Shown here: positions 1 to 36,849 of the stretch, piece after piece
Layout: the number at the start of each line of letters is the position of its first letter
Position numbering within the stretch: position 1 is the first letter of the stretch
Source: a virus
Taxonomy: Duplodnaviria; Heunggongvirae; Uroviricota; Caudoviricetes
Virus record (IMG/VR): IMGVR_UViG_3300028912_000018
Length of the DNA: 36,849 nt
Direction: 5' to 3' (one strand)
The notes under the pieces: generated by a model
The model's database searches: none
Told to the model about the DNA's origin: nothing
The model's input: the letters and a program-made list of their open reading frames with translations, nothing else
Made by a program: the position numbers and the translations under genes

Positions 1-438
1 ATGCTATGGAAGAACGTCGATTTTGAAAACAGGATTATCACCATCGACGCCAGTGTGATGAAGGGACGCAAAATTCATGTGGTCCCGATGTCAGACCAGG
101 TGGTTGAACTTCTCACTACGCTAAGCTCCATCACCAAACCAGTATCAGAGTTTGTTTTTGCCGGGCGCAACGATAAGAAGAAGCCAATCTGCGAGAACGC
201 GGTTCTACTTGTGATCAAACAAATCGGCTATGAGGGTCTGGAAAGCGGTCACGGATTCAGGCATGAATTCAGCACGATTATGAACGAGCACGAATGGCCT
301 GCTGACGCTATTGAAGTGCAACTGGCACATGCCAACGGCGGATCTGTGCGCGGTATTTACAACCATGCTCAGTATCTCGATAAGCGCAGAGAAATGATGC
401 AGTGGTGGGCGGATTGGCTTGATGAGAAGGTAGAGTGA
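1..438 (+). CDS. int: tyrosine integrase, C-terminal fragment (5' end lies outside window)
   Basis: ORF open to window edge; HGFRHEF (H-x-x-R) and RGIYNHAQY catalytic-Tyr region typical of lambda-type tyrosine recombinases. Confidence 0.8.
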   Translation: MLWKNVDFENRIITIDASVMKGRKIHVVPMSDQVVELLTTLSSITKPVSEFVFAGRNDKKKPICENAVLLVIKQIGYEGLESGHGFRHEFSTIMNEHEWPADAIEVQLAHANGGSVRGIYNHAQYLDKRREMMQWWADWLDEKVE

Positions 439-589
439 TCCGCCTTAACAACTATCGAAGAGCACAAAGCCTTGTGTGTCTCATAGGCTATGAAACAATC
501 ATTTTACATGGTTACTTCACTACTTCCGCACAATATGATATCGTTCACAATCTAAAAACATTAATAATTTATCCATTACCGCGGTTAAT

Positions 590-615
590 GCCCGTCGCTT
601 CCAACGGGCTTTTTT
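590..615 (+). terminator. intrinsic terminator downstream of int
   Basis: GCCCGT-loop-ACGGGC hairpin followed by TTTTTT. Confidence 0.5.
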
Positions 616-677
616 GTAAATTATATTTTTATTACCTTATATTAATATTGGTAATATGTCTGCATGATGTTTTATAT

Positions 678-1412
678 TTATTGCGTGAGCTTCGCATGAT
701 AGCTGGAGCATCTCTTGTCATCACTAATTAGCTCCGCTTTATCCGTTCTTGCCCATATTATATTTCTTTTTATTATTTTTGCTGGATTACCGGCTGCTGC
801 ACACATAGATGGCACATCTTTAGTTACAATACTCCCATACCCAATGACAGATCCGCTTCCAACAGATACCCCTTTCATTATAGAGACATTTCTCCCTACC
901 CATACGTAACTAGATATAATGATATCTTTTGCCCAATTAATCCTTTTTTTGCTATGAATATCAAATATAGGATGCCCATCTGATGCACGCAAAATAACAT
1001 CTCTTGCTATCATGCAGTCATGGCCAATTGTAACATTGCACTTATCAGTGACGACTTCAAAACCTGCACCTATTGTCGTTCTTCTACCGATAATAACTTT
1101 TGAACCTTTTGTTGCGACAATATCACCTTTAATCTTACTGTTTTTATGTATTCTTACGTAATTATTATCACCCCTAAATATTACGGTAAGCCATCGACAC
1201 TCAACATCATCTTCTATAATAAGTTTGTTATTGTTTCCATTGAACTGAACTTTATTCTCTTTGCTATTTACAAGATCTCCACATACAAAAATATTACCTG
1301 ATCCATTATCATCAACGGAAAACGAGTCTTGAGTCTTGAGTCTTGAGTCTTGAGTCTTGAGTCTTGAGTCTTGAGTCTTGAGTCTTGAGTCTTGAGTCTT
1401 GAGTCTTGACAT
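678..1412 (-). CDS. neuO: phase-variable hexapeptide-repeat O-acetyltransferase, NeuO-like (polysialic acid O-acetyltransferase)
   Basis: 244-aa ORF; N-terminus MSRLKTQD(SRLKTQD)x3 encoded by the heptanucleotide tract; left-handed beta-helix hexapeptide repeats (IGRRTTIGAGFEV, VTIGHDCMIARDVIL, VWVGRNVSIMKGVSVGSGSVIGYGSIV); sits between tailspike and att/int. Confidence 0.75.
   Translation of the reverse strand: MSRLKTQDSRLKTQDSRLKTQDSRLKTQDSFSVDDNGSGNIFVCGDLVNSKENKVQFNGNNNKLIIEDDVECRWLTVIFRGDNNYVRIHKNSKIKGDIVATKGSKVIIGRRTTIGAGFEVVTDKCNVTIGHDCMIARDVILRASDGHPIFDIHSKKRINWAKDIIISSYVWVGRNVSIMKGVSVGSGSVIGYGSIVTKDVPSMCAAAGNPAKIIKRNIIWARTDKAELISDDKRCSSYHAKLTQ
1324..1407. repeat. simple sequence repeat: 12 tandem copies of GAGTCTT (AAGACTC on the coding strand)
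   Basis: counted directly; 84 nt, in frame, starts 3 nt after the neuO-like start codon. Confidence 0.95.
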
Positions 1413-1428
1413 ATTAGTATCCTACGTT

Positions 1429-1457
1429 ATTTTACCACTAGTTACTTTTCTTGTCAT
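1429..1457 (-). promoter_or_regulatory. putative promoter of the neuO-like gene
   Basis: minus strand -35 ATGACA, 17-nt spacer, -10 TAAAAT; AGGA Shine-Dalgarno 7 nt before ATG. Confidence 0.35.
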
Positions 1458-1565
1458 TAAAAAGCATTTAAATTTTTATATTTAATTTCGTTGACGTCAA
1501 TGTTTTTTGCCAATGTACTTACTTCTTTATGTGAGCAGTTCATATTTTTGACGCCAACGAAACAT

Positions 1566-4500
1566 TTAGTGCTTCCCTTCTATTAAGTCTAACCTAGCTT
1601 TTATTCTTTCTATTTCTCTGCGCTGCCATGCCGCCTCGATATAGAATAAGAGATCAGGTCTGACCCCCCATCTAGATCCTGCTGGCGTTATTTCAACGCG
1701 CTCAATGATGTCTTCCATTACCATCACTGGATTATCATCCTCATCAACAATGATGCTCCCGTCATTATCAGTCAGCGGCATTTCCCTTTGGCCAGTAATG
1801 ACGTCATCATATACTGCGGGATAATCGTCATAGCAAAGAAAGGCATAGCGGCATGTTGTGCTTTCTTCTTCCATGAGTCCGTGAGAAATAAGAACATCAC
1901 GAAGTTGCTGCGCGATTACACCATGATGTATCCTCGCTCCTTCTTCCCCCTTTATAGCGACAGCGTTCAGCCATTTATAAGCGATATACCTGACGTCACC
2001 CCAGGCATCCAGCAATGCTTCGTCAGGAGAGACCGGCTCTGTCTTTAATGTTCCGTCACTGGTAACCACAGGATTGGAGCCAAGATAAACTGTCGAGAAC
2101 CTGTTTCCCGGACCACCAAGAGCATTTACATTATCAAGATAAGGTTTAACATCTCCGTTCTCAAAAAGATGTTCGAGTGCGTTATATACCGCGCGACGTG
2201 GAGTACTGCTTCCGGAACCATGCAACGTTATCATTGCACCATCTGCTGAAGACGTTGTTTCACCTCCGCTAACGATTAATCTCTGAGCGGTAACATCATC
2301 AGACGGTACTTTCTTCGCAATAATGGCGTAATTACCCTCAAGTTTGACTTCCGCGCGAACTTGTCCTGATGTACCTGCATGGACAGTCAGTGACTGGACG
2401 GCAACATCATCTGTGAAATCAACGGGTACAGGAACCGTCCTCACGCCTGACGTCGACATAAAAGTAGGAAGCGTTCTGTTAGGAGTGGCTCCGTAGACAA
2501 AATCCCTTGAAACAAATTCTTCCTGTTTAATTTTCACCCTGAAACAATACAAATCAGCCGGGTGACCATCGTGAACATAAGGATATTTTCTGTTGTTATC
2601 CCCTATGCTCCATGGGTTTAGAAAGTCTTCCCCACCGAAAATGTAGTACAGCCAGTTGTCTTTGATACAAACTGAACCAACACCAACCGCAGAGTTAACT
2701 ATTCCGCCCTGATAAATCTGATCAGTAACATTAACCCACTCTACATTATCCAGACTCCACTCATTGACGTTAACTCTGGTCATAAATGTTCTTGGATAAT
2801 TTCCTGCATAACGGTTATCAGGTTCTCCTCCTTCCCACTCACCAAATGCGCGCTCACTGCCAAAAATAATCAGCTCATCGCCAACTTTGGCAAAAGGAAG
2901 GTTTGAGTGATGAACATTATTTGGGAAGCGAAGAGAATTCCATGATGTACCTAAATCAGAGCTTCTGTGCAATGAACTACCGGGTTGAGTACTTAATGTC
3001 CCCCTGGTCGTCAGATACAGAATGCCATCATAATATTTTACACATGGCTCAGATGCATTCGCCTCATATTCTGCAGGTATGCGTCTGCGAACAAAGCTAC
3101 CAGGAGAACCGAAAGCATCAGAGAAATAGAGTATCCCAAGCTCGCGTGGACCAATATCACCATTATGGTAGCCAACAGCAAAACTGTTATCGCTAATCGT
3201 CGCAAAACTGTGAATCTCAGTAACAGGAGTGCTTCCGTCAACAAAAGAAGGAATAGTTCCAAGACTGGTTTTTCTCCATGGTGACGAGTGAAATGATGTA
3301 CCAAAACTCCAGTATCTACCCTCGTTATTCTGATCCACATCCTGGGTATTTTGCGTCGTAACTGTAAAAGTATTTTTATCAATAACAGTAGTCACCGTCA
3401 TATTCCCGGTAACACCTGTAACACCAGAGTTTGAGAAGTTGACAAAATCACCAGCAAATAATCCGTGATCAGTAATGCGAATATAAGCGACTTGCTGATT
3501 TGCTGCTTTCGTTATACCACCATAAACGCGAAGGCTGCGACTCATTGGGCGATCCCACAACTCTGCAACCTGCAGTTTATTTCCTCTCACGGTCCGCGTC
3601 TCAATTACAGCAAAAAGGCGATTTCTGACAACCCCCATACTCATGCAGTGATAGTTAACTGTGGGATAGTTTTCATGTAAATCTGTAAGCCATTCCGGCG
3701 TTGTCCAGGTCTTCCCGTCATCTCCTGAGCGAACCCATGCAACATGGAGGTTATTTACACCATGGCGGTCTCCAGCCATAAAAGGCGCATAGATGACATT
3801 GTCATATACAAACGTTTTATCCTGCGTCCAGGCGTTGTACCACGGTGTATCTGTAATTTTAAATAACTCTCCCTGGATAAAATCTTCAGAAGCATAAAAA
3901 AGAGGCTGGCCCGGTATTCTCTCAAATAAAAAACGAGCATTTTTAAATCGACTGACATCCGGAAGAGTTGATACTTTAAAAGTAAGCCCTAATCCGTCAA
4001 TTTTATAACCTGGAGATGAGGCTTCAAGGCACGCGCTTATTGCAGTGGAATCGTCATTTATACCATCACCAACAGCTCCAAAATCTTTGGGGCTAATAGC
4101 ATCACGCATTTTATCCTGGAACGTTCGGTACACAGCCCCAGAACCATACTGAATAAACCAACCAAAACCACCAACAACCCCGGCGATTGCAGCATCGACA
4201 TAATTACGCATTGAGCGATTATTTACAGCGTCCTGCTCAAATGATGGATCTGCAAGGTTAGAAATTTTGTTTTGCTTTGCATCGTAATATTTTGCAAGCA
4301 AAGATGGTTTCATCAATGCACGTCTGAACCACCCAAAACATTGCTGGATCAGCATCGTCAGGTAGTCAAAGGCATCTTCATGCACTTCGGGGAAAAATTT
4401 TCCCTGATTGCGAAGGTCTGTGTCCTGCACTACATCAAGCACACGATCTATCGTAATTCGCCATCCAGTAGCAAGCGGAGACGGAAGAACCACAGAACCG

Positions 4501-4688
4501 CCACTATAAGTGCCCGCCCCAGTTACCGTATAACCGGTATCCAGGACCAATTCTGTTACGTTCCCGTTCAGGTCAGACACCTGAACAACCAGGTCTGATT
4601 TTCTGAAAATTCGAAAAGTATACGGAAACGATGTCGTAACGCCGTTACCGGTGTATTCGTTGTGGTCAACTTCGGTTGAGACCGTCAT
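1566..4688 (-). CDS. tailspike, endosialidase-type with C-terminal intramolecular chaperone (peptidase S74-like) domain
   Basis: 1040 aa; two sialidase Asp-box motifs (SGDDGKTW, SSDLGTSW); C-terminal segment with SDGTLK serine-lysine motif and conserved chaperone-domain tail; GGAG SD 7 nt before ATG. Confidence 0.7.
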   Translation of the reverse strand: MTVSTEVDHNEYTGNGVTTSFPYTFRIFRKSDLVVQVSDLNGNVTELVLDTGYTVTGAGTYSGGSVVLPSPLATGWRITIDRVLDVVQDTDLRNQGKFFPEVHEDAFDYLTMLIQQCFGWFRRALMKPSLLAKYYDAKQNKISNLADPSFEQDAVNNRSMRNYVDAAIAGVVGGFGWFIQYGSGAVYRTFQDKMRDAISPKDFGAVGDGINDDSTAISACLEASSPGYKIDGLGLTFKVSTLPDVSRFKNARFLFERIPGQPLFYASEDFIQGELFKITDTPWYNAWTQDKTFVYDNVIYAPFMAGDRHGVNNLHVAWVRSGDDGKTWTTPEWLTDLHENYPTVNYHCMSMGVVRNRLFAVIETRTVRGNKLQVAELWDRPMSRSLRVYGGITKAANQQVAYIRITDHGLFAGDFVNFSNSGVTGVTGNMTVTTVIDKNTFTVTTQNTQDVDQNNEGRYWSFGTSFHSSPWRKTSLGTIPSFVDGSTPVTEIHSFATISDNSFAVGYHNGDIGPRELGILYFSDAFGSPGSFVRRRIPAEYEANASEPCVKYYDGILYLTTRGTLSTQPGSSLHRSSDLGTSWNSLRFPNNVHHSNLPFAKVGDELIIFGSERAFGEWEGGEPDNRYAGNYPRTFMTRVNVNEWSLDNVEWVNVTDQIYQGGIVNSAVGVGSVCIKDNWLYYIFGGEDFLNPWSIGDNNRKYPYVHDGHPADLYCFRVKIKQEEFVSRDFVYGATPNRTLPTFMSTSGVRTVPVPVDFTDDVAVQSLTVHAGTSGQVRAEVKLEGNYAIIAKKVPSDDVTAQRLIVSGGETTSSADGAMITLHGSGSSTPRRAVYNALEHLFENGDVKPYLDNVNALGGPGNRFSTVYLGSNPVVTSDGTLKTEPVSPDEALLDAWGDVRYIAYKWLNAVAIKGEEGARIHHGVIAQQLRDVLISHGLMEEESTTCRYAFLCYDDYPAVYDDVITGQREMPLTDNDGSIIVDEDDNPVMVMEDIIERVEITPAGSRWGVRPDLLFYIEAAWQRREIERIKARLDLIEGKH

Positions 4689-4791
4689 GTTAAATCTCCA
4701 GATAGTCGCAGCACCCGTTGCGCCGCATATCTGGTTATTCTATTACCTGAAAAACCATATATGGATAAAAAGACTATAAATACCAATAGAT

Positions 4792-4808
4792 ATTACCTTT
4801 CGGGTAAT
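4792..4808. promoter_or_regulatory. operator-like 17-bp palindrome ATTACC-TTTCG-GGTAAT
   Basis: perfect inverted repeat; member of a dispersed motif family. Confidence 0.55.
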
Positions 4809-4844
4809 TTGCAAAACGTGCTGGATAGCAAACAAATTATTTGT

Positions 4845-4864
4845 TACTGTATAAACATACAGTT
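4845..4864. promoter_or_regulatory. LexA (SOS) box TACTGTATAAACATACAGTT
   Basis: CTGT-N8-ACAG with AT-rich spacer; 20 nt upstream of the 4884 start codon. Confidence 0.7.
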
Positions 4865-4883
4865 ATTGCATGGAGAAGATAAG

Positions 4884-5141
4884 ATGCAGCAGTATCACTA
4901 TCCACTGGAAGACGGATTTACCGAAAGGATTCACACGCCGGGAGGCGTCAGGTCACTGGTGGAGGGATCGCACTTGATGAAATTACTCCGGGATCTCGAT
5001 AAGGATGGATTTAATGTCGATGGCCCACTTGCCGAACTGACTGCACTGATTAACTACGTCACCAGCTCACAGATGTCTATGCAGGATCTGCAAACACATC
5101 TCGACTATTGTGCCGAACAATTACGAAAACAAACCAGATAA
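4884..5141 (+). CDS. small antirepressor-like protein (stand-alone paralog of the Ant C-terminal domain)
   Basis: 85 aa; GGAG SD 8 nt upstream; roughly 40-45% identity by eye to the C-terminal 75 aa of the 5459-6115 product. Confidence 0.6.
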   Translation: MQQYHYPLEDGFTERIHTPGGVRSLVEGSHLMKLLRDLDKDGFNVDGPLAELTALINYVTSSQMSMQDLQTHLDYCAEQLRKQTR

Positions 5142-5144
5142 GGT

Positions 5145-5188
5145 TTGCAATTACCAAATGGAGTGCTTATATTTACCTTTGCGGTAAA
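5145..5188 (+). promoter_or_regulatory. sigma70-like promoter overlapping operator TTTACC-TTTGC-GGTAAA
   Basis: -35 TTGCAA (5145-5150), 17-nt spacer, -10 TATATT (5168-5173); operator 5172-5188. Confidence 0.5.
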
Positions 5189-5300
5189 TTTACATCGCAC
5201 TCCTCTTGTGCCATAGTAATCGGGCACTGGCAAAATCCAGTGCCGGGATTGGTCTCCCGGATTACTAAGTGGCGCATACCACGCCAGACGTGGTTTTTTT
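5189..5300 (+). ncRNA. candidate small structured RNA or attenuated leader upstream of ant
   Basis: no credible ORF; 8-bp stem hairpin (5223-5244), second hairpin with loop TTGGTC, intrinsic terminator CCACG-loop-CGTGG plus T7 at 5279-5300. Confidence 0.3.
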
Positions 5301-5458
5301 ATGCGTATAGCACAGTCATGCCAGAATTATGGTGGGCTGAATGGGGGTCCGAAAGGACGCCGGTACCACTTAGGCCGGTAAGACCAACTCCGTTCAGTTC
5401 ACCACCATCTGATTGGTCTCAGCGGTGGTGATGTAATTCGCTAAGTGGAGACGCCATC

Positions 5459-6115
5459 ATGAACGCTCAACTCATCCCCGTATTCAACGGCACTATATCT
5501 AACGAAACAGCCCTACTTTGTAATGCCCGCGATCTGCACGCTTTTTTAGGTGTTAAAAAGGTGTTTGCAGCATGGATTACAAATCGCATATCAGAATACG
5601 AATTCATTGAAAATCAAGACTATATTTTGCTTTCCAATTTGGGAAAGCAAACATCTGGTAGAGGCGGCCACAACCGCAAAGAGTACCACCTCACCCTTGA
5701 TACAGCCAAAGAGCTGGCGATGGTCGAGCGTAACGAAAAAGGTCGCCAGGTGCGACGCTACTTCATTGAATGCGAGAAACGTTTAAGACAACAAGAAACA
5801 AAAGTGGAGAAGGTCTTGTCAGGCTTCATGCCCGCCATTATGGAGGCGATCAAGCTGGAAGACAAAAAAGAATACAGCGCCCCACTGAAGCCCGGCTACC
5901 GTAGCCTGATTCATTCGCCGTCTGGTGTTCTCGGCCTGACGGAGAACTCACTGCTGATGAATCTGCTGAACAAGTTACAGGAAGACGGGCACGATGTATC
6001 GGGCGCGGCAGCGGAGCTGACCACCATGTTCTGCTACATCGTCGGTGTGAGCAAATGCCTGCGTGATATCCAGACGCACGCGGAGTACATCAACGACAAG
6101 GCAGGGTTCTTCTGA
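5459..6115 (+). CDS. ant: antirepressor (AntA-type N-terminal domain plus C-terminal domain)
   Basis: 218 aa; N-terminal [35 protein letters not shown] resembles the AntA antirepressor domain; GGAG SD. Confidence 0.7.
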
Positions 6116-6157
6116 CGGCGGCGGCACAGGGACGTGCCTTTAAATAATTCTGTACAG

Positions 6158-6202
6158 ATTGCAGACTGTGGGTGAATAGCGTACTATTACCTTAAAGGTA
6201 AA
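6158..6202 (+). promoter_or_regulatory. promoter with overlapping operator ATTACC-TTAAA-GGTAAA
   Basis: -35 TTGCAG, 17-nt spacer, -10 TACTAT; operator 6186-6202 abuts the AGGAGG SD. Confidence 0.45.
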
Positions 6203-6213
6203 GGAGGCGCGAT

Positions 6214-6381
6214 ATGACAGCGTTGAAAAATCGTACTCAGCACAATGAACAAGCCAAGCAATGCTGGGATGTCATTGGAAAAGTTATGCTTGGCCGCGCA
6301 AGCAAAGAGCGCGACAAGGATATGGTTTACCAGACAGGAACATCTTTCAGCGACTTCAAGGCGGCATTTCGCTCCAAATAG
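6214..6381 (+). CDS. small hypothetical protein (55 aa)
   Basis: ATG with AGGAGG SD; below the ORF-track size cutoff; translated by hand. Confidence 0.4.
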   Translation: MTALKNRTQHNEQAKQCWDVIGKVMLGRASKERDKDMVYQTGTSFSDFKAAFRSK

Positions 6382-6401
6382 AAGCACATCAGGAGTTTTC
6401 C

Positions 6402-6842
6402 TTGAAGTTTAACATTAGAATATCTAATAGTTTTCTACATGGGGAAAGCAACACCCCTTTCGCTGTAGACGGACCTTTCCTTACTGATGATGAAATAAAA
6501 ATCATACAAAGTTTTTTAGAGGATGTTGCCAATGGAAGGGCGCTTGTTGGAAAAAACAAGCCCTCGTGGGTTGATGATAACCATGATAAAATTCCCGGCT
6601 CAGACAATTATGAGCAAGAGAATTATTGGCATTATCATTGTGGGCCAACATGGTATCCAAACACATTTAAGAATTATACCATTAACTTAAATTTCAACCC
6701 TGGCGGAAGGCATTCTAATGAATGCATTCATTATGCAAAAAATGATAATGAAATTGTCATTGTTGGATTTTCAAGAGAACACATACCTTTCCTTTCATCA
6801 GATGGAAACAACAATCCGCTTTTTAATGATGAAGAAGAATAG
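6402..6842 (+). CDS. hypothetical protein, AT-rich moron gene (TTG start assumed)
   Basis: no in-frame ATG after the upstream stop; TTG 6 nt after AGGAG; AT-rich codons; terminator follows. Confidence 0.45.
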   Translation: MKFNIRISNSFLHGESNTPFAVDGPFLTDDEIKIIQSFLEDVANGRALVGKNKPSWVDDNHDKIPGSDNYEQENYWHYHCGPTWYPNTFKNYTINLNFNPGGRHSNECIHYAKNDNEIVIVGFSREHIPFLSSDGNNNPLFNDEEE

Positions 6843-6862
6843 CCCGCGCTGCGGGCTTTTTT
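6842..6862 (+). terminator. intrinsic terminator
   Basis: GCCCGC-GCT-GCGGGC then TTTTTT. Confidence 0.7.
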
Positions 6863-6934
6863 GTGGACGAAACAAAAGTCAGTGCTACACTCATTGACGC
6901 CACATTGAGGTGGCTTATAGATGGAAATTTCACA

Positions 6935-7096
6935 ATGAAAAAAGCATTTGCTGCACTGTTCGTTTTGTTGTCTCTGGTAGCGTCAACTCAGGCCTTTGCC
7001 GGTCGTTGTCAGCACGACAGCGACACTGCTGCTGACGGCTCACGCTGCGGTGGGCGTTCTGCGGATTCCCGCCCGGGCGGCGGTGGCATTCGTTAA
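6935..7096 (+). CDS. small secreted peptide (53 aa precursor)
   Basis: signal peptide MKKAFAALFVLLSLVASTQAFA with AXA site; about 31-aa Gly/Ser/Arg-rich mature part with 2 Cys. Confidence 0.4.
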   Translation: MKKAFAALFVLLSLVASTQAFAGRCQHDSDTAADGSRCGGRSADSRPGGGGIR

Positions 7097-7119
7097 AAAC
7101 AAGGCCGCGAAAGCGGCCT
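7095..7119 (-). terminator. intrinsic terminator ending the minus-strand virion operon
   Basis: AGGCCGC-TTTC-GCGGCCT hairpin followed on the minus strand by TGTTTTT. Confidence 0.6.
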
Positions 7120-7131
7120 GTGACATGTCAC
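7120..7131. repeat. 12-bp perfect palindrome GTGACATGTCAC (copy 1 of 3)
   Basis: exact match to copies at 24829 and 27280. Confidence 0.9.
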
Positions 7132-7132
7132 G

Positions 7133-7693
7133 CTACATTGATATATGATTCATAAAGTAGCTTAAAGATTTACTTCCCAGAAAAGAAATTTCTTTTCCTG
7201 GATATGTCGCAATAATTGAGCATGACTTATCCCCGTTAGAGGTAACAAATCCTGAATAACCTACTTGTTCTTTACCATTTTGTTGCTTGGCTAAAAAGTA
7301 GAGGTAGCTTATCTTTTTGCCCTCTGGGTAAAACTCTGCCAAACCAGTATCGGTGATTGAATATTTTATTCTCCCGCCTTGAGTAACGTTTTCCATCTCA
7401 AGTTTAGCTATGTCTTTTCTGTTGTATTCAGCATTGATTTTCCTTTCGAAATCAATGTTGTTTTCAAATGAGTAGGAAGCAACAGTCTGAATAGATGGGA
7501 ACACGTTTATCTGGATGCCCCCACAGTCGGCACAGGTATAAAGGTATGAATCAGATGGAATCCCCATAAAAGAAAACTGAGTTACCTTAAATTTATCGCT
7601 ATCTCCAAAGTATTGAAGTTCGCATTTAACATTTTGCCCTGCAAAAGAAAATGCAGACATCAATATTGAAACAAAAAATATAATTGCCTTCAT
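7133..7693 (-). CDS. secreted/periplasmic hypothetical protein, last gene of the virion operon
   Basis: 186 aa; signal peptide MKAIIFFVSILMSAFSFA; start 2 nt after upstream stop; AT-rich. Confidence 0.55.
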   Translation of the reverse strand: MKAIIFFVSILMSAFSFAGQNVKCELQYFGDSDKFKVTQFSFMGIPSDSYLYTCADCGGIQINVFPSIQTVASYSFENNIDFERKINAEYNRKDIAKLEMENVTQGGRIKYSITDTGLAEFYPEGKKISYLYFLAKQQNGKEQVGYSGFVTSNGDKSCSIIATYPGKEISFLGSKSLSYFMNHISM

Positions 7694-7695
7694 TA

Positions 7696-10245
7696 TTATT
7701 TACCTAGCATGAACTGCGATGGTGGGATCAGAAAGTCGTTCCCCTGCTCACGCTCAACACGGCGCTGATAACGCTCAAGAGAGCCTGGGTCAAGGGCATC
7801 TTGTATCCGGTTCAATATTAAACCATTCATCGCCGTACGAAGCCAGAACACGTTGAGGAATGGCGTATTGTCAAGTGCCGTGCGATACCAGTCACCCAAA
7901 TCAGCATCCCCTCTCGTGGTCTGCTGGAGCAGCGTGATAATGCTGTCAGCGTTCGATGCTGCTGGCCCCATTAGCGACGTAACCGGCCCGGCCCCCATGC
8001 GGTTGACCTCACCAAACATGAAGTCACCCAAGATGCCAAGACCGCCCCCCTGAGATGCGGCTGCGAGAAACGTCTTGGCATCTGCCGGGCGTGGTGTTTG
8101 CCCTTTCAGCATGAGTTTTGACTGCATGGAGATATAACCAAACATAGTCGCCCAGACAAAGAGGTTTGCAGCACCAAGGAAAGCCCCCTTCCCGTTACGT
8201 AGCAGCGCATTCGTCAGCGATCCGGTTTTCGACTCACCAAGCCCAGCAGGAATATAACCACGCCCGAATACTTCGCGTCCTAGTACGTTCTGCATGAAGC
8301 TTGCAGTGAACGATTTGTACTGACCAGCGAATCGTATTGCTTCCCCAGCCACCGTTCCTGGCACCGTGCCCATCTTCATAAACGCCTGCGTGCGATCGCC
8401 AGGCTCTGACATGGCGATATTCAGACGGTCAAGGATGTAGCCGCGCAACTGCCCTTCCAATTGATCGCGTGCGTCAGCGATAGCGCGCTGCGTTGGTTTG
8501 ATCCCCTTACTCTCTACATAACCGGCAATCACTTCGTCAGGCACGCCGCGGATGCCGCTGGTCGTCATGAACTTACGACCTTCGCTATCGGCCATGTCCA
8601 TGTTGCGAAAAATTTCCCACTCACGTTCGCCAATACCGTGCAGATCCAGCACGCGTCGCAGGTCTTCCGGTAGCCGCGCATGAGACTGGTCAGCATTCTT
8701 TGCAAGCCAGTTGGTTATCATCATGGCGTTGCTGTTGCGACCGCTCTCGGTCCAGAAGTTCATGAGGTTGTACTTAAAGAAAAGCTGCTGCGCGCGACCA
8801 AGCTTTCCATTCAGCGTGTCATCACCAGATATGCGCCGGATGATTTCCTGCGTCATGGAGTCGGAATAAACTCCGATAGAGGAAAGGATCTCTTTCTGCT
8901 CCGCGCTGTTGTAACGCGTGAAGCGGCCTCTCATAGCACCAAGCAACGCCTGCATAAAATTCTGCCCTTGGTAGCGCATCTCGGTAGCGGCGATAGGCAC
9001 GTCGTTAAACGATGAGATTACCGCGCCACCAAGTTGGCTCATACGCAACCAGCCGCGTACAGCCGCCGACGCATTGGCCCAGCCTACGCTGCCAGGAATA
9101 TTTAGCGAGCCGTCAACCTGCGGCATTACGGTACGGTTAATGCGACGCACCTTCGTCATGTAGTCAGCCAACGCTGCCGGTCTTCCGGATTTGCTGATAT
9201 CTTCAGCAATGGCGTCCGTCAGGTACTTAAACATGTTCTGTGGGTTAGTGCCCAGTACGCGCATCATGCCCGTTGTGCGGGCAGCGCTGTTTAAGCCACC
9301 AAACAGCGCTTCTCGCAGGCTGCCGGTGCCGAATTGCTGGTTGTACTCGTGCCACGAGATACCATCTTTGAAGTGCAAAATTCGCTCTTGGCTGGCGCGT
9401 TTAGCTGCGTTCGCCGATCCCTTAAAGCCATTCATCCAATCGGGCTTTTCAGATGTAAGATGCACGCCGGAAGCCAGCCCGTTATAAATGTTACGCATGA
9501 ACTGCTCGCGGTCAGCCACGCCGTCAAAAGTGCGCTCATCAAGGCGCGGGAGAATAGCATTTCGCCATGCTTCATAACCTGCGGCGCGGATCTTCATGAT
9601 GTCGTGTGACTGGCGCACTATATAGCCCGGCTCTTTGCGTATCCATGCCCCGGCGCGGTTCTCATCAATGCGCGCAGTTTCCTGCCATTTCATGATGATT
9701 TGTGCAGCGCTTACGGATTGCTTTGTCATACCGTCAGTTGACTGCCCGCGCCCTATGCGCCACATTGCATCGGCAATTTCCCGGTCATTGCTGCCGCTGG
9801 CGATGAATTGCACCAGCCCGGCACGGTCAAAATCGTAGTTGATACCGGAATGATACTTGCCGCGCAGTTGCGCCACCTCCGAAGATACCGACCGGCGGGC
9901 GCCGGTACGCGCATCGTTGCGGCCAACCAGCATTGCTTCAAGCCCGATATCCGGGCGGTCTTTCCAGATAGTACGAAGCTCTCTAAGTCGTTGTGCGGCA
10001 ATACGGGCGTCGATTGCCTTATTGCGAGCCTCAATCTGTTTTGCCAGCATATCGGCATTGCTCAGTTCTTCCGCTGCGCGCATCGCGGCCTCTTCCAGAG
10101 ACAGCGCCTCATTGGTCGCCAGAATTCGCCTAGTGGTGTCGTTCATGTCACGCACCAGCGACTCCATCTCATCGGAAGAAAGCTCGCGACCAGCGGCAGC
10201 ATTTACACTGCGCTCGCACTGCGTCAAAAATTCGTTTGCTGCCAT
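7696..10245 (-). CDS. large internal virion (core/ejection) protein
   Basis: 849 aa; ATGA start-stop overlap with upstream gene; position in operon. Confidence 0.65.
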   Translation of the reverse strand: MAANEFLTQCERSVNAAAGRELSSDEMESLVRDMNDTTRRILATNEALSLEEAAMRAAEELSNADMLAKQIEARNKAIDARIAAQRLRELRTIWKDRPDIGLEAMLVGRNDARTGARRSVSSEVAQLRGKYHSGINYDFDRAGLVQFIASGSNDREIADAMWRIGRGQSTDGMTKQSVSAAQIIMKWQETARIDENRAGAWIRKEPGYIVRQSHDIMKIRAAGYEAWRNAILPRLDERTFDGVADREQFMRNIYNGLASGVHLTSEKPDWMNGFKGSANAAKRASQERILHFKDGISWHEYNQQFGTGSLREALFGGLNSAARTTGMMRVLGTNPQNMFKYLTDAIAEDISKSGRPAALADYMTKVRRINRTVMPQVDGSLNIPGSVGWANASAAVRGWLRMSQLGGAVISSFNDVPIAATEMRYQGQNFMQALLGAMRGRFTRYNSAEQKEILSSIGVYSDSMTQEIIRRISGDDTLNGKLGRAQQLFFKYNLMNFWTESGRNSNAMMITNWLAKNADQSHARLPEDLRRVLDLHGIGEREWEIFRNMDMADSEGRKFMTTSGIRGVPDEVIAGYVESKGIKPTQRAIADARDQLEGQLRGYILDRLNIAMSEPGDRTQAFMKMGTVPGTVAGEAIRFAGQYKSFTASFMQNVLGREVFGRGYIPAGLGESKTGSLTNALLRNGKGAFLGAANLFVWATMFGYISMQSKLMLKGQTPRPADAKTFLAAASQGGGLGILGDFMFGEVNRMGAGPVTSLMGPAASNADSIITLLQQTTRGDADLGDWYRTALDNTPFLNVFWLRTAMNGLILNRIQDALDPGSLERYQRRVEREQGNDFLIPPSQFMLGK

Positions 10246-11942
10246 CACATCCCCCGGTTAATCATACAGGCGGCAAATGCCCGGAAAGCGTTGCTCATGC
10301 TATTGTCGCTGGCGTCGGCACGAATATCATTGAGTTTCTGGCGCAACGTGGTCGCAAGATCAGGGTTATCGACAGCGATATCGTCAAGCAGGGCGTTACT
10401 CAGGTTGAGCTCGTTATCAAGGTCTGCAGCGGCAGCGGTAATTTCATGATCTGCCTTTTGCGTTTCTTGATAAACCCGATCGGCTGTTTCGCTTGCTGGG
10501 CGAGCCGTTTCATCAACCTGCCGTGCCGGGTTCTGTATGCGATGGATGGCGCGTTCACGCAGTGCTGGTTTGTGCAGTTCATAGAAGGGCTCAACATCTG
10601 GGCTACGTCCTTCCATCATGTGTGCCAGCGCAGCGCGATACGCCTGCTGGTTCACGTTCCAGTCAGCATCCCTGATGGCGCTTGCGGCAGTGCGAACTGC
10701 GCCAGCGACCGGCGACATCTGCATGCCGTCCAGGATCTGCTGCGCACGCTCGGAAATGGTGACTTTCAGGTCGTCGGGGATCTCGCCGCGGGAAATCTGA
10801 GACTGGCGCCAGCGCGCCTGCTCTGCTGTCGCGTTCTGCTCCAGCGATGTGTTGATCTCCTGATTGCGTGCAGCGATGGCGTCTTTCTCGGCCTGAATCT
10901 CTTTCAGTGCCCTAGAGCGCGCATCCTTAAACTTCATCCGCTGCCCCTGATACTTTTTGGTGCGCTGCTGCAGCGTCGCATCAAGCGAGTCAGCATGACG
11001 TTGATTAGCCGCAAGCTCGGCACGCAGGTCGGCAACGTTACCGATCTGCCCGCTCTGTAACTCCTGCTGGCGCGCCATATAGTCAGGAACCACGTCGTCA
11101 TAAGCTCGGCTGTATGCGTAGCTCTCCGCTTCACTGGAAATGGCCGCCGCCAGATCTGCGTTAGCGCCAACCTCAGGGATATTCACGCCCGCCGGAATGT
11201 TGTCAGGCGTTATCACTGGGGTTGGCTGCGCATCGCCAGAAAACGCCGGGGACTCTCCCGTTGCAGCATCGGGAACGCGACGCGGTCGCACGATATCGGC
11301 GATAAGGCCGCCGCCGGCATGCATTAGACCGCCAGCCATCGTGTTAAAAAAAGTACTTTCCAACGCGTTGCTATAGGTGAAGTCGTCACCTTCCGCCGCC
11401 GCTGCCAGCCCGGTAAGCGGCACGGTCACCAACGCCTGCGCTGCCCCCATGCGTGCACCAGCAACAAATCGCTCGCCAAATCGGCCAAGCACAGAAGCCG
11501 CCTTTGCTTCTCCAGCGAACGGAACCAGCGCCAGCGCCACGTTACCAGGATCTGCCATTGAACCAGCTAGGCTGGCTGCGAAATTAAGCGGCGTGGCTAC
11601 CCACCCGCTCGGTGCCGACATCGCGATCTGCTGGCGTGCCAGAGAATCTTTGCGTTCGGCAATAACATGATCGAGAAAAGCCTGCGTAACGCCAGAATCT
11701 GGCACGTTTATGCTCTTTACGCCGTACTGCTTCAGGAGCTCATCCGCTTCCTGCTTACTGATAACTGTAGAGTTTGGGTCATTCGCCAGCGAGTCGGCCT
11801 GCGCAAAGCGGTAGCCGGACATGACCGGCCCCTCTTCAAATCCCTGCTTAAGGGAAGAAAGCAGCGATTCGCCAAGCCCTGCTGGCGCGTTGCCAATTGG
11901 CTGGTTAATTCCCTGTCCCGGATCATCTGTGTAAATTGGCAT
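10245..11942 (-). CDS. internal virion (core/ejection) protein
   Basis: 565 aa; coiled-coil-rich; tightly coupled to neighbours. Confidence 0.6.
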   Translation of the reverse strand: MPIYTDDPGQGINQPIGNAPAGLGESLLSSLKQGFEEGPVMSGYRFAQADSLANDPNSTVISKQEADELLKQYGVKSINVPDSGVTQAFLDHVIAERKDSLARQQIAMSAPSGWVATPLNFAASLAGSMADPGNVALALVPFAGEAKAASVLGRFGERFVAGARMGAAQALVTVPLTGLAAAAEGDDFTYSNALESTFFNTMAGGLMHAGGGLIADIVRPRRVPDAATGESPAFSGDAQPTPVITPDNIPAGVNIPEVGANADLAAAISSEAESYAYSRAYDDVVPDYMARQQELQSGQIGNVADLRAELAANQRHADSLDATLQQRTKKYQGQRMKFKDARSRALKEIQAEKDAIAARNQEINTSLEQNATAEQARWRQSQISRGEIPDDLKVTISERAQQILDGMQMSPVAGAVRTAASAIRDADWNVNQQAYRAALAHMMEGRSPDVEPFYELHKPALRERAIHRIQNPARQVDETARPASETADRVYQETQKADHEITAAAADLDNELNLSNALLDDIAVDNPDLATTLRQKLNDIRADASDNSMSNAFRAFAACMINRGM

Positions 11943-11943
11943 G

Positions 11944-14565
11944 TTATCGTCCTGATTGCTGGCCGTTCTGGAAAATGTTAATCAGGTTGTCGCGCTGACT
12001 TTCTGCGCTGTATTCCTTAGACTGTCCGGGAGTATATTTCACCGGAGTATCAATGAACTTGGTAATGCTGTTCCATACTGATCGGTTGGTTGTTCCCAGT
12101 TTCGCCAGATCGTTGAACGGCACCGTAATCGGGTTGCCGTCGGCACCGTTGACGATCAGCCCGTTGAGCATCAGGGTAAGTCCTGTTTCGTCGCTGTTGG
12201 TAACCCACTGCGCATTATCACGAATGCGGGAGATACTCTGCTCACGGTTGACCTCATCAGGTAGCCTTGGGTCACCAATAAGCGGCATAATCTGATCTGC
12301 TGACAGGTTTTTCAGATACGCATTGGCACCATCGTTAACGTCACGAATATCTATCCCTGCACGCTTAGGTAGCCGCCAAGTGCCATTGGTCTGGTACTGC
12401 TCGCCGAGGATGTCCTGATACGCCTGTTTTGCTGCATCAGACGCCGACATTCCGCGCTGCATGTTGATGTAAGTAAGTCGTTTTCCCTGCTCGTTGAAGT
12501 TATTCCACACGGCAGTGCCACCAGGCTGAACAACCATCGTGCCAGCAAAATCTTTCGATTGGTCATTCCATGACGAGTCGGCGCTATCCGCGTCGGTTTT
12601 CTCAAGACTGCCGCGTAAGTCAGCAGTTTTAACGCTACGGTTTTGCCAGAGCGCATTTGCCGCGCGCGGGTTCTCGGTAGCCATGACAACCTGCAACGCA
12701 GGATAAGCGCTCTTCTGAACCTGCTGCATCACCTGATCCGAGTATTTGCCGAACGACTGCGCCACCGACTGAATGGCCTTTACGCTAGATTCCTGCGTGT
12801 TGTCAATACGCTGCAGTACGTCGTTGACCATGGACTCCGGTAAAACTTTTTTGCTCATTATCCCCAGGCGGTCTTTTTCAGACTGTATGCGGGAAACTAG
12901 GTATTCACCAGATGAAGGGTCATTCAGGTACTGCTGGAATGCAGCCTGCACAACCGGAGAGTTTTGTTGCAGCCATGCCCCCGGATCCGCTTCCCGCGCC
13001 TTCAGTACCTGCCCAAGCTTGACCTTTGCCGATGCATAAAGCTCTGCTTTGTATTTAAAGTCAGGGTCGTTTTCCTGCGGTGCCATTGCCTGCACGGCGG
13101 CGGTACCCTGCTGGACGTTGCCCTGCATAATGGTCTGATAAACAGGTTGTAGCGTCATTGCCTGCTGGTATTGCTGGAAGGTTTTTTCCATCTGCAGGCG
13201 CTCGGCAGGCGCTGCCTGAAGCGGCATAACGGCGGCCCATTCGTGCGCTGAAATAGGCGTCACCTGCTTACCGGCCTCAATTTTGGATAGGTCGTCCTGC
13301 ATTCGACTCTGTAGCGCAACGCGACCGGCTGAAGCCTGCATGTCGTACATGCCAGCAACCTTGCTCATCATCTGCGACTTTTTGTCCGGACTCATGGCGT
13401 TCCAGAATGGCTGTGCGATGAGGTTTTCCATCGTCGCAGATCCAGGAATAGCTCCAGCACTGCCAGTTACTTTTGCCACATAATTGCGCGTCTCGTCGTA
13501 TGGGATAGCTGCGGCAAACTGGGCGTTACTGACTTCGCCTGTGCGCGGATCGCCAATCTGTTTAATCCAGCCGTCAACCTTTCCTGGGCCAGCGTTATAG
13601 GCAGCTACTGCCAGAACCGGGTTATTGTCGTATTTCTTCATCTGCGCGCCGAAATAAGCTTGCCCCAAGCGGGCATTATAGCGCGGGTCATTCAACCATT
13701 TATCTCGGTCCCACGGCACGCCAGCAAGGCGGGCAGCTTCGGGGCCAGTATCTTCCGTCACCTGCGCTACGCCAACAGCGCCTTTTGGCGACACCAGAGG
13801 TGTTCCGTCCTTTCCGTACTGATTTCCGCCACTCTCCTGCCAGATTATTGCAGAGAATAACTGCGCCTCACTCGGTGTATCGGTTACCTCAATCTTGCCG
13901 TTCGGACCCATCATCTGTTGATACATCGGCACATACCACGCCTCCGCCGCACCGTTCGCGGCATTCTCGCGCCACGAAACCCAGTTCTGTTCGATCTCTT
14001 CCTGACTCTGGCCGTGGGCTTCGCCGTAAGCGATGATGCTATGATATGCCTTCAATCCTGCCTGGTTTGCCATTGTCGGGTTACGGAACTGCATCGATAG
14101 GTTTTTTAGTGTCGCATCCTGCATATCCGCCTCATACTGGCGAACCTGTCCTATTTCGTACCTCCCGGCCTGCGTAGTGAACTGAATGCGCTGCTGCTGC
14201 GCCTGCTGCATGAAAGCATTACGAGCCTGTTCATCCGGCAGCGACATAGCCAGTTGTTCGACCTGAGCATCAAACTGCTGCGTATACTCATGGCCTTTTC
14301 CAATAGCATTTTTCCCTTTCAGGTTAAGCAATCCTGTTTCAGGATTATTCAGCAGATCGCTGCTTATCTGACTGAGGTTAAGAGATGCCTCCTGAGCCAG
14401 AGCGATATTGGCACGCTGTTTTGCCTGCCCCAAAACATCAATTGCCTCTGTCCCTGCCCGAACAAAAGCATCACCAATACCTGGCTGAGAAAACGTCTGC
14501 AAGCCTGCTGACTGAACTCCACGACTCTCAACCTGACGTCCGGATACTGTTGGTACGACTGGCAT
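11944..14565 (-). CDS. internal virion protein with lytic transglycosylase (SLT) domain
   Basis: SLT motifs IIWQESGGNQ and AYNAGPGKV; start moved to ATG 14565 (GGAGG SD, TAATG overlap with upstream stop). Confidence 0.75.
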   Translation of the reverse strand: MPVVPTVSGRQVESRGVQSAGLQTFSQPGIGDAFVRAGTEAIDVLGQAKQRANIALAQEASLNLSQISSDLLNNPETGLLNLKGKNAIGKGHEYTQQFDAQVEQLAMSLPDEQARNAFMQQAQQQRIQFTTQAGRYEIGQVRQYEADMQDATLKNLSMQFRNPTMANQAGLKAYHSIIAYGEAHGQSQEEIEQNWVSWRENAANGAAEAWYVPMYQQMMGPNGKIEVTDTPSEAQLFSAIIWQESGGNQYGKDGTPLVSPKGAVGVAQVTEDTGPEAARLAGVPWDRDKWLNDPRYNARLGQAYFGAQMKKYDNNPVLAVAAYNAGPGKVDGWIKQIGDPRTGEVSNAQFAAAIPYDETRNYVAKVTGSAGAIPGSATMENLIAQPFWNAMSPDKKSQMMSKVAGMYDMQASAGRVALQSRMQDDLSKIEAGKQVTPISAHEWAAVMPLQAAPAERLQMEKTFQQYQQAMTLQPVYQTIMQGNVQQGTAAVQAMAPQENDPDFKYKAELYASAKVKLGQVLKAREADPGAWLQQNSPVVQAAFQQYLNDPSSGEYLVSRIQSEKDRLGIMSKKVLPESMVNDVLQRIDNTQESSVKAIQSVAQSFGKYSDQVMQQVQKSAYPALQVVMATENPRAANALWQNRSVKTADLRGSLEKTDADSADSSWNDQSKDFAGTMVVQPGGTAVWNNFNEQGKRLTYINMQRGMSASDAAKQAYQDILGEQYQTNGTWRLPKRAGIDIRDVNDGANAYLKNLSADQIMPLIGDPRLPDEVNREQSISRIRDNAQWVTNSDETGLTLMLNGLIVNGADGNPITVPFNDLAKLGTTNRSVWNSITKFIDTPVKYTPGQSKEYSAESQRDNLINIFQNGQQSGR

Positions 14566-15110
14566 TATAATCCTCCGGGTAATCTGGTTCCTGCTGCTGC
14601 CCCGATTGGCGCAGGAGTGCTTTGAGTAAACGGACTCCACGTCCCACCAAACATCTGGTACGCACCGTATGCCTTCAGAGGCGCAGTGAGCAATGTTGTT
14701 GCTGCTCCCACATTCCCCTGTTTACGGGCTGAACTGGCTTCTGCTTTATAGTTGGCAGCCTGAACCTGATAACCGTAAGCCTCGCGTTGCGCGTTATTCA
14801 CCGTCGTCAGAGAATCAAGAGCGCCAAACTGGGCAGTGTCGCCAAATATATCCAGCGCGTTACCTGTAGATAAATCAGCGCCGGTAGCCCCCATTGTCGC
14901 CGCCTGTGTACCAAGCCGCTGTCGGGTCTCTCTGCGCCGTTGCTCAGCTTCAGCGTTACCTCTGTTTATTGCATCATTTGCCTGAGCTGTGGCTATATCT
15001 GCGTTCGCTTCTGCAACCTTCGAGGCATACTTTCCCTGTTGGTACTGGGTGTATGCCTGAATGCCACTCATGGCGAGCATTGCGCCACCAGCAATAACCG
15101 GATCGCACAT
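14565..15110 (-). CDS. small internal virion protein (T7 gp14-like by position)
   Basis: 181 aa; hydrophobic N-terminal segment; Ala/Gln-rich. Confidence 0.5.
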   Translation of the reverse strand: MCDPVIAGGAMLAMSGIQAYTQYQQGKYASKVAEANADIATAQANDAINRGNAEAEQRRRETRQRLGTQAATMGATGADLSTGNALDIFGDTAQFGALDSLTTVNNAQREAYGYQVQAANYKAEASSARKQGNVGAATTLLTAPLKAYGAYQMFGGTWSPFTQSTPAPIGAAAGTRLPGGL

Positions 15111-15574
15111 TATTTTCTCTCCATGTGAAATCTGTGGAAATTAAGACCAAGAGCACCATAAGGCGCGGCTTCTTCAAGCCTGAATCCAAGCCAGTGCAGC
15201 CATGCTTTGGCAACATGGTTTCGCTCGTCGACGTAGTTTTCCAGGCGCGGATAAACTGCCAGCATCTGCTGCAATACAGGGCGGCAGTGGCGAAGAAATG
15301 TCTTCTGATATTTTTCAATACGGCTGGTTCCTACCAGCCAGGGCGTACCATTGCCACCGATCATTGACGCCGGAGATACGCCAAACATGGTTACCAGTTC
15401 TCCGTTCGCAAATCCTGACCAGGCCATAGTCGCAGTACGCAGACCAACACGCAGCGCATCTTCGGTAGTCATCAGTGATACCGCATACAGTTCGTCAATA
15501 TCAGCCTGACGAACATCCGGCAAAATCATCTGAAGATGCTCTTCGGTTGCGGGAATAATTTGAACATCGATCAT
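15110..15574 (-). CDS. virion-associated hypothetical protein
   Basis: 154 aa; overlapping stop/start with neighbours. Confidence 0.5.
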   Translation of the reverse strand: MIDVQIIPATEEHLQMILPDVRQADIDELYAVSLMTTEDALRVGLRTATMAWSGFANGELVTMFGVSPASMIGGNGTPWLVGTSRIEKYQKTFLRHCRPVLQQMLAVYPRLENYVDERNHVAKAWLHWLGFRLEEAAPYGALGLNFHRFHMERK

Positions 15575-18045
15575 CAGAACCCACCAACAGTAAGGCGAGG
15601 AATAACGGCAAGAACAGACAGCGGCAACGGATCAAGCTGACGGATTTTTACACGTCCGTTTTTTCCCCAGTTACTGTCCAGTTTCACTTCTACTTTTCCG
15701 GTAGCATCATCAACAGGATCATCGTAGAACTCGAATTCACGCTGTGGATATTCGTACCATTTACCGCCGGGCGTAGTCGCCCAGATGCCGCGACTGGCAT
15801 TCACAACCAGAGTAACGGACGGGATCACCTGTTTTTTGTCCAGCAGCGTTTCCTGTCCGTTAATGTTGATATCCAGTGTTTCGAATTCAGCAGTTATTGG
15901 CAGGCCGATGTGCACTACAGCCCCCGGTGATTCCAGCGTGACGGCACCTCCGGAAACCACTTTCTGTGGTTCCACGTTCGCATCAGAGAGAATGTTTACG
16001 GTCTGGCCTTCAAGATGAGACAGGCCTCCAAATGTCCGGCGCGCCATCTGCCAGTTCGTGGTGGCCACATTCCTGAGGGATGGCGGGACGTTCCTGTTAG
16101 CACGAACCACTACAGCGGTATTGCTGGTTACAGAAATAATGTCGCAACGTAATTCTTTTGACACCTCATCGCCAGTATCAGGATCAGTTCCGGTATAAGG
16201 GAACTGTAGTTGCGCGCCGACATCACTACTGGTGAAGTACGCACCACCAGAAACACTGATTGTATATTCCGCGCGGTAATCCCATTCGCCAGAACCACCA
16301 GTGATGATCATCGTTCTGTCAGACGTATTTCTTCCATCATAGCTAAGGCCAGAATCAACAAAGAAAGCATCTTCATCGCTGGTAAATAAACGGCTGGACA
16401 GTCGCTCGATGTATCTCACTGTTTGCCCGTTAACGGTTCGGTTAACGACGAAATACACCGCATCTTCATTGCCTTCGCTGATACTGCATGTGCTTTCATA
16501 TTTTCCGGTACTGGATTGTGGTGCCCATGCAAAAACCTGCTGATCACGCAAATAGGTCATCACCAGTAATTTACCGTCATCACGGATGCAGAAGGCGCTG
16601 GAGTAAGGGACTATTGAGAAGCACCAGTCAACAATGCTGTGCTTCTGAAAAAGATGATTGGCAAGGATAGTAAGGTCGTTCCCCTGATAGCCGTCAACAT
16701 CGAATGAGTAGGCCAGATCACGGACAACACTGCCTTTCTCCTGGACGAACAGAGCAATATTCGCCACGGCAATTGGTGGGACATTGCTCGAGCCATTTGA
16801 TCCCTGAGAGCTGAATGCAAATGATGATGGGGTAAGCACTTTGTTCTGGTCGCCAGTGATGACGTACTCACCTCCGGAAGTCAGCGCCACCAGCGAACCA
16901 ACATCAATCAGGTGACGGATCTCATTAACCTGACGCCCGGCATAGGTGTAGATAATTCTGTCGTCATCCTGCGTAGGATTGCTTTTGCCAAAATCCTTAT
17001 AATCCCCAGTACGGCTGGCCCAGATAGTCTGAGGGAACGCAGTCGATGCGGCGAAGTAAAGACGCTGTTGATAATAAACAACAGTGCCAGGATAACCATT
17101 AACACTGTTCCAGGCATATTTAGCCCATTTATAGCTGGCATTATCCTCGCCAACGACCTGCGAAGGGATATAGGAAATCACCTCGGCAGTTGCAGTAGTG
17201 CCGTTTACAGCAGTGATACGGGTAATGCCAAACCCACTGTGCAGATACTCCCACTCAATGCCAGTATCATCATCACCGGATCCTCCCCAGCCATCCCATG
17301 ATGTGCCTTCTGTATGCGAAGGGCGCAAAGTGCCTGTTTTGCCTGCTGTAACGGCGCGATAGTAGTTACTGTCTGCACGGCGAATATCGCCAATCGACGT
17401 ACTCTTACTGGTTTCCCATACCGGCACAGAATCCACTGCAGGCTGTTCCAGATAGAACAATTTGCCTACCTGCTCCGCGCCAAAAATAGAGGCGCTTGCC
17501 GTTAACGTAATTGTCCCGGTGCTGGCGCTGGCATAAACCGTCACTGACTCGTCAATATTGATATCTTCAAATGGCCCGTTCTTCGTTACTACATCAACCA
17601 GTTGCCAGTTGTCATGCGCATAGCGGCGCAACTCTTTCGGCGGGTATGCCGGATGAACCAGCGTAAGCACGTCTGCGCTTTGCGTGAATTTAATTCGGAA
17701 CAGATCGGCTTCAGTATATGGCGTGGCAATTTCATAAATAACATTGCTGCTGTTCAACACCAACGCACCATCTTTGATAACGCGCATGTACTGGTGTCCG
17801 AACTCCAAAGCATAAGTCTGAACCGTCGAGAACTGGAACGGGATCAGGCGGCATTTCCGATTTGGGTATTTGGCGGCACCGACAAAACGCGTACCAGGTC
17901 GATTCTCAACGCCGCCATACTGCCGCACGATAAAGTTATCGCACTTGCGCAATGCCACCTGGTACTTCGCCATGTCAATACGCCCGTACAACGACGGTCC
18001 AATCTCACCACCGGCAAAGCTGGGCTGGATCCAACTGATAGCCAT
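15574..18045 (-). CDS. tail tubular protein B-like (nozzle)
   Basis: 823 aa; size and position after a gp11-like gene, as in T7-like tails. Confidence 0.6.
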   Translation of the reverse strand: MAISWIQPSFAGGEIGPSLYGRIDMAKYQVALRKCDNFIVRQYGGVENRPGTRFVGAAKYPNRKCRLIPFQFSTVQTYALEFGHQYMRVIKDGALVLNSSNVIYEIATPYTEADLFRIKFTQSADVLTLVHPAYPPKELRRYAHDNWQLVDVVTKNGPFEDINIDESVTVYASASTGTITLTASASIFGAEQVGKLFYLEQPAVDSVPVWETSKSTSIGDIRRADSNYYRAVTAGKTGTLRPSHTEGTSWDGWGGSGDDDTGIEWEYLHSGFGITRITAVNGTTATAEVISYIPSQVVGEDNASYKWAKYAWNSVNGYPGTVVYYQQRLYFAASTAFPQTIWASRTGDYKDFGKSNPTQDDDRIIYTYAGRQVNEIRHLIDVGSLVALTSGGEYVITGDQNKVLTPSSFAFSSQGSNGSSNVPPIAVANIALFVQEKGSVVRDLAYSFDVDGYQGNDLTILANHLFQKHSIVDWCFSIVPYSSAFCIRDDGKLLVMTYLRDQQVFAWAPQSSTGKYESTCSISEGNEDAVYFVVNRTVNGQTVRYIERLSSRLFTSDEDAFFVDSGLSYDGRNTSDRTMIITGGSGEWDYRAEYTISVSGGAYFTSSDVGAQLQFPYTGTDPDTGDEVSKELRCDIISVTSNTAVVVRANRNVPPSLRNVATTNWQMARRTFGGLSHLEGQTVNILSDANVEPQKVVSGGAVTLESPGAVVHIGLPITAEFETLDININGQETLLDKKQVIPSVTLVVNASRGIWATTPGGKWYEYPQREFEFYDDPVDDATGKVEVKLDSNWGKNGRVKIRQLDPLPLSVLAVIPRLTVGGF

Positions 18046-18653
18046 CAGGACAACCTCGCAATGGTAAACTCATCAACCGGTGGCTGTGGTTCCTGTGATT
18101 CATTCTGGCTACGCGAGCCAGCACTAAGAATCACGCGATTGTACATATTGAGGGCAAACGTACCGAGGTCTGCATTCCCAGTCAGCGCCATGTTAATAGC
18201 TGCCGCAAGACGCCAGGCCAACGCCTCCATAAAAATGGCATCAAACATGTTCACATCTGAAACGCGAGAGACATACTTGAGCCATGCCTGCGGCTGGTCT
18301 GTGTAGATCAACTTTCCTGTTCCGTTGGTGTCTGCACCAACTTCGTACTGAACGCGCATTGCTGCTGTTGGATTGCGTACACCAGGAAGCATAATTTCAG
18401 TAATGCGCAGACAATCGGACGGGTACTGGTACGCATATTCCCAGTCAGGCGGTGGATTGTTCGTATCTGCAAGCGCCACGCGTTTGGTAGCAAAGTTCCA
18501 GTCAAAATCAGAAAGCACAGCATCACGGCAGGCCTCAAAGTGCAGCGAACATTCCCCTGCTTCCTTGCTGGCTTCCGTCAGGCTGTTAATGCTGCGGCTG
18601 TTGCCAATATTGGACAGCGCACGATTACAGATCTCTACTACAGAGGCCATCAC
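18045..18653 (-). CDS. tail tubular protein A-like (adaptor)
   Basis: 202 aa; N-terminal pattern VEICNRALSNIG...DFDWNF resembles T7 gp11 (from memory). Confidence 0.55.
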   Translation of the reverse strand: MMASVVEICNRALSNIGNSRSINSLTEASKEAGECSLHFEACRDAVLSDFDWNFATKRVALADTNNPPPDWEYAYQYPSDCLRITEIMLPGVRNPTAAMRVQYEVGADTNGTGKLIYTDQPQAWLKYVSRVSDVNMFDAIFMEALAWRLAAAINMALTGNADLGTFALNMYNRVILSAGSRSQNESQEPQPPVDEFTIARLS

Positions 18654-18979
18654 TCACCCCCGTTACCGTAGAGGGTTTCAGCCGCTGATTTTTCTACATC
18701 ACCGGAAACAGGAGCGATTGCCATATCAGTGATCTGCAGATCGGCGCTGCGATTAACACCATCGTCAGTTTCTCTGGCAGACAGGCCTCGAATAACAGCC
18801 TTTGCAGTTATCATCACTTCTGTTCCGACGCCCTGAGGTTGCGCCTTCAGCTTATTCAATGTGTCGTTATTAAGAGTGATGCACAGCCCCCACGGGTATT
18901 CATCGCGAGTTCTGGTTTCTCCGCTCTCATCCTGGTAGCTGTCAGTGCCGGTTTTGAGGTTTACGAGTTCCATATACAC
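18650..18979 (-). CDS. hypothetical virion protein
   Basis: 109 aa; operon context. Confidence 0.45.
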   Translation of the reverse strand: MYMELVNLKTGTDSYQDESGETRTRDEYPWGLCITLNNDTLNKLKAQPQGVGTEVMITAKAVIRGLSARETDDGVNRSADLQITDMAIAPVSGDVEKSAAETLYGNGGE

Positions 18980-19023
18980 TCCTGCAATAAAGGGGCCGAA
19001 GCCCCTTGTCTGATTCGCGAGGC

Positions 19024-19362
19024 TTACACGCCCAGTTCTTTACGCTTATCTGCGATCTTCTCGCGGAGCGTTTCTGCTTTGGCGTTATGGTGTGGCTTCT
19101 CGTTAAAGAGCAATTCGTACTCTTCACGGAGCTTATCCAGTTCACCATCATCTGACACATCGTTGATGATTTTGGTGCTGGTTGCTGCCATTGACACCTT
19201 TCCTGCAACTTTTGCCTGTCTGGCTGCATCGTTAACAGGTTCCAGTGCGCTACCAGGCTCACCTTCGTATTCGATTTCTGCCCCCTCCGGCCACAGAGTG
19301 TTATGGATATGAGAGAGGCGCAGAACGCGGTATCTTGGTTTCTCACCTGACATCGATATCAC
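19024..19362 (-). CDS. hypothetical head protein
   Basis: 112 aa; directly downstream of coat/decoration genes. Confidence 0.45.
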   Translation of the reverse strand: MISMSGEKPRYRVLRLSHIHNTLWPEGAEIEYEGEPGSALEPVNDAARQAKVAGKVSMAATSTKIINDVSDDGELDKLREEYELLFNEKPHHNAKAETLREKIADKRKELGV

Positions 19363-19363
19363 C

Positions 19364-19801
19364 TTAACCAGTTACTTTTGAGCGGATCGGATACGGCGTA
19401 TTGGCATCAACATCAAGACTGATACCCGCAGTGAATTCGCCAGCCGTTAGTGGGCCAGTTGCGACGGAGTAGTTAACACGCAGATATCGCTGAACACCGG
19501 CAGGCACCTTTGCAGAAACAACTCGTTTACCTGCTGTCAGGGCGGTCTTTGCCAGTGCACCACTATCATAAATAGTGGTCCATGAGCTGTTATCCTCACT
19601 CGTCTGCAACTGGATGTTTACAGTTGCATCACCGCTTGCTGCGGCGGCTGTGTTAACCAGCGCCCAAAACTCAAGCGGGTAACCCACGCCGATATCACGA
19701 CGTTTTCCGTCAATTGGACCGAGATCGATTACGTCAGTAGAAGCCGCGGTATTCGTAACCGCCTGAGCTTCTGAGAACATCAACAGTTTGTCGGTGATCA
19801 T
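19364..19801 (-). CDS. hypothetical head protein (possible decoration protein)
   Basis: 145 aa; immediately after the coat gene. Confidence 0.45.
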   Translation of the reverse strand: MITDKLLMFSEAQAVTNTAASTDVIDLGPIDGKRRDIGVGYPLEFWALVNTAAAASGDATVNIQLQTSEDNSSWTTIYDSGALAKTALTAGKRVVSAKVPAGVQRYLRVNYSVATGPLTAGEFTAGISLDVDANTPYPIRSKVTG

Positions 19802-19852
19802 CTTCTTTCTCCATTAGTGGGTCTGTTACGACCCACAGGTTAATAACAGGCG

Positions 19853-20839
19853 TTAGACCACGCGGGCTTCTGTTTCCAGAAGCGCATCAGTTTCACGGAT
19901 TGGTACACCACGGAATGAAGTCCACCACTCGCCTTCTGTCTCTTTTACGCTGATAGCCAGAGATGTTTTCTCCAGAGACTGCAGATCAAGAGCCTGGCCT
20001 ACAGTGCGGTTCATGTAGAACACCGGGCGGCCCATGCCACGGTTTGGAATGCGATGCAGTGCTTTAACCATCAACTTCGCAATATTTGCGGCAGAGGAAG
20101 GTTCTGAAAGATTGCTGACATCGATGTTTGCAATGCGAACAACATAACGCCAGTCACGCAGAGCAAGTCCGTTATCCCATTTATAATGGGTGCGATAGCC
20201 TTCGTACTTGCCACCATTAGCATCTTCCAGTGTCACCTGGCCTTTATCTTCCATCTGGATGCCAGCCTTCTGCCCTTTCGGGAAGATGCCATGCACGGTG
20301 TTTTCGCCCCACACCACTAACCAGATTGAGGTGTTATCTGTACCCGTGCCACCAGCATCAATGATGTTCTGAGCATTACCCGCAGACAGGCTGGAATAGC
20401 GGGAGGACAGTCCCATAAACTGCTGAGGGTTAACGCTGGAATCACCATAAAACAGCGTCTGCGCCATCTGCTGATTCATCGCTTCAATAAATGCGCGGTC
20501 TTCAGACAGGCGGAATTCGGCGGTATTGCCGTTCAGATCAGCCAGTGACTTATCGACTTCCGCATAGGTTTCCAGCATGCCAACGGAATCGGTTACCTGC
20601 ACTGTGGTTGATTTGCTTGGCTGTACGCCATAGTTCAGCAAACGCCAGGTAGCTGAAGGTAAACCAGAACGAATGGTGGTTCGGTGTCCGGTAGGAAGGT
20701 TCCCTTCGACAAAAGGCATATCCTGAAGGATCGGGTTAGTTTGACCGAGAAGCTCGATAATCTTATCGACTTTCCCGTTTGGATCGACGCGCTTACCCCA
20801 GTCAGCCAGCGTCAGCGCAGTTAAGCCTTTAACAGCCAT
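19853..20839 (-). CDS. major capsid protein
   Basis: about 328 aa; follows scaffold gene; second ATG chosen (GAGG SD at correct spacing). Confidence 0.7.
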   Translation of the reverse strand: MAVKGLTALTLADWGKRVDPNGKVDKIIELLGQTNPILQDMPFVEGNLPTGHRTTIRSGLPSATWRLLNYGVQPSKSTTVQVTDSVGMLETYAEVDKSLADLNGNTAEFRLSEDRAFIEAMNQQMAQTLFYGDSSVNPQQFMGLSSRYSSLSAGNAQNIIDAGGTGTDNTSIWLVVWGENTVHGIFPKGQKAGIQMEDKGQVTLEDANGGKYEGYRTHYKWDNGLALRDWRYVVRIANIDVSNLSEPSSAANIAKLMVKALHRIPNRGMGRPVFYMNRTVGQALDLQSLEKTSLAISVKETEGEWWTSFRGVPIRETDALLETEARVV

Positions 20840-20853
20840 TGTCATTTCCTCTC

Positions 20854-21549
20854 TTATTTGCCATAGAGCACTTCGGCCGCACTACGCTGGCCTTCATTAC
20901 CACCGGTGACCATGCCATCTTCAGACATCGCCTTTCCGATTTTCACGAACGTTTTGACCAGATCAGGGTGATTACCCAGCCCGGTGGTGTTCAGATATTC
21001 TTTGAGTTCAGGTGTCCCGAACTGGTCAAGCGCACGCTGTGCGGCGCTAAGGTTAGAAATCAACTTGTCGCCACCGATTTCTTTGTCAGCTTTTACATCA
21101 GCAGCCCACTGCTCGGTTGTTTTCTGCCAGGCTTCTGCCTGGCGCTGCTGCACACCTGCCAGAATCTTCGGATAAGCATCAACCAGCTTTTGCGCTTGCT
21201 CGTTGGTCAGGTTTAGTTCTCGCGCCACCGGCTCGAATTCCTTCAACGCTTCTGTATCCAGCTCTACGCCTTCGGCAGCCTGAAACTCGTACTTCTCAGG
21301 CGCACCCTCTGGTTTATCGCCGCCCTTTTTTTCATCCTGCTTATCGTTTTCAGGCTTTTTGTCATCAGCAGGTTTATCGCCATCAGCAACAGGTTGTGGC
21401 TTATCACCTTCCTGTTGTGATGGATCACCAACTGGAGCAGGGTTATCACCTGCAGGCGCTGACGGTTCTGACGCAGCAGGAGCTGCTCCACCATCGACTG
21501 GTTGCTCATTGCAAAGACGGCGATACAGCAAACGCTCAAATAAATTCAT
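20854..21549 (-). CDS. scaffolding protein
   Basis: acidic, low-complexity, Lys/Asp/Glu-rich; between portal and coat; AGGAG SD. Confidence 0.6.
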   Translation of the reverse strand: MNLFERLLYRRLCNEQPVDGGAAPAASEPSAPAGDNPAPVGDPSQQEGDKPQPVADGDKPADDKKPENDKQDEKKGGDKPEGAPEKYEFQAAEGVELDTEALKEFEPVARELNLTNEQAQKLVDAYPKILAGVQQRQAEAWQKTTEQWAADVKADKEIGGDKLISNLSAAQRALDQFGTPELKEYLNTTGLGNHPDLVKTFVKIGKAMSEDGMVTGGNEGQRSAAEVLYGK

Positions 21550-21551
21550 GA

Positions 21552-21848
21552 TCACTCCTGTTCACTGGCCTCTTTGGCCATCTTCAAATACTGTTCAGGG
21601 CAATGCGCCATAACGCGCTGAAACAGTTCCAGCGCCAGATTGCGTTGCCCCTCATTAAATGCCATTGCCATAGCGTCCATCGGTGAGATAGCGGAAAACA
21701 CACGGCCTTTCTCCAGCACCGACCAGACAACGCGACGCCCCTGTTCACTGCTCATGACAAAGCGAATGTCATCAATTTCACGCTGTGCCATGTCACGTTG
21801 CTTACGGGCGCTTTCTTCTTTCAGTTGATCATCTTCGTAATCTGTCAT
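21552..21848 (-). CDS. hypothetical head-assembly protein
   Basis: 98 aa; ATGA overlaps on both sides. Confidence 0.5.
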   Translation of the reverse strand: MTDYEDDQLKEESARKQRDMAQREIDDIRFVMSSEQGRRVVWSVLEKGRVFSAISPMDAMAMAFNEGQRNLALELFQRVMAHCPEQYLKMAKEASEQE

Positions 21849-23524
21849 TGTGATTGCCCACCCTGACCACTAACTGCATTCGCCATAGCTGACAAAACAC
21901 TCGGATCCGAAGTTTTAGCTTCGCTTAGCGTCTTGGCACCCTGTGCCGCCGCCATCCCCATCGCCATCATTTGTTGCTGCTGTTGTTGCTGTGCCCGTTG
22001 CTGGCGAGCCTGCTCAACCTGTTCCTGCGGAACAATGACGGTTGGAGACACTCCGGACATATCAGCGAATGCATCGATCGCCTGATCAACGTTGAGTTTG
22101 TCGAGAGCTTCTGGTTTCGCTTGCGCAAGTTGACCAATGAAGTTAACCGTGGACGCCAGACTGGACAGGCCGATAGACTTCTGCGCCTGAGCCATGACGG
22201 AAATGTATTCGACCTTCAGGGGCATACCTTCCATCACGTCTGGCGGTGGCGGCAGCATGTTTTTACGCACCATCATCGAGAAAGAGCGGTCAATGAGAGG
22301 ATTAAGACATTCGTCGTTCAGACGCTCCAGAACCGGCCCCAACATCAGAAGTTTTTCTTCTTTCATTTCGATCACCGCTTCAACAGGCATCGAGCGGGTA
22401 TTGATGTTCTGCAACATCATGAACAGATCGACAAAGTAGGCGCTGTTAATGATTTGACGAGTGTCCTGAATGTCTGCCACCAAATCTGCTGTACTGGGGT
22501 TAACCAGATAAGCAGGCCTGAAACCATCCTGACCAGTAATCTGATCGATATACGTGATGTCGCCAGGAAGAAGGGAGGCACGCTGATTCTTGAGGGAAGT
22601 CGGAGCAACCATCGGCGGATTGGTGGCTTTATCAATCAACTGCGACTTGCGCTTCTGGAGAAGCTGCAATGCCTTAACAGGTCCAAGCGCCAGCATACCC
22701 GGGCATGATGATCCATAAACATCTTCGCCGTTAACTTCCCAGCGCGGAGCCATAATTGGAAACTCATCGAATCCGGACTCACGCAACAACTTGTCGTTAT
22801 CGCCACCAACCTCGTAATAAACCGATTTGAATGGCTTGTTCTTGCTATCCAGCTTCGATGTATCGCGGTCAATGTTCGGGTAAACCGAATGCATCACTTC
22901 AATCCACTTCTCGTAGGTGCCGCTTTCCCACATGCTTTTTACGGATTCGCTGACGTTATTTAGCCCGAACTCCTGAACAAGCTGACGAACAGTCATAGAG
23001 AACTTGCGAAAACAGGTGTCCACACTGCCACGAGGTGAGTTAGCCAGGTAGTAACTGCCTATCGGGAATGGCATTGTGCGAATGATGTCCTCGTCATCCT
23101 CCAGCACTGCCATTGCACCAGTGCTGTATGTGCCGAGGCTTCCGTATAACTGCGGCAGCGACTGATAGAGATTCGACTTATTGAACATATCGTTCATGCG
23201 GTTCTGCACCGCCTCAAGCCACAACTTAACAGGGCCATAATCCATCATTTCAGGATCTGGCGTAGCCAGGCGAAACCACGGACGCGCGGGGCTTGTGATG
23301 CCTGACATCATGCCGCTGGCGAGAGTGCGCGCCGCCATAGTCCCGGTCGAATCAATAATGCGTGTATTGCGTCGATCGTTACGGTTGACCTCAGAAGTCA
23401 GAAAGCGGGAACCACGCGGGTTGATGTAATCACTCAACTCGCGCCAGTGCGGCTCGAACGACTGACGCTCGCTTTCAAGTTGTGCGAACTGTTTGTTCAA
23501 TCGCTCTTTAGTTGTTTCCGCCAT
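21845..23524 (-). CDS. portal protein
   Basis: 559 aa; first large gene after terminase; Gln/Ala-rich C-terminal tail; GGAG SD. Confidence 0.75.
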   Translation of the reverse strand: MAETTKERLNKQFAQLESERQSFEPHWRELSDYINPRGSRFLTSEVNRNDRRNTRIIDSTGTMAARTLASGMMSGITSPARPWFRLATPDPEMMDYGPVKLWLEAVQNRMNDMFNKSNLYQSLPQLYGSLGTYSTGAMAVLEDDEDIIRTMPFPIGSYYLANSPRGSVDTCFRKFSMTVRQLVQEFGLNNVSESVKSMWESGTYEKWIEVMHSVYPNIDRDTSKLDSKNKPFKSVYYEVGGDNDKLLRESGFDEFPIMAPRWEVNGEDVYGSSCPGMLALGPVKALQLLQKRKSQLIDKATNPPMVAPTSLKNQRASLLPGDITYIDQITGQDGFRPAYLVNPSTADLVADIQDTRQIINSAYFVDLFMMLQNINTRSMPVEAVIEMKEEKLLMLGPVLERLNDECLNPLIDRSFSMMVRKNMLPPPPDVMEGMPLKVEYISVMAQAQKSIGLSSLASTVNFIGQLAQAKPEALDKLNVDQAIDAFADMSGVSPTVIVPQEQVEQARQQRAQQQQQQQMMAMGMAAAQGAKTLSEAKTSDPSVLSAMANAVSGQGGQSQ

Positions 23525-23538
23525 TTCAATGACTCCGG

Positions 23539-23745
23539 TTACTGACCAAGCAGCGTTTTACCGCTGGTATTAGCGGTTGATGTGTCGCCCTGAGAACCGG
23601 TAAGCAGCGTAGAACTACGACCAGCAGCAGCGCGACGGCGACGAGTTTCTTCGTCGCGGGCATCAACAACGGCGGCATCCTGCTCCTGTGGTGCTGCCTG
23701 AACTTCTGGTGTTGCAGGCACTGATGGTGAGCTACCCATGCACAT
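23539..23745 (-). CDS. small hydrophilic hypothetical protein (68 aa)
   Basis: GGAGTCATTGAT-ATG context nearly identical to the portal RBS. Confidence 0.4.
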   Translation of the reverse strand: MCMGSSPSVPATPEVQAAPQEQDAAVVDARDEETRRRRAAAGRSSTLLTGSQGDTSTANTSGKTLLGQ

Positions 23746-23813
23746 ATCAATGACTCCGTACGCAATTAAATTATTACCAATTTAACCACATATGATTTAT
23801 TTATCGTAGATAG

Positions 23814-23851
23814 TTGACATTTAACGCACAAATTATTACCTTTCAGGTAAC
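23814..23851 (+). promoter_or_regulatory. plus-strand promoter (-35 TTGACA) with operator ATTACC-TTTCA-GGTAAC
   Basis: perfect -35; weak -10 overlapping the operator 23835-23851. Confidence 0.4.
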
Positions 23852-24172
23852 CAAAGAATTCATTCCGGTTACTAACCTGACTGGCTTGTCGTTAAATTGA
23901 ACAGGTGGAGTGAGCTTTTATTTTGAGCAGTACGGCGTATGGCACATGCGCCGATAGCGGTCTGGATACGTTTAAGGGGCACCCTCCCTGGCTGTGGCAA
24001 ACGAACCAGGTAGCCGGAATGTGCAAGTCGAGCGGTTTTATTCCGCGCACGGGGATTCACCATCCCGGCGATTCGGTGTGACGCCTCGGAAGAGACGAGG
24101 GTACAACGATGAGAGCATTTATGGAGCCGCGACAAAGTGTGGCGCCTTAACAGGCTAAGTGCTCTCAGCGTT

Positions 24173-24249
24173 GTGGCATTAGCTCAGTCGGACAGAGCAA
24201 CCGCCTTCTAAGCGGTTGGTCGCAGGTTCGAATCCTGCATGCCACGCCA
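24173..24249 (+). tRNA. tRNA-Arg (anticodon UCU), with encoded CCA
   Basis: cloverleaf by hand: acceptor GTGGCAT/ATGCCAC, D GCTC/GAGC, anticodon stem ACCGC/GCGGT, loop CTTCTAA, T arm GCAGG-TTCGAAT-CCTGC. Confidence 0.85.
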
Positions 24250-24292
24250 GAATCACGCCTAAGGACCGTGATGCCAGAAGTTCCAGGGGCTT

Positions 24293-24335
24293 GGCGGTGA
24301 TGGTTTCCCTTGAAGGACTATCACCGCCCTTTTTA
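24293..24335 (+). terminator. hairpin plus T-run downstream of the tRNA
   Basis: GGCGGTGATGG...CTATCACCGCC then CTTTTTA. Confidence 0.45.
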
Positions 24336-24452
24336 CAGCATGACGCCATTGCGATGGCTTCATGCTGTAAACCAGTACAGCCACGGAAGGCATAACTCAT
24401 TGCTTCCAGTTCGCCCGATTCGCCGGGCATTTTTTTAAGGTGAGATTAGACT

Positions 24453-24824
24453 ATGAGTGAAAAAGACATTGAATCTGAAATTCAGGCTAAAGGTTTAGCC
24501 GCGCCGCGCGTTACGCCAGACCATATCGAGAGCATTATTGCTCAGGAGGCATATTTCACAGCAGAAGATGGTGCCTTTGGCGTAGCCATAAAAGCGAAAC
24601 ATACTGGCGGAGAGGTAAACTACCAGCCGCACGAATCACTTTCTCTGCTGACGTTCTGCGTCCTGGTGCTGCGCAACGGCTTCACCGTCACCGGAGAGAG
24701 CGCCTGTGCAAGCCCGGAAAACTTTGATGCGGAAATTGGTCGGAAGATTGCCCGGCAGAATGCTGTAAACAAAATCTGGATGCTTGAAGGTTACTTGCTG
24801 AAGCAGAAGTTAAGCGAGCAATAA
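24453..24824 (+). CDS. conserved phage protein of unknown function (Gp49-like?)
   Basis: 123 aa; AAGGTGAG SD; family assignment from memory only. Confidence 0.55.
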   Translation: MSEKDIESEIQAKGLAAPRVTPDHIESIIAQEAYFTAEDGAFGVAIKAKHTGGEVNYQPHESLSLLTFCVLVLRNGFTVTGESACASPENFDAEIGRKIARQNAVNKIWMLEGYLLKQKLSEQ

Positions 24825-24828
24825 CACC

Positions 24829-24840
24829 GTGACATGTCAC
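24829..24840. repeat. 12-bp palindrome GTGACATGTCAC (copy 2 of 3)
   Basis: exact; preceded by ATAACACC as at copy 3. Confidence 0.9.
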
Positions 24841-24844
24841 AAAC

Positions 24845-24871
24845 AGCCAGCCGATGAGCTGGCTTTGTTTT
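24845..24871 (+). terminator. intrinsic terminator
   Basis: AGCCAGC-CGATGA-GCTGGCT then TTGTTTT. Confidence 0.6.
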
Positions 24872-24914
24872 ATCCTCACCAGAGGATATCTCCGTCATTA
24901 TCCCCGCTAACGGA

Positions 24915-26390
24915 TTAAGCATAGGGATCATAATCTGTAATGGCCTTGCCTTGCTGGTTCTGCTGCCCGGGAATTCGCAGACGCTTAGACACAGGGAACG
25001 CAAACGTCAGCAGTAGCGCATCGCCTTTACCCGGCGAACGCCCAAGCCGCTCCTTGATATCTTCCTTCGGTTCGATAACGATTTTACCGTCCACTCGAAC
25101 TTTGTACTCTGCCGCCGACAGGTCGTCCGCTGTTTCCTGGTCATCCAGCATGCCGCCCAGCCTCAGCCATGTCTTGCATGAGTTGAACATCTCCCCACGC
25201 TTGTTGAGCATCTGCGGGTCAGTAGACGCGCCACCGAACGGAACAAGTTGCCATGTGCGCCCCCAACCGTCACCGATTGACTTCAGCCCGGTACCGTAAC
25301 CGAAGTCGATGAACACCGCGTCAGCCTGATACTGGTCTTCAAAGTCAGCGATACGCTTCGCCATAATCAGATCGTCGGTAGTCTTGTTGCCAGTCCACAG
25401 CACCTTACTGTGTAGCCCCTGCCGCAGGTATATCACCGCGTCATCAACGCCTGAATATGCCGGGTCAACACCGATTATCACCGGAGCATGTGCCACCTGC
25501 GCAGCGGTTACCACCCGTTTCATTGCCTCGTCAGTAAGACCGGTAGGGATAAACTGCAATTCAGATGCATCAGGGAATATGCCACGCACACGGATTTTAA
25601 CGAAGTCGCTATCTTCCCCGTAGTCATCAACCCATTTCTGCAACTGCTGTTTGTTGGTGCCTTCCACCGTCCTGCTGTCAATCTGCGCAGTTTTCCAGCG
25701 GTGTTTGTATTTGCGGAAACATTCACGGAAACGCCCGGTGTTACGTGTAGGGTTTCCGAAAGCCACCCAGATAATCTCAGTGTCTTCGTCCGTTAGCGCA
25801 CCCTCGGCAACTTCCCACACCAGATCCGCAATGTTCGACGCTTCATCAAATACCACGATGATGCGTTTACGCTCGTTGTGTAGTCCGGCGAATGCCTCAG
25901 TGTTGTGCTCAGACCAGGGGATTGCGTCAGCTCGCCACCGCTTGTCGTGCCCAGGATCATTGCTGTACATCGCAGTAGCGGTACAGGTAAACCAGTCTTT
26001 CGTGATAGCAAGGTTCGACCACTTGATAATTTCCGGCCAGGTCTTCGTTCGTAGCTGGTTGTCGGTGTTGGCGGTCACCACGACCTTACAATCCTCGCAA
26101 GTGGACATGCCCCAGTTGATCAGCATTGAGATGAATGCGGATTTACCAATACCGTGACCAGAAGCGCGTGCCAGCATAAGCGGCTGATAGCGCGTCTCTG
26201 GATTCTGCAGGTGATCACGTATCTCTCGGAACGCATCAGCCTGCCACTGACGTGGACCGGTGGCATGTGCCAGTTCAGTACCCTCTTCCCCCCACGGGAA
26301 CGCATAGAGGGCATAGCCAAGCGGATCGTGAGTGAACCCTGCAATATCCTCGATCAACTGCTCTTCAGGAGATAACGCTGTATCTGTCAC
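24915..26390 (-). CDS. terminase large subunit
   Basis: 491 aa; P-loop-like GHGIGKS; acidic motifs; GTGA overlap with terS stop. Confidence 0.8.
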   Translation of the reverse strand: MTDTALSPEEQLIEDIAGFTHDPLGYALYAFPWGEEGTELAHATGPRQWQADAFREIRDHLQNPETRYQPLMLARASGHGIGKSAFISMLINWGMSTCEDCKVVVTANTDNQLRTKTWPEIIKWSNLAITKDWFTCTATAMYSNDPGHDKRWRADAIPWSEHNTEAFAGLHNERKRIIVVFDEASNIADLVWEVAEGALTDEDTEIIWVAFGNPTRNTGRFRECFRKYKHRWKTAQIDSRTVEGTNKQQLQKWVDDYGEDSDFVKIRVRGIFPDASELQFIPTGLTDEAMKRVVTAAQVAHAPVIIGVDPAYSGVDDAVIYLRQGLHSKVLWTGNKTTDDLIMAKRIADFEDQYQADAVFIDFGYGTGLKSIGDGWGRTWQLVPFGGASTDPQMLNKRGEMFNSCKTWLRLGGMLDDQETADDLSAAEYKVRVDGKIVIEPKEDIKERLGRSPGKGDALLLTFAFPVSKRLRIPGQQNQQGKAITDYDPYA

Positions 26391-26983
26391 TGATTACCAT
26401 CCTGACGTTCTTTGAGTCGCTTCCTGGCTGCTGCTATGCGATCAGCAATTGTCACATTCACATTAACATCCAGACGTTCTTTGAACGCGTTGACATCAAC
26501 ATGCTTACCAATCAGCTCAAGGTTCTTCACCTTGTCAGGCCATTTAATTTTTTTGAGGATTGTCTCTATCGAATCCTCGTTCATGTTCATGATGGTCGAT
26601 GACAGATCAAAGCCACTAAGCGTAGTGCGCCAGATTTTCGGCCACTCGCGGATTGGCTTAAGGCTCCCATCGTCGTTGAGGATGTCGATCACGTCCATCT
26701 GGTCGATCTCCACCAGGCGCATGAGAACGTAATCAGCACTGACGCGCATTCGTTTGTTGCGCTCCTCCATCAACTCGGCAATCCGTTTCTGAATGCGTTC
26801 ATCGCGCATCATGACACTGGCTTTAACTGCCGCTGTATTTGGGGAGAATCCTGCATTAATCGCTGCCTGAGTCTGGTTTTCAGGCGTTTTGATGTATGAC
26901 TGGCAATAAGCCTCCTGCATTGCTGTTAGTGGCTTAAATTGCGTTGATTTGCGTTTATAGGTTTTAGGTTCAGCAGGCATCAT
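26387..26983 (-). CDS. terminase small subunit
   Basis: start placed at ATG-ATG 26983/26980; the 26-aa extension to TTG 27061 is translated operator sequence. Confidence 0.65.
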   Translation of the reverse strand: MMPAEPKTYKRKSTQFKPLTAMQEAYCQSYIKTPENQTQAAINAGFSPNTAAVKASVMMRDERIQKRIAELMEERNKRMRVSADYVLMRLVEIDQMDVIDILNDDGSLKPIREWPKIWRTTLSGFDLSSTIMNMNEDSIETILKKIKWPDKVKNLELIGKHVDVNAFKERLDVNVNVTIADRIAAARKRLKERQDGNQ

Positions 26984-27020
26984 AACCACCGTGGTAATAG
27001 TTACCGTTGTGGTAATAGTA
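26982..27020 (-). promoter_or_regulatory. tandem operator-like sites plus -10 TACTAT before terS
   Basis: GTTACC-GTTGT-GGTAAT (27000-27016) and ATAACC-ACCGT-GGTAAT (26982-26998); minus-strand TACTAT at 27015-27020. Confidence 0.4.
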
Positions 27021-27057
27021 CCATGCAAAATAAAGCCGCCATAGTTGGCGGCAGTAT

Positions 27058-27270
27058 TCAAAGTCCATCAAATTCATCGTAAAAACTCTCGTCAAGATAC
27101 CCTTCCCATTTACCGCGAATGAAAATTACATCCTCGCCGCAAGGGTGCTGACTGTCGATAACTATATCCCTCCTGACGCAACCATACTTATGCATGAGAA
27201 ATTTAACCTCTTTCGGAAAATTTGCTGAGTTATCTCTCATATCTTCAAGGTCGTAGCGTATTTTTGGCAT
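27058..27270 (-). CDS. hypothetical protein (70 aa)
   Basis: start at internal ATG with GAAGGTG SD. Confidence 0.4.
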   Translation of the reverse strand: MPKIRYDLEDMRDNSANFPKEVKFLMHKYGCVRRDIVIDSQHPCGEDVIFIRGKWEGYLDESFYDEFDGL

Positions 27271-27279
27271 AACACCTTC

Positions 27280-27291
27280 GTGACATGTCAC
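27280..27291. repeat. 12-bp palindrome GTGACATGTCAC (copy 3 of 3)
   Basis: exact; preceded by ATAACACC. Confidence 0.9.
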
Positions 27292-27629
27292 ACTATTAAT
27301 TTCGTTTCATGCCAGCCTTTGGTCACCCAGCATTGCGAGTCACCATTACACGGGCATGAATTAACTGGAACTCTCTCGCCGCACTTACCGCAACGTTTTC
27401 TGCTGATCGATTTTATACGCCCGCGCACGCGTGCATCATCCTGGCGGATCAGTAACGCTATATACTCACCAAATTCGTAAGGTGCACGCCCGGGGCGACG
27501 CGTGGCACAGTTACGCTCCAGCATTTCAATTTCCTGAGCATCAAGCACAATTTCCAGCTTACGCACACCAGATGCAGCTTGTCTGGCTCTCTGAGCGGCT
27601 TTGCGCTCTGCTGCTGATTTAGCCATCAA
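27288..27629 (-). CDS. hypothetical protein with C-terminal Cys-rich zinc-ribbon-like motif
   Basis: 113 aa; basic N-terminus; CGKCGERVPVNSCPCNGDSQC. Confidence 0.45.
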   Translation of the reverse strand: MMAKSAAERKAAQRARQAASGVRKLEIVLDAQEIEMLERNCATRRPGRAPYEFGEYIALLIRQDDARVRGRIKSISRKRCGKCGERVPVNSCPCNGDSQCWVTKGWHETKLIV

Positions 27630-27900
27630 TATTCACCTTTATCGCGAACACCTTTACCGGTTTATCTCCGAAGTGCGGATGTGTGATTGTCTTGATTTCA
27701 TACCCTTCATACGGGACGTCTATTCTGCGGCTGGAATCGTCACGCTTCGGATATCCCTTTGTGATAATCAGGCGGTCATACTCGCGGAACATAATTCGCT
27801 TATTCCAGTAGTCATTACACAGGCGATACTCTTCCGTTTTCTCCCCGCGAATCATGGCATCGAAGTATTCACCTTTAACGGCAAGTTGCAGGTTAGCCAC
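27619..27900 (-). CDS. ASCH/PUA-like (DUF3850-like) protein
   Basis: 93 aa; EYFDAMIRGEKTEEYR pattern; GTG start with AGGAGG SD. Confidence 0.5.
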   Translation of the reverse strand: MANLQLAVKGEYFDAMIRGEKTEEYRLCNDYWNKRIMFREYDRLIITKGYPKRDDSSRRIDVPYEGYEIKTITHPHFGDKPVKVFAIKVNIDG

Positions 27901-28088
27901 GACCTTCCTCCTTTGGCTTGTGAATTTGTATCGTCATGCCGCTTTGAGTGGTGACTACAATGACAGAACCAGGCTGAAGGCTATACTGACAATCCACTGT
28001 CCACTCCTGTAAGCCATATAAAACCAGATGAGCAAAACCTGAAGGAAGGCTATCCAGTCAATAATCGTATATTTCGCGAAGGAGACCA

Positions 28089-28661
28089 TCAATTAACCTC
28101 CTGCGGCGGTTCCGGTAGAGGCATCCAGTACAAGGCGTTCCCTAACCACGATAAAGTGCCGTCGCTCAACTCCACGTATTCCCCTTGTACCTGTCCTGCC
28201 ATATACTCGCCGTGCTTTGAATAAATTAAAATCCAATCATCTTGAGCGGGCATTCGCTCACTACAGCTTATCCAACCATCCGGAGTTACCGGATAGTTGC
28301 CCGACAGCTCGTTCAACTTGTAAGTTTGGCTTACAGGTTCGGCTTCCAGTTCTGCAATGCGCTTCTCTGCAGCTTCCAGCTCAACACGCAGCTTCCCTAC
28401 CGTTAGCGCAATATCCTCGTTCTCCTGGTCGCGGCGTTTGATGTATTGCTGGTTTCTTTCCCGTTCATCCAGCAGTGCCAGCACGGTTTCTGGTCCGGTC
28501 AGAAATTTGAAGGCGTTGAGCGCATCAATATCCACACCGTAATCTTTAAGTTCCTGTTCACTTAACAAATCATCATCAACTGGCAACATTAACAGGCGAT
28601 CCATTGCCGGAATTGCACGCTCTGCCTCCTCACGCAGTGCCTGATAGTCAATCTTGCTCAC
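28089..28661 (-). CDS. Ead/Ea22-like early protein with DUF551-like C-terminus
   Basis: 190 aa; N-terminal MSKIDYQALREEAERA; C-terminal WISCSERMP motif. Confidence 0.55.
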   Translation of the reverse strand: MSKIDYQALREEAERAIPAMDRLLMLPVDDDLLSEQELKDYGVDIDALNAFKFLTGPETVLALLDERERNQQYIKRRDQENEDIALTVGKLRVELEAAEKRIAELEAEPVSQTYKLNELSGNYPVTPDGWISCSERMPAQDDWILIYSKHGEYMAGQVQGEYVELSDGTLSWLGNALYWMPLPEPPQEVN

Positions 28662-29359
28662 TGGTTGCCTCCTTTGCGAAGCTGGGCAGCAAAGTCAACT
28701 AACCACTCAGTCATTTCAACCTTCCCTACCAGGTCTGAACCAGGGTGCATACAGCAATCACTCTGCGCCGCTTTGAAATCCTTATACTCATATTCTTGGG
28801 CCACCAGATTTTTTGCAGCTTCTATAGCAGCATCCACGCCCTGCGCCCGCACTTCAGCCAGGCATTTGCGAAACTCGGAAACGTACTGTTCGACGCTCAT
28901 TCCCCAGCTAAGTGGACATTCATTGAATGTTTCGCCTTCGTGCTCTTCATCAGGTAGCTCTTTGGTAAAGAACTCACGTTCAATGGCGTGGAGTGTGTCA
29001 GCAAAACGACGTAAGTTACTCAAACCTGTCGTAATGGAGAATTCAGGAGCATCACATCCGACGCCCATCTGCTGATAAACGGCGGTTTTGAAGGCCTTCA
29101 GCCCCGCATTCTCCGCCGCCAACGCCGAAAACTTCTCGTGTGCCAACTTAACAGCCGCATCAGCCTGCTTAATTGACTCAATCGCTTTCTGCTGGTCTTC
29201 GGCCAGCGCATTAGCACGCACCAGTTGCACTTCCAGTTGCGTTGCCAAATCGCTGATCAGCTTTGCCACACTGCGCATATCAACGGCACCACATTCTGCT
29301 TTCAGTTCCGAAGCCATCTCATGCCCGGCGGAAACTAACCCTTTGATATTACTTTCCAT
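28658..29359 (-). CDS. hypothetical early protein (coiled-coil, Ea22-like?)
   Basis: 233 aa; overlapping start/stop with neighbour. Confidence 0.45.
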   Translation of the reverse strand: MESNIKGLVSAGHEMASELKAECGAVDMRSVAKLISDLATQLEVQLVRANALAEDQQKAIESIKQADAAVKLAHEKFSALAAENAGLKAFKTAVYQQMGVGCDAPEFSITTGLSNLRRFADTLHAIEREFFTKELPDEEHEGETFNECPLSWGMSVEQYVSEFRKCLAEVRAQGVDAAIEAAKNLVAQEYEYKDFKAAQSDCCMHPGSDLVGKVEMTEWLVDFAAQLRKGGNQ

Positions 29360-29420
29360 CTTTACCCTCGCTTATCCACATAACTTATTGATTACATTGA
29401 TAACTAAAAAGATCGTCGAT

Positions 29421-29765
29421 TCAGAACTCTTCGATGTTCCAGCCGCCACCTGCTTTCTTTGGTTTAACCGTTACCCCGATTATTCGGAACGGATACTGAT
29501 CTGCGGCGACTTTTGTTTTCACTCTGGCGTCGTCGGTCCAGAAACCTTTCACTTCGTGCAGTTCCATCTCGCCGGTAGCGAGCATCACAGCAAAATCGGG
29601 CGTATAGAACGTGTTGTCAGCTAACCGCAGCTTGATACCCTCGAATCGATACCAAGCGATTTCCCCTGCACGTTTACGCTGCTCAAGGTGCTGGCAATAC
29701 GCAGATTCTGTTTTGTTCATCTGGCCTGTTTTGAGTCGACCAAGAGCCTGTATCTGTTTTCTCAT
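29421..29765 (-). CDS. DUF1064-like protein (putative nuclease)
   Basis: 114 aa; pattern AYCQHLEQRKRAGEIAWYRFEGIKL. Confidence 0.5.
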   Translation of the reverse strand: MRKQIQALGRLKTGQMNKTESAYCQHLEQRKRAGEIAWYRFEGIKLRLADNTFYTPDFAVMLATGEMELHEVKGFWTDDARVKTKVAADQYPFRIIGVTVKPKKAGGGWNIEEF

Positions 29766-29767
29766 GA

Positions 29768-29846
29768 TTTACCTCTGAGGTAATTAAAAACCACATAAGA
29801 CACGAAATCAATAGATTTTAGAATATTTTATTACCCATTAGGTAAT
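29768..29846 (-). promoter_or_regulatory. two operator palindromes with a minus-strand promoter between P and the nin-like block
   Basis: TTTACC-TCTGA-GGTAAT (29768-29784, overlaps SD) and ATTACC-CATTA-GGTAAT (29830-29846). Confidence 0.45.
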
Positions 29847-29882
29847 CATTGAGACGTAAAAAAATGCGCTATCGCGCTGGTA

Positions 29883-30659
29883 TTACTTGATAAATCCTGC
29901 CGCCTTTCCCCGCCTGTATTCCTCCATCAGCCACTGCGCCGGTGTTATTCCCCCTAGGGTGGCGGCGTTAGGCATGCACCCGAAACTTCGCCCTGGTGGA
30001 TGGTAAACGTCTCTCCCTGTGTCCGGAGGTGTACTCATGGGCTCTGGCTTTGCCTGTATGCTGATCACCGGATCGGGTATCTGCTGTCCGGAAGCCACCT
30101 TTTTCGCCCAATCATCGAGCAGCCTGCGCGCGTGTTTCTCAACCTCACTCTCGCTAAGCTGGCGCTGATACATTGCACGACGGGTATCACATACGACCCA
30201 GTACATAACCGGATGCCGCCACGGGAATCTTTCGGGACCACCAGGATATAAACTTTTTTCCTTGCTGTACCGGTGAAACTCCGCCATCACATCGTCAATG
30301 GTGACGCCAAGAACCATCTTGCTGTCTTTGCACCACTTGATGAATTGCCCTGGCGACGGCCAGAACGGAGATTCACTGGCGCGGGCGTGGCGCATACCAG
30401 CGTTAACCTGTTCCATTGTAGTGATCCCATTCTCCAGAAACGCAAGCATCCATTGCTTACGGAATTCATTAAGTTTGTTCTGCTCCCTTATGGTCGAAAC
30501 GCTTGCAGGAAATGCAGCCTGTAACTGGACAAATAGTTCATTGAAAATTCTAGCAACCTGCTCCTTTTTGCCATTGCTGTCACGCCGCTCTTCATGCACA
30601 GCAACACCATGCTCACGTAAGCGATCGTACTCATTGAGAAGTTCTGGAGTTGATTTCAT
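29883..30659 (-). CDS. P: replication protein P-like (DnaB helicase loader)
   Basis: 258 aa; LAF(L/R)ENGITTMEQVNAGMR and PSPGQF segments match lambda P as I recall it. Confidence 0.8.
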   Translation of the reverse strand: MKSTPELLNEYDRLREHGVAVHEERRDSNGKKEQVARIFNELFVQLQAAFPASVSTIREQNKLNEFRKQWMLAFLENGITTMEQVNAGMRHARASESPFWPSPGQFIKWCKDSKMVLGVTIDDVMAEFHRYSKEKSLYPGGPERFPWRHPVMYWVVCDTRRAMYQRQLSESEVEKHARRLLDDWAKKVASGQQIPDPVISIQAKPEPMSTPPDTGRDVYHPPGRSFGCMPNAATLGGITPAQWLMEEYRRGKAAGFIK

Positions 30660-31461
30660 CCCACACCCCTTCTATCCAGTCAGTGTTATTCCAGTCAAGC
30701 TCATCGCTTTTCCCGGCATTTTTTGATTTTCCCCTGATATGATTTACGTGCCTGGCGAATTTTTGTTCCCACTGAACCTGCGTGAACACTTTGCCCTCAG
30801 CCATCCAGTAATCCCGGAATGCAGCAAGTTCAGCAGGTGTAAATTCCGGTTCCGGCAGGGCCGTTCCCCACAGCGCAGCACGCCGCCGAAAATCTGGCGA
30901 CGGTAGCCAGCCATCTGTCATCGGAAATTTCCCGATGGGTTCACTCAGGCCATCCAGAAATTCAGGTTCTGCCACCTGCAACGGCGTACTGTTCGCTTCA
31001 CTGGTCGGAGCACCCTCGCGCACGTGCGCTATGTGTGGGGTTTTATATATATCTTCCTCTTCCTCTTCCTCTGGTAACTCCTTTTGTAACGCTGTTGGCG
31101 TTACTTTTTGCGTTACTCGTTTTCGATGCTCTGCCACTCTTCTATTCGTAAGTGCACGTTTTTTCGATGATTCTCCATTGTGTCGCTCAAAGTTTGGAAG
31201 AATTAGTTTGCCGTCATGATAAGCAAGCCATCCGACGCTAATGAGGGCGTCAGCAAATCCTGTAATAAAAGCGAGTCTATCAAGTACTCCTTTTGTAACG
31301 CTGCCAGCGTTACCGTCTATTGTTTGCTGGTCAGCCCATGCCCATATACGAACCAGCTTTCCAAGAACAGCATCTGGATCAATACCCAGAATTTCTGCTA
31401 TCTGAAAAATTTCAGGTTTATCAGGAGTGATAACTTCAACCTTAATCCAGCTGCTTGCCAT
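30631..31461 (-). CDS. replication initiator O-like, with DnaT-like C-terminal region
   Basis: start moved to ATG 31461 (GAGGGG SD); poly-Glu linker; iterons inside the gene. Confidence 0.6.
   Translation of the reverse strand: MASSWIKVEVITPDKPEIFQIAEILGIDPDAVLGKLVRIWAWADQQTIDGNAGSVTKGVLDRLAFITGFADALISVGWLAYHDGKLILPNFERHNGESSKKRALTNRRVAEHRKRVTQKVTPTALQKELPEEEEEEDIYKTPHIAHVREGAPTSEANSTPLQVAEPEFLDGLSEPIGKFPMTDGWLPSPDFRRRAALWGTALPEPEFTPAELAAFRDYWMAEGKVFTQVQWEQKFARHVNHIRGKSKNAGKSDELDWNNTDWIEGVWDEINSRTSQ
31077..31313. repeat. candidate origin iterons inside the O-like gene
   Basis: ACTCCTTTTGTAACGCTG at 31077-31094 and 31286-31303; each runs into a palindrome (31086-31104; 31295-31313); extra half-site GCGTTAC 31110-31116. 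Confidence 0.5.
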
Positions 31462-31654
31462 AGGTTTCCCCTCTTGCACTCTTTAGTGCACAAGCAAATT
31501 CATTACGATGGCGGTTGGCGCTATTCATTGCACATTCAACACATGTTCCGTTCAGAACATACCTTTCAGAGAGATGGCCGTGACGGCACCGCTTTCCTGT
31601 GAAATAGCGATTTAACCCGGCTTTTGCGGCCTCCATTCTGGTTACTATCTTCAA
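31442..31654 (-). CDS. small Cys-containing protein in the cII position
   Basis: 70 aa; CRHGH...CVEC motif; start ambiguous. Confidence 0.35.
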   Translation of the reverse strand: MKIVTRMEAAKAGLNRYFTGKRCRHGHLSERYVLNGTCVECAMNSANRHRNEFACALKSARGETYGKQLD

Positions 31655-31731
31655 TTTTTCCGCCCCTTTTTGTTATTGATATTGGCTATTTTGCACAATT
31701 GGAAAATTTGATCAACCAGATTTGGTTTTTT

Positions 31732-31748
31732 ATTACCTTTGAGGTACG
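31732..31748. promoter_or_regulatory. operator-like site ATTACC-TTTGA-GGTACG (imperfect)
   Basis: between cro and the cII-position gene. Confidence 0.35.
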
Positions 31749-31802
31749 AATAGATATGAAAAGACCGCCGGATGGCGGTCTACAGAGGGTTGTGGCTGGA
31801 TA

Positions 31803-32033
31803 TCATGAGTAGAAGAAGTATGCCAGTTCTGCTTTTGAGCGCAGCCATTGTCTTGTTTTACAGGCTTTAAAAAGCCCATTCATCAATACCTTACCTGGCA
31901 TTTTGCGCTTACCTGTTAAGTGAGTCTGGATATAGTGACTCGTCGTTCCGGCTTCCTGTGCGAAGGCTTCACGCTCATCCGGAGTAAGTGCAAGCCAGTG
32001 CTTTTTGAAATCGAAATGTCCGTTATCGCTCAT
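31803..32033 (-). CDS. cro: Cro-like repressor
   Basis: 76 aa; divergent from repressor gene across the operator cluster. Confidence 0.6.
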   Translation of the reverse strand: MSDNGHFDFKKHWLALTPDEREAFAQEAGTTSHYIQTHLTGKRKMPGKVLMNGLFKACKTRQWLRSKAELAYFFYS

Positions 32034-32068
32034 AGCTATTGCCTGATATTTATTTCAGATAATAAATA

Positions 32069-32133
32069 TTCACCCATAAGGTAACAAAAATCAAGGATAG
32101 TTACCTATGGGGTGCATTTACCTGTTGGGTAAT
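32069..32133. promoter_or_regulatory. three-site OR-like operator cluster
   Basis: TTCACC-CATAA-GGTAAC (32069-32085), GTTACC-TATGG-GGTGCA (32100-32116), TTTACC-TGTTG-GGTAAT (32117-32133). Confidence 0.6.
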
Positions 32134-32187
32134 ATTGCTTTAAATTGAATCATCTACTGATTCATATATGAGGCGATTTTCCAGAAA

Positions 32188-32772
32188 ATGAAAAGTATCC
32201 AGGACGTCCGCAGGCAAAATCTCAACGACTTGATCGACCGTGAATTCAATGGTGTTCAGACGCGGATGGCAGAAAAACTTGGAACTCAGGCAAATCTGGT
32301 AAACCGCTGGGCTCTTGGCAAGAAGGTTATCGGCGACCAGGTTGCGCGAAAAATTGAAGCTGCCGCCAATAAACCACGTAACTGGCTTGATATCGATCGC
32401 TCGCTTTCTCAGGAAGGTTTTCAGCCTGTCGGCCCAAGCGACATTGGTCAGCTGGCGGCTCACAACCTGGAACGCTGGATGAGCGAAAGCCGCGACCTTT
32501 CAACACAGGGAAAACTTCACCGCGCATCCGGCGTCGCCCAGGTGACAATCAGCCGCCTGTTAAACAATGAGGTCAGCGTTTCCATTTCCACCCTGGAGAA
32601 TGTTGCATCCGCATTCGGGCGTCACGGATATGAACTACTGATTCACCCGCACGACCCTGCGACTATCAACTATGACCGCTCACGCTACGCATTGTTACCC
32701 GAAACCGAGAAAGCAAAGATCGAAAGTTACATTGAATTTGTCATCAACCAGAACGAAAAAAACAAACAATAA
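32188..32772 (+). CDS. prophage repressor with two HTH-like segments, no S24 peptidase domain
   Basis: 194 aa; HTH-like segments around RMAEKLGTQANLVNRW and ASGVAQVTISRLL; no GDSM/Ser-Lys autocleavage motif. Confidence 0.7.
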   Translation: MKSIQDVRRQNLNDLIDREFNGVQTRMAEKLGTQANLVNRWALGKKVIGDQVARKIEAAANKPRNWLDIDRSLSQEGFQPVGPSDIGQLAAHNLERWMSESRDLSTQGKLHRASGVAQVTISRLLNNEVSVSISTLENVASAFGRHGYELLIHPHDPATINYDRSRYALLPETEKAKIESYIEFVINQNEKNKQ

Positions 32773-32794
32773 AACTATAGTTTTCAGTAAGTAA

Positions 32795-32816
32795 GCCGCC
32801 TCATGGCGGCTTTTTT
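32795..32816 (+). terminator. intrinsic terminator after the repressor gene
   Basis: GCCGCC-TCAT-GGCGGC then TTTTTT. Confidence 0.7.
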
Positions 32817-32828
32817 ATTGCCAGATAG

Positions 32829-32907
32829 ATTACCTTACGGGTAATTTTTTTAACTCATATCTATTGACACCAAACCAAATAAGCATAATTATTACCTCAA
32901 CGGTAAC
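32829..32907 (+). promoter_or_regulatory. pL-like promoter (-35 TTGACA at 32864-32869) flanked by two operators
   Basis: ATTACC-TTACG-GGTAAT (32829-32845) and ATTACC-TCAAC-GGTAAC (32891-32907). Confidence 0.55.
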
Positions 32908-32925
32908 AGACCGAGGTAACAAGTT

Positions 32926-33078
32926 ATGCAGTGGAAAATCATCAACGGTTGGTACTGCGTTACTGCATGCGGATTCATGAGCTGGAAGTTCCGCACCTTA
33001 CAGGAAGGCATTAAGTGGGCTTTCGTCAGCAAAGAAGCTCGCGATGTAGCCAACGATAACGAGATATGGGAGGGCTGA
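32926..33078 (+). CDS. small Trp-rich hypothetical protein (50 aa)
   Basis: hand-translated; GAGG SD; below ORF-track cutoff. Confidence 0.3.
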   Translation: MQWKIINGWYCVTACGFMSWKFRTLQEGIKWAFVSKEARDVANDNEIWEG

Positions 33079-33080
33079 TA

Positions 33081-33380
33081 ATGAACGTTAATCAGCAGAA
33101 AAATCTTCAAAAAATCATGCTGGCATTCGACAAGGACTACCGCCTGTCAGAACAGCTATATGACCGACAAGTTGAACTGATTGAGAGCATCCGACTTCAT
33201 CAACTGTCCTCAACTTTCGACGTTGTAACAGGCAAAGGCGTTCGTCAGGAAGTGCTGGAGGCTGCTAAAGACAGCCCTGAGTTCGAAGAACTGATGGATG
33301 CCTACCGGCGCGAGGCAATGGCAATTATAGCGCGCTGGGATCTGGCGGATCAGCTTGATGGGCAGAGGGACGCGGCATGA
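33081..33380 (+). CDS. hypothetical early protein
   Basis: 99 aa from ATG 33081; overlaps downstream start. Confidence 0.45.
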   Translation: MNVNQQKNLQKIMLAFDKDYRLSEQLYDRQVELIESIRLHQLSSTFDVVTGKGVRQEVLEAAKDSPEFEELMDAYRREAMAIIARWDLADQLDGQRDAA

Positions 33381-34276
33381 TGCGGAACGCTGGAATCATG
33401 GATAGAACAAAATACATCGGAGGAAGCGATGTTGCAGGGATTCTTGGAATTAGCCCATGGCGCACCCCGCTTGAGGTTTATCTGGATAAGGTCCAGCCAC
33501 GTGTCAAACCAGTAGACCCAAGCAAGCAGAAAGTTTTCACGCGTGGCCAGCGTATGGAGCCATACGTAATAGACCTGCTTTCTGAGGAAACAGGGATGGA
33601 AATCGTTCATCGCGGAAACCGCTATATCCACCGTGATTACGATTTTATTGCAGCTGAGATCGATGCAGAAGCAGCGTCAGGCGAGAACATTGAGATCAAA
33701 ACAGTTAGTCCGTTCAAAGCCAAAGAATGGGGAGAAATCCAGACAGATGCAATTCCTGTGCATTACACGGCCCAGGCCATGCACGGGTTGATGGTTACAA
33801 ACAAACAGGTATGCGTTTTCGGTGTGCTTATCGGTGGCGACGACTTCCGAATCTATCGGGTTGAGCGTGATGAAGAAACTATCCAGGCGATCTTAGAAAA
33901 AGAAATCGCTTTCTGGGACCGAGTGAAAAATCTTAACCCGCCGGAAGCTACCAGCGTAAGCGATGTATCGCTGATGTTTGAGAAAGATGCCGGGACAAGT
34001 ATCGAGGCTGACGGAAAGGCACTCGCACTATTCAACGATCTACGAGACATGAAATCACGCAGAAAATCACTGGAAGAAGAAATAGCTATATCAGAAGAGA
34101 AGCTGAAGATGTACATGCAAGAGCACTCAGTCCTGACCCTGGACGGAAAGCCGCTCTGCACATGGAAATCTCAGATCAGCAACAGATTCGACCAGAAGCT
34201 ATTCCAGTCAGTACACCCTGAGTTATTCGAAAAATTCAAAACAACAACGACACAACGCGTCTTCAGAATGAAGTAA
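33377..34276 (+). CDS. YqaJ-like recombination exonuclease
   Basis: 299 aa; PD-(D/E)XK-type pattern; paired with recT. Confidence 0.75.
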   Translation: MMRNAGIMDRTKYIGGSDVAGILGISPWRTPLEVYLDKVQPRVKPVDPSKQKVFTRGQRMEPYVIDLLSEETGMEIVHRGNRYIHRDYDFIAAEIDAEAASGENIEIKTVSPFKAKEWGEIQTDAIPVHYTAQAMHGLMVTNKQVCVFGVLIGGDDFRIYRVERDEETIQAILEKEIAFWDRVKNLNPPEATSVSDVSLMFEKDAGTSIEADGKALALFNDLRDMKSRRKSLEEEIAISEEKLKMYMQEHSVLTLDGKPLCTWKSQISNRFDQKLFQSVHPELFEKFKTTTTQRVFRMK

Positions 34277-34285
34277 GGAGAAAAA

Positions 34286-35308
34286 ATGTCTATCAATGCA
34301 CTTAAGGCAGCGGCTACCGGTAACCAAGTTGCACATCATAATGAGAAACCAACAACTCTGGCCGGACTTCTGGCAGACCCAAAAATTAAAGCTCAGATGG
34401 CTTTGGCACTTCCAAAGCACATGACAGCAGACCGTCTGGCGCGCATAGCAACCACAGAGATCAGAAAGGTTCCAAAACTTGCATCATGCGACCAAGCCAG
34501 CTTCCTGGGGGCAATTATGCAATGTGCCCAATTGGGTCTTGAACCAGGCGGAGCTCTTGGACACGCTTACCTGATACCGTTCGACAAACGCCAGAAAGTA
34601 AATGGAAGATGGGAAACCGTATCTACAGAAGCACAGCTGATTATCGGCTATCGCGGAATGATTGACCTTGCCCGCCGCTCTGGGCAGATCCTGAGTATCT
34701 CGGCTCGTACCGTACATACAAACGACAAATTCAGCTACTCATACGGCCTGGAAGAAACGCTCGAGCATTTACCTTGCGAAACAGGTGACCGCGGAGAATT
34801 AACGCACGTTTACGCCGTTGCACGACTGAAAGATGGCGGAGTCCAATTTGAAGTTATGAGCCGGGCAGACATTGAGAAAGTTCGTGCACTGAGCAAAGCC
34901 GGTAGCAGTGGCCCATGGGTTGATCACTTCAATGAGATGGCTAAAAAAACAGTAATTCGCCGACTATTCAAATATCTTCCTGTTTCTATTGAAATGCAGA
35001 AGGCTGTTGTTATGGATGAGCACGCTGAAGCTGGACTTAGCCAAGATAACGCAGCTGTTATCACTGGTGAATATTCCGTAGTTGACGATGAGCGTCAACA
35101 CCTGTCGCCAATTTCAGATTCAGAACGAGAAGAAGCTCGAGAATATATCATCGCGATACTTAATAGCCTGGATCCATCTGCTGAAGATGCAAAAACGATG
35201 TTCAAGCGCGCTGAAAATGAGATTAACACCATGGCTGAAAAGCTCGGTGATGAATATCACCAAAAATTCATGATGACGCTTAACGATATGCGTCCAGAAT
35301 TCGAGTAA
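34286..35308 (+). CDS. recT: RecT-family single-strand annealing protein
   Basis: 340 aa; AAGGAG SD; RecT-like core; follows exonuclease. Confidence 0.8.
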   Translation: MSINALKAAATGNQVAHHNEKPTTLAGLLADPKIKAQMALALPKHMTADRLARIATTEIRKVPKLASCDQASFLGAIMQCAQLGLEPGGALGHAYLIPFDKRQKVNGRWETVSTEAQLIIGYRGMIDLARRSGQILSISARTVHTNDKFSYSYGLEETLEHLPCETGDRGELTHVYAVARLKDGGVQFEVMSRADIEKVRALSKAGSSGPWVDHFNEMAKKTVIRRLFKYLPVSIEMQKAVVMDEHAEAGLSQDNAAVITGEYSVVDDERQHLSPISDSEREEAREYIIAILNSLDPSAEDAKTMFKRAENEINTMAEKLGDEYHQKFMMTLNDMRPEFE

Positions 35309-35357
35309 CCACCACCGCGGTGCCACACGCGCCGCACTGCAACCAAGAGAGGTATTT

Positions 35358-35606
35358 ATGAAAGGTGCATTAGGTAAGAAGGAACTCCTGGCGGTGGTGC
35401 CACTGTCATGGAGCACTATCGACCGTATGGAGCGCGCAGGGGAATTTCCTAAACGCTGGTATATCACTGACAAACGCTGCGCATGGAACCGTGACGAAGT
35501 TGAGCGTTGGCTTGATGAACGTCAGGCAGCAAGCCCGGCAGAGTTCCAGGGTAAAAAACCTCCTGTTCAGCAACGTGTATATCGTCCCGTGAGCAACGCT
35601 GCATGA
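35358..35606 (+). CDS. AlpA-family HTH protein (excisionase-like regulator)
   Basis: 82 aa; pattern LSWSTIDRMERAGEFPKRWYITDKRCAWNRDEVERWL. Confidence 0.6.
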   Translation: MKGALGKKELLAVVPLSWSTIDRMERAGEFPKRWYITDKRCAWNRDEVERWLDERQAASPAEFQGKKPPVQQRVYRPVSNAA

Positions 35607-35748
35607 GTGCGCTGCTAAGGCACTGGAGCAAATGGTCAGGATGGTACTTATTCCTGGCCTCTGTTTCAGCATGGCTTTATCTGCTGGCATTAATTTTCAG
35701 AGAAGGTTGGATTAAGTGAGAAAGTTAAGCCGACTTGAAAAATATCAC

Positions 35749-36015
35749 ATGAATAAGGTTTCAATGCGCAGTCCGTCAAAGATTGTCGCCGTTACTCCTG
35801 CGGCGATAGAGATCGAAAAACGCGCGATTGAAAGAGAGAAAAAAGGGCAATTCCGCATTGCCGCTCACCTTTGGCTTCAGTGTATGGATGTTGCTTCTGG
35901 TGATGTTGAACGTGCAAGGATCGCGGTTCGCAGGGACCAATGTATCACAAAAGGTAACGGCCTTCGCCGTGGCGACTATAGCGGCATAGGATGTTGCGGG
36001 GTGGTTTATGACTAA
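35749..36015 (+). CDS. PerC-like small regulator (start uncertain, 35749 or 35764)
   Basis: pattern EKKGQFRIAAHLWLQCMDV...ARIAVRRDQC resembles PerC-family activators. Confidence 0.4.
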   Translation: MNKVSMRSPSKIVAVTPAAIEIEKRAIEREKKGQFRIAAHLWLQCMDVASGDVERARIAVRRDQCITKGNGLRRGDYSGIGCCGVVYD

Positions 36016-36658
36016 GAAATACACACTAATCTATGCAGATCCACCCTGGGTATACCGGGACAAAGCCGCAGATGGTAATCGCGGTGCCGGTTTTAAATAT
36101 CCGGTTATGAGTGTGCTGGATATCTGCCGCCTTCCTGTGTGGGATTTGGCCGATGAAAACTGTCTGTTGGCCATGTGGTGGGTGCCAACACAACCACTCG
36201 AAGCACTAAAAGCTGTTGAAGCCTGGGGATTCCGTCTGATGACGATGAAGGGCTTCACGTGGATAAAATGTGGTAGTCGACAACCAGATAAACTGGTTAT
36301 GGGTATGGGACACATGACTCGCGCCAATAGTGAAGATTGCCTGTTTGCGGTAAAGGGAAAACTACCTACGCGCATTAATGCAGGGATCGTTCAGTCATTT
36401 ATCGCACCGCGGCTTGAGCATTCAAGAAAGCCAGATGTCGTTCGTGAAAAACTTGTGCAATTGTTAGGCGATGTTTCTCGCATTGAACTGTTCGCCCGCC
36501 AGTCGTCTCATGGTTTCGATGTTTGGGGTAATCAGTGCGAAGACCCGGCAGTGCAACTACACCCTGGATACGCGTTGGATATTGCCAGATTAACAAATGC
36601 ATTCAGCAATTCTCCGCTGTCACCAACAGACAACCAGGGGCGGGAGCGTGCTGCATGA
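36008..36658 (+). CDS. MT-A70-family N6-adenine DNA methyltransferase (orphan)
   Basis: 216 aa; catalytic motif in IYADPPW. Confidence 0.75.
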   Translation: MTKKYTLIYADPPWVYRDKAADGNRGAGFKYPVMSVLDICRLPVWDLADENCLLAMWWVPTQPLEALKAVEAWGFRLMTMKGFTWIKCGSRQPDKLVMGMGHMTRANSEDCLFAVKGKLPTRINAGIVQSFIAPRLEHSRKPDVVREKLVQLLGDVSRIELFARQSSHGFDVWGNQCEDPAVQLHPGYALDIARLTNAFSNSPLSPTDNQGRERAA

Positions 36659-36849
36659 ACAGGGCATCACCAGCAGATTTAAGAAAATGCCTTGAAACTG
36701 CAAACATGCTTGCACACAGCGGGATCAGGTTTGTTCCAATTCCCGCTGTCACTGATGCTGAATTTGCAACACTGTCAGCAATATTCGAAAACAAAATTGA
36801 ATCACTGGCAGCAGAAGCAGAGATGGAAGAAAATCAGCAGAACTATTAA
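36655..36849 (+). CDS. small hypothetical protein; stop codon is the last 3 nt of the window
   Basis: 64 aa from ATG 36655 (ATGA overlap with methyltransferase stop). Confidence 0.4.
   Translation: MNRASPADLRKCLETANMLAHSGIRFVPIPAVTDAEFATLSAIFENKIESLAAEAEMEENQQNY

What the first reader, a model, noticed from the sequence alone, without database searches (positions are those of the whole stretch)
7696..27061. K1 receptor cassette carried on a T7/epsilon15-like structural backbone rather than a P22-like one
The virion operon encodes a ~559-aa portal, a ~330-aa coat, gp11/gp12-like tail tube proteins and three large internal core proteins, one with an SLT lytic transglycosylase domain. That resembles T7-like or epsilon15-like podoviruses. 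The described neuO-carrying prophage CUS-3 is P22-like, where portal and coat are much larger. If correct, the tailspike/neuO/att module has been swapped onto a different morphogenetic chassis.
Basis: inference. Interest (0 to 1): 0.5.

Follow-up and report, generated by a model that had tools for sequence, protein, structure and literature searches.

The report
K1 endosialidase on epsilon15-type prophage
This is the virion gene set of a phiV10/epsilon15-type temperate phage that targets the E. coli K1 capsule with a borrowed endosialidase tailspike, which is an already known combination; only its link to the CUS-3 neuO gene is unusual, and that link may be an assembly artefact.

Summary
Positions 7696-27061 (minus strand) encode terminase, a 559-aa portal, a 330-aa coat, adaptor and nozzle tail proteins and large internal proteins, one with an SLT domain.

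Thirteen proteins from terS to the gp14-like protein are 97-100% identical to phiV10 and 36-94% to epsilon15. None resembles CUS-3, P22 or T7 by BLAST. The chassis is therefore Uetakevirus-type, not P22-like.

Only tailspike residues ~193/233-1040 (endosialidase plus chaperone) are CUS-3-like. Residues 1-165 are the uetakevirus anchor.

This design is already known: phage ZX5 (2022) and prophages in 71 of 5,426 complete E. coli genomes, including APEC O1 and IAI39. There the tailspike is followed by a lysis cassette and the phage's own integrase, at yfgI.

The window instead has CUS-3 neuO (12 heptads, "on") and a 145-aa integrase fragment. It has no lysis genes, no intact integrase and no att. 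No complete genome or IMG/VR contig has this join. It is the wrong-partner junction between two direct 2.4-kb repeats that co-resident prophages share. It is either an assembly misjoin or a rare recombinant.

The core cassette is a separate non-phiV10 allele.

The parts
1..438 (+). int': C-terminal 145 aa of the CUS-3/IntS-type tyrosine integrase. The window begins at in-frame codon 241 of the 385-aa gene.
   Evidence: Pfam Phage_integrase E 2e-29. Aligns to CUS-3 912-1349. The same 145-aa product is a recurrent gene call where int is split by an IS or a frameshift.
678..1412 (-). neuO, polysialate O-acetyltransferase, with the poly-psi heptad VNTR at 1324-1409 (12 copies, in frame, 'on').
   Evidence: Hexapep domains. 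TRF finds 12.3 copies of GAGTCTT. 99.7% identical to CUS-3. The identical 244-aa product is on record, in CUS-3 contexts only. The multiple-of-three rule and the neuO+12 allele are in PMC3046976.
1566..4688 (-). Chimeric endosialidase tailspike, 1040 aa. aa 1-165 are the uetakevirus tail anchor. From aa ~193 (DNA-level from ~233) to 1040 is CUS-3-type EndoN plus the C-terminal chaperone. The last ~15 codons (1566-1611) are CUS-3-type rather than ZX5-type.
   Evidence: Pfam End_N_terminal, End_beta_propel, End_beta_barrel, End_tail_spike and Peptidase_S74. Identity table. Breakpoints.
1612..3990 (.). 2.4-kb segment shared at >99.5% by CUS-3-type and uetake-type tailspike genes. The neuO/int' piece is joined to the uetake backbone somewhere inside it.
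   Evidence: Identical to CUS-3-type L030 over 1410-3908, and to uetake-type L086 over 1612-7200 except at site 2265. The two copies within APEC O1 are 99.6% identical.
4761..6842 (+). Accessory genes between the tailspike and the core genes, including the AntA antirepressor at 5459-6115. Uetake-prophage type.
   Evidence: Pfam AntA. 99% identical to phiv142-3 and 99.97% to L086.
7133..7693 (-). 186-aa protein (phrog_11983), the last gene of the variant core cassette.
   Evidence: PHROG E 1e-130. No phiV10 or epsilon15 homologue.
7696..10245 (-). 849-aa internal/ejection protein (phrog_684). Non-phiV10 allele.
   Evidence: PHROG E 2e-271. 23% identical to phiV10 gp20, 49% to Stenotrophomonas BUCT708, 45% to Pseudomonas Ab31. 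The identical product occurs in 631 blocks, always in yfgI uetake prophages among the places shown.
10245..11942 (-). 565-aa internal protein (phrog_3003). Non-phiV10 allele.
   Evidence: PHROG E 2e-282, with a weak hit to 'internal virion protein with endolysin domain'. No phiV10, epsilon15 or PDB hit.
11944..14565 (-). 873-aa internal protein with an SLT lytic transglycosylase domain. aa 1-~139 are phiV10-identical and the rest is the variant allele.
   Evidence: Pfam SLT. Slt70-type structures. In-gene breakpoint.
14565..15110 (-). 181-aa internal virion protein, T7 gp14 family / epsilon15 gp14-like.
   Evidence: Pfam T7_gp14 E 2.5e-7. 100% identical to phiV10 p17.
15110..15574 (-). 154-aa internal virion protein (epsilon15 gp13-like).
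   Evidence: phrog_308. 99% identical to phiV10 and 63% to epsilon15.
15574..18045 (-). 823-aa tail nozzle (gp12-like).
   Evidence: PDB 8ck1_A E 3e-217. 99% identical to phiV10 and 88% to epsilon15 gp12.
18045..18653 (-). 202-aa tail adaptor (gp11-like).
   Evidence: PDB 8ck1_E E 6e-27. 99% identical to phiV10 and 84% to epsilon15 gp11.
18650..19801 (-). Capsid decoration set: Gp10-like staple (18650-18979), gp9-like protein (19024-19362) and Bbp16-like cement (19364-19801).
   Evidence: Pfam Gp10-like E 1e-51 and Bbp16 E 3e-47. 97-98% identical to phiV10.
19853..20845 (-). 330-aa major capsid protein, epsilon15 GP7 / BPP-1 family.
   Evidence: Pfam GP7 E 2e-149. PDB 3j4u E 1e-128 and 3j40 E 2e-85. 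100% identical to phiV10 and 43% to epsilon15.
20854..21848 (-). 233-aa protease/scaffold-position protein (20854-21555) and 98-aa Bbp19-like protein (21552-21848).
   Evidence: 97-98% identical to phiV10 p09 and p08. Pfam Phage_Bbp19.
21845..23524 (-). 559-aa portal (T7-type head-to-tail connector family).
   Evidence: Pfam Head-tail_con E 3e-187. PDB 8ck0. 99% identical to phiV10.
24173..24249 (+). Phage-borne tRNA-Arg(TCT).
   Evidence: ARAGORN. A tRNA-Arg is annotated at the same place in phiV10-like typing phages.
24915..27061 (-). Terminase large (24915-26390) and small (26387-27061) subunits.
   Evidence: 100% identical to phiV10. Pfam Terminase_2 for terS.

Best explanation
Positions 7696-27061 are the late (virion) operon of a phiV10-type Uetakevirus prophage.

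Inferred mode of action:
- The capsid is built from a GP7/BPP-1-type coat with staple and cement proteins, on a T7-type portal.
- The short tail consists of an adaptor and a nozzle.
- A set of internal proteins is ejected to bridge the cell envelope, and the SLT domain cuts peptidoglycan.
- K1 specificity comes from a chimeric tailspike (1566-4688). A ~165-aa uetakevirus anchor plugs into this tail. It carries the endosialidase and self-cleaving chaperone that are almost identical to those of CUS-3.

This phage type is already known. It normally reads tailspike, two holins, endolysin, spanin, own integrase, and it sits at yfgI.

In the window that 3.7-kb tail end is missing. In its place, 1.6 kb of CUS-3 DNA (neuO in the 'on' phase and a C-terminal integrase fragment) is attached through the 2.4-kb endosialidase segment that both prophages share.

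I judge this attachment to be a wrong-partner connection between two prophages that often co-reside in K1 strains. It was more likely made by the assembler than by the cell. It is not a transplanted working tailspike/neuO/att unit.

Shown: the identity of every module, the breakpoints, and the absence of lysis genes, integrase and att. Inferred: the virion mechanism (by homology) and the origin of the join.
For: Chassis:
- 98.2% DNA identity to phiV10 over 14148-27061.
- 97-100% protein identity for 13 proteins, with nothing against P22, CUS-3 or T7.
- Pfam GP7, Gp10-like, Bbp16 and Head-tail_con.
- Matches to solved nozzle, adaptor, portal and coat structures.

Known kind:
- ZX5 is a Uetakevirus with a 1039-aa endosialidase tail protein.
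- 71 of 5,426 complete genomes carry this tailspike, including APEC O1 and IAI39.
- The canonical context is yfgI, then the lysis cassette, then the tailspike.

Join:
- The window matches a canonical yfgI prophage (L086) with one SNP over 18.6 kb from position 1612.
- It matches canonical CUS-3 at 100% over 1-1600 (H196) and over 1410-3908 (L030).
- In APEC O1 and VTB96815v the two tailspike genes are direct repeats 169-173 kb apart. They are 99.6% identical.
- The window is exactly the neuO-side to uetake-side path through that repeat.
- That path is absent from 5,426 complete genomes and from 69 IMG/VR loci.
- It is also absent from 10 neuO contexts and 8 core-protein contexts.
- Both wrong-partner polarities occur in short-read metagenome contigs: L126 at 3.6x coverage, and L139.
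- The window has no holin, endolysin, spanin, full integrase or att.
Against: - Short-read assemblers usually break at such repeats rather than join across them. Several IMG/VR contigs (L060, L069-L077) end at the repeat edges. A 36.8-kb contig that crosses the repeat therefore argues for a single-copy, real structure.
- Polymorphisms inside the shared segment are shuffled between the two prophage families, so real recombination does happen there.
- L126 is an independent contig with the same polarity of join but a different (neuO-less) CUS-3 partner.
- I could not see the source contig beyond either window end. The exact tailspike product is not on record anywhere.
Confidence: 0.55

Rival explanations
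1. The join is real. Homologous recombination within the shared 2.4-kb endosialidase segment linked CUS-3 and a uetake-type genome. One route is Campbell-type insertion of a circular uetake genome into the resident CUS-3 tailspike gene at argW. That would give int-neuO-hybrid tailspike-uetake genome-uetake int-lysis-second hybrid tailspike-rest of CUS-3. The window would be the left part of such a tandem or defective prophage.
For: - 2.4 kb of >99.5% identity, and both phages encode recombinases: RecE/RecT-like genes at 33377-35308 in the window and erf in CUS-3.
- Alleles are shuffled between the two families.
- Co-residence is frequent.
- There is an independent same-polarity contig, L126, and a reciprocal contig, L139.
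- The window is one long contig that crosses the repeat.
Against: - The join is never seen in 5,426 complete genomes, although 71 carry the uetake-type tailspike and 148 carry int-neuO.
- A simple crossover between the chromosomal copies would delete about 130 kb of chromosome between argW and yfgI. From my own knowledge of E. coli K-12, that interval contains essential genes such as gltX, ligA, zipA and dapA.
- The only other examples are low-coverage or short metagenome contigs.
- Both halves show zero divergence from canonical parents.
Confidence: 0.33
2. A functional hybrid K1 phage. neuO has been captured as a receptor-modifying moron in the slot directly downstream of the tailspike of a uetakevirus, analogous to oac in phiV10. 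Lysis and integration functions would lie outside the window.
For: - phiV10 carries an O-acetyltransferase, and epsilon15 carries O-antigen polymerase genes, immediately downstream of the tailspike.
- neuO is intact and in the 'on' phase.
- NeuO protects against K1 phage (PMC9659370).
Against: - In every uetakevirus examined, the lysis cassette and integrase follow the tailspike or moron slot. Here they are replaced by a truncated foreign integrase.
- The right end of the window stops exactly where the uetake integrase would start. Within the window there is therefore no place for a lysis cassette.
- No relative with this layout was found in any collection.
Confidence: 0.07
3. The region is a CUS-3/P22-like prophage after all, with divergent structural genes.
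For: Only the left 3,990 bases and a 1.2-kb Ea22/DUF551 patch (27626-28861) match CUS-3.
Against: - No structural protein matches CUS-3 or P22.
- The coat is of the GP7 family and the portal of the T7-type connector family.
- 98% DNA identity to phiV10.
Confidence: 0.01

Closest known systems
Escherichia phage vB_EcoP_ZX5 (Uetakevirus, MW722083; PMC9782041) and the equivalent yfgI prophages of APEC O1, IAI39, 20Y000092 and GCA_040011475.1
   Same: - Same chassis and the same chimeric endosialidase tailspike (1039 vs 1040 aa; 98-99.97% DNA identity over 1598-7132 and beyond).
- Same early region (about 98% identity over 62% of it).
-.
   Different: - These elements have holin-holin-endolysin-DUF2514-integrase downstream of the tailspike. 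The window has CUS-3 neuO and an integrase fragment instead.
- ZX5 carries the phiV10-type core cassette, whereas the window carries the variant one.
Escherichia phage phiV10 (Uetakevirus phiV10, O157-specific)
   Same: - terS through the gp14-like protein are 97-100% identical.
- Same gene order and the same tRNA-Arg position.
- A receptor-modifying acetyltransferase sits next to the tailspike.
-.
   Different: - The tailspike receptor-binding part is O157-specific in phiV10 and an endosialidase here. Only the anchor is shared, at 67% identity.
- Three and a half core genes are replaced.
- phiV10 has oac, whereas the window has neuO; the two differ in family, orientation and origin.
Salmonella phage epsilon15
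   Same: - Same architecture: gp4 portal, gp7 coat, gp10 staple, gp11/gp12 tail, gp13-gp17 internal proteins, gp20 tailspike anchor.
- 36-94% protein identity.
-.
   Different: - Much more distant than phiV10. The coat is only 43% identical, and the window's coat is closer to BPP-1.
- Different receptor and different conversion genes.
Prophage CUS-3 (P22-like, Lederbergvirus)
   Same: - int C-terminus, neuO and endosialidase residues ~233-1040 are 99.5-99.7% identical.
- Same K1 receptor logic: an endosialidase to enter and NeuO to modify the receptor.
-.
   Different: - The whole virion is different: P22-type portal (732 aa), coat (417 aa), scaffold, gp7/20/16 ejection proteins, and a Head_binding anchor on the tailspike.
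- The lysis cassette lies upstream of the terminase genes.
-.
Lytic K1 phages K1F (T7-like) and K1E/K1-5 (SP6-like). From my own knowledge and Stummeyer et al. 2006, as cited.
   Same: Same principle: one endosialidase catalytic module is grafted onto lineage-specific N-terminal anchors or adaptors.
   Different: They are lytic Autographiviridae with their own RNA polymerase. The window has no T7-like proteins detectable by BLAST.

Membership tests
Uetakevirus (epsilon15/phiV10-like temperate podophages) | GP7-type major capsid protein with gp10-type staple protein | tested here: met
   Pfam GP7 E 2e-149 and Gp10-like E 1e-51. PDB 3j40 and 3j4u.
Uetakevirus (epsilon15/phiV10-like temperate podophages) | Colinear late operon: terS-terL-portal-protease-coat-decoration-gp11-gp12-internal proteins-tailspike | tested here: met
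   Gene order and 15 matches the phiV10 and epsilon15 annotations. 97-100% protein identity to phiV10.
Uetakevirus (epsilon15/phiV10-like temperate podophages) | Genus-level nucleotide similarity over the whole genome. The ICTV rule of thumb of about 70% is from my own knowledge. | tested here: inconclusive
   About 98% identity, but only over roughly 55-65% of each third of the window against phiV10 or ZX5. The core cassette and the left end do not align. The window is not a complete genome.
Uetakevirus (epsilon15/phiV10-like temperate podophages) | Lysis cassette and P4-type integrase/attP downstream of the tailspike | tested here: not met
   No hit to phiV10 or ZX5 lysis, int or attP sequences. 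No lysis or full integrase Pfam domains.
CUS-3 / P22-like (Lederbergvirus) | P22-type portal, coat, scaffold and gp7/gp20/gp16 ejection proteins | tested here: not met
   tblastn of all window structural proteins against CUS-3 and P22 gave nothing at E<=1e-3 and nothing meaningful at E<=10.
CUS-3 / P22-like (Lederbergvirus) | Tailspike with the P22 Head_binding N-terminal domain | tested here: not met
   Pfam finds no Head_binding domain in the window's tailspike, whereas all CUS-3-type tailspikes have it. aa 1-165 match the phiV10 and epsilon15 anchors.
CUS-3 / P22-like (Lederbergvirus) | int-neuO-endosialidase left end at argW | tested here: inconclusive
   The sequence 1-3990 is 99.5-99.7% identical to CUS-3. 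However, int is only a 145-aa fragment, no att core is present, and the flank is not visible.
Autographiviridae (T7-like) | Single-subunit RNA polymerase and T7-type coat, tail and core proteins | tested here: not met
   No tblastn hit of the tested virion proteins to T7. Only remote family links exist: Head-tail_con and T7_gp14. The early region is lambdoid/uetake-type.
Phage endosialidase tailspikes (EndoN) | End_N_terminal, beta-propeller with inserted beta-barrel, stalk, and C-terminal intramolecular chaperone | tested here: met
   All five Pfam domains, with E from 6e-233 to 2e-10. 97% identical to CUS-3 EndoN.
NeuO polysialate O-acetyltransferase | LbetaH acetyltransferase with a 5' AAGACTC heptad VNTR whose copy number sets the reading frame | tested here: met
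   Hexapep domain. 12 heptads immediately after the start codon, with an intact 244-aa ORF. The rule is stated in PMC3046976. Enzyme activity was not tested.

The most novel reading that the evidence does not exclude
The neuO-to-uetake join is genuine. Under this reading, a homologous crossover in the shared endosialidase gene placed the phase-variable capsule acetyltransferase neuO, so far tied exclusively to P22-like CUS-3, on an epsilon15-type prophage. The conserved receptor-binding gene would then act as a recombination bridge that moves receptor-modifying cargo between unrelated podophage lineages living in the same K1 strain, or that fuses the two lineages.
Probability: 0.3. Interest if true: 0.5.

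Novelty: new member of a known kind. Interest (0 to 1): 0.25.

Why it matters
The headline of the finding, K1 receptor recognition on an epsilon15-type chassis, is correct but not new. It adds one more example of tailspike modularity, in which a lineage-specific anchor carries a swappable enzymatic head.

Two points have practical value.

1. K1 ExPEC/APEC strains often carry two unrelated prophages that share 2.4 kb of nearly identical endosialidase sequence as direct repeats about 170 kb apart. This is a trap for short-read assembly and prophage typing, and a potential substrate for real rearrangements. Any claim of neuO outside CUS-3 needs read-level proof.

2. About one in six E. coli uetake-type prophages carries an alternative ejection-protein cassette that no isolated phage represents. 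This may be of interest to people studying podophage genome delivery.

Tried and rejected
1. Placing the breakpoint at 3990, then at about 1611, using only RS218 CUS-3 as the reference. This was rejected after comparison with about 115 loci. Alleles in the shared segment are shuffled between the two families, so the crossover can only be placed within 1612-3908.

2. Finding the source contig by exact protein look-up.
- The 1040-aa tailspike is not on record.
- The 850-aa GTG-start version of the core protein is not on record either.
- The 849-aa, NeuO and int' products are on record, but only in canonical contexts.

3. Private-SNP tags at 1632 and 1938. Both alleles turned out to be common, or present in both families.

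4. Circular-contig hypothesis. The window has no terminal overlap. It starts at an internal ATG of int and ends at a stop codon, so it is cut at gene boundaries and its ends carry no information.

5. A second crossover that would make a clean double recombinant. The only other CUS-3 homology (27626-28861) is inverted relative to the tailspike, so it cannot give a colinear replacement.

6. The scan of GTDB species-representative genomes found no relative of the tailspike.

7. T7 or P22 relatedness by BLAST: none.

Full report
OBSERVATION

The interval 7696-27061 is a single minus-strand operon. It contains:
- terS (26387-27061; Pfam Terminase_2) and terL (24915-26390).
- A 559-aa portal (Pfam Head-tail_con, E 3e-187).
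- A 233-aa protein in the protease/scaffold position and a 98-aa Bbp19-like protein.
- A 330-aa coat (Pfam GP7, E 2e-149).
- A Bbp16-like cement protein and a Gp10-like staple.
- A 202-aa adaptor and an 823-aa nozzle. These are homologous to the solved 'connector' and 'tail nozzle' chains of 8ck1.
- Two small internal proteins, one in the T7_gp14 family.
- Three large internal proteins of 873, 565 and 849 aa. The first carries an SLT lytic transglycosylase domain.

All ten proteins tested, from 7133 to 19362, have full-length PHROG matches. CUS-3's portal and coat are 732 and 417 aa.

WHAT THE CHASSIS IS

DNA from 14148 to 27061 is 98.2% identical to phiV10 and about 76% identical to epsilon15. 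In a local tblastn against the complete genomes of phiV10, epsilon15, P22, T7 and CUS-3:
- Thirteen proteins from terS to the gp14-like protein are 97-100% identical to phiV10 and 36-94% to epsilon15.
- None gives any hit to P22, T7 or CUS-3.
- Relaxing the threshold to E<=10 against CUS-3 adds nothing meaningful.

The early region (27062-36849) is also phiV10/ZX5-like. It encodes DnaT/P-type replication proteins, a repressor, RecE/RecT-like recombination proteins and an MT-A70 methylase. The backbone is therefore Uetakevirus-type. 'T7-like' applies only at remote family level.

THE TAILSPIKE IS A CHIMERA, AND THE DESIGN IS KNOWN

The 1040-aa tailspike (1566-4688) has the full endosialidase domain set plus the C-terminal chaperone.
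- Residues 1-165 are 67-71% identical to the N-terminal anchors of the phiV10 and epsilon15 tailspikes.
- Residues 193-1040 are 97% identical to CUS-3 EndoN. DNA-level identity with CUS-3 runs from 1 to 3990.
- The same anchor occurs on other receptor-binding domains in related prophages.

The same chimeric tailspike (1039 aa) is found in several places:
- In phage vB_EcoP_ZX5, a classified Uetakevirus. Its authors described the three-part tail protein in 2022 (PMC9782041).
- In induced-phage contigs of the Phi05 series.
- In 71 of 5,426 complete E. coli genomes, including APEC O1, IAI39 and SF-468.

In all of these the order is tailspike, two holins, GH19 endolysin, DUF2514 spanin-like protein, (attP), P4-type integrase. 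As a prophage the element sits next to yfgI.

WHAT IS DIFFERENT IN THE WINDOW

Downstream of the tailspike the window has CUS-3 DNA instead:
- neuO (678-1412) with 12 heptads. This is the natural 'on' allele neuO+12 (PMC3046976).
- The C-terminal 145 codons of the CUS-3 integrase (1-438).

The window starts exactly at an internal in-frame ATG of that gene. It ends exactly at the stop codon of the last early gene, which is the position where ZX5 has its integrase. The window is therefore cut at gene boundaries. It contains no holin, endolysin, spanin, full integrase, CUS-3 att core or uetake attP. As it stands, it cannot be a working 'tailspike/neuO/att' module on a new chassis.

WHERE THE TWO PARTS ARE JOINED

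CUS-3-type and uetake-type tailspike genes share window positions 1612-3990 at more than 99.5% identity.
- With RS218 CUS-3 as the only reference, the switch seemed to lie at about 1611.
- Against about 115 further loci, the best CUS-3-type relative (L030) is identical over 1410-3908.
- The best uetake-type relative (L086, GCA_040011475.1) is identical over 1612-7200 except at site 2265. Over 1598-20245 (18.6 kb) it is 99.97% identical.
- Positions 1-1600 are 100% identical to a canonical CUS-3 left end (H196).

Both halves are therefore undiverged copies of canonical elements, joined somewhere inside the shared segment. Polymorphisms in this segment are shuffled between the two families, which shows that exchange has occurred there in the past.

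GEOMETRY

In APEC O1 the layout is:
- argW, intS(+), acetyltransferase(-), CUS-3 tailspike(-) at 2.5727 Mb.
- yfgI, lysis(-), uetake tailspike(-) at 2.7415 Mb.

VTB96815v has the same layout, with the copies 173 kb apart. The two genes are thus direct repeats, 99.6% identical within one genome. Co-residence is common.

The window equals the path 'left flank of copy 1 to right flank of copy 2'. As a chromosomal crossover, this would delete the rest of CUS-3 plus about 130 kb of chromosome. From my own knowledge, that interval contains essential genes (gltX, ligA, zipA, dapA). A simple deletion is therefore not viable. The remaining options are a Campbell-type insertion of a circular uetake genome into the CUS-3 tailspike, some other rearrangement, or an assembler taking the wrong exit from a collapsed repeat.

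HOW OFTEN THE JOIN IS SEEN

The diagnostic query 1100-5100 can be covered fully only by a true hybrid.
- The best coverage in 5,426 complete genomes is 88%, which is the uetake type.
- No record covered 1-24900 starting from position 1.
- Among 69 IMG/VR loci the two classes are mutually exclusive, and several contigs end at the repeat edges.
- All 10 contexts of the identical NeuO protein are CUS-3.
- All 8 contexts of the identical 849-aa core protein are canonical yfgI prophages.
- The GTDB species-representative scan found no relative of the tailspike.

The gut-metagenome scan found two exceptions among 46 loci:
- L126 (6,984 bp, 3.6x coverage) has the uetake anchor, the endosialidase, a CUS-3-type 3' end and a neuO-less CUS-3 remnant, followed by host genes.
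- L139 (13.6 kb) is the reciprocal: CUS-3 backbone, endosialidase, uetake lysis cassette.

Wrong-partner junctions of both polarities appear only in short-read metagenome assemblies and never in closed genomes. This is what misassembly predicts, although rare real recombinants are not excluded.

The 145-aa int' product is a recurrent gene call where the CUS-3 int is split by IS3 or IS110 elements or by frameshifts. In 190 of 246 index blocks the longest contig that carries it is under 5 kb. This fits strains in which this small segment lies between an IS repeat and the endosialidase repeat.

VERDICT ON THE JOIN

I put about 55% on an assembly misjoin. I put about 33% on a real but defective recombinant or tandem prophage, and about 7% on a functional hybrid whose lysis and integration genes lie outside the window.

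The last option has a precedent in design. phiV10 carries oac, and epsilon15 carries O-antigen polymerase genes, directly downstream of the tailspike. NeuO protects K1 cells from K1 phages (PMC9659370). In those phages, however, the lysis cassette and integrase still follow.

A SECOND MOSAIC LAYER INSIDE THE FINDING'S COORDINATES

Positions 7133-14147 comprise p186, the 849-aa and 565-aa proteins, and the SLT protein from about residue 140 onward.
- This stretch has no DNA match in 50,697 phage records, even with blastn.
- The SLT protein is almost identical to phiV10 gp18 for its first ~139 residues and then diverges abruptly.
- The 849-aa protein is 23% identical to phiV10 gp20. The 565-aa and 186-aa proteins have no phiV10 or epsilon15 match.
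- The closest phage relatives are Stenotrophomonas BUCT708 (49% and 35%) and Pseudomonas Ab31 (45%).
- GC content is 0.537, against 0.512 for the adjacent phiV10-like structural genes.
- The cassette is present in 61 of 5,426 complete E. coli genomes, against 317 with the phiV10-type cassette.
- The 565-aa and 849-aa proteins have no solved relatives.

This is an established minority allele of the ejection-protein set. No isolated phage represents it.

NOVELTY AND SCORE

The core claim, K1 recognition on an epsilon15-type chassis, is correct and already known, so the window is a new member of a known kind. The neuO linkage would be modestly interesting if real, but it currently lacks support. 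The variant core cassette is a useful side note. Interest: 0.25.

Noticed in passing
window 7133-14147: The ejection/core cassette (p186, 849 aa, 565 aa, and the SLT protein from about aa 140) is a non-phiV10 allele. It has no DNA match in any deposited phage. Its closest relatives are Stenotrophomonas and Pseudomonas podophages at 35-49% identity, and its GC content is raised. It occurs in 61 of 5,426 complete E. coli genomes, against 317 for the phiV10-type cassette. The right breakpoint lies inside the SLT gene.
   Followed up: partly
window 1324-1409: The neuO poly-psi VNTR has 12 heptads, a multiple of three. The gene is therefore in the 'on' phase, and the 244-aa product is identical to a naturally occurring NeuO+12 allele.
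   Followed up: yes
window 1-438: The integrase is only the C-terminal 145 aa, starting at an internal ATG. The same product is called in 246 index blocks where the CUS-3 int is split by IS3 or IS110 elements or by frameshifts. In most of these blocks it lies on very short contigs.
   Followed up: partly
window 27626-28861: The Ead/Ea22 and DUF551 genes are 97-99.5% identical to the right end of CUS-3 (38295-39919), but inverted relative to the tailspike. This is a second homology patch between the two prophage families and could mediate inversions in strains that carry both.
   Followed up: no
window 24173-24249: A phage-borne tRNA-Arg(TCT) lies on the plus strand between terL and the portal gene, antisense to the late operon. 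Related phiV10-like typing phages carry one at the same place.
   Followed up: no
L139 (OLNK01001912.1) 1-13580 and L126 (ERZ812616 NODE-5006) 1-6984: These two gut-metagenome contigs carry wrong-partner junctions across the shared endosialidase segment. L139 joins the CUS-3 backbone to the uetake lysis cassette. L126 joins the uetake anchor to a neuO-less CUS-3 remnant that is followed by host genes (a periplasmic binding protein and a response regulator).
   Followed up: partly
window 19853-20845: The coat protein, which is identical to that of phiV10, is closer to the Bordetella phage BPP-1 capsid protein (3j4u, E 1e-128) than to epsilon15 gp7 (3j40, E 2e-85; 43% identity). The head genes of phiV10-type phages are therefore themselves mosaic relative to epsilon15.
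   Followed up: no
APEC O1 NC_008563.1 2,572,697-2,575,642 and 2,741,541-2,744,660: Many K1 ExPEC/APEC genomes carry two endosialidase tailspike genes as direct repeats about 170 kb apart. One is in CUS-3 at argW and the other in a uetake-type prophage at yfgI. In APEC O1 they are 99.6% identical over at least 2.27 kb. This is a hazard for short-read assembly and prophage typing.
   Followed up: yes

What the first reader, a model, noticed from the sequence alone, without database searches (positions are those of the whole stretch)
23814..24872. Opposite-strand tRNA-Arg(UCU) cassette inserted between the terminase and portal genes
The otherwise continuous minus-strand virion operon is interrupted by a plus-strand unit: TTGACA promoter with operator, about 320 nt of leader without a convincing ORF, a tRNA-Arg(UCU), three successive hairpins (two with T-runs), a 123-aa conserved phage gene, a copy of the 12-bp palindrome and a strong terminator. 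Transcription here would converge on late transcription. A UCU tRNA reads the rare AGA codon.
Basis: seen in the sequence. Interest (0 to 1): 0.55.

Follow-up and report, generated by a model that had tools for sequence, protein, structure and literature searches.

The report
Unannotated structured RNA heading phage tRNA cassette
The plus-strand tRNA-Arg cassette is real, and its supposedly empty 320-nt leader belongs to a widespread, unannotated family of folded phage RNAs that sits at the start of early and anti-defence operons in about a third of complete E. coli genomes and probably controls its own transcript.

Summary
The window is a phiV10/epsilon15-like podophage (98.5% identical). Between the portal-side genes and terminase lies a plus-strand unit: a TTGACA -35 with a weak -10, a leader, tRNA-Arg(UCU), two intrinsic terminators plus one further hairpin, a 123-aa gene, a 12-bp palindrome and a terminator.

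Two points change the interpretation.

1. The 123-aa gene belongs to PF13876, the Acb4 anti-CBASS sponge family. Relatives carry Tad2-like genes in the same slot, so this is an anti-defence cargo slot.

2. The leader (23932-24172) is a conserved structured RNA.
- It has four covarying helices plus a pseudoknot: 96% of cells paired against 24-43% in register-shifted controls, and 11-13 compensatory pairs.
- It has no Rfam match and no conserved ORF.
- It occurs in 1840 of 5426 complete E. coli genomes, with nothing annotated under it.
- In lambdoid prophages it is the first element after cI and a pL-like promoter. In P1 it lies between tRNA-Ile and ban. In uetakeviruses it abuts tRNA-Arg.

Best guess (about 0.4): a cis-acting leader that works like HK022 put and carries RNA polymerase through the terminators. 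It is not a put homologue. Function is inferred, not shown.

The parts
23814..23842 (+). Candidate sigma-70 promoter: -35 TTGACA, 17-nt spacer, -10 TACCTT (weak)
   Evidence: Read from the sequence. The consensus scan does not call it. In related loci a promoter-like site lies 35-55 nt or further upstream of the RNA in 28 of 92 contexts, against a 5.5% background.
23885..23931 (+). 5' extension of the leader, conserved only among uetakeviruses
   Evidence: Alignment with Tyrion, PAT1 and Klebsiella phage loci.
23932..24103 (+). Conserved 5' domain of the leader RNA.
- P1 hairpin: 23933-23940 with 23946-23953, loop GGCAC.
- P2: 23957-23965 with 24006-24014, closing a variable insert.
- Invariant junction GGAAUGUGCAAG: 24016-24027.
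- Variable hairpin: about 24030-24048.
- P4: 24052-24055 with 24063-24066.
- Pseudoknot: loop 24058-24061 with 24075-24078.
- P5: 24084-24088 with 24096-24100.
   Evidence: Covariance model R1 scores 143 bits, E 1e-43, and this is the only copy in the window. Pair counts: 95.9% paired, 13 pairs with compensatory change, 0 of 500 shuffles reaching the observed values. Independent genomes give 96.0% paired and 11 compensatory pairs. No Rfam match.
24104..24172 (+). P6 module. The closing stem CAACGAUGAGAGCA / UGCUCUCAGCGUUG encloses two small hairpins. The apical part is hypervariable between phages.
   Evidence: Minimum-free-energy fold. Closing-stem variants with compensatory changes and inserts of 40-110 nt. 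Absent from the classical P1 version (L004).
24173..24249 (+). tRNA-Arg(UCU) with encoded CCA. Its first base directly follows the last base of P6.
   Evidence: ARAGORN, Rfam RF00005 at 73.3 bits. Same position in 29 related loci.
24293..24334 (+). Intrinsic-terminator-like hairpin 1 (14 pairs) with a T-run
   Evidence: Terminator scan.
24335..24368 (+). Hairpin 2 (ACAGCAUGA...UCAUGCUGU), no T-run
   Evidence: Read from the sequence.
24413..24436 (+). Intrinsic-terminator-like hairpin 3 with a T7 run, 17 nt before the start codon of the next gene
   Evidence: Terminator scan.
24453..24824 (+). 123-aa Acb4-family protein (PF13876, N4 gp49 / Sf6 gp66), a putative cyclic-dinucleotide sponge against CBASS
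   Evidence: Pfam E 2.3e-35. PDB 9e4w Acb4 at E 0.007. PF13876 is equated with the Acb4 family in bioRxiv 10.1101/2024.12.30.630793.
24829..24840 (.). 12-bp palindrome GTGACATGTCAC, one of three exact copies in the window
   Evidence: Pattern search; contexts.
24845..24872 (+). Terminator hairpin with a T-rich tail, closing the cassette. phiV10 annotates it as a terminator on the TerL strand.
   Evidence: Terminator scan; phiV10 annotation.

Best explanation
The region is a self-contained early or accessory transcription unit on the plus strand of a phiV10-like temperate podophage. Its order is: a weak promoter, a structured leader RNA of about 240 nt, tRNA-Arg(UCU), two intrinsic terminators, an Acb4-family anti-CBASS sponge gene, and a final terminator.

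Shown:
- The anatomy of the unit.
- The tRNA.
- The Acb4 family membership of the cargo gene.
- The leader is a strand-specific, pseudoknotted RNA belonging to a large family absent from Rfam.
- In other phages that family always lies co-directionally at the head of an operon. It is the first element after cI and a pL-like promoter in lambdoids, it lies between tRNA-Ile and ban in P1, and it precedes Acb4 or Tad2-like cargo in uetakeviruses and P1-like plasmids.

Inferred mechanism: the folded 5' domain acts in cis on the RNA polymerase that made it, alone or with host factors. This makes elongation resistant to the downstream intrinsic terminators and to Rho on the long untranslated stretch. 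Only transcripts that start at the cassette's own promoter would then reach the anti-defence gene. The logic is that of HK022 put RNA or the rrn leader.

RNase P cleavage at the tRNA 5' end would release the leader as a discrete RNA. The tRNA itself supplies decoding of AGA and AGG codons, which are 3-4 fold enriched in the phage.
For: Structure:
- 95.9% of cells paired against 24-43% when partners are slid.
- 13 pairs with changes on both sides, and 0 of 500 shuffles reach the observed values.
- Repeated on 23 genome loci not used to build the model: 96.0% paired, 11 compensatory pairs.
- Invariant G-U pairs fix the strand as plus.
- No ORF is conserved, and lengths fall in all three classes modulo 3.

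Distribution:
- At least 120 IMG/VR contigs, 102 sequence variants.
- 88 GenBank phages.
- 1840 of 5426 complete E. coli genomes, nothing annotated under the match.
- Species-representative genomes from about a dozen Enterobacteriaceae and Erwiniaceae genera.

Position:
- Immediately after cI, its terminator and a promoter-like site with two operator-like repeats, and before the early-left genes.
- Promoter-like sites upstream in 28 of 92 contexts against 5.5% background.
- Same-strand terminators recur 300-450 nt downstream in 32 of 118 contexts.
- In the window, two terminators and no promoter separate the tRNA from the Acb4 gene.
- The first downstream ORFs in lambdoids have no Pfam match and no N-like arginine-rich N-terminus.
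- There is one copy per locus. The exception is L027, where a second copy follows an inserted opposite-strand gene and lies upstream of the early-left genes, separated from them by a further opposite-strand gene.

Experiment from the literature: RACE, Northern and qRT-PCR in E. coli K1 show plus-strand RNA spanning the element. An RNA 5' end maps exactly at its 3' boundary (PMC7719688; primers mapped).

Resemblance to put: the P1 hairpin reads ACGGCG...CAUGCGUCG, as in HK022 putL stem I.
Against: - No functional test exists.
- The covariance model does not hit HK022 putL or the annotated HK639 putL-like RNA, so the similarity to put is limited to a short motif.
- The published 193-nt sRNA-17 ends at the terminator just downstream of the element. 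At least part of transcription therefore terminates there.
- Only 50 of 124 contexts show a stringent same-strand terminator within 900 nt.
- In P1 the element lies 2.4 kb from the promoter, and I noticed no obvious terminator before ban (reading; not scanned).
- In the window, read-through past the last terminator would produce antisense RNA to terminase.
- The window's own promoter is weak.
- Excision by tRNA-processing enzymes fits a trans-acting RNA equally well.
Confidence: 0.4

Rival explanations
1. The leader is a stable trans-acting non-coding RNA, such as a protein-binding decoy, an anti-defence RNA or a regulator. It is cut out of the early transcript by the tRNA-processing machinery: RNase P at its 3' side here, tRNA 3' processing at its 5' side in P1. 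It lies at operon heads only because that gives early, abundant synthesis.
For: - It abuts a tRNA exactly: tRNA-Arg at its 3' end in 29 loci, tRNA-Ile at its 5' end in 17 P1-like loci.
- Elsewhere, a closed module of 110-130 nt starts at the same junction in 49 of 109 contexts.
- A mapped RNA 5' end lies at that junction.
- The P1 ban operon also carries a dicF-like RNA and three tRNAs.
- Long invariant single-stranded stretches suit binding of a conserved partner.
- The P6 module has the closing-stem-plus-two-hairpins layout of C4 antisense RNA.
Against: - The P6 apical region has no above-chance antisense target anywhere in the window. The best match is 11 nt, and shuffled sequences give 10-11 nt.
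- It is always co-directional with, and upstream of, genes.
- In the one duplicated case (L027) both copies lie upstream of the early-left genes, which suggests a cis requirement.
- No partner is known.
Confidence: 0.25
2. The leader is a ligand- or signal-sensing RNA, similar to a riboswitch. It gates read-through into anti-defence or early genes, for example in response to a nucleotide signal or a physiological cue.
For: - A complex pseudoknotted fold with invariant junction nucleotides.
- It lies upstream of terminators and of sponge genes for cyclic-nucleotide immune signals: Acb4, and Tad2-like genes in three backbones.
- GUUG at the 3' end of P6 can pair either within P6 or with a downstream CCACAAC, a possible switch.
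Against: - No terminator overlaps the conserved domain. The nearest is more than 190 nt away, beyond a tRNA.
- In P1 and most lambdoids the downstream genes are not sponges.
- No similarity to any riboswitch in Rfam.
Confidence: 0.08
3. The leader is a maturation or stability scaffold. It helps fold, process or protect the adjacent tRNA or tRNA-like RNA and the downstream mRNA, and has no effect on transcription.
For: Direct abutment to a tRNA or a tRNA-like closed module. Strong predicted structure, z = -2.6.
Against: - Cellular and other phage tRNAs need no such leader.
- Several uetakeviruses keep the RNA but lack the tRNA, for example Tyrion and PAT1.
- The degree of sequence invariance exceeds what a passive scaffold needs.
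Confidence: 0.1
4. The conserved stretch works as DNA. It is the ArcA-regulated promoter of the downstream sRNA-17-type RNA, as published, or a homologous 'linker' that promotes cargo exchange between phages.
For: - Song et al. used exactly this fragment as 'PsRNA-17' and report ArcA binding (PMC7719688).
- Mosaic junctions fall at its 3' end.
- Cargo downstream is highly variable.
Against: - Compensatory base-pair changes and strand-specific G-U pairs indicate selection on an RNA fold.
- The published qRT-PCR amplicon starts inside the element, so the element is transcribed.
- In the window the position of sRNA-17 is taken by a tRNA, whose 5' end is made by processing rather than by initiation.
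Confidence: 0.07
5. The leader region encodes a small protein on the minus strand. In GenBank the mEp460 homologue of the leader is annotated as minus-strand CDS mEp460_037, and phiV10p04 is an adjacent minus-strand CDS that instead overlaps the tRNA and terminator region.
For: Minus-strand ORFs exist at 23872-24135 (87 aa, TTG start) and 24179-24430 (83 aa). CDS features are annotated in phiV10 and mEp460.
Against: - Stops occur in every frame across homologues, and lengths vary in all classes modulo 3.
- The phiV10p04 ORF is antisense to a tRNA and two terminators.
- Most records annotate nothing here.
Confidence: 0.02

Closest known systems
HK022 put RNAs (putL, putR) and the HK639 putL-like RNA: cis-acting processive antiterminator RNAs
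   Same: - Position: the first transcribed element after the early-left promoter of lambdoid phages with no annotated N and no N-like first ORF, upstream of intrinsic terminators.
- Host range: Enterobacteriaceae.
- The first hairpin shares ACGGCG...CAUGCGUCG with put stem I.
   Different: - About 170 nt plus the P6 module, against about 70 nt for put.
- A multi-helix pseudoknotted fold instead of two stems.
- Usually one copy per phage, with no right-operon copy.
- The covariance model does not score put sequences.
- Also found outside lambdoids, in P1 and uetakeviruses.
- Function untested.
C4 antisense RNA of P1/P7 (Rfam RF01695). A copy lies elsewhere in this window at 5325-5409.
   Same: A leader-encoded phage RNA. 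C4 has a closing stem around two hairpins and is matured by RNase P (general knowledge). The P6 module has that layout and ends exactly where RNase P would cut.
   Different: No sequence or model similarity. No complementary target found. The conserved 5' domain has no counterpart in C4.
sRNA-17 of E. coli K1 RS218 (Song et al. 2020, PMC7719688)
   Same: Same locus in mEp460-like prophages, and the same strand. The published 'promoter fragment' is the lambdoid homologue of 23932-24172.
   Different: sRNA-17 is the 193-nt segment immediately 3' of the element (L003 3237-3430). In the window that slot is occupied by tRNA-Arg. The element itself was treated as promoter DNA, not as an RNA.
tRNA cassettes of temperate and virulent phages, such as ileZ-argN-argO of Stx phages, the P1 tRNAs, and the T5 tRNAs that counter tRNA-targeting defences
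   Same: A phage-borne tRNA for a rare host codon (AGA/AGG), next to accessory genes.
   Different: Here there is a single tRNA, fused to a conserved structured leader and an anti-CBASS gene. I did not test any anti-nuclease role for the tRNA.
Acb4 (SPO1) and the Tad2 sponge families
   Same: The cargo gene is a PF13876 member. Alternative cargo in the same slot is Tad2-like, PF11195.
   Different: Only 20 bits of direct similarity to SPO1 Acb4. Ligand binding was not tested for this protein.

Membership tests
tRNA (Arg, anticodon UCU) | Cloverleaf scoring above the Rfam and ARAGORN thresholds, with the anticodon at position 35 | tested here: met
   ARAGORN, and RF00005 at 73.3 bits against a gathering score of 29.
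tRNA (Arg, anticodon UCU) | Expressed, processed and aminoacylated with arginine | not testable with these tools
   Needs Northern blotting or tRNA-seq.
Acb4 / PF13876 | Match to the Pfam model above the gathering score | tested here: met
   121.4 bits against a cutoff of 27, covering the full 82-position profile. The family is equated with Acb4.
Acb4 / PF13876 | Binds 3'3'-cGAMP or related signals and blocks CBASS | not testable with these tools
   All eight homologues tested in the preprint bound cGAMP. This protein was not among those I could check.
HK022 put antiterminator RNA | Sequence and structure homology to put (two-stem RNA of about 70 nt) | tested here: not met
   Model R1 gives no hit on HK022 putL or HK639 putL-like with filters off and E up to 10. 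Only the first hairpin shares a short motif.
HK022 put antiterminator RNA | Lies just downstream of an early promoter and upstream of terminators, in phages lacking N | tested here: met
   Met for the lambdoid members. In the window the promoter is weak.
HK022 put antiterminator RNA | Suppresses termination in cis and is blocked by mutations in the beta-prime zinc-binding domain | not testable with these tools
   Requires reporter assays or in vitro transcription.
C4 antisense RNA (RF01695) | Match to the covariance model; loops complementary to a target in the same operon | tested here: not met
   No Rfam hit in 23740-24460 at E up to 10. No above-chance complementarity.
Any Rfam 15 family | Covariance-model match over the leader | tested here: not met
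   Gathering-threshold and E<=10 searches of the window, and of the mEp460 homologue, found nothing over the leader.
Structured RNA (generic) | Base pairs kept by compensatory change, above register-shifted and shuffled controls, on one strand only | tested here: met
Riboswitch | An aptamer directly coupled to an expression platform; a ligand | tested here: inconclusive
   No terminator overlaps the conserved domain. Alternative GUUG pairing is possible. A ligand cannot be tested here.

The most novel reading that the evidence does not exclude
The 5' domain is a new structural class of self-sufficient, transcription-modifying phage RNA. It is unrelated in fold to put. It is released from its transcript by tRNA punctuation. 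It licenses only transcripts from its own promoter to pass terminators into immediate-early and anti-defence genes. It does this in lambdoid, P1-like and epsilon15-like phages alike, and so in about a third of sequenced E. coli genomes.
Probability: 0.33. Interest if true: 0.85.

Novelty: new variant of a known kind. Interest (0 to 1): 0.7.

Why it matters
RNA-only processive antitermination is known from a handful of put sequences. Many lambdoid phages that lack N have no known early antitermination mechanism, as noted for example in PMC12315714.

A second, much larger and structurally different RNA class at exactly that position would:
- fill this gap;
- give a handle on how temperate phages time the expression of counter-defence genes such as Acb4 and Tad2-like sponges;
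- add an annotation to thousands of E. coli, Salmonella and Klebsiella prophages and P1-like plasmids, where this conserved stretch is currently blank or mis-called as a small ORF.

Even if the mechanism proves different, this is a well-supported new RNA family suitable for Rfam. It also reinterprets the published 'promoter of sRNA-17'.

Tried and rejected
- Rfam at the gathering threshold and at E<=10 over the leader and over its mEp460 homologue: nothing.
- Literature search for the conserved 15-17-mers: no paper.
- Homology to put, tested with the covariance model on HK022 and HK639: no hit.
- C4-like antisense idea: the best complementarity of the P6 apical region in the window equals the chance level.
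- Minus-strand coding idea: no conserved frame.
- Search for a second, right-operon copy like putR: one copy per locus except L027.
- PHROGs for the alternative cargo genes and the first lambdoid ORFs: all 'unknown function'.
- Terminator statistics: the first script timed out. The rerun found terminators enriched at fixed offsets but present in only 50 of 124 contexts, so this is supportive but not decisive.
- King et al. 2011 on new put-like RNAs is not in the library.
- RS218 is not in the E. coli collection, so sRNA-17 was mapped through its primers onto mEp460 instead.
- Two regular-expression attempts to tabulate P6 stems caught only part of the family. P6 covariation therefore rests on listed examples, not on a formal count.
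Full report
**What the window is.** The 1.16-kb region matches Escherichia phage phiV10 and O157 typing phages 9 and 10 at 98.5% over its full length. Portal (PF12236), major capsid (PF20911) and small terminase (PF03592) genes flank it on the minus strand. The window is therefore an epsilon15/phiV10-like temperate podophage (Uetakevirus).

**Check of the observation.**
- ARAGORN finds one tRNA in the whole window, tRNA-Arg(tct), at 24173-24249 on the plus strand. Rfam scores it at 73 bits.
- The terminator scan finds plus-strand hairpins with T-runs at 24293-24328 and 24413-24428, and a closing one at 24845-24864.
- A third hairpin without a T-run lies at 24335-24368.
- The 123-aa ORF (24453-24824) matches PF13876 at E 2e-35.
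- The palindrome GTGACATGTCAC is at 24829-24840, with two more exact copies at 7120 and 27280.
- The promoter is the weak point. TTGACA is followed after 17 nt by TACCTT, and the scan calls no promoter in 23300-25300.
- The tRNA is already annotated in typing phages 9 and 10. phiV10 instead annotates a minus-strand ORF across the tRNA.

**The tRNA.** The window's ORFs use AGA at 7.6 and AGG at 4.1 per 1000 codons, concentrated in the tailspike-size gene and a 244-codon gene at the left end. From general knowledge, E. coli K-12 uses about 2 and 1 per 1000. Codon supplementation is therefore plausible. I did not test a role against tRNA-cleaving defences.

**The cargo gene.**
- PF13876 is the family that a 2024 preprint defines as Acb4, a cyclic-dinucleotide sponge against CBASS. 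All eight homologues tested there bound 3'3'-cGAMP (10.1101/2024.12.30.630793).
- The protein also hits the SPO1 Acb4 structure 9e4w directly, at E 0.007.
- In other uetakeviruses the same slot holds different plus-strand genes. These include a 98-aa Tad2-like protein (PF11195, E 3e-24) and, in Klebsiella phage ST512-KPC3phi13.3, a gene annotated as DUF2829-domain-containing, the domain I take to be Pfam's Tad2-like family.
- In one group of P1-like elements the first gene after the same leader RNA also carries a Tad2-like domain.
- The slot is therefore an exchangeable anti-defence cargo position.

**The leader is the real finding.**
- A distant BLAST of 23814-24172 hits the phiV10 relatives and also, at 70-82% identity, lambdoid phages (cdtI, mEp460, 2H10, Stx2c and Stx2a phages), P1, P7, D6, SJ46, RCS47, and Enterobacter, Salmonella and Klebsiella phages.
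- The invariant 19-mer GGTAGCCGGAATGTGCAAG (24009-24027) occurs in at least 120 IMG/VR contigs with 102 distinct variants. It also occurs in 24 loci in GTDB species-representative genomes, almost all Enterobacteriaceae or Erwiniaceae.
- In complete E. coli genomes the element is present in 1840 of 5426, up to four times per genome, on chromosomes and on plasmids. The annotation pipeline places nothing under it.
- Rfam 15 has no match at E up to 10. The conserved oligomers appear in no paper in the library.

**It is an RNA structure, on the plus strand.** I built an alignment of 30 representatives below 94% identity and tested this structure:
- P1 hairpin, CGGCGUAU-GGCAC-AUGCGCCG.
- P2, GCGGUCUGG with CCAGGUAGC, closing a variable insert.
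- P4 hairpin, whose loop CACC pairs with a downstream GGUG to form a pseudoknot.
- P5, CCUCG-GAAGAGA-CGAGG.

Results:
- 95.9% of cells are paired, against 24-43% when partners are slid by one to three columns.
- 13 pairs change on both sides, and no shuffle in 500 reaches the observed values.
- A covariance model built from this alignment finds one copy in the window (23932-24103, 143 bits).
- The model scores 102-169 bits on 23 bacterial genome loci that were not used to build it. On those, 96.0% of cells pair and 11 pairs show compensatory change.
- Invariant G-U pairs would be A-C mismatches on the other strand.
- No reading frame is conserved.

**The P6 module and the junction after it.**
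- After P5 comes P6 (24104-24172). Its closing stem shows compensatory variants: GAGAGCA/UGCUCUC, AAGAGCA/UGCUCUU, GAGAGCGCAC/GUGCGCUCCC.
- Its apical 40-110 nt differ completely between phages, and it is sometimes duplicated.
- The classical P1 version (L004) lacks P6.

**Where the element sits**:
- *Lambdoid prophages.* It is always the first element after cI on the same strand. Preceding it are the cI terminator and a promoter-like site with two operator-like repeats. Following it are the early-left genes, which include a DUF2303 protein and a YfbR-like protein in one common set, or a ParB-HTH protein in the other.
- *A second temperate type.* It follows a short repressor-like gene in the same way.
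- *P1.* It lies between tRNA-Ile2 and ban, inside the C1-controlled ban operon, which also holds a dicF-like region and two more tRNAs.
- *Uetakeviruses.* It lies between the 68-aa gene and the cargo slot.

Across contexts:
- Promoter-like sites occur upstream in 28 of 92 distinct contexts, against 5.5% of control windows.
- Same-strand terminators are enriched 300-450 nt downstream.
- There is one copy per locus. The exception is L027, where a second copy follows an inserted opposite-strand gene and lies upstream of the early-left genes, separated from them by a further opposite-strand gene.

**tRNA punctuation.**
- tRNA-Arg starts at the base after P6 in 29 loci.
- tRNA-Ile ends about 15 nt before the element in 17 P1-like loci.
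- Where there is no tRNA, the P6-terminal motif GUUGUGG is followed 70-195 nt later by its exact complement in 49 of 109 distinct contexts, where about 1% is expected by chance. This closes a module of about 110-130 nt.
- In mEp460 that module folds as a closing stem plus three hairpins, followed by a terminator.
- The module is the published sRNA-17 of E. coli K1, 193 nt, mapped by RACE and detected by Northern blot (PMC7719688). I mapped the authors' primers onto mEp460. sRNA-17 spans L003 3237-3430 on the plus strand. Their Northern probe detects the plus strand. Their qRT-PCR amplicon begins inside the element. Their 'promoter of sRNA-17' fragment (2988-3237) is the element itself.
- There is therefore experimental evidence that the lambdoid homologue is transcribed, and that an RNA end lies exactly at its 3' boundary. 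In the window, RNase P would cut at that same position.

**Mechanism.** Several features are those of a cis-acting processive antitermination signal, like HK022 put or the rrn leader:
- a position at the head of early operons;
- co-direction with the downstream genes;
- a single copy per operon;
- terminators downstream;
- no N-like first ORF;
- a long untranslated transcript that would otherwise be exposed to Rho.

In the window, the Acb4 gene has two terminators and no detectable promoter between it and the tRNA, so its expression seems to need read-through.

The first hairpin even shares ACGGCG...CAUGCGUCG with put stem I. In put, the A9-G35 pair and the C26-G29 bulge contact RNA polymerase. 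But the covariance model does not score put, and the fold is larger and different. I therefore file it as 'works like put' at about 0.4 and not as a put family member.

Points against this reading:
- sRNA-17 ends at the terminator just downstream.
- Terminators are not detected in every context.
- Clean excision by tRNA-processing enzymes fits a trans-acting RNA equally well. That is the main rival, at about 0.25.

A sensor-RNA reading, a processing scaffold, a DNA-level promoter or linker, and a minus-strand ORF are less likely, for the reasons given with each rival.

**Verdict.** The cassette as described is real and, taken alone, ordinary and already in GenBank. The new results are two:
- its cargo slot carries anti-defence sponges;
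- its 'leader' belongs to a very common, well-supported, undescribed structured RNA family whose position points to control of early transcription.

Its function remains to be tested.

Noticed in passing
window 5224-5300 and 5325-5409 (+): Rfam hits to isrK (67.7 bits) and C4 antisense RNA (61.2 bits), side by side and followed by a 218-aa ORF. This looks like a P1/P7-type immI (c4-ant) immunity module in this podophage.
   Followed up: no
window 7120-7131, 24829-24840, 27280-27291 (near-copy at 21785): Three exact copies of the palindrome GTGACATGTCAC. One follows a hairpin at convergent gene ends. One follows the Acb4 stop codon. One lies about 14 nt upstream of a minus-strand start codon ahead of small terminase. 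It may be a regulator-binding site.
   Followed up: partly
window 24179-24430 (-) and L001 2940-3191: The phiV10p04 'hypothetical protein' is antisense to tRNA-Arg and two terminators. mEp460_037 overlaps the structured RNA. Both are probably mis-annotations.
   Followed up: partly
L027 3998-4153 and 4806-4958 (-): This is the only locus with two copies of the leader RNA. Each copy is followed by an opposite-strand gene of 163-166 aa, ahead of the early-left genes. The region downstream of the RNA looks like a hotspot for inserted accessory genes.
   Followed up: partly
L003 3237-3430; also L010 and others: The tRNA slot is filled in lambdoids by a closed module of about 110 or 130 nt. It has a 7-10-bp closing stem and three hairpins, a cloverleaf-like layout, and it equals the published sRNA-17. 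Rfam's tRNA model does not recognise it.
   Followed up: partly
L104, L100, L098, L007: Some P6 or downstream inserts contain T-arm-like strings (GGTTCGATTCC, GGTTCAATCC). These suggest tRNA fragments or tRNA-like pieces inside the variable region.
   Followed up: no
window 24173-24249: 65 Synechococcus phage records match this stretch of the query (the tRNA-containing part) at megablast level, which suggests a widely shared phage tRNA-Arg(UCU) sequence.
   Followed up: no
L141, L153 (GTDB genomes labelled Oscillospiraceae and Bacillota MAGs): Exact 19-mer matches in Firmicutes MAG bins. L153 carries a full-length element at 169 bits on a 1.7-kb contig, most likely enterobacterial phage DNA mis-binned.
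   Followed up: no

What the first reader, a model, noticed from the sequence alone, without database searches (positions are those of the whole stretch)
32188..32772. Repressor with tandem HTH segments and no autocleavage domain
The protein divergent from cro has two HTH-like segments and no recognisable S24 peptidase motif. It therefore looks non-cleavable, which points to antirepressor-mediated induction, as established for Salmonella Gifsy prophages. Two DNA-binding units in one chain could each read one half of the ATTACC-N5-GGTAAT palindrome.
Basis: inference. Interest (0 to 1): 0.5.

Follow-up and report, generated by a model that had tools for sequence, protein, structure and literature searches.

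The report
Known non-cleavable phage repressor (Rep)
This gene encodes the already characterised lysogeny repressor of epsilon15/phiV10-like phages, which is switched off by a small SOS-controlled antirepressor rather than by self-cleavage, so the finding is correct in outline but not new.

Summary
The ORF at 32188-32772 (+, 194 aa) is real. It is 100% identical to the repressor of Escherichia phages phiV10 and vB_EcoP_ZX5; in ZX5, overexpression shut down lytic growth. It matches the Salmonella phage SPC32H Rep over its full length (PDB 5D50/5D4Z, E=4e-42, 42% identity), a protein solved in complex with its antirepressor Ant. The window also encodes an Ant orthologue (4884-5141, 87% identical) behind a near-consensus LexA box, and a second protein (5459-6115) with an Ant-like C-terminal domain. 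So the reading of a non-cleavable repressor induced through an antirepressor is supported. The direct precedent is SPC32H, in the same genus, not Gifsy.

The idea that the two HTH units of one chain each read one half of the palindrome is not supported. The half-sites are identical. The basic, better conserved N-terminal domain is the DNA reader in SPC32H. A Pseudomonas phage cI with the same N-domain fused to S24 has TTACC-N4-GGTAA operators. The C-terminal HTH-like domain is the tetramerisation and Ant-docking module.

Verdict: already known, low interest. Side observations: at least 12 conserved operator sites, and an isrK/C4-RNA-controlled second antirepressor.

The parts
32188..32772 (+). 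rep: non-cleavable lysogeny repressor, 194 aa (stop codon included)
   Evidence: ORF. 100% identical to the ZX5 ORF21 repressor and to phiV10. Matches 5d50_A at E=4e-42 over aa 1-190. Foldseek top hits are 5d50 and 5d4z.
32188..32397 (+). Rep N-terminal HTH domain (aa 1-70), the inferred operator-reading domain
   Evidence: YdaS/Cro-type HTH at aa 21-61. Helices at aa 4-59 with pLDDT 85-92. 54% identical to SPC32H, net charge +4, NLVNRW conserved in 4 phages. A homologous N-domain occurs in the S24-type cI of PseuP_224, which has TTACC-type operators.
32440..32769 (+). Rep C-terminal HTH_3-like domain plus terminal helix (aa 85-194), the inferred tetramerisation and Ant-docking module
   Evidence: Pfam HTH_3 at aa 106-147. 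Matches 5d4z_A (Rep CTD crystal) at E=4e-20. Net charge -2, 36% identical to SPC32H.
32070..32084 (.). Operator-like site in the cro-rep intergenic region (TCACC-N5-GGTAA). It lies inside the spacer of the leftward promoter TTGTTA-17-TATTAT (32087..32059).
32101..32115 (.). Degenerate operator-like site (TTACC-N5-GGTGC). The same position is occupied by an operator in SPC32H, BUCT711 and Tyrion.
   Evidence: Sequence; comparison.
32118..32132 (.). Perfect operator TTACC-N5-GGTAA, 17 bp centre-to-centre from the previous site
31803..32033 (-). Divergent cro-position gene (76 aa), first gene of the leftward early/replication operon
   Evidence: phrog_35 E=5.6e-13. No Pfam or PDB match.
32793..32812 (+). 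Intrinsic terminator after rep
32830..32906 (+). Rightward early promoter (TTGACA-17-AATTAT, 32864-32892) bracketed by two operators (32830-32844 and 32892-32906) 62 bp apart. It drives the exo/recT operon.
   Evidence: The same layout occurs in SPC32H, BUCT711 and Tyrion.
4884..5141 (+). ant: small antirepressor, 85 aa
   Evidence: Matches 5d50_E 'Anti-repressor protein' at E=4e-47. 87% identical to SPC32H Ant.
4845..4864 (.). LexA box TACTGTATAAACATACAGTT, 20 nt upstream of the ant start codon
   Evidence: The same box sits at the same place in SPC32H.
4793..4807 (.). Rep-type operator upstream of the ant LexA box
   Evidence: Conserved in SPC32H.
5173..5187 (.). Rep-type operator abutting the -35 of promoter TTTACA-17-CATAGT (5189-5217)
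5224..5300 (+). isrK-like sRNA with its terminator
   Evidence: Rfam RF01394, 67.7 bits against a gathering score of 50. Terminator at 5278-5294.
5325..5409 (+). C4-type antisense RNA. Its loops are complementary to 5413-5419 and to 5441-5448 (the RBS of the 5459 gene).
   Evidence: Rfam RF01695, 61.2 bits against a gathering score of 45. Complementarity.
5459..6115 (+). Second, chimeric antirepressor candidate: AntA N-terminal domain plus an Ant-like C-terminal domain
   Evidence: Pfam AntA E=4e-26 at aa 22-92. aa 137-213 match 5d50_E at E=6.5e-14. Residues 97-218 align at 74% identity, and the last ~80 residues differ at one position, with the ZX5 ORF4 anti-repressor that was tested by overexpression.
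29769..29845 (-). Second operator pair, again 62 bp apart (29769-29783 and 29831-29845), bracketing a TCTATTGA-type promoter-like module upstream of the gene 29421..29765 (-)
   Evidence: An equivalent pair occurs in SPC32H at 35972/36034.
26983..27015 (.). Operator-like sites (27001-27015 perfect, 26983-26997 with 1 mismatch) just upstream of the probable small-terminase start
   Evidence: SPC32H has a site at position 12, upstream of its small-terminase gene.
23836..23850 (.). Operator-like site between the tRNA-Arg gene and the head-gene block
   Evidence: The equivalent SPC32H site is at 3175.
6187..6201 (.). Operator-like site downstream of the second antirepressor gene
31733..31747 (.). 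Operator-like site (1 mismatch) next to the terminator after the cro-position gene

Best explanation
The gene encodes the Rep lysogeny repressor of a phiV10/epsilon15-like (Uetakevirus) prophage, an orthologue of the structurally characterised Rep of Salmonella phage SPC32H.

Mechanism:
1. The basic N-terminal HTH domain reads TTACC-N5-GGTAA palindromes as symmetric pairs of N-domains from different chains.
2. The C-terminal domain has an XRE/HTH_3-like helical fold plus a long terminal helix, but it serves as the oligomerisation (dimer-to-tetramer) and antirepressor-docking module, not as a second operator reader.
3. Rep occupies three sites between rep and the divergent cro-position gene, and pairs of sites 62 bp apart that bracket the other early promoters. 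This silences lytic transcription.
4. Rep has no S24 domain and is not cleaved. On DNA damage, LexA leaves the box in front of ant. The 85-aa Ant is made, binds the Rep C-domains, captures the N-domains, breaks up the DNA-binding tetramer and releases the operators.
5. A second Ant-domain protein (5459-6115), behind isrK-like and C4-like RNAs, probably gives a second, RNA-gated route to the same Rep.

Status of each step. Shown here: homology, domain architecture, absence of S24, operator enrichment and conserved placement, and the Ant orthologue with its LexA box. Shown by others for the identical protein: repression of lytic genes on overexpression. Shown by others for the 42%-identical SPC32H protein: tetramer, N-domain DNA binding, Ant complex and non-cleavage. 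Inferred: transfer of these properties to this protein, Rep control of the ant promoters, and the role of the second Ant.
For: - Full-length match to 5d50_A 'Repressor' (E=4e-42), and of aa 89-190 to 5d4z_A (E=4e-20).
- Foldseek top hits are 'Rep-Ant complex from Salmonella-temperate phage' and 'Repressor from Salmonella-temperate phage'.
- 100% identical to the repressor of ZX5 and phiV10, and 41.8% identical to the SPC32H rep gene product.
- ZX5 ORF21 overexpression abolished free phage and cut endolysin and holin transcripts by more than 99.9% (PMC9782041).
- No S24 match, and the model is all-helical.
- 14 operator-type sites against 0.5 expected. They have the same motif and the same placement in SPC32H, Klebsiella phage BUCT711 and Enterobacter phage Tyrion.
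- The N-domain is more conserved and basic; the C-domain is acidic.
- PseuP_224 cI has the same N-domain fused to S24, with TTACC-N4-GGTAA sites upstream.
- The Ant orthologue matches at E=4e-47 and lies behind a LexA box conserved with SPC32H.
- The second Ant-domain protein has a C-terminal module almost identical to that of the ZX5 ORF4 anti-repressor, whose overexpression lowered prophage titre about 1000-fold.
- A secondary account of the SPC32H mechanism (Rep tetramer binds DNA; the N-domain pairs come from different dimers; the Ant tetramer binds two Rep dimers) is in PMC9638917 and in bioRxiv 10.1101/2025.11.27.690993.
Against: - No experiment on this exact protein shows tetramerisation, Ant binding or resistance to RecA-stimulated cleavage. 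The two primary SPC32H papers could not be read here, so details of that mechanism rest on secondary citations and my memory.
- The Rep C-domain is only 36% identical to SPC32H while Ant is 87% identical, so the interface cannot simply be assumed to be the same.
- Pfam scores the C-domain as a better HTH_3 than the N-domain, so some residual DNA contact by the C-domain is not excluded.
- Rep's own promoter was not located.
Confidence: 0.9

Rival explanations
1. One reading: one Rep chain binds one palindrome on its own, with the N-terminal HTH reading one half-site and the C-terminal HTH reading the other.
For: Two HTH-type domains do exist in one chain, joined by a flexible linker of about 15-25 residues. 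The C-domain is a bona fide HTH_3 match (E=1.2e-9).
Against: The half-sites are identical inverted repeats, but the two domains show no detectable similarity, so they would not be expected to share one specificity. The C-domain is net acidic and poorly conserved, although the operator motif is identical in four phages. The C-domain alone crystallised as the oligomerisation module and is the part bound by Ant (5D4Z/5D50). An S24-type cI with only the homologous N-domain has the same half-sites.
Confidence: 0.04
2. The C-terminal HTH-like domain keeps an auxiliary DNA-binding role (non-specific DNA, or a second class of site) in addition to oligomerisation, so that Rep bridges or loops DNA through both domain types.
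For: The HTH_3 signature is retained. R123 in the would-be recognition helix is invariant among 37 homologues. There are many operator sites, and the paired sites are 62 bp apart.
Against: The C-domain is net negative. No second enriched motif was looked for or seen. Published descriptions assign DNA binding to the N-domains only.
Confidence: 0.08
3. The protein is not the lysogeny repressor but an antitoxin-like or other XRE regulator (HigA/VapI-like or RstR-like), as some database records name it.
For: One phage record annotates it as 'plasmid maintenance system antidote protein VapI' (H33). There are weak NCBIfam hits to HigA (E=0.0012) and RstR (E=7.7e-4).
Against: Both hits fall far below the curated cut-offs. 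There is no adjacent toxin gene. The gene sits in the classic immunity position, between divergent early promoters that carry its operator motif. Overexpression of the identical protein blocks lytic growth.
Confidence: 0.02

Closest known systems
Rep repressor of Salmonella phage SPC32H (PDB 5D50, 5D4Z; Kim & Ryu 2013 J Virol; Kim et al. 2016 PNAS)
   Same: Full-length homologue (E=4e-42, 42% identity) with the same two-domain all-helical architecture and no S24 domain. Same genus and the same gene position. The same TTACC-N5-GGTAA operators occur in the same arrangement. There is a cognate small Ant (87% identical) behind a LexA box.
   Different: The C-terminal domain is only 36% identical. 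This phage group also carries a second Ant-domain protein with isrK/C4-type RNAs, which SPC32H lacks at that locus. Tetramerisation and Ant binding have not been tested for this protein.
ORF21 repressor of Escherichia phage vB_EcoP_ZX5, identical to ORF40 of phiV10 (Li et al. 2022, PMC9782041)
   Same: 100% identical protein. Overexpression represses the lytic genes.
   Different: None at the protein level. That paper did not connect the protein to the SPC32H structure ('SPC32H' occurs 0 times in its text) and treated the C-terminal HTH as the DNA-binding domain.
Gifsy-1/Gifsy-3 repressor-antirepressor induction
   Same: The logic is the same: a non-cleavable repressor inactivated by a LexA-controlled antirepressor. 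The isrK-small ORF-antirepressor arrangement of Gifsy-1 (PMC4825925) resembles the layout at 5224-6115 here.
   Different: No sequence relationship between Rep and the Gifsy repressors was tested or seen here. The small Ant fold is specific to the SPC32H type.
Lambda CI / LexA-type S24 repressors (for example Pseudomonas phage PseuP_224 cI)
   Same: Immunity-region position. The N-terminal HTH domain is homologous to that of PseuP_224 cI (39% over aa 4-68), and the operators have similar half-sites.
   Different: There is no Peptidase_S24 domain. The C-terminal half is replaced by a helical HTH_3-like module.
P1/P7 immI (c4 antisense RNA controlling icd-ant) and P22 immI
   Same: A C4-family RNA lies directly upstream of an antirepressor gene, with two loops complementary to the downstream leader and RBS.
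   Different: This concerns only the second antirepressor, not Rep itself. P1 C1 and P22 C2 are unrelated repressors.

Membership tests
SPC32H-type Rep (non-cleavable Uetakevirus repressor) | Full-length sequence homology to SPC32H Rep, both domains | tested here: met
   5d50_A E=4e-42 over aa 1-190; 5d4z_A E=4e-20; tblastn 41.8% identity over 98% of the query.
SPC32H-type Rep (non-cleavable Uetakevirus repressor) | Two all-helical domains (N-terminal HTH, C-terminal helical module with a terminal helix) and no S24 peptidase domain | tested here: met
   Pfam and NCBIfam; AF2 secondary structure; Foldseek top hits 5d50/5d4z.
SPC32H-type Rep (non-cleavable Uetakevirus repressor) | Cognate small Ant antirepressor in the same genome under LexA control | tested here: met
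   The 4884-5141 product matches 5d50_E at E=4e-47. A LexA box at 4845-4864 is conserved with SPC32H.
SPC32H-type Rep (non-cleavable Uetakevirus repressor) | Same operator motif and operator/promoter layout in the immunity region | tested here: met
   TTACC-N5-GGTAA sites at equivalent positions in the window, SPC32H, BUCT711 and Tyrion.
SPC32H-type Rep (non-cleavable Uetakevirus repressor) | Concentration-dependent dimer-tetramer assembly, with DNA bound by the tetramer through N-domain pairs from different dimers | not testable with these tools
   Known for SPC32H only (PMC9638917). Testing it here needs SEC-MALS, EMSA or a multimer model.
SPC32H-type Rep (non-cleavable Uetakevirus repressor) | Not cleaved on SOS induction; released from DNA by Ant binding | not testable with these tools
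   This needs a Western blot after mitomycin C and an Ant/Rep EMSA. Indirect support: overexpression of the related ZX5 anti-repressor lowers lysogeny.
LexA/lambda-CI-type autocleavable repressors | C-terminal Peptidase_S24 domain with a Ser-Lys dyad | tested here: not met
   No S24 hit at E<=1. There are no beta strands in the model. As a positive control, PseuP_224 cI gives S24 at E=2.6e-22.
HigA/VapI antitoxins | Score above the curated family cut-off and an adjacent toxin gene | tested here: not met
   TIGR02607 scores 18.7 bits against a cut-off of 47.7. The neighbours are the cro-position gene and the recombination genes.

The most novel reading that the evidence does not exclude
Rep may act as a genome-wide repressor rather than a lambda-like two-promoter repressor. 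At least 12 TTACC-N5-GGTAA sites sit at positions conserved between this phage and SPC32H. These include pairs exactly 62 bp apart that bracket promoters, sites in front of the terminase and head operons, and sites at both antirepressor promoters. Rep would then co-repress its own antagonists (ant together with LexA; the isrK/C4/ant2 unit alone). Loss of Rep would feed forward into more antirepressor, and a second, chimeric antirepressor (AntA or Bro-N head, Ant tail) gated by a C4-type antisense RNA would add an SOS-independent input. I could not establish whether any of this is already described in the two SPC32H papers, which were not readable here.
Probability: 0.45. Interest if true: 0.35.

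Novelty: already known. Interest (0 to 1): 0.14.

Why it matters
Little is at stake for the repressor itself, because the protein, its role and its mode of inactivation are already in the literature and the PDB. The useful result is a correction. The stronger Pfam HTH match lies in the C-terminal domain, which is most likely a protein-protein module (tetramerisation and antirepressor docking). The weaker-scoring N-terminal HTH most likely reads the operator. This matters for anyone annotating or engineering phiV10-type reporter or therapeutic phages, for example when making them obligately lytic or SOS-independent. The side observations give concrete, testable extensions of the SPC32H model. 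These are the conserved multi-site operator map, Rep sites at the antirepressor promoters, and the second RNA-gated antirepressor with exchangeable N-terminal heads.

Tried and rejected
- I tried to read the two primary SPC32H papers (PNAS 2016 by DOI and by PMC4983836; J Virol 2013 by PMC3807360). None is held, so I used secondary descriptions, PDB titles and my own recollection, marked as such.
- I tested whether the two domains arose by tandem duplication. BLASTP of the N-domain against the C-domain gave no alignment at E<=100, so this was rejected.
- I looked for S24 or any other cleavage domain in Pfam at E<=1 and in NCBIfam, and found none.
- I considered the HigA/VapI antitoxin and RstR labels. 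Both hits are far below their cut-offs, so both were rejected.
- The cro-position protein has no Pfam or PDB match. Only a PHROG match supports a regulator role, so calling it 'cro' rests on position.
- I could not place Rep's own promoter or the ant promoter with confidence. The consensus scan found nothing convincing for either, so I give only the relative positions of the operator and the LexA box.
- One literature search failed on a term that was too short.

Full report
**Observation.** The ORF at 32188..32772 on the + strand (ATG start, 194 aa) exists exactly as described. It is divergent from a 76-aa gene at 31803..32033 (-). That gene heads the leftward block containing a DnaT-like and a lambda-P-like replication gene. 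It matches only a PHROG 'transcriptional repressor' family (phrog_35, E=5.6e-13), so 'cro' is a positional label.

Two HTH-type segments are present.
- Pfam HTH_3 hits with E=1.2e-9 and two stretches, the best at aa 106-147. A YdaS/Cro-type HTH is seen at aa 21-61 (E=3e-4, below the gathering score).
- Separate PHROG repressor families match the N-terminal part only and the C-terminal part only.
- No Peptidase_S24 hit appears even at E<=1, and none in NCBIfam.
- An AlphaFold2 model built on 37 homologues (mean pLDDT 77) shows two helical bundles (aa 4-59 and aa 85-151), a disordered linker (aa 74-82) and a long terminal helix (aa 172-193). It has no beta strands.

**What it is.** The window is an epsilon15/phiV10-like podophage (genus Uetakevirus). 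The immunity region is 97-99% identical at the DNA level to phages Phi05_1387 B, HEMP4, vB_EcoP_ZX5, TL-2011b and phiV10.

The protein is 100% identical to the annotated repressors of ZX5 (QTH80031.1), phiV10, phiv142-3 and others, and 41.8% identical to the gene named rep in Salmonella phage SPC32H. Against the PDB it matches 5d50_A 'Repressor' over its whole length (E=4e-42) and 5d4z_A, the C-terminal fragment, at E=4e-20. A Foldseek search with the model returns the same entries first: 'Crystal structure of Rep-Ant complex from Salmonella-temperate phage' and 'Crystal structure of Repressor from Salmonella-temperate phage'.

For the identical ZX5 protein (ORF21), overexpression eliminated free phage and reduced endolysin and holin transcripts by 99.99% and 99.97% (PMC9782041).

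**The antirepressors.** The 85-aa product matches the crystallised SPC32H antirepressor (5d50_E) at E=4e-47 and is 87% identical to it. Twenty nucleotides upstream of its start lies TACTGTATAAACATACAGTT (4845-4864), a near-consensus LexA box. The same box is at the same place in SPC32H.

From my own knowledge of Kim & Ryu 2013 (J Virol 87:11775; not readable here):
- SPC32H Rep is not cleaved during the SOS response.
- Ant is LexA-repressed.
- A point mutation in that box makes the variant SPC32N constitutively lytic.

It has an AntA domain at aa 22-92 (E=4e-26) and an Ant-like domain at aa 137-213 (5d50_E, E=6.5e-14). Its C-terminal module is almost identical to that of ZX5 ORF4: residues 97-218 align at 74% identity, and the last ~80 residues differ at one position. 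ZX5 ORF4 has a Bro-N head instead, and its overexpression lowered the prophage titre from 10^9 to 10^6.

**Operators, and which domain reads them.** TTACC-N5-GGTAA (up to 1 mismatch) occurs 14 times against 0.5 expected. Nearly all sites are intergenic.
- Three sites lie between rep and the cro-position gene (32070, 32101 degenerate, 32118). The first falls inside the spacer of a leftward promoter, TTGTTA-17-TATTAT.
- Downstream of the rep terminator, a strong rightward promoter (TTGACA-17-AATTAT) is bracketed by sites at 32830 and 32892, 62 bp apart.
- A second pair, again 62 bp apart (29769 and 29831), brackets a very similar module on the other strand.
- Further sites lie before ant (4793), before the isrK-like RNA (5173), after the second ant gene (6187), before the probable small-terminase start (26983/27001), near the tRNA and head genes (23836), and after the cro-position gene (31733).

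SPC32H, Klebsiella phage BUCT711 and Enterobacter phage Tyrion have the same motif in the same immunity-region layout. The whole-genome map of SPC32H has counterparts for the ant, terminase, head and post-replication sites, including two 62-bp pairs.

Four observations assign the motif to the N-domain acting as a symmetric pair, not to the N- and C-domains of one chain.
1. The half-sites are identical inverted repeats, whereas the two domains have no detectable similarity.
2. The N-domain is net +4 and 54% identical to SPC32H, with NLVNRW invariant in all four phages. The C-domain is net -2 to -4 and 36% identical.
3. Secondary accounts of the SPC32H work state that Rep binds DNA as a tetramer, with the N-domain pairs drawn from different dimers, and that the Ant tetramer binds two Rep dimers and breaks the tetramer (PMC9638917).
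4. Pseudomonas phage PseuP_224 cI has a homologous N-domain (39% over aa 4-68) fused to a genuine S24 domain (E=2.6e-22). It carries ATTACC-N4-GGTAAT-type sites just upstream. The half-site therefore travels with the N-domain, whatever the C-terminal half is.

**Mechanism.**
1. Rep tetramers, held together by the C-terminal HTH_3-like module and terminal helix, place pairs of N-domains on TTACC-N5-GGTAA operators at the early promoters, and probably at the late and antirepressor promoters too.
2. Because Rep lacks S24, it is not cleaved.
3. DNA damage removes LexA from the ant leader. Ant accumulates, binds the Rep C-domains, sequesters the N-domains and dissociates the DNA-binding tetramer, so lytic transcription starts.
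4. If the sites at 4793 and 5173 are functional, loss of Rep would further raise transcription of ant and of the isrK/C4/ant2 unit, giving positive feedback.

What is shown here: homology, architecture, absence of S24, motif enrichment and conserved placement, and the Ant/LexA-box module. What others have shown: repression by the identical protein, and oligomeric state, Ant complex and non-cleavage for the 42%-identical SPC32H Rep. Transfer of the latter properties to this protein is inference, though a strong one. I give this explanation a confidence of 0.9.

**Comparison and membership.** The protein meets every testable defining feature of the SPC32H-type Rep family: full-length homology, two-domain helical architecture without S24, a cognate LexA-controlled Ant, and the same operators and layout. 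Tetramerisation, Ant-mediated release and non-cleavage cannot be tested with these tools.
- It fails the LexA/CI family test, since it has no S24 domain.
- It fails the HigA test: 18.7 bits against a cut-off of 47.7, and no adjacent toxin gene.

**Verdict.** The system is already known, with an identical protein in GenBank that has been functionally tested and a homologue solved with its antirepressor. Interest is low (0.14).

The most novel reading that the evidence does not exclude concerns the conserved genome-wide operator map, with 62-bp promoter-bracketing pairs and Rep sites at the antirepressor promoters, and the second, RNA-gated, head-swappable antirepressor. I could not check whether the primary SPC32H papers already describe the operator map.

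Noticed in passing
window 5224-5300, 5325-5409, 5459-6115: An isrK-family sRNA (67.7 bits) and a C4-family antisense RNA (61.2 bits) lie between ant and the second antirepressor gene. The order matches the Gifsy-1 isrK-orf45-anrP locus (PMC4825925). Two predicted C4 loops (5366-5373 and 5381-5387) are complementary to 5441-5448, which overlaps the RBS of the 5459 gene, and to 5413-5419. This is the logic of P1 c4 and icd-ant. A 37-codon ORF (5319-5431) overlaps the C4 RNA. ZX5 annotates a 114-nt 'ash family protein' CDS immediately upstream of its anti-repressor gene, at about the same relative position.
   Followed up: partly
window 5459-6115; L006 1368-2063 (ZX5); phiV10/TL-2011b hits: In otherwise near-identical phages, the second antirepressor keeps an almost identical Ant-like C-terminal module but has different N-terminal heads. 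This window and phiv142-3 have AntA, whose DNA is about 91% identical to antirepressor genes of Stx phages. ZX5, phiV10 and TL-2011b have Bro-N. This looks like modular head swapping on a fixed repressor-binding tail.
   Followed up: partly
window 4793, 5173, 6187, 23836, 26983/27001, 29769, 29831, 31733, 32070, 32101, 32118, 32830, 32892; L005 (SPC32H) sites: Rep-type operators are spread over the whole genome at positions conserved with SPC32H, including upstream of the small-terminase gene and of the head genes. Two pairs are exactly 62 bp apart (about six helical turns), each bracketing a TCTATTGA(C/T)-type -35 region. SPC32H also has two 62-bp pairs. This suggests that one Rep tetramer clamps both sides of a promoter.
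   Followed up: partly
window 4884-5141 vs 32440-32769: Ant is 87% identical to SPC32H Ant, whereas the Rep C-terminal domain it should dock on is only 36% identical (the N-domain is 54%). This asymmetry is unexpected for an interacting pair. It suggests either a small conserved interface or an additional constraint on Ant.
   Followed up: no
L009 1495-2232 and 1400-1494 (Pseudomonas phage PseuP_224): An S24-type cI repressor shares the Rep N-terminal domain (39% identity) and has three TTACC/GGTAA-type palindromes with a 4-nt instead of a 5-nt spacer just upstream. This is evidence that the cleavable and non-cleavable repressors exchanged C-terminal halves on a common DNA-reading head.
   Followed up: partly
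window 24173-24249 (+): A tRNA-Arg(tct) gene lies on the strand opposite to the surrounding packaging and structural genes, as in SPC32H. phiv142-3 annotates its tRNA-Arg on the other strand.
   Followed up: no
window 4761-5141: The mechanical ORF list extends ant to a 126-aa ORF starting at 4761. That ORF would read through the Rep-type operator and the LexA box. The homologous crystallised protein and the phage annotations show that the real start is 4884.
   Followed up: yes
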